Origin: an uncultured bacterium
Lineage (GTDB): Bacteria; JAGOEH01
Reading direction: 5' to 3'
DNA length: 20,000 nt
Assembly (NCBI GenBank): GCA_964632485.1
Contig: CAZWDO010000022.1
Span: 45,759 to 65,758 of the forward strand
This document shows positions 1 to 20,000 of the stretch, piece by piece. Below the pieces are notes generated by a model that searched no databases, had not been told where the DNA came from, and saw only the letters and a list, made by a program, of their open reading frames with translations. Numbering within the stretch: position 1 is the first letter of the stretch; the number at the start of each line of letters is the position of its first letter. Made by a program: the position numbers and the translations under genes.

Positions 1-11
1 GTAGTTTACTC

Positions 12-1889
12 ATGAAAAAAATTTTACTGGTTGACGATGAGGCGTTGATTGCCATGAGCGAAGCAATTGCCTTGCGAAAGCATGGATATACTGTTGAAAT
101 TGCCTCTTCCGGGGAACAGGTTCTTCGTATGGTCCGAACGGATGAAAATATTGCGATTATCCTGATGGATATCGATTTAGGCAGTGGACCCGACGGAACT
201 GAGATTGCGGAATCGATTTTAGCTGAAAAGGATTTGCCAATTATATTTTTATCCTCTCATAGTGAGAGTGAAATTGTTCAAAAAACTGAATCAATTTCCT
301 CATACGGCTATGTCATCAAGAATTCGGGCATTCATATATTGATTGCTTCAATCAAAATGGCCTGGCGATTGTTTGAAGCGAACCTTAAAATTAAACGACA
401 AAATCATGAAATCGATACGTTCAATGAAGAATTACAGATAACCGTCGAAGAGTTAGAAGTCAGCAATGAAGAATTACGCGAAGCCAATGTTCAGCGTCAC
501 CTCAGCGAAGAGCGGTGGTTGGATCTTTTTTTGCAGAGCCAGAATGCGATTGCCGTTTACCAGGCAGTGGAACACGGAAATGATTTTGTTTTTATCGATT
601 TTAATCCTGCGGCAGAAAAAATTGAAAATGTTAAACGCAACGCAATTATTGGGCATAAAGTGACGGAAATTTTTCCTTCAGTGATTGATTTCGGATTGAT
701 GGATGTGCTCAGGGACGTATGGATAACGGGACAAAGTAAACATCATGACATCACATTTTATAAAGATGACCGTATTGAGGGATGGCGGGAAAATCAGGTT
801 TTTAAGCTCAAAACCGGTGAAATCGTTGCCTTATATTGGGATATAACCGATCAAAAAAAAGCTGAGCAAGCGCTTAAGGAAAACGAGGAGAAATTCCGGA
901 GTCTGGTTGAGAATAGCAGGGATTCCATCATGCTCTATGACTGCGGATATCGCTATCTTTATATGAATCCGTCGGCTGAATTCCGGATATCAGGGTTCCG
1001 CAATGAAGACATGATTGGTAAAAGCGATCGTGAATTAGGGTTTGATCCTCAGCTTTGCGAGCTTTGGGAGAAGGTGATTCAAGAGGTGTTTAAGACGGGT
1101 AACGCCAAGTCTGAGATTTTTAGCTGGGAATCCGTGAAAGGCAATGTTTATAACGAATTATGTCTGTCGCCGGTTTACGATGTGGCTGGAGGAATTCGTA
1201 GCGTTTTGGGTGTATCGCGGGATATCACGCCGATGATTTTGGCCCAACAACAACTCCGCGAAGCTATGGATGAGAAAATCGCTTTGTATGCTGAATTGGA
1301 ACACCGGGTAAAAAATAGTTTGGCGATGATTCAATCACTATTAGTATTGGAAGAAAACCAGCACGGTGATGATTCGATTAAAAATGTGATCAAGAAGATC
1401 CGTACCCGGCTTCAAACGATTATCGAGCTATATACGTTGCTTCGCGGGAAAGAATTGGATATGAAAATCCCCCTGAAGGATTATCTCGAATCGATTTGCC
1501 ATGCGGTGGAACTTTCTTATAAAAAACCGGATCAGATCATTGAATTGCATACAACAATTGAACCAATTACTGTGGAAGCCAAGATGGCTACTAATATCGG
1601 ATTAATCGTGAATGAACTATTGACAAACGCGTTTAAACATGCATTTAATACTGTTGACAGCAGGGGAGTAATACAAGTTGGGGCTAGATTAAATGACGCG
1701 ATGCTGGAATTGACCATAGAGGATAATGGAGTTGGCTTTCCTGAGCATTATGAATATTTTAGCTCAAAGGGGCTGGGAGCCAAGCTTACCAATCACTTAG
1801 TTGAACAAATGAACGGTGTATTTTCCTTTGCAAATTTGAGCAAGGGAGTGCGCATTAATATTAAATTCCCTTGGTCGAATGATCTCTGA
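12..1889 (+). CDS. Hybrid sensor kinase: REC - coiled coil - PAS - PAS - HisKA_2 - HATPase_c (PdtaS/HWE-HisKA_2-like)
   Basis: 625 aa ORF. N-terminal receiver (ILLVDDE...LMDIDL...FLSS...YVIK). Two PAS-like segments (FIDFNPAAEKI...DITDQK; YMNPSAE...RDITP). HisKA_2 H-box ELEHRVKNSL, N-box NELLTNAFKHAF, G1 IEDNGVGF, G2 GLG. Confidence 0.9.
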   Translation: MKKILLVDDEALIAMSEAIALRKHGYTVEIASSGEQVLRMVRTDENIAIILMDIDLGSGPDGTEIAESILAEKDLPIIFLSSHSESEIVQKTESISSYGYVIKNSGIHILIASIKMAWRLFEANLKIKRQNHEIDTFNEELQITVEELEVSNEELREANVQRHLSEERWLDLFLQSQNAIAVYQAVEHGNDFVFIDFNPAAEKIENVKRNAIIGHKVTEIFPSVIDFGLMDVLRDVWITGQSKHHDITFYKDDRIEGWRENQVFKLKTGEIVALYWDITDQKKAEQALKENEEKFRSLVENSRDSIMLYDCGYRYLYMNPSAEFRISGFRNEDMIGKSDRELGFDPQLCELWEKVIQEVFKTGNAKSEIFSWESVKGNVYNELCLSPVYDVAGGIRSVLGVSRDITPMILAQQQLREAMDEKIALYAELEHRVKNSLAMIQSLLVLEENQHGDDSIKNVIKKIRTRLQTIIELYTLLRGKELDMKIPLKDYLESICHAVELSYKKPDQIIELHTTIEPITVEAKMATNIGLIVNELLTNAFKHAFNTVDSRGVIQVGARLNDAMLELTIEDNGVGFPEHYEYFSSKGLGAKLTNHLVEQMNGVFSFANLSKGVRINIKFPWSNDL

Positions 1890-1891
1890 GG

Positions 1892-3178
1892 ATGATTCCT
1901 GTGGCTATATTAAATCTAAAAGATGTCAATTTTTATCTGCAAACTCTGGATGAGTTAGAACAACTGATCTGTCGCTACCAGGCGGATACAACCATTATAT
2001 TTGCCAATCAAGCTTTTTGCCATTATTTCAAACGATATCGGGACGACTTGATCGGCCAGCCTTTAACGTTACTGTTTGCGGAATCCGAGCAACGTATTTT
2101 TAAAGCTTACTTATCCACCTTTAGTCGGCAATGTCCCATTCAATATATACAGCATTCAGGATTTCATATTGACGGCATCTCCTCATATCATGAATGGGTT
2201 GATAAGGCTTTCTTTGATACAGCGGGTGAGGTTGTGGAATTTCTATCCGTGGGTACGGATAAGAAGTCATTTAAACACTATGAACATACATTCAGACTTT
2301 CTGAGAAAAACAATCAGAATCTGGGACAAAGTGTTCAAAAGGAGATTGCCAGACACAAGATTCATAAGGAAAGCCTGGATCAGTCAAAAACCCTGATTAC
2401 TCTGGGTACTCTTGTTTCCGGTGTGGCGCATGAGATCAACAATCCGAATAATTTCATACTTCTTAATGGCAAAATACTACAGAATGTTTTATCCGATATT
2501 TTCCCCATATTGGAAACTTATTATGCCGATCAGGGAGAATTTTCGGTGGCCGGATTACCCTGGTCGGAGGCTAAGCATGAATTGAAAGAAGTGGCCCTGG
2601 CAGTGGTCAATGGTTCATATCGGATCGCTAAAATTGTCCAATCGCTTAAGCAATATGTTTCCAGCGCCAGCCCGGATTTATTGCAAACCGTTGATTTGAA
2701 TCAGATCATTCAGTCAGCCCTGAATATTCTTCAATCTAAAATCGAAGCCTGGAAGGTGAAAATTGAGATGGAAATGGACCCGGCGTTACCCACCATTCAA
2801 GGAAATTTCCAACAACTGGAGCAGGTTTTCATTAATTTGATTGAAAATAGTTGCCAGGCAATGGAGAAGAGCGGAGGCTCAATTATAATTATCAGTGATT
2901 ACTTAGTGGAAGCGAACACGGCGCGAATTATGATCAGGGATACGGGAATCGGCATAAAGGAAGAATTAATTAACTATATTACTGATCCCTTTTTTACCAC
3001 AAAACGCGCAAGCGGGGGTACCGGGCTGGGGCTTTCCCTATCATTAAAAATTATTAATCAACACAGTGGAAAACTTACTTTCCAATCTATACCAGGAATA
3101 GGCACCACCGCTTATATTCATTTTCCGGTGTTAGTTGATCCATGGGAGAACAATGGAACAGACATTCAATCCTCCTGA
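1892..3178 (+). CDS. PAS-domain sensor histidine kinase (NtrB/HisKA type), cytoplasmic
   Basis: 428 aa. N-terminal PAS (IIFANQAFCHYF...FLSVGTD), H-box GVAHEINNP, N-box QVFINLIENS, G1 DTGIGI, F-box DPFFTTK, G2 GTGLGL. No TM segment seen. Starts 2 nt after the upstream stop. Confidence 0.92.
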   Translation: MIPVAILNLKDVNFYLQTLDELEQLICRYQADTTIIFANQAFCHYFKRYRDDLIGQPLTLLFAESEQRIFKAYLSTFSRQCPIQYIQHSGFHIDGISSYHEWVDKAFFDTAGEVVEFLSVGTDKKSFKHYEHTFRLSEKNNQNLGQSVQKEIARHKIHKESLDQSKTLITLGTLVSGVAHEINNPNNFILLNGKILQNVLSDIFPILETYYADQGEFSVAGLPWSEAKHELKEVALAVVNGSYRIAKIVQSLKQYVSSASPDLLQTVDLNQIIQSALNILQSKIEAWKVKIEMEMDPALPTIQGNFQQLEQVFINLIENSCQAMEKSGGSIIIISDYLVEANTARIMIRDTGIGIKEELINYITDPFFTTKRASGGTGLGLSLSLKIINQHSGKLTFQSIPGIGTTAYIHFPVLVDPWENNGTDIQSS

Positions 3179-4589
3179 TCCGATCGTTTTAATTGATGAT
3201 GAGCCTTTGTTTTTAAACAGTGTGGCATTGATACTCCGCTCAGCGGGTTACAATCACATCATTAAATGCATCAATGATGTTGAACTGTTTGCCGCGCTCA
3301 AAGAGTATTCGCCTTCCTGTGTTCTCCTTGATTTGATAATGCCGAACAAGTCAGGCCTGGAACTGCTGCCTGAAATTCTCACCTGCTATCCTCATGTTCC
3401 CGTAATCATGGCCACGGCGATCCATGAGACTGATAAAATTGTGGAATTTATCAAATTGGGGGCGTTTAACTATTTGGTTAAGCCGATAGATGATATTATG
3501 CTGTTAAAATCTATTCGATTGGCGCTTGAATTTTACGATTTGAAAAACGAAAATGTGCTTCTTAAAAAGCACTTGCTGGCTGAAAACCTGGTGAATCCCG
3601 CGATTTTTTCTGCGATTATTACTCAGGATCGCATGATGAAATCCCTGTTTAAATATATCGAAACCATTGCTCGTAACTCATTTCCTGTTTTGATCACCGG
3701 AGAAACCGGAGTCGGTAAGGAATTGATTGCCCAGAGTATTCATCAGGCCAGCCAAAGATCTGGTAAATTTGTTCCTATCAACACCGCCGGCATTGACGAT
3801 ACGCTTTTTTCCGATCTTCTTTTCGGCCATCATAAGGGTTCGTTCACCAGCGCTGATAAACCTCGCAAGGGCATTTTGGAAGAAGCGGCTCACGGTACTC
3901 TTTTCCTGGATGAGATCGGCGACCTCAGTTATATCTCGCAAAGCAAACTATTACGTTTATTACAGGATGGCACCTATTACCCGCTTGGGTCGGATACTCA
4001 AAAATACAGCGCGACCCGTATTATTGCCGCGACGCATGTCAACCTGATGGAGGCGATGAACCAGGGAAAATTCCGCCAGGATTTGTTCTTTCGTTTACAG
4101 GTCCATCATATTGATATTCCGCCCTTGCGCGCCCGGCGTGATGATATTCCCCTCTTAATCGATTTTTTTACCATAAAGGCCGCTCAGGAGTTGAAACTAA
4201 AGAAACTGCGCTATTCGGATCAATTGGTTTCTCTTTTAATGAATTATTCGTTTCCGGGAAATATACGGGAACTGCAATCTTTTATTTTTGATGCCGCCAG
4301 TCAGCAGCAAAATGGAGTTTTATCCCTTGCCGCCATTAAAGTCCGAATAAAGCAAACTCAATACGACTACTCCGCCGGGGAAGTCCAGGAAAATTTTTTT
4401 CCAACGCACTCTGCCGACAACCCGGCGGTGATTTTCAGAGAGAAGCTGCCTTCCCTGAAAGAACTGGAGAATCAGTTGATTGAAGAGGCTTTGGCGCGTT
4501 GCAATGGCAACCAGACACTCGCCGCCAAACTCATCGGAATGAAACGAACCGCGCTTAATAATCGTCTTAATCGGCGTCTTTTACGCTGA
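3153..4589 (+). CDS. Sigma54-dependent response regulator (NtrC family: REC - AAA+ - Fis HTH)
   Basis: REC (LIDDE, LLDLIMP, YLVKP), Walker A GETGVGKE, loop-1 variant GSFTSA, Walker B LFLDEIG, FRQDLFFRL, FPGNIREL, HTH GNQTLAAKLIGM. Start moved from TTG 3135 to ATG 3153, which follows GGGAG at 3144-3148. Confidence 0.93.
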   Translation: MEQTFNPPDPIVLIDDEPLFLNSVALILRSAGYNHIIKCINDVELFAALKEYSPSCVLLDLIMPNKSGLELLPEILTCYPHVPVIMATAIHETDKIVEFIKLGAFNYLVKPIDDIMLLKSIRLALEFYDLKNENVLLKKHLLAENLVNPAIFSAIITQDRMMKSLFKYIETIARNSFPVLITGETGVGKELIAQSIHQASQRSGKFVPINTAGIDDTLFSDLLFGHHKGSFTSADKPRKGILEEAAHGTLFLDEIGDLSYISQSKLLRLLQDGTYYPLGSDTQKYSATRIIAATHVNLMEAMNQGKFRQDLFFRLQVHHIDIPPLRARRDDIPLLIDFFTIKAAQELKLKKLRYSDQLVSLLMNYSFPGNIRELQSFIFDAASQQQNGVLSLAAIKVRIKQTQYDYSAGEVQENFFPTHSADNPAVIFREKLPSLKELENQLIEEALARCNGNQTLAAKLIGMKRTALNNRLNRRLLR

Positions 4590-4605
4590 GTTTATGGGAT
4601 ATACT

Positions 4606-4644
4606 GCGAAAGAGCGCGAAATTAAGCGTTTCGTTCTCTTCCGC
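4606..4644. terminator. Imperfect stem-loop between convergent genes, candidate (bidirectional) terminator
   Basis: GCG-AA-AGAG-C-GCGAAA / TTAAGCG loop / TTTCGT-T-CTCT-TC-CGC, 16 nt after the ntrC-like stop, followed by pyrimidine- and T-rich sequence. The T run is not directly adjacent to the stem. Confidence 0.4.
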
Positions 4645-4725
4645 CCTTTCCTTCATCTTTTTTTTGAAGTAGTTGAAGATATCAGAGCAATCGCCTTCAG
4701 GCCGGGAAGTAGAGAAGTAGCAGGG

Positions 4726-5991
4726 TTAGAAAAAAGTAACATCATCCGCCTCTTCAACCGAAGCTGTCGGGAATGAAGTGGAATCAGCTTCCAAATCCCC
4801 GGAAGGCGTTGTAGTTTTCAGAGTTAATGCGGCGATTTCCCGTTCCTGCTTCATGGTTGCCAGGTTGTCGTAATGACTGAGAATTTTAGTTTTCAATTCT
4901 TCATTGATTTCTTTTTCATCGAGAAACTTATTGATTTTGAGTTCGCAAAGCGCATTATTGACATCGCGCAAGGTCTGGGCAATATGAGTGGAAATTTGTC
5001 GGGTAATATCCTCGAATTGTAAATTAATAACAATGTTTTGGATTTCTGCGCGGGAAGTCGATGTATTTCCAAGAGTTCCGTCCATGACCGAGGATAACTG
5101 GATCAACGAATCAATGATAGAAAGAAAAAAATCTTTTAATAAAAAAATGGTTGAATTTATGAAATTTTTTTCGGCATCAGCGGTTTCCTTAATGGATAAA
5201 ACTGCCTGATCGATAAATATAGCGGTATGATCGAGTGTATCCTGTATTTTTTCGGCGGAATGGGTGGAATTGACGGCCAGTCGTTTAACTTCCTGCGCAA
5301 CTACGCCGAAGGCTTTGCCATATCGACCGGCCCTGGCAGATTCAATCGAAGCATTCAGCGATAAAATTTTTGTAGTCATAGCAAAATTAGAAATATCGCT
5401 CGAAAAGATTGAAATATCTTGCACTCGTTCCCGGATTTTATCCAATTTGGTTATATCTTCATTTTTAATATCGATGATGATCAGTAATTCGTTCAGTATT
5501 CCCTGAATTACCGTTTCATATTGTTGGCGAATTAATTGCATATTGTTTTGGGGCGCTGCTTCAGATTCCTGTTTTACAATATTTAAGGATAAACGTTTTT
5601 TAATGCTGCCGACAATGTCAGTCGTCTCGCCGACTGTGCGATCAATCTGGCTCAATAACCGGCCGAATCGTTCGACTGTATCGACTGTAGCTTCCTCAAT
5701 TTTACCGGACGTGTATTTCAGTTGATTATGTGTAACAGCAATCAGCTCCCTAATGCGACGCAATGAAAAAAATGCTTCAATCGTTTTATCTACTACTTCT
5801 TCCAGATGGCTGACCGTTGCGTTTTTTTTCTTTAATTCCTCTTCGAGAAATGCGATCTTCAGATTTTTTTGTTCAATTTCGTAGCGTAAAACGTTCAGTT
5901 CCTGCTGATCGGTTCCCTCACACAGCGGAACCGCATTTTCAGCAGGCAGTGTTTTCTGTTCCACGTTAAAGAAAGATGACTTGTCATACAT
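4726..5991 (-). CDS. Soluble MCP-like chemoreceptor (single signalling tip, QFxD motif, C-terminal pentapeptide)
   Basis: Hairpin tip TKILSLNASIESARAGRYGKAFGVVAQEVKRLA, LQFEDITRQ motif, acidic tail ending DVTFF, no TM. Start reassigned from 6108 (which overlaps the upstream gene) to ATG 5991 with AAAGGA upstream; 421 aa. Confidence 0.8.
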   Translation of the reverse strand: MYDKSSFFNVEQKTLPAENAVPLCEGTDQQELNVLRYEIEQKNLKIAFLEEELKKKNATVSHLEEVVDKTIEAFFSLRRIRELIAVTHNQLKYTSGKIEEATVDTVERFGRLLSQIDRTVGETTDIVGSIKKRLSLNIVKQESEAAPQNNMQLIRQQYETVIQGILNELLIIIDIKNEDITKLDKIRERVQDISIFSSDISNFAMTTKILSLNASIESARAGRYGKAFGVVAQEVKRLAVNSTHSAEKIQDTLDHTAIFIDQAVLSIKETADAEKNFINSTIFLLKDFFLSIIDSLIQLSSVMDGTLGNTSTSRAEIQNIVINLQFEDITRQISTHIAQTLRDVNNALCELKINKFLDEKEINEELKTKILSHYDNLATMKQEREIAALTLKTTTPSGDLEADSTSFPTASVEEADDVTFF

Positions 5992-6043
5992 GGATAATCC
6001 TTTTTTTCGAGCGGTACCATAAACGGCGAAACGATTGAAATTT

Positions 6044-6505
6044 CTATAATTCAGCAGAAATCGGTTGAATGACCGGGGTACTTTGCTGTAACCATTTGGT
6101 GAATTCAACTTTAGTTCCTTTGCCGATTACGGAATGAATATGAAACTCATCCGAGAGGCGTTTAACACCTGGCAACCCTAAACATAGCGCATTCCGGGAG
6201 TTGTCCCGTTCACGCAGAATTTCTTCAACATTGCGGATTCCAGCGCCCCGGTCTTCGAACACCAATAGAAAACCTTTGTCGTCACAGCCTTCCTTCTCAA
6301 TTATATAGGCGCTCATTTGGCCTTGTTTCGCATGAATTACAATATTTCTGGCCAGTTCCGAAGTAGCGGTCACAATCCGCATTTGATCCAATAATGAAAA
6401 TCCGTTTTCCACGGCTAACTGCTGAGATTTTTGCCGCGCCAGGGCAACATCTTCATAGCCGGCGATTAAGACCTCAATCAGTTTTACCGGGTTAATTTTT
6501 TTCAT
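6044..6505 (-). CDS. rsbT: RsbT-like serine/threonine kinase / anti-sigma regulatory factor (GHKL ATPase)
   Basis: 153 aa. RsbT-type motifs: DVALARQ, GFSLLDQMRIVTATSELARNIVIHA, FEDRGAGI, LGLPGVKRLSDEFHIHSVIGKGTKVEFTKW. SD AAAGGA upstream. Confidence 0.85.
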   Translation of the reverse strand: MKKINPVKLIEVLIAGYEDVALARQKSQQLAVENGFSLLDQMRIVTATSELARNIVIHAKQGQMSAYIIEKEGCDDKGFLLVFEDRGAGIRNVEEILRERDNSRNALCLGLPGVKRLSDEFHIHSVIGKGTKVEFTKWLQQSTPVIQPISAEL

Positions 6506-6653
6506 GAACTTCCTTTCGTTATCCCCTGTCGAGAGCGTTTTACGACAGTGGCAACAGGTGTAGATTAACTGTAAGTAGTTATATTCTATTGCCGCTTTTA
6601 CGAGTCAATTTTGCTGCGCTACTCCTTTTTTTAAAATATACATTTTTTGGGCG

Positions 6654-9563
6654 TCAGACTAATTCCTCAGGATTGAGAACCAAAACGACCTGTCCATTGC
6701 CTAATAGACAAACACCATTTAAAGCGCGAATGCCTACCATTTGCTCAGGCAGGGGTTTGATTGCAATTTCCGCTCTATTTTCCAGTTTATCCACCCGCAC
6801 ACCGAATTTTCCTGTCTGCGTCTTCAAAATCACGATTGGGATTTCATCACCCTCATGACGGGAAGAAGGATCATCAGCGGTTTGCAGCAGCGTTTCCAGA
6901 CGCTCTATTGGGATTACCTGTTCCCGGTAATGGATAAATGAACGTTCCCGCCAGTGATGGATTTGCGCGGCTTTGATTTTAATCATTTCAAGGACATAAT
7001 CAAAGGGAATGGCATATATGTTTTTTCCCGCTTTGACCATTAAGGCTGAGCTGATACCCATGGCCATGGGTATTTTAAGGGCAATATTAGTTCCCTGGCC
7101 GGCTTGAGAGTGTACTCTGATTTCGCCGCCGAGCGCCTTGATCGATGTTTGTACCACATCCATGCCAACTCCACGTCCGGATATATCGGTAATCTGTTGT
7201 TTGGTGGAAAACCCCGCCATAAAAATGATATTAAAAATACTATCGTCTTCCTCGGATTTAATGGGAATATTCATGGCTCTTGCTTTTTCCAGGATACGTT
7301 GGCGGTCCAATCCCCGGCCGTCGTCAATAATCGATATAATCAGATTGCGGCCCTCTTGTTCTGCTTTTAATATAATAGTTCCTTTTTCGTCTTTATGGGC
7401 TGCAATCCGTTCTTCAGGACTTTCAATACCATGATCACAGGCATTGCGGATAATATGGATCAAGGGGTCTGATAATGTATCCGCAACTTTTTTGTCAATT
7501 TCAGTTTCATTGCCGTATGTAAGAAATTCAATCTGCTTTTTCTGTTTGCGCGCAATATCCCGTACTACTCGTTGAAATTTTTGAAAAATTCCTTTGATGG
7601 GTGTCATGCGCATCGCCATCATTCCAGTCTGGATATTGTTCGAAATTCGTGAAATCAAATGCAGATTATCCTTAAATGAGCGAATGAGCGCAGTAGCGTC
7701 CGGGTTGGATTGAGTTAACTCATGGATGATATATTCGTAGGTATTTCGCGCCACGACCAGCTCGCCAATCAGGTTGGAAAAAACATCGATCTTCCTCTCA
7801 TCGACCCGCATGGTACGAATCTCGGATTCTTCTTTTAAGACCTCCGATTTTAACGATTTGCCAAGTTCCATCAATTCCTGTTTGTGTAAGCTCCGTTGCA
7901 AGTCCTCTTCACTGACCAAGCCGTTTTCAATGAGGATTTCGCCCAGTCGTTTTTGTCTGCCAAGCGCCGATTGCAAGATTGATTCAGTGATCAATCCTTC
8001 TTCAATCAGGATTTCACCCAGCTTTCGTGGTTCCGATGTTAGTCCCAGCAAAAAAAGAATCACTTCATCCAGGATTTCTACATAATCCTCGCCGGAAGGA
8101 TCTTCCAACGCGATTAACGCTTTATCCACTAAAGCCGGCAAGGTTTTGATATTCATATACTCCGATGCGCTTTTCAAGCTTTTTAAGGCTCGTAAGGTAA
8201 TACGCTTCGATTCGGGAATAGTTGACGCCGGTTTGCCATGGGTTCGAATAATTTCGCGGTACTGCTGGGATTGTTCCAGAAAAGTTGTCCTGACATCCTC
8301 AGATATAAACGAAACTGCGGATTTCTTGTCTCTGTTATCATCTGAGGGGTGAGAAAAAATCCGCAAATAATAGCCGACTGCGTGTTCAATTTGACCGATG
8401 CGGAGTTTGCCGCCACCATGGTTCATTACATTCAGCATTATTTTTAGCGTATCCACTGACTGAAGGGCTATATCAGTTATTTTTGGAGTAATAATCACTT
8501 CTCCCCGGCGTAATAAATCAAACAACGATTCCAGATTATGCAGAAATTGAGCCATTTCAGACAGATTAATATAACTGCAATCTCCCTTGAGCGTGTGCAG
8601 GGCGCGAAATATTTTCTGAATGGATTCCTGGCTGCCTTTTTTTTCGAGCTCTACTATGCTGGTTTCTAATATACTCAATAATTCCTGTGAACTGACGATG
8701 AATTCTTTCAGATTGGCGCTATTAATGCTATTAACCGATATCTCAATTTCTTTCTCGTCCGGATCAAACTGAATTTGTTCGGCTATATCCACGATATCGG
8801 CCAATGAGGGATCAAACAACAAATCCTTAATCGCTGCCTCATCAATTTTACAAACCAGAAAAATAGTGGCCTGGAAGGAAAGATGGAAGGGATTGAACTC
8901 GTCCAGGTCAGCAATTTTTTCGTCCGGGATAATCGCTTCATAATAAAGAGCCGTAGCCATCAGTTGACTCAGGAATACAGCCGGGTCATATCCATTGGCA
9001 AAGAACTCGTCGGAATAATTGAGTCGTATTTTAAAAAAGTGGTTTTGGTTGCCATATAAAGCTCGCATGCGCAAAATCGTGGAGTTTGGGACTTCATCAT
9101 TTTCTGATAGCGAATAAGGCGTCGGGGTAATGGGCGCTGGCTCCAACTTGCCGTCTGTGGATGGATTATTGATGCCCAGAGTTAATGCAGTCAATTTATC
9201 CACTAACTGGTTATCGATTGCGATCGGTAGTTTTTTTTCAATCCCGAGGATCATGGCATTAAGAGTGTCCACACTGTTTAGCACTACATCAATCAGTTCG
9301 GGGTTGATTGTGAGTTTCCTATCTCTGACCAGCGATAACACATTCTCTATATGATGCGCAAATTGGGAGATTTCCAGCAAATCAAAACTGCCGGCGCTTC
9401 CCTTGATCGTATGAATTCCCCGGAAGATAGAATCTATGCGATCCCTGTTGTCCGGATCGGCTTCCGTTTTGAGAATATCATCGCTGATGCCATCCAGAAT
9501 ATCCTTAGCCTCTGTGATAAACTGACGACGATAAAAATCAAGGTCCATTTCAATATTCGGCAT
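6654..9563 (-). CDS. cheA: Chemotaxis histidine kinase CheA with two Hpt domains, a degenerate third Hpt-like segment and a tandem MshEN-like motif
   Basis: 969 aa. IFRGIHTIKGSAG (H51), IFRALHTLKG (H323), dimerisation region MRVDERKIDVFSNLIGELVV, HATPase HIIRNACDHGIE / DDGRG / GFST / SGRGVGMDVV, C-terminal CheW-like P5. Confidence 0.96.
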   Translation of the reverse strand: MPNIEMDLDFYRRQFITEAKDILDGISDDILKTEADPDNRDRIDSIFRGIHTIKGSAGSFDLLEISQFAHHIENVLSLVRDRKLTINPELIDVVLNSVDTLNAMILGIEKKLPIAIDNQLVDKLTALTLGINNPSTDGKLEPAPITPTPYSLSENDEVPNSTILRMRALYGNQNHFFKIRLNYSDEFFANGYDPAVFLSQLMATALYYEAIIPDEKIADLDEFNPFHLSFQATIFLVCKIDEAAIKDLLFDPSLADIVDIAEQIQFDPDEKEIEISVNSINSANLKEFIVSSQELLSILETSIVELEKKGSQESIQKIFRALHTLKGDCSYINLSEMAQFLHNLESLFDLLRRGEVIITPKITDIALQSVDTLKIMLNVMNHGGGKLRIGQIEHAVGYYLRIFSHPSDDNRDKKSAVSFISEDVRTTFLEQSQQYREIIRTHGKPASTIPESKRITLRALKSLKSASEYMNIKTLPALVDKALIALEDPSGEDYVEILDEVILFLLGLTSEPRKLGEILIEEGLITESILQSALGRQKRLGEILIENGLVSEEDLQRSLHKQELMELGKSLKSEVLKEESEIRTMRVDERKIDVFSNLIGELVVARNTYEYIIHELTQSNPDATALIRSFKDNLHLISRISNNIQTGMMAMRMTPIKGIFQKFQRVVRDIARKQKKQIEFLTYGNETEIDKKVADTLSDPLIHIIRNACDHGIESPEERIAAHKDEKGTIILKAEQEGRNLIISIIDDGRGLDRQRILEKARAMNIPIKSEEDDSIFNIIFMAGFSTKQQITDISGRGVGMDVVQTSIKALGGEIRVHSQAGQGTNIALKIPMAMGISSALMVKAGKNIYAIPFDYVLEMIKIKAAQIHHWRERSFIHYREQVIPIERLETLLQTADDPSSRHEGDEIPIVILKTQTGKFGVRVDKLENRAEIAIKPLPEQMVGIRALNGVCLLGNGQVVLVLNPEELV

Positions 9564-9571
9564 ATTAATTC

Positions 9572-9937
9572 CTATCCGATGATCTTCTTTACAACATTTA
9601 GCAGGGTATCGGGTTTAAAAGGCTTAACAATCCAGGCTTTAGCCCCGGCCTGCTGTCCCTGTTGTTTCTTTGATTCTTCGCTTTCTGTTGTCAACATGAC
9701 AATCGGAATGAAGCGGTATTGCGCTTGCGCCTTTATTTGACGGATCATTTCGATACCATTCATATTCGGCATATTTAAATCGGTAAGTATCATATCAAAT
9801 TTGTTTTGCGTCAGCTTGTCCAATCCATCCAACCCATCGCAGGCTTCCACAGCTTCATAACCGTTGGAACGCAGAGTCATTGCAATTAATCCCCGCATGG
9901 AACCCGCATCATCGACTACTAAGATAGATTTTGGCAT
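9572..9937 (-). CDS. cheY: Chemotaxis response regulator CheY
   Basis: 121 aa single REC: ILVVDD, LTDLNMPNMNG, MLTTES, GAKAWIVKPF. Adjacent to cheA. Confidence 0.92.
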   Translation of the reverse strand: MPKSILVVDDAGSMRGLIAMTLRSNGYEAVEACDGLDGLDKLTQNKFDMILTDLNMPNMNGIEMIRQIKAQAQYRFIPIVMLTTESEESKKQQGQQAGAKAWIVKPFKPDTLLNVVKKIIG

Positions 9938-9962
9938 AAAATTTCCTTCTGCTGTATTTTAG

Positions 9963-10253
9963 TTATATACTGTCAATCTGATACAAACGAGCCATTTGAT
10001 CCAAAGCCGGAGAGGAATTTTTTTTAAGCAGGGCAATTCCTTTTCGGCGAAACGAATAAATAACTGTGCAAATCAATTGAAAATAATAGGTATCAATTTC
10101 TTCAATCTCACTGACATCTAAAGTAACCTGTTCCAAATTTTTATGATTGGCCATTGTTTCTTTCAAGAAATTAAGGTCCTCTTCAACCCGATGAATGGTC
10201 GCTTGATTGGGGAAGCGGATTTCCAGTGTATGATCATTTTTTTCGATAATCAT
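9963..10253 (-). CDS. Small STAS-domain (anti-anti-sigma-like) protein
   Basis: 96 aa. VTLDVSEIEEIDTYYFQLI matches the STAS LDxSxVxxID[S/T] motif. Its start overlaps the upstream stop (ATGA). Confidence 0.75.
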   Translation of the reverse strand: MIIEKNDHTLEIRFPNQATIHRVEEDLNFLKETMANHKNLEQVTLDVSEIEEIDTYYFQLICTVIYSFRRKGIALLKKNSSPALDQMARLYQIDSI

Positions 10254-10630
10254 GGTAGTTCCTCGCTACCCATTGTCCCGATCAGCATCTGGACATGAGT
10301 GATCAGAAACTGAGGTTGAACCGGTTTGGTGATGTAGAGATTGGCGCCGGATTTATATCCCATAAGTTTATTCTCGACCTCTTCCTGAGTGGTGATGATT
10401 ATTATGGGAGTTTCTTTTTCCAATTCGCGGTATTTGCGGATGAAGGTGAGGCCATCCATATTTGGCATATTGATATCGCATAAAATCAGATGATAGGTGT
10501 TAGCAAGAGCTTTTTCCAAAGCTTCGATACCATCCCCTGCGCCAGCCACATTGAATCCGACGGATTTCAGAATGTTCATGTGATAATTACGGACAACCGG
10601 TGAATCATCAACTACAAGGATATAATACAT
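10250..10630 (-). CDS. cheY: CheY-like single-domain response regulator
   Basis: 126 aa. ILVVDDS, LCDINMPNMDG, IITT, GANLYITKP. Confidence 0.85.
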   Translation of the reverse strand: MYYILVVDDSPVVRNYHMNILKSVGFNVAGAGDGIEALEKALANTYHLILCDINMPNMDGLTFIRKYRELEKETPIIIITTQEEVENKLMGYKSGANLYITKPVQPQFLITHVQMLIGTMGSEELP

Positions 10631-10633
10631 GGT

Positions 10634-11482
10634 TCACTCCTTACAATACACTAAAAATTTACCTGATCGTTGAAGTTTGAAGGCAGTTGTAATCCGGCCC
10701 AGTGATTCGCTTGAACCCAAAAAAATATACCCACTGGTCTTCAAGCTGGTGTAAAAATGATCGACTACCTGGCGGCGAGATATATCATCGAAATAGATCA
10801 GCACGTTACGGCAAAAAATAAAATCACAGTTGATGATGACTCTCATTTCATCCCGATTCTGAAGATTCAATTTTATGAATTTCACCATGGATTTCACCAT
10901 GGATTTCACTTCAAAGCGTTGTTTGGGGAGAATATTGAAATAGGTTTTCAAATAGGTTTCCGGGGTATCCATAATACTGCGTTTTTCGTAAACTCCAGCT
11001 TGGGCTTTGATCAACACTTTTTCATCGATATCGGAGGCGATAATCTCTATCTTCCAATCGGATACATCCTCAAGTATCTCATGAAGAATGATCGCTATCG
11101 AATAGGGTTCTTCTCCGGTGGAACAGCCGGCTGACCAGATGCGCAATGAATTATCGTTCAAAGTGATCTTTTGTTTAACGACTTCTGGCAGGCAAATATC
11201 GGCAAACGATTCCAATTGGGGAAAATCCCGGAAAAAATAGGTCTCATTAATAGTGATCTGATTCACCAGATTCTGGAATTCGTGGCCCTGAAGATCGGAA
11301 AACTTGAGATAACGGATATATTCGGCCGCAGAATTGAAGCCCATGACTTGCATCCGTTGAAATATGCGGTGATTAATAAAATAAATCTTTTTTGGTTCGA
11401 AACGGATACCGATCCGGCGGTAAATCATATCTGCCAGCCGATCGAATTCATCGATCGTTAACTGGAAATCAATTTCATTCAT
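10634..11482 (-). CDS. cheR: Chemotaxis protein-glutamate methyltransferase CheR
   Basis: TINETYFFRD, RIWSAGCSTGEEPYSIA, ASDID, DFIFCRNVLIYFD, GYIFLGSSES. The probable start is ATG 11482 (GGAG upstream, ATGAATGA coupling with the HEAT gene stop), giving 282 aa; the ORF track's 11749 start lies inside the HEAT gene. Confidence 0.95.
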   Translation of the reverse strand: MNEIDFQLTIDEFDRLADMIYRRIGIRFEPKKIYFINHRIFQRMQVMGFNSAAEYIRYLKFSDLQGHEFQNLVNQITINETYFFRDFPQLESFADICLPEVVKQKITLNDNSLRIWSAGCSTGEEPYSIAIILHEILEDVSDWKIEIIASDIDEKVLIKAQAGVYEKRSIMDTPETYLKTYFNILPKQRFEVKSMVKSMVKFIKLNLQNRDEMRVIINCDFIFCRNVLIYFDDISRRQVVDHFYTSLKTSGYIFLGSSESLGRITTAFKLQRSGKFLVYCKE

Positions 11483-12473
11483 TGTCTTCTCCCGGGTTTG
11501 TACCCAGACTGGTTTGGCAAAATTCTCTAATATCCGGAAAGGGAGCCTTGTCGGCAATTGCCTGCAAGTACGTATTTCGCAGGGCCGATTCAGACTGGTC
11601 GATGAGCTCAATTCCATAGAATTGATATTCGATGCGTAAATCGGGAGAAAGCACAATGTCATGCAGAAGCCTGACAGTTTGTTCCGGGAGAGGATGTTGA
11701 CGTACCAGATTTTGTATTGAATATAAGCTCTTGATAATATCTTCGCCATAAAGTATCGGATCTGTCAATGAATCAATAATATGAAAAATAGTATCCACAA
11801 ATCCGCCCCGGGTTGCCAATTTCAATAATGATGGAATATAAATTGCCTGCGAATCCGGCGCCTTATCGGCTGAAACCGATAATTGAAGTAGCAGTGATTC
11901 TATATCCTCGGCGTTAGCCAATTCACTTAACGTTTCCAGAATAGAGTCTTTCAACATCGGTTCCCGGGTATGGCTGAAAAGATCTATCATTTCAGGAATA
12001 CTGGCTCTATCATTCAAACGGCCCAAATATTCCACCGCGGTAATGACGACATTAATGGCGGGATCATATAAAGCTGCCCGCAGGGCAAAAATAGCATCCT
12101 CGGTACCCAATTCAACCAGGGTATCCAATATCAGTTTTCGTACTTCTTTGTTGGCATGATCCAGTTTTGATCCTAAAAAAACAATGGTATCCAAGCCGTA
12201 TGCTGAGAGAATAGCTACCGCTGAATTGCGCAGATAAGCGTCCGCTGAGCTGTATAATTCAAAAATCGTTTCATAGATCAGCGGATTATTCGATTTTTTC
12301 AGGGCAAACACCAGCGCATCACGGACGACGGGAGATGATTCCTTTTTAAGCCGGTCCATTAACGCCTGCGCCCAATTCGATGATTTCAGCGACATGATAT
12401 CATCAACCGCATAGAGTCTCACCGTTTCATCGGGATCATTGATTTGGCGCGCTAATGTATCCTGGGATTCCAT
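11475..12473 (-). CDS. HEAT-repeat (PBS-lyase-like) protein of the chemosensory operon
   Basis: 332 aa. Repeated helical units DPDETVRLYAV, SPVVRDALVFAL, DAYLRNSAVAIL, NKEVRKLILDTL, DPAINVVITAVEYLG. Lies between cheB and cheR; SD AGGAG. Confidence 0.85.
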   Translation of the reverse strand: MESQDTLARQINDPDETVRLYAVDDIMSLKSSNWAQALMDRLKKESSPVVRDALVFALKKSNNPLIYETIFELYSSADAYLRNSAVAILSAYGLDTIVFLGSKLDHANKEVRKLILDTLVELGTEDAIFALRAALYDPAINVVITAVEYLGRLNDRASIPEMIDLFSHTREPMLKDSILETLSELANAEDIESLLLQLSVSADKAPDSQAIYIPSLLKLATRGGFVDTIFHIIDSLTDPILYGEDIIKSLYSIQNLVRQHPLPEQTVRLLHDIVLSPDLRIEYQFYGIELIDQSESALRNTYLQAIADKAPFPDIREFCQTSLGTNPGEDNE

Positions 12474-12655
12474 TTTTTCTCCTGTTCAGGGTGTTGCTTG
12501 ATAGTGGTGGTTCCGGCTATGCGCGAATTAAGGTTATTCCACAATTACCGGCCCAATATCCGGGGTAGATTGAATCTTTATGTTGCTTCAACGACCTGTC
12601 CGAAACAGATCGATGGGTACAACCCCGGGTTCAGGACCCGTGAAGCGCGATTGAT

Positions 12656-13744
12656 TCAGCCATGCCGGTTAAGTTTTTCTACATTCCGGACAATTTCGCC
12701 AGCGATTTTATAATTGGGCGCGACGATATCGACACCTCCGCGGTCAATGGCCTCCTTGGGCATGCCGAAGACCACGGCAGTTTCTTCACTTTCAGCGATT
12801 GTAATTCCACCGGCTTGTTTGATTTTCACCATGGCATCGGCGCCATCATCCCCCATCCCGGTCATCAGCACTCCCACTGTCCGATGGCCATATTGCTGCA
12901 ACACTGATTCCATCATGACCCCTACCGAAGGAATAAATAAGTGGGTTGGAAGTGTGGATAACCGAATCTGTTTTTCCCCGCTGTTTTTTTCACGCAGTAA
13001 TAGATGAAATCCCCCTTTGGCCAAATAACCGCAACTATTTTGGACAGGATCGCAACTCTCGGCTTCCTTGATGGAAAACTTGACGTACTGGTTGAGGCGT
13101 TTGGCAAAAGAACTGGTGAAATTGGGCGGCATGTGCTGAACAATAAATATTGCGGCATCTAAGTCGGCCGGTAATTCGATCAATATATCCATAAGAGTTT
13201 TGGGTCCGCCCGTGGAAACGCCGATGGCGATAGCGGTTTTTACCGCATCTGTTCTCCCTCCCCATTCGCGTTTTTTAGTTTTGGATACTTGATAACGCTC
13301 GGAAGGCGAGCGTTTTTGCCGGTTTCTGATTCGCTGTAAAGAACCGCCGCGAGTGGCGGCTTTCACTTTCTCGATGATCTCCGCTTCCACCCGATGGATG
13401 TTCATGGAAACGGTCCCTCCCGGTTTAGCAATAAAATCGAAAGCTCCCAGCTCCAAAGCCTCAAAGGTAATCAGTGCGCCTTCCTGGGTCAATGAACTAA
13501 CCATAATTACCGGGCAAATATTTTCGCTGACAATTACCTGCAGAGCCGTTATTCCATCAATTCCCGGCAGATTGATATCCATGGTAACCACATCCGGTCG
13601 TAATTCCCTGGCTTTTCTAATGCCGTCCTCGCCATCCCGCGCCAATCCAATCACTTCAATTTCAGCGTCCGCTTCCAATATATTTTTTAATGCCTTTCGC
13701 ATAAAAGCTGAATCCTCAACAATCAAGACACGAATTTTTTTCAC
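12656..13744 (-). CDS. cheB: Chemotaxis response regulator protein-glutamate methylesterase CheB
   Basis: 362 aa. REC (VEDS, TMDINLP, DFIAKP) plus methylesterase triad motifs GVSTGG, QHMP, MTGMGDDG; VVFGMPKEAI. GTG start. Confidence 0.96.
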   Translation of the reverse strand: MKKIRVLIVEDSAFMRKALKNILEADAEIEVIGLARDGEDGIRKARELRPDVVTMDINLPGIDGITALQVIVSENICPVIMVSSLTQEGALITFEALELGAFDFIAKPGGTVSMNIHRVEAEIIEKVKAATRGGSLQRIRNRQKRSPSERYQVSKTKKREWGGRTDAVKTAIAIGVSTGGPKTLMDILIELPADLDAAIFIVQHMPPNFTSSFAKRLNQYVKFSIKEAESCDPVQNSCGYLAKGGFHLLLREKNSGEKQIRLSTLPTHLFIPSVGVMMESVLQQYGHRTVGVLMTGMGDDGADAMVKIKQAGGITIAESEETAVVFGMPKEAIDRGGVDIVAPNYKIAGEIVRNVEKLNRHG

Positions 13745-13837
13745 GGGGCGCTTTTTCCTCTCGTAATTTCAAACCGTTACAGAATCCAACCGGCGCGAAT
13801 TTGAGCTATCAACCGCTACCGGCTGGTTTCATTGTTA

Positions 13838-15826
13838 TTATCGAACTTTTTTCAGCTTGTGGGGAACCGGGGGAATGGAATTCTCGGGTGAAAAATCCTC
13901 TTTCTCAGGAGTTACCTTAGAAGAATTCTCCGCCAGTGCTGGTTTTGTTTCAAGCTGTTCCTCGGTGTTTTTAATCGTTTTTCGCGCGTTTCCGCCTGTT
14001 TCGGAATTCAGCGCCTGCTGCTCATCGGTTGAAAGTATCCTGGAAACCTCAATCAATATAATCATACGCTCATTTTGGTCCATTTTACCGATTCCCTTGA
14101 TGAACTCGGTTTGAAAATCCGCGCTGAGAATATCCGGCGGCGCTTCAATCGCTTGTTTGGACATTCTAAGCACTTCCGAAACTGAATCCACAATAAGACC
14201 CGTCAGTTTATTATTAATATTTACAATGATAACCCGTGTGGCTTCGTCATGCTCTCTCAATTCCATCCCAAAGCGCTTCCGCAGATCGATAGCCGGGATC
14301 ACATTGCCGCGCAAATTAATAACCCCTTCGACAAATTCCGGCACCCGGGGGACGCTGGTAATGTTTTCCAGTCGGTTAATTTCCTGCACCTCCTCAATTT
14401 GCAAACCAAATTCCTCTTGACCCAGCCGGAAGGTCACCAATTGAATCTCTTCATCCTTCAACAGGTTTTCCTCCCGCTTGACTTCGACGTCGTCCGCTTT
14501 TTTATTAACCGTCATATCATCCAGTTCCTTCATTTTAATATCGCTGAGCAGATGATTTTCATCCAACAGCAAAATAAGCCGTTTACCTTCATTCAGCTTG
14601 ACAATGCCGTTAAGATTTTCTGTTTGATCGCAGCTTCCCAGTATTGTAGGCGGGGGATCGATATTACTTTCCAGAATACGGATCACTTGTTGCATTCGGT
14701 CAACCAGGATGCCAACGGGCATTTTATTGATTTCAACCACCAGAACCCGTTGATCTTCACGGATTTCCTTTTTGATTGCTTCTTTAAGCTCACTAAATTT
14801 TAACAGAATCTGATTAGAAATAGTCACGATTTCTTTTTCATAGACAGCCATGGTTTCAGCGCGGGAATTCAAATGATAATTGGCGATTATCTCCCGCGCT
14901 TTAAGCATCTGTTTTTGATTGATAAAACGAATGTCCTGGATCACCTTGGCAATCAATTCACTGGAGGTGCGAAAACTTTCAATCCATCTCCCAGTTTCGT
15001 TTTTATCCGCATTGAGGATACCGCCGAAACTGGTTTGGGATTCAACGGCATGGCGATACGAATCGAGCCAATAGTTATGTTCTTTTTCTAAGGAGACGAT
15101 TTCGTCTTGAATATCGTCAATGTAAGAAGAGATGTCGAATAGTTTACGGATATCGATGACCGGCAGCAGAGTATTGCGAATACAGAAGATGCCCATGACA
15201 TAATCGGGGGCTTCGGGGACCTCTGTAATACGTTCCACGCGAAGGACTTCGCGGACGGATTCTATGGGAAATCCATATTCCTCCCCGGCGGTGAGAAATG
15301 TTACCAATTGAATTTCTTTTGCGGCGGTTTTCACAGTTTGATTATAATCGCTCGTTTTAGCCGATGACAAGGAAGCGCTTGTGTCAACCGTAATAGCGCA
15401 CAGGGCATCCACGTCCAATTCGAGAATCATCTTCTCACCGTTAGCCGTTTTAATGACAGACTGAACATATTTAACATCCACACCCGAGGAGAGTATTGGC
15501 GGTGGGGCTTCCACGTTGGTATTTTCCATGCTGATAACACCCTTTACCGAATCGACAATCACCCCGGCGGTTGAAATTCCGGTATCGAGGATCAGTACGC
15601 GGGTGCTATCAGTAATGTCCGCTTTCTCAAGTCCCAGTCGGCTGCGGGCATCAATGACGGGTAGCACATTGCCGCGCAGATTGGCTAATCCGTTGAGATA
15701 ATAGGGAGCTCGTGGCACATGGGTAATTCTGGGGTAGCGGACAATCTCCTTGATTTTATTGATGCCGATCCCAAACAACTCTTCGCCAATGCGAAAAGTT
15801 GCAGTCTGAGAGTTAGTATTGGCCAT
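13838..15826 (-). CDS. cheW: Triple-domain CheW; the second domain carries a ~125 aa CZB-like insertion
   Basis: 662 aa. Three CheW repeats: ATFRIGEELFG..GLANLRGNVLPVID; LVTFLTAGEEYG..GIFCIRNTLLPVID; LVTFRLGQEEFG..GVINLRGNVIPAID. Each later has GxxVDxV/M. Confidence 0.92.
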   Translation of the reverse strand: MANTNSQTATFRIGEELFGIGINKIKEIVRYPRITHVPRAPYYLNGLANLRGNVLPVIDARSRLGLEKADITDSTRVLILDTGISTAGVIVDSVKGVISMENTNVEAPPPILSSGVDVKYVQSVIKTANGEKMILELDVDALCAITVDTSASLSSAKTSDYNQTVKTAAKEIQLVTFLTAGEEYGFPIESVREVLRVERITEVPEAPDYVMGIFCIRNTLLPVIDIRKLFDISSYIDDIQDEIVSLEKEHNYWLDSYRHAVESQTSFGGILNADKNETGRWIESFRTSSELIAKVIQDIRFINQKQMLKAREIIANYHLNSRAETMAVYEKEIVTISNQILLKFSELKEAIKKEIREDQRVLVVEINKMPVGILVDRMQQVIRILESNIDPPPTILGSCDQTENLNGIVKLNEGKRLILLLDENHLLSDIKMKELDDMTVNKKADDVEVKREENLLKDEEIQLVTFRLGQEEFGLQIEEVQEINRLENITSVPRVPEFVEGVINLRGNVIPAIDLRKRFGMELREHDEATRVIIVNINNKLTGLIVDSVSEVLRMSKQAIEAPPDILSADFQTEFIKGIGKMDQNERMIILIEVSRILSTDEQQALNSETGGNARKTIKNTEEQLETKPALAENSSKVTPEKEDFSPENSIPPVPHKLKKVR

Positions 15827-15840
15827 AATTTCTCCCTGGT

Positions 15841-17805
15841 TTAATTGCTCTGTAGTTCATCAGCCAGGGAAGAAATCTCTTCGATAGCTTGAGATAATTC
15901 CTGTAATCCTTTGGCTTGTTCTTCCGCGGCGGAAGCGGCTTGACTGACAGATTTGGCTGCTTCTTCGGCGGCCGCGCCGATTTGATCCACGCCTTTTTTC
16001 GATTGTTCAATGGCGGATAATGATTCACGGGCATTCTGCAGGATCTCGTCCATCGATTTACCGACAACCAACATATCGTTTTCAATTTTTATGAGATTGG
16101 AAGAAGAGATTTTTGCCCGTTCCGTTTCCGACAAAGCCGTACGCGCCGCCAGTTCAACGTCCTGGGTATTTTTAGAGACCTGGAACTGGAGTGAGCGGAC
16201 GAGGTCCTTGATTTTATCAGCATTTTCCGCTGACTCAGTGGCCAGGTTACGAATATCGCCGGCAACCACTGAAAAACCGCGGCCGTGTTCCCCTGCTCGC
16301 GCCGCCTCAATGGAACCGCTGACTGCCAACATATTGGTTTGAATTGTGACATTCATAATCGCTTCTACAATCTTGTCAATCTTCTGGGTTTTTTCATCCA
16401 ACTGTCGGATATTTTCGGCAGCTTTCAAATTTTCGTTCCCGGCGCGGGTTATATTGATGATAAACTGATCCACTCCAGTTTTATTTTCACCCAATATCAC
16501 TTTTATGCTTTCACTCTGTTTGAGCATATCAGTGGAATTGCCCTCAACCTGCCGGGCAACGGTAGCGATCGAATCCGACATTTGCATACCGTTGCTGGCC
16601 TCTTTGGATTGTATGCCTGTCGCAGTACTGATCTGCTCGATGGCTTTAGCCAATTCCTGTGAAGCCGATGTGGCTTCCTCGACGTTGGCCGATAATTGTT
16701 CGGACATTGAGGCCAGTTCCTCGGCTGATTTCTGAACATCTGTGGAATTCTTCAATTCCTCGGCGGTTTGCGCCAAATCCTGGGCTGCTGTCGTCATCTC
16801 CGAAAAAGCCTTGATTTGCTGTTCGGTGCCTTTTCGAGATTCCTCAGCGCTGGAGGTTAATTCCTCGGAAGCGGTAGCTACTGCTTCGGCCATTTTCAAA
16901 AAATCTTTTGATTCGCCCAGTATTTTTTGAACGCCACCCTCCATTTCACGGGATATTTTCTGAAATTTGTCCATACTGGCGCCAATAGTTGCCAGGTCAA
17001 CACTAATCTTCTTGCCTTTTTCCGATTCGTCCTTAGCATTTTTACCGATATTGTTAATTTCAGCTACTACATTACGGACGGAGGACTGAATTTCTGCGAC
17101 CACATCCTTGATTTCGCGGGCGCTGCGTTCTGAGATTTCGGCAAGATTGCGCACTTCATCGGCAACCACGGCAAAACCGCGGCCATGTTCTCCGGCCCGC
17201 GCGGCTTCAATAGCTGCATTCAAGGCCAGTAAATTGGTTTGATCCGCAATTCGTACCACAGCCTGTACAATATTTCCGATCTCCTCGGATTGCCGTTCCA
17301 ACTGAACCATGAGTCTGGCGGTATCAAGCGCTGCATCAGCGGATGTGTTGACACCGGCAATGACGGAATCAACTCCTGTAATTGTTTCCCCGACCAAAGC
17401 TTTCAATTGATTTACTTTACTCAGTATATCCGCTGAAAGAGTGGCATTCACTTGGGCATTTTTTTCGATTTGGACAATTGCAGCCCTGGATTCCTCAGAT
17501 GCGCTGCTTGCCTCTTCCGCGCCGGAGGCAATCTGTTCCATCGAGCGATTCAGTTCCTCCGCCGCGCCGCTGCTTTCCTCGATTCCGCTGGATAACTGCT
17601 CCGTCGCTGTTGCGATTCTTTCAGCGATCTGCTGCTGTTTCGCCAAGGTCTTAGCTCGTGTTTTTTCCTGGGCAATGCGCTTGGCTTCTTCACGTTTTAG
17701 CGTGAATTCATCCATTTTCAGGTCATCATTTTCCACCGTGGCTCTGTATCCTGAGCCAGATTTCGCTAACCCCTTTCCGGATAATCCTTTTTTCCTAATT
17801 TCCAT
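15841..17805 (-). CDS. Soluble methyl-accepting chemotaxis protein with two signalling domains (DosM/F9-type)
   Basis: 654 aa, no TM, no sensor domain. Tip 1 [37 protein letters not shown]; tip 2 [37 protein letters not shown], exactly 300 aa apart. Many (A/S)xxEE/EQ/QE methylation-like sites; SD AGGAGG. Confidence 0.92.
16261..17210. repeat. Internal duplication within the MCP gene (two tip-coding segments 900 nt apart)
   Basis: 16261-16310 and 17161-17210 match at 42 of 50 nt (GGCAACCAC.G.AAAACCGCGGCC.TGTTC...), counted by eye. Confidence 0.85.
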
Positions 17806-17830
17806 AATTTCCCTCCTTGAGGGTTAAATG

Positions 17831-18271
17831 TTAATTCAGCGCGTCCAGGTTCTCTTTCAGGGTTGTGTCATCCGGAAACGCTTTTCTTCCATATCGGAGT
17901 ATCATCTTCGCATCAGAAATGCGATTCGATTCCGCGTATAAAATCGCCAGATTATTGATAGCTTTGGAATTGTTGTGGATGCTGTTCGATAAACGATAAC
18001 AATATACCGCCTCCTCGCGGTATGAAGCATCCTCCAGCTTTAATCCGATGGTGAAAAAGAGTTCGGATAAATCTTCATGATGATAAAAAATGTCACTAAT
18101 AAAACTCTCCATATAATTAACGATTTGCTCGTTTTCCATTTTTTCCAAATCCTGATAACATTGATTCATACGTTCTGTGAATAGATTTTTTAAAAGATCG
18201 ATATTATCTTCAATCAAGAGATTTTGACGAATAAAATCCTGTAGAGTAATTCCATAGGTTGGTGTTTTCAT
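17831..18271 (-). CDS. Small hypothetical protein with C-terminal TPR-like repeats
   Basis: Probable start ATG 18271 (SD AAGGAG), 146 aa. ELFFTIGLKL..YREEAVYCYRLS and KAINNLAILYAESNRISDAKMILRYGRKAFPDD fit the TPR pattern. Confidence 0.65.
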   Translation of the reverse strand: MKTPTYGITLQDFIRQNLLIEDNIDLLKNLFTERMNQCYQDLEKMENEQIVNYMESFISDIFYHHEDLSELFFTIGLKLEDASYREEAVYCYRLSNSIHNNSKAINNLAILYAESNRISDAKMILRYGRKAFPDDTTLKENLDALN

Positions 18272-18299
18272 CGTGATACTCCTTCTTTCGATAGGGCGC

Positions 18300-19040
18300 T
18301 CAGGAAAGAATGTGTTGAGCAAGATTTAAAAAATCTTCGGAAGCCCGGGTATGTGGCGAATAAAGAATTACCGGCAACTGGTTCCAGGCTGAATCGGCAA
18401 TTTTAACATCTTGGCGGATTCCAGTTTGCAATAATTTGTCGTTGAATATCTTCTCCAATTGAGCACAGACTCCCGCCGCATGATTGGTACGCATGCCGGT
18501 CATAACTGGGATCACCGCTGTCAGTTTTAAATCCGGATTTATTTTTTTTGATATTTTCACCAGCAAACCGATTAGTTCCGCCAATCCTTCCATTGCTAAA
18601 AATTGTAAGGGCAGTGGAATCATAAGTTCAGTCGAAAAAGACAGGGAGAATATAAGAATGTCCTCGCGGGAGGGAGGGGTATCGATCAATATAAAATCAT
18701 ATAAATCGGCTACCGGATCGATAAAATTCCGGAAATCTCTTTGCAAGCCGTACATCACATAGGGTTCATCCTTATGATAAGAGGGAATGATATCATATAA
18801 TCCTTGCGGTCCCTGAACAATTGCCTCAGTCAGAGGAAATGATTTTCGGATAACCGATCCGATTCCCCGTTTTTTTTCATAGGTGTCGATACCCGATATC
18901 AGCGTCGCATGACTTTGCGGGTCCAAATCCATAATCAATACCCGCTGACCCAGTTTACCCAATACCGCTCCCAGGTTGACGACAACAGTAGTTTTTCCGC
19001 TGCCGCCCTTCTTGTTCGCAAATGTAATGATTCTGGCCAT
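18300..19040 (-). CDS. parA: ParA/Soj-family ATPase (orphan; PpfA/ParC-like chemoreceptor-array partitioning candidate)
   Basis: 246 aa. Deviant Walker A NKKGGSGKTT, DLDPQ, YDFILIDTPP, FLAMEGL, MRTN, IRQDVKIADS, YSPHTRASEDF. No parB in the window. Confidence 0.9.
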   Translation of the reverse strand: MARIITFANKKGGSGKTTVVVNLGAVLGKLGQRVLIMDLDPQSHATLISGIDTYEKKRGIGSVIRKSFPLTEAIVQGPQGLYDIIPSYHKDEPYVMYGLQRDFRNFIDPVADLYDFILIDTPPSREDILIFSLSFSTELMIPLPLQFLAMEGLAELIGLLVKISKKINPDLKLTAVIPVMTGMRTNHAAGVCAQLEKIFNDKLLQTGIRQDVKIADSAWNQLPVILYSPHTRASEDFLNLAQHILS

Positions 19041-19053
19041 TTGTTTTCCTTTA

Positions 19054-19482
19054 TTATATGGCTTGCAGGCCCTGTTTGGTTGGGTGCTCGTTTGCTTTTT
19101 GTAACCGTTTGTTCAATATCATGTTGATCTTTGACAATAACTCCTCGGGAGCGAATGGCTTTTCAATATACTCACAGTCGATCTGCCTGATTTTAGCTTC
19201 TATTTCCGAACTTACAAAACCCGTAATGATCAGGATCGAAATTGGGTATTTCTGCCGATGTATCTGTTCGATCAATTCGAATCCAGTTTTTCCGGTCATT
19301 TGAATATCGGTAATCGCTAAATCCACTGGTTCATCAATCTGTTGGCTCCTGACAATATAATTCCAGGCGCTTTCACAATTATCAGCCGTTTCCACTTCAA
19401 AACACAATCCTTTTAAAATGAAACGCAAGGCGCTGACAATATATAATTCATCATCGATAATCAGGATTTTAGTTTTCTTCAT
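19054..19482 (-). CDS. Single-domain response regulator (REC), first gene of the operon
   Basis: 142 aa. ILIIDDE, ITDIQM, IITG, YIEKPF. Confidence 0.88.
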   Translation of the reverse strand: MKKTKILIIDDELYIVSALRFILKGLCFEVETADNCESAWNYIVRSQQIDEPVDLAITDIQMTGKTGFELIEQIHRQKYPISILIITGFVSSEIEAKIRQIDCEYIEKPFAPEELLSKINMILNKRLQKANEHPTKQGLQAI

Positions 19483-19570
19483 GGCATTAGTTCTTTTAAT
19501 ATCCGGAAACGTTTTGACACGGGCGCTCCAGGGATAAGGTTTGATTTCCTAACAGGGTAAGCATATATAA

Positions 19571-19587
19571 TGCAGGTTTTGTGCCAA
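19571..19587 (-). promoter_or_regulatory. Sigma54 (-24/-12) promoter for the chemosensory operon
   Basis: Minus strand reads TTGGCACAAAACCTGCA: TGGCAC at -24, GG-N10-GC spacing, TGCA at -12. It sits ~90 nt upstream of the first ATG (19482), in the correct orientation. Confidence 0.8.
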
Positions 19588-19641
19588 TATTATAATATAT
19601 TGAACAATAACAAGTTATAAAATTTTATCATTTTTAGAACC

Positions 19642-19724
19642 GCCACATTTATGACAATTTTCAAGAGTTAATGGTACTAACCCTGCCATTGAAAGGAGGT
19701 TAAAGAAAAAGTCACAAATATGGC
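19642..19724. promoter_or_regulatory. Two 14-bp palindromic boxes (GYCA-N6-TGRC), candidate enhancer (UAS) sites for a sigma54 activator
   Basis: GCCACATTTATGAC (19642-19655) and GTCACAAATATGGC (19711-19724). The reverse complement of box 1 matches box 2 at 12 of 14 nt. They lie at about -82..-95 and -151..-164 from the predicted TSS near 19560. Confidence 0.5.
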
Positions 19725-19807
19725 TATTGCCATAATATAGATTTCCATACGGGCGCCGCTAAACAGTGGCGGCAACAGGCTTCTCAAGAAGAAAGGAGGT
19801 ATCCAAA

Positions 19808-19996
19808 ATGCTCAGTTGGATATTCCATTCCTTGCATAAATCCAATAGGAATAGCTTAAAATTGAGCAAAAATGACCCCGAAGGGTGCTGCGAAAACCCG
19901 AGTGAAGTCAAATGCCGTGTTATCAACTGTGGCAGGGCTATATTAAACATAGATTTTCACGGAAATATAAAGAGCGTAGTATCAGGAGTGGGATAG
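19808..19996 (+). CDS. Putative 62-aa small protein (4 Cys), divergent from the che operon
   Basis: Very strong SD GAAAGGAGGT (19791-19800) 7 nt before ATG 19808; in frame with track ORF 19766..19996. No family recognised. Confidence 0.4.
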   Translation: MLSWIFHSLHKSNRNSLKLSKNDPEGCCENPSEVKCRVINCGRAILNIDFHGNIKSVVSGVG

Positions 19997-20000
19997 GCCA

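Follow-up and report, generated by a model that had tools for sequence, protein, structure and literature searches.

Fourteen co-oriented genes on the minus strand span positions 4726-19482 of the window, by which we mean the whole 20,000-nucleotide stretch of DNA that was analysed. ORF listing and Pfam scans of the window bore out this count, given in an earlier note on the same DNA, as well as the note's statement that cheD, cheC, cheX, cheZ, flagellar and pilus genes are absent: no CheC/D/X/Z, flagellar or pilus family was found by Pfam among the 17 window ORFs scanned. The order of transcription is REC, ParA-like ATPase, TPR-like protein, double-tip MCP, triple CheW (3xCheW), CheB and HEAT protein, followed by CheR, CheY, STAS-like protein, CheY, CheA, RsbT-type kinase and a second MCP. 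Nine of the 13 gene junctions overlap or are no longer than 28 nt, and the remaining four measure 52, 93, 148 and 182 nt. The window takes in the final 20 kb of its contig, so sequence upstream of position 20,000 is out of sight. The features are listed below in order of transcription.

19571-19586, minus strand: sigma-54-like -24/-12 element, TGGCAC-N5-cTGCA, lying 86-105 nt ahead of the first gene (tentative)
19054-19482, minus strand: stand-alone receiver domain protein, 142 aa, first gene (Response_reg 3e-19)
18300-19040, minus strand: ParA/MinD-family ATPase, 246 aa (AAA_31 8.6e-37, CbiA, MipZ)
17831-18271, minus strand: small ParA-adjacent TPR-like protein, 146 aa from an ATG (family alignment and AF2 model)
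15841-17805, minus strand: DosM-like soluble receptor, 654 aa, two signalling tips (MCPsignal 1.2e-63, three stretches)
13838-15826, minus strand: fused triple CheW scaffold, 662 aa (CheW 4.8e-104, four stretches)
14783-15082, minus strand: insert of about 100 aa within the middle CheW domain, degenerate, homologous to the CZB inserts of relatives
12656-13744, minus strand: CheB methylesterase with receiver domain (CheB_methylest 3.9e-57, Response_reg 3.7e-23)
11475-12473, minus strand: HEAT-repeat protein, 332 aa (HEAT_2 9.4e-20)
10634-11482, minus strand: CheR methyltransferase (CheR 4.2e-56, CheR_N 5e-11)
10250-10630, minus strand: CheY-like receiver 1, 126 aa (Response_reg 2.3e-29)
9963-10253, minus strand: small STAS-like protein, 96 aa (STAS_2 7.7e-5, STAS 3.3e-4, both below cut-off)
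9572-9937, minus strand: CheY-like receiver 2 (CheY2), 121 aa (Response_reg 1e-28; CheY model 7.5e-26, below cut-off)
6654-9563, minus strand: CheA, 969 aa (Pfam and alignment with five clade members)
7878-8024, minus strand: tandem 24-residue MshEN-type motifs, CheA residues 514-537 and 539-562, immediately before the dimerisation domain
6044-6505, minus strand: RsbT-type HATPase_c_2 Ser/Thr kinase, 153 aa (HATPase_c_2 9e-9)
4726-5991, minus strand: second soluble receptor, 421 aa from an ATG (MCPsignal 7.1e-19)

The sigma-54-like element was the sole match in the window at no more than one mismatch, against a chance expectation of 0.68 (at least one match in 100 of 200 shuffles). The likely start of CheR is the ATG at 11482; a longer ORF reaches 11749, across the HEAT gene, and the CheR and CheR_N matches both begin at residue 100 of this long ORF.

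Class assignment, array core and candidate positioning genes

Gene counts were taken over 67 other non-redundant loci carrying both the receptor and the triple CheW. A DosM-like ORF was directly followed by a multi-CheW ORF in 69 of 161 sources (160 loci plus the window), and the order receptor-CheW3-CheB-(HEAT)-CheR-CheY-...-CheA recurred across loci, including those of Gammaproteobacteria; a homologue of the HEAT protein was present in 36 of the 67. In the CheA tree (FastTree, 92 rows with no named V. cholerae reference among them, SH-like support), the window CheA fell in a six-row clade with support of 100, drawn exclusively from loci with a DosM-like receptor and a triple CheW. A branch with support of 95 parted 44 of the 45 CheAs linked to such loci from 42 of the 43 others, and it also excluded three of the four CheA paralogues of this genome. 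No triple CheW was found in the two nearest genomes (same family, same order) at E <= 1e-40. Judged by gene content, synteny and the CheA tree, the operon is very probably of F9 type, like V. cholerae cluster I, in agreement with the core layout recognized in the earlier note.

Both receptors had been described as soluble, and this was upheld, as neither contains a hydrophobic or transmembrane stretch (highest Kyte-Doolittle mean over 19-residue windows, 1.19 and 1.51). The tip motifs of the DosM-like receptor lie at residues 200 and 500, exactly 300 apart, and the spacing was identical in its relatives wherever the motif search detected two tips. The second receptor has a single tip motif at residue 217, and its ORF extends to 6108 from a TTG. 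The triple CheW, with 973 homologues at E <= 0.001, proved to be a triple in its domains and not in its genes, since the three CheW domains lie in one fused ORF. By extension from the V. cholerae system, CheA would join the double-tip soluble receptor and the fused triple CheW in a predicted membrane-free, double-baseplate array, with CheB and CheR providing its adaptation.

About 100 aa interrupt the middle CheW domain, with profile positions 1-76 and 65-137 standing 300 nt apart. An insert is found at this place in 8 of the 67 other loci, and PF13682 (CZB) was carried by 24 of the 120 triple-CheW homologues among the matches listed. A Pfam scan of the window insert alone returned no family, PF13682 included. 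The zinc ligands of CZB domains are His, Cys, His and His, within the motif H...CxxGxW...HxxxH. All four are kept in the inserts of three relatives (P0005, P0044 and P0061), whereas the window insert keeps the first His, has Asn in place of Cys and has lost HxxxH. The label CZB-like thus draws support from the relatives, but with three of the four ligands gone the insert is probably a structural relic and not a sensor of zinc or oxidants.

The ParA-like ATPase contains a deviant Walker A motif, KKGGSGKT, which fits KGGxxK[ST], and it also matched ParA_partition (8.9e-23, below cut-off). It recurred in 13 of the 67 related loci, and so was not added in this cluster alone, contrary to what had been supposed. 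The gene that follows has an ORF reaching 18322 from a TTG (163 aa), and its product had no significant Pfam match of its own (TPR_19, E 0.07). TPR families matched six of the seven members of its family alignment, however, and the TPR label given to it stands. The AF2 model has a mean pLDDT of 72, with residues 1-15 below 50 and helix pairs at residues 65-145. This TPR-like protein was present in 5 of the 67 loci and in one further locus (L091), always directly after ParA. Array positioning by ParC/ParP and PpfA/TlpT provides an analogy, by which the ATPase and its constant TPR neighbour would position or segregate the array. Given the gene linkage, we regard such a role as fairly likely, and the pair becomes a fresh candidate for a module that positions cytoplasmic arrays.

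The MshEN-like motif pair of CheA

CheA comprises, in order, an Hpt domain, a conserved module, a second Hpt domain, a helical linker, the MshEN-like pair and regions P3, P4 and P5, and Pfam recognized both Hpt domains (the second at 4.2e-15) together with the dimerisation, HATPase_c and CheW domains. MshEN domains carry two copies of the motif RLGxx(L/V/I)(L/V/I)xxG(L/V/I)(L/V/I)xxxxLxxxLxxQ, which in MshE are separated by a spacer of five residues within a 53-residue unit (PMC5013675). Both copies in CheA satisfy this strict consensus with R or K allowed at the first position, but their spacer is a single residue, in the window CheA as in its four relatives. The pair is common to five of the six nearest CheAs. 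Searches with phmmer against solved domains matched the pair to those of PilF (6f8l, 8.2e-13), PilB (9.4e-6) and MshE (5htl, 3.4e-5), which is in keeping with the MshEN-like label that CheA had been given. Pfam T2SSE_N gave no match to the motif region at E <= 10, and Foldseek with a 166-residue CheA model gave none at E <= 0.001. The motif block is predicted to form four short helices (pLDDT 81-88). In the four nearest CheAs, Lys occupies one of the core hydrophobic positions.

Placed directly before the dimerisation domain, the pair could allow c-di-GMP to act on the kinase without an intermediary, and the genome has 32 GGDEF matches. As far as the motifs go, binding of c-di-GMP is possible but somewhat doubtful. 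The pair is named here as a candidate direct link from c-di-GMP to CheA. Wang et al. 2016 (PMC5013675) note in one passage that MshEN can be fused to CheA.

STAS-like protein, RsbT-type kinase and output

Among F9-type clusters the STAS-like protein is widespread and belongs to the core: its family occurs in 35 of the 67 non-redundant related loci (23 of 29 among those with full coverage). The protein is called "hypothetical" wherever a source names it, none of the 120 database members listed has a precomputed Pfam domain, and it goes unmentioned in the text passages of two V. cholerae reviews (PMC7534058, PMC11940527). Its bit scores fall short of the Pfam cut-offs (23.2 against 29.2 and 20.8 against 22.6 for the two STAS families), and its best match in the PDB was TM1442 (E 0.037). 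At the level of the family, 18 of 30 aligned members match STAS_2, and hhalign against a canonical STAS gave a probability of 75.8% (E 2.3e-5). Thr55 occupies the position of the phosphorylated Ser in anti-sigma antagonists, with Asp54-Thr55 aligning with the GSSG Ser of the canonical STAS at the start of helix 2. In the family alignment Q59 is invariant and the D/H-T motif is strongly kept, while several members from Alpha- and Gammaproteobacteria have another residue in place of Thr55. The family is short, at about 80 aa in these two groups. The gene adjoins that of CheY2 in most arrangements, and in one relative (L001) the two are fused in a single 221-aa ORF, which suggests that the STAS-like protein may work together with CheY2.

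The kinase was named RsbT-type in the earlier note, and its nearest homologues (45-55% identical) support the name, as 16 of the 49 matches listed are called RsbT by JGI. It also matched SpoIIAB (4.3e-12) and RsbW (0.0036), both far below cut-off. The N, G1 and G2 boxes are kept (E50, N54, D85xGxG and GLGLPG), and the lid region departs from the family consensus. The earlier note had staked its proposal on rsbT being conserved beside orthologous clusters. By that criterion the proposal fails for rsbT: an RsbT-like gene was found in 4 of the 67 related loci, in different phyla, and never between cheA and the second MCP gene. The RsbT-type kinase is an unusual addition, whereas the STAS-like protein is common to such clusters, and the kinase gene appears to have been added behind cheA in this genome. 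Neither RsbR nor RsbS lies beside it; the sole STAS gene of the window is that of the 96-aa protein, 3.5 kb away.

A model of the kinase-STAS complex scored 0.76 and the best of three controls 0.03. Of 80 solved complexes, 58 attained the mark applied, as did 2 of 110 mismatched pairs; since purpose-made alignments were used here, these figures are a rough guide. Between runs, 93% or more of the contacts were the same, and the partner's pLDDT was 87 or higher. In the model, contacts join STAS residues 53-56 to kinase residues 49-50 and 113-117, which puts Thr55 at the active site. Because SpoIIAA-SpoIIAB complexes have been solved, the pass may reflect likeness to them. On the strength of the model, the kinase most likely docks on the STAS-like protein and phosphorylates Thr55, which would tie the array to Ser/Thr partner-switch signalling. 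We consider the pairing itself slightly better than an even bet, and partner-switch signalling by this operon is plausible.

Two other accounts of these proteins were weighed. The kinase gene may be no more than a passenger. It would then be the remnant of a stressosome-type module inserted between the genes for CheA and the second receptor, and its product would act on other STAS proteins of the genome or on none, with no chemosensory role. The absence of the gene from this position in all 67 related loci, the 148-nt gap that precedes it (the second largest in the operon) and the atypical lid would all fit such an origin, as would the complete RsbR-RsbS-RsbT modules beside related clusters in L015 and L003, where its best relatives within the loci sit, and the 15 STAS and 21 PP2C matches elsewhere in the genome. 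However, the gene is co-oriented with operon genes that flank it on both sides, the flanking gaps on this strand hold no terminator-like site, the genome has no close paralogue, RsbT-like kinases stand near such clusters in four further loci of different phyla, and the model puts Thr55 of the cluster's own STAS-like protein in the active site, with the reservation that such a pair is a textbook case. On balance a passenger is unlikely.

Somewhat less unlikely, though still a minority view, is that the STAS-like protein serves F9 arrays as a structural element or adaptor, such as a CheY2 partner or baseplate component, in which Thr55 is kept for the fold and the CheYs carry the only signal. No RsbT-like kinase was seen within the flanks examined of 31 of the 35 STAS-bearing loci, which implies that the core role of the protein is independent of an adjacently encoded kinase, and the variable Thr55, the short length and lack of precomputed domains, and the CheY2 fusion all point the same way. 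Against this stand the strong conservation of the D/H-T motif and Q59 and the phospho-switching for which proteins of the STAS fold are known. In addition, a kinase could be encoded elsewhere in the genomes of the kinase-less loci.

For output, the earlier note had suggested partner switching instead of a motor, and this is still a supposition. RsbU_N is the classical RsbT target domain, and it had no match in this genome (97.95% complete; a B. subtilis control was positive). In the favoured reading CheA would phosphorylate the two CheYs. FliM is encoded in the genome, so output to a motor is conceivable. In ordinary motility chemotaxis the CheYs would act on the flagellar switch, with the extra genes tuning or placing the pathway; the operon has a full CheA/W/Y/B/R set, and passages of PMC7534058 rank F9 among the flagellar ("F") classes. 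Yet the window has no flagellar gene or CheZ/C/X, four further CheA-like genes in the genome could serve the motor, and passages of the same source report that F9 deletions give no phenotype under standard conditions, the V. cholerae F9 cheA deletion having no detectable motility phenotype. We consider a motility pathway improbable. It is also unlikely that F9 as a class signals through the unannotated STAS-like protein and CheY2, with a Ser/Thr partner-switch output instead of a motor, and that this genome displays the complete circuit with its cognate RsbT-type kinase and a CheA whose MshEN-like module, close to the dimerisation domain, reads c-di-GMP directly.

To the explanation as a whole, an F9-type operon with the positioning, kinase-STAS and MshEN proposals, we assign a probability of roughly 55%. 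According to passages of PMC7534058, it has been an open question ever since F9 arrays were imaged what these systems sense and what they act on. A conserved STAS-like protein beside CheY2 in most such clusters and the candidate partner kinase, modelled as docking at Thr55, bring this within reach of tests, as they supply concrete proteins and one residue to work on.

Comparison with known systems

Passages of PMC7534058 describe DosM (VC1403), a concatenated triple CheW (VC1402) and a cytoplasmic double-layer array for V. cholerae F9, and the function of cluster I is given there and in PMC11940527 as still unknown. Compared with published descriptions of that cluster, the operon shares the double-tip receptor followed by a fused triple CheW, CheB and CheR, two CheYs, CheA (CheA1, VC1397), a further receptor and the lack of CheC/D/X/Z. 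It differs in the ParA and TPR proteins in front, the STAS-CheY2 pair before cheA, a CheA with two Hpt domains and the MshEN-like pair, the CZB-like insert in the middle CheW and the RsbT-type kinase. Text passages of the same two sources name no STAS, HEAT or ParA protein in cluster I.

CheW-CZB proteins and CheWS of T. denticola likewise join a sensor-type domain to CheW, but here the middle CheW of a triple CheW is interrupted by the domain, which has lost three of its four zinc ligands. CheW-CZB and 3xCheW are both listed architectures in passages of PMC8262984 and PMC10653840. As in the N-termini of MshE, PilF and PilB, CheA has two consensus 24-residue motifs with significant matches to solved domains; unlike them, the pair has a one-residue spacer, no MshEN_C part and no Pfam T2SSE_N match, and it sits inside CheA just before P3.

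Like the stressosome RsbR-RsbS-RsbT, the operon has a kinase whose nearest homologues are named RsbT and a STAS partner of RsbS size, but it has no RsbR, second STAS or RsbX/RsbU, and no RsbU_N was detected in the genome. The F7 "stage 1" clusters and S. oneidensis Che1, with its CrsR/CrsA partner switch, also combine che genes with genes for anti-sigma antagonists (STAS), along with a Ser phosphatase or kinase, and they are thought to feed a partner switch controlling RpoS, according to passages of PMC7184735 and PMC9855816. They represent another class, which has CheD, encodes its single-domain CheWs in separate genes and lacks DosM. The operon described here has its RsbT-type kinase as a free-standing protein, contains no phosphatase gene and encodes a cryptic STAS protein that is much shorter. 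A cluster resembling F7 "stage 1", with STAS genes, also lies on contig C1 of the same genome.

In R. sphaeroides, PpfA acts with TlpT in ParA-type positioning of a chemoreceptor array. ParC/ParP of Vibrio is a further ParA-type system that positions such arrays, according to passages of PMC5706961 and PMC7534058. As in both, a ParA-family ATPase is encoded within or beside the che cluster. There a partner protein ties the ATPase to the array, and unlike ParP, which has a CheW domain, or TlpT, which is a receptor, the candidate partner here is the 146-aa TPR protein, with neither a CheW nor a receptor domain.

Gene content and class of the operon

The window carries a real F9-type operon of 14 co-oriented ORFs on the minus strand, which run from 19482 down to 4726 in the ORF listing and are given here in transcription order.

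Genes of the operon with the basis of their annotation.
Gene 1, minus strand: stand-alone receiver (Pfam)
Gene 2, minus strand: ParA/MinD-type ATPase (Pfam AAA_31, 8.6e-37; Walker A KKGGSGKT)
Gene 3, minus strand: protein of 146-163 aa (no Pfam match of its own)
Gene 4, minus strand: MCP, 654 aa (Pfam signalling domain in three stretches)
Gene 5, minus strand: CheW protein, 662 aa (Pfam CheW in four stretches)
Gene 6, minus strand: CheB (Pfam)
Gene 7, minus strand: HEAT-repeat protein (Pfam)
Gene 8, 10634-11749, minus strand: CheR (Pfam)
Gene 9, minus strand: receiver (Pfam)
Gene 10, minus strand: STAS-like protein, 96 aa (Pfam, below cut-offs)
Gene 11, minus strand: second receiver (Pfam)
Gene 12, minus strand: CheA, 969 aa, with two Hpt domains (Pfam)
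Gene 13, minus strand: HATPase_c_2 kinase, 153 aa (Pfam)
Gene 14, 4726-6108, minus strand: second MCP (Pfam)

The earlier note had described a 14-gene chemosensory run with soluble receptors and without cheC, cheD, cheX, cheZ, flagellar or pilus genes, and the ORF listing and Pfam agree with it: neither receptor contains a hydrophobic stretch, and none of the CheC/D/X/Z, flagellar or pilus families was matched among the 17 window ORFs scanned. The first receptor has two tip motifs spaced exactly 300 residues apart, and the CheW protein consists of three domains, with an insert of about 100 residues splitting the middle one. Nine of the 13 gene junctions are at most 28 nt long or overlapping; the widest gaps separate CheB from HEAT (182 nt) and CheA from the kinase (148 nt). 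Two starts are doubtful, that of the CheR ORF, in which 89 codons of the upstream run lie over the HEAT gene, and that of the last receptor, which may begin at a TTG (65-nt overlap with the kinase gene) or at an ATG at 5991. The window is a contig end, with the neighbourhood visible on the downstream side of the operon only. There, at 12-4589 on the plus strand, a REC-PAS-HisKA_2/HWE-type histidine kinase, a PAS histidine kinase and an NtrC-type sigma-54 activator (REC, Sigma54_activat, HTH_8; 3135-4589) all converge on the operon.

Cluster I (F9) of Vibrio cholerae is described in passages of one review as a cytoplasmic double-layered array built from CheA VC1397, the concatenated triple CheW VC1402 and the double-signalling-domain receptor DosM VC1403, with DosM-type receptors also present in other genomes with F9 systems (PMC7534058). 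We gathered 160 loci (L001-L160) by alignments of the triple CheW, CheW3, taking 80 from species genomes and 80 from metagenomes; a metagenome scan with a single CheW3 protein returned 39 pattern matches and no relatives, and alignment A2 was used as the query instead. A DosM-like ORF followed directly by a multi-CheW ORF was found in 69 sources including the window, which, with one duplicate pair among them, leaves 67 related loci besides the window. These share the order receptor-CheW3-CheB-(HEAT)-CheR-CheY-...-CheA-...-CheY-MCP and take in Alphaproteobacteria, Bacillota, Myxococcota, Spirochaetota and two Gammaproteobacteria (Pseudomonas oryzihabitans and a Saccharospirillaceae MAG).

In a FastTree phylogeny of 92 CheA kinase cores, where support is local and SH-like only, the window CheA and those of L061, L084, L006, L001 and L081 form a clade of six rows with support 100. 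A branch with support 95 separates 44 of the 45 CheAs linked to DosM and CheW3 from 42 of the 43 CheAs of other clusters and from three of the four paralogues in the window's own genome. L010, the sole "other" row placed with the F9-type CheAs, comes from a truncated contig whose start already falls within a CheW3 gene. The F9-type row on the opposite side, L091, belongs to a cluster of this kind that has been rearranged and that a strict adjacency rule places outside the 67-locus set. Gene order and the CheA tree thus support the F9 / V. cholerae cluster I layout proposed earlier, in a data set that holds no named V. cholerae sequence.

A STAS-like protein and its candidate kinase

The most useful and general outcome is that F9-type clusters carry a cryptic STAS-like protein that appears to be coupled to CheY2. 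A profile made from the window protein and clear homologues, rebuilt three times, recovered 41 ORFs, of which 38 lie inside the related loci. The family is present in 35 of the 67 loci, and in 23 of the 29 whose coverage extends 2.5 kb or more upstream and 1.5 kb or more past cheA. In alphaproteobacterial and gammaproteobacterial clusters it is an ORF of 80-90 aa directly after cheA, followed by cheY2 or parA-cheY2, and the window's clade has it between cheY1 and cheY2. From this distribution, the STAS-like protein is evidently a core part of F9-type clusters, not an add-on.

Its assignment to the STAS fold draws on several comparisons. Eighteen of 30 aligned family members match Pfam STAS_2 on their own (best 3.1e-13), and the family profile aligns with a canonical STAS protein of the same genome with an hhalign probability of 75.8% (E 2.3e-5), an alignment in which Asp54-Thr55 falls on the GSSG serine of the canonical protein. 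Matches in the PDB are weak and are to anti-sigma antagonists (TM1442, 0.037; SpoIIAA, 0.25-0.36). In the family alignment Gln59 is invariant and the Thr is kept in most members, not all. None of the 120 best database members has a precomputed Pfam domain, and they are called "hypothetical" wherever a source gives a name; no entry named from Vibrio appeared when the protein database was searched with the profile. In V. cholerae, VC1396, a small ORF between cheA1 and cheY1, is a possible counterpart. The passages searched in two V. cholerae reviews do not name a STAS gene of cluster I. L001, from a Spirochaetales MAG, has a single 221-aa ORF (15357-16022) that holds both the STAS-like part and CheY2, which may be a true fusion or an artefact of assembly.

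To this protein the genome adds a candidate cognate kinase, encoded by gene 13. Its nearest homologues (132-139 aa, 45-55% identity) carry the JGI name RsbT in 16 of the 49 matches listed, and among NCBIfam curated models only SpoIIAB and RsbW matched, both far below cut-off, so the label RsbT rests on nearest-homologue names. The kinase retains the N, G1 and G2 boxes and has an atypical lid region, and the genome holds no close paralogue. The earlier proposal implied that rsbT would be conserved next to orthologous clusters, and this fails: a single-sequence phmmer search, used after an iterated HMM had drifted into CheB/REC ORFs, found homologues in four of the 160 loci (L003, L015, L018 and L024), none between cheA and the last receptor, and the clade relatives that reach past cheA (L001, L061 and L006) have no room for the gene there. 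In two of the four, L015 from Fervidicola ferrireducens (2412-5741) and L003 from a deltaproteobacterial genome (8207-12440), the homologue belongs to a complete RsbR-RsbS-RsbT module less than 10 kb from the F9-type cluster; the genes after the module encode a kinase/PP2C-like and a GGDEF protein in L015, and another kinase plus an RsbU_N-HisKA-HATPase histidine kinase in L003.

When the kinase was modelled in complex with the operon's STAS protein, the score was 0.76; the best of three controls reached 0.03. Among solved complexes 58 of 80 reach the mark for such models, and among mismatched pairs 2 of 110; as our own alignments were used, these rates apply here only roughly. At least 93% of contacts are common to the runs, the partner pLDDT is at least 87, and STAS residues 53-56 are placed against kinase residues 49-50 and 113-117. 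The model supports binding of the kinase to the STAS protein; because SpoIIAA-SpoIIAB complexes are solved, the pass may instead reflect family likeness and not this pair. The complex model, together with RsbT-type kinases or stressosome modules beside clusters in four loci of different phyla, suggests that the kinase is tied to the chemosensory system. Partner-switch parts are plentiful in the genome (21 PP2C, 15 STAS and 29 HATPase_c_2 matches), and no RsbU_N domain was found in it, which counts against the classical RsbT route. The candidate kinase and the STAS protein would give a concrete, testable form to the output of F9 systems.

ParA, the CheW insert and CheA modules

ParA homologues occur in 13 of the 67 loci, 3 upstream of the receptor and 10 downstream of CheW3, the latter mostly between the STAS gene and cheY2. 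ParA is therefore a recurrent part of the class and not, as had been supposed, an addition peculiar to this cluster. Homologues of the 146-aa product of gene 3 were found in L001, L007, L008, L082 and L098, plus L091, and its gene lies directly after parA wherever the contig allows a view. The TPR label given to it from sequence holds through its family, with Pfam TPR matching six of the seven members and the window copy alone too divergent; in its AF2 model, residues 1-15 have a pLDDT below 50 and confident helix pairs begin at residue 65. We read the TPR protein as a putative ParA partner that may tie the ATPase to the array, by analogy with ParC/ParP and with PpfA/TlpT, a second model for ParA-type positioning of arrays. 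The ParC/ParP model is treated in two papers (PMC5706961, PMC7534058).

CheW-CZB and 3xCheW are known architectures, and the insert in the middle CheW domain had been called CZB-like. The description is right by descent, to judge from Pfam CZB in 24 of 120 CheW3 homologues among the matches listed. No Pfam family matches the insert alone. Zinc or oxidant sensing is unlikely in the window copy: the homologues P0005, P0044 and P0061 align with a His, CxxGxW and HxxxH, whereas the window insert keeps the first His, has Asn for Cys and lacks HxxxH. The insert is found in 8 of the 67 other loci and is missing from the CheA-nearest relatives L061 and L009.

CheA has two 24-residue stretches (514-537 and 539-562), located after the second Hpt and ahead of the dimerisation domain, that meet the strict MshEN consensus as defined in a passage of Wang et al. 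(PMC5013675), another passage of which mentions MshEN-CheA fusions. The segment matches the solved MshEN-type domains of PilF (6f8l, 8.2e-13), PilB (9.4e-6) and MshE (5htl, 3.4e-5), with a gap of 4-6 residues in the window sequence in HMMER because the spacer is one residue, not five. The module recurs with the same one-residue spacer and a Lys at a core hydrophobic position in four of five clade relatives and is absent from L081; a pattern search found two relaxed-consensus copies in none of the other 54 F9-linked CheA ORFs. Pfam T2SSE_N does not match the segment. The AF2 model gives four short helices (block pLDDT 81-88), and for residues 495-660 a small bundle joined to long P3 helices, for which Foldseek found no PDB match at E <= 0.001, a negative of little weight for a model of this shape. 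The 32 GGDEF matches in the genome make c-di-GMP plausible as a ligand; that the pair binds it is a tentative reading of the motif, on balance somewhat less likely than not. Two metagenomic CheAs of another class (L159 and L160) carry, close to the N-terminus (residues 144-198), two MshEN-type motifs in tandem with 7 residues between them. A conserved module of about 100 aa also lies between the two Hpt domains (residues ~160-270, window 8750-9100). It has no Pfam family, is common to the clade, is duplicated in L006 (16295-19576), and may be a P2-like CheY-docking domain.

Regulatory sequences and genome context

Scans for promoter-like sites (41, against 30.9 +/- 5.8 in shuffles) and terminator-like sites (18, against 16.1 +/- 3.8) were not informative. 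A sigma-54-like -24/-12 element at 19571-19586 on the minus strand, about 90 nt upstream of the first gene, is a possible lead only, its pattern giving one match with at most one mismatch against 0.68 expected, a count not above chance. About 4 kb before the window, a locus of the same genome (L161, G000:C22:33000-45758) encodes a GAF-PP2C phosphatase, a 163-aa ORF and a 287-aa sigma-70-family factor on the plus strand (6808-10032).

The lineage of the organism is sparsely sampled, with one of the 60 relatives searched in its family and one in its order, and a triple CheW at E <= 1e-40 was found in neither. Its genome encodes FliM and four further CheA-like genes. A cluster on contig C1 (L162, G000:C1:358000-376000) has the order STAS-CheY-Hpt-CheA-CheW-Hpt/CheW, with a split CheA, followed by two ORFs at the tblastn match positions of CheR and CheB with CheD between them. 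Behind the CheB-like ORF, identified by tblastn only, come a 301-aa HATPase_c_2 protein and a REC-PP2C phosphatase, which together with the STAS gene at the front make up a full partner-switch set. This arrangement resembles the F7 stage-1 layout described in a passage of PMC7184735.
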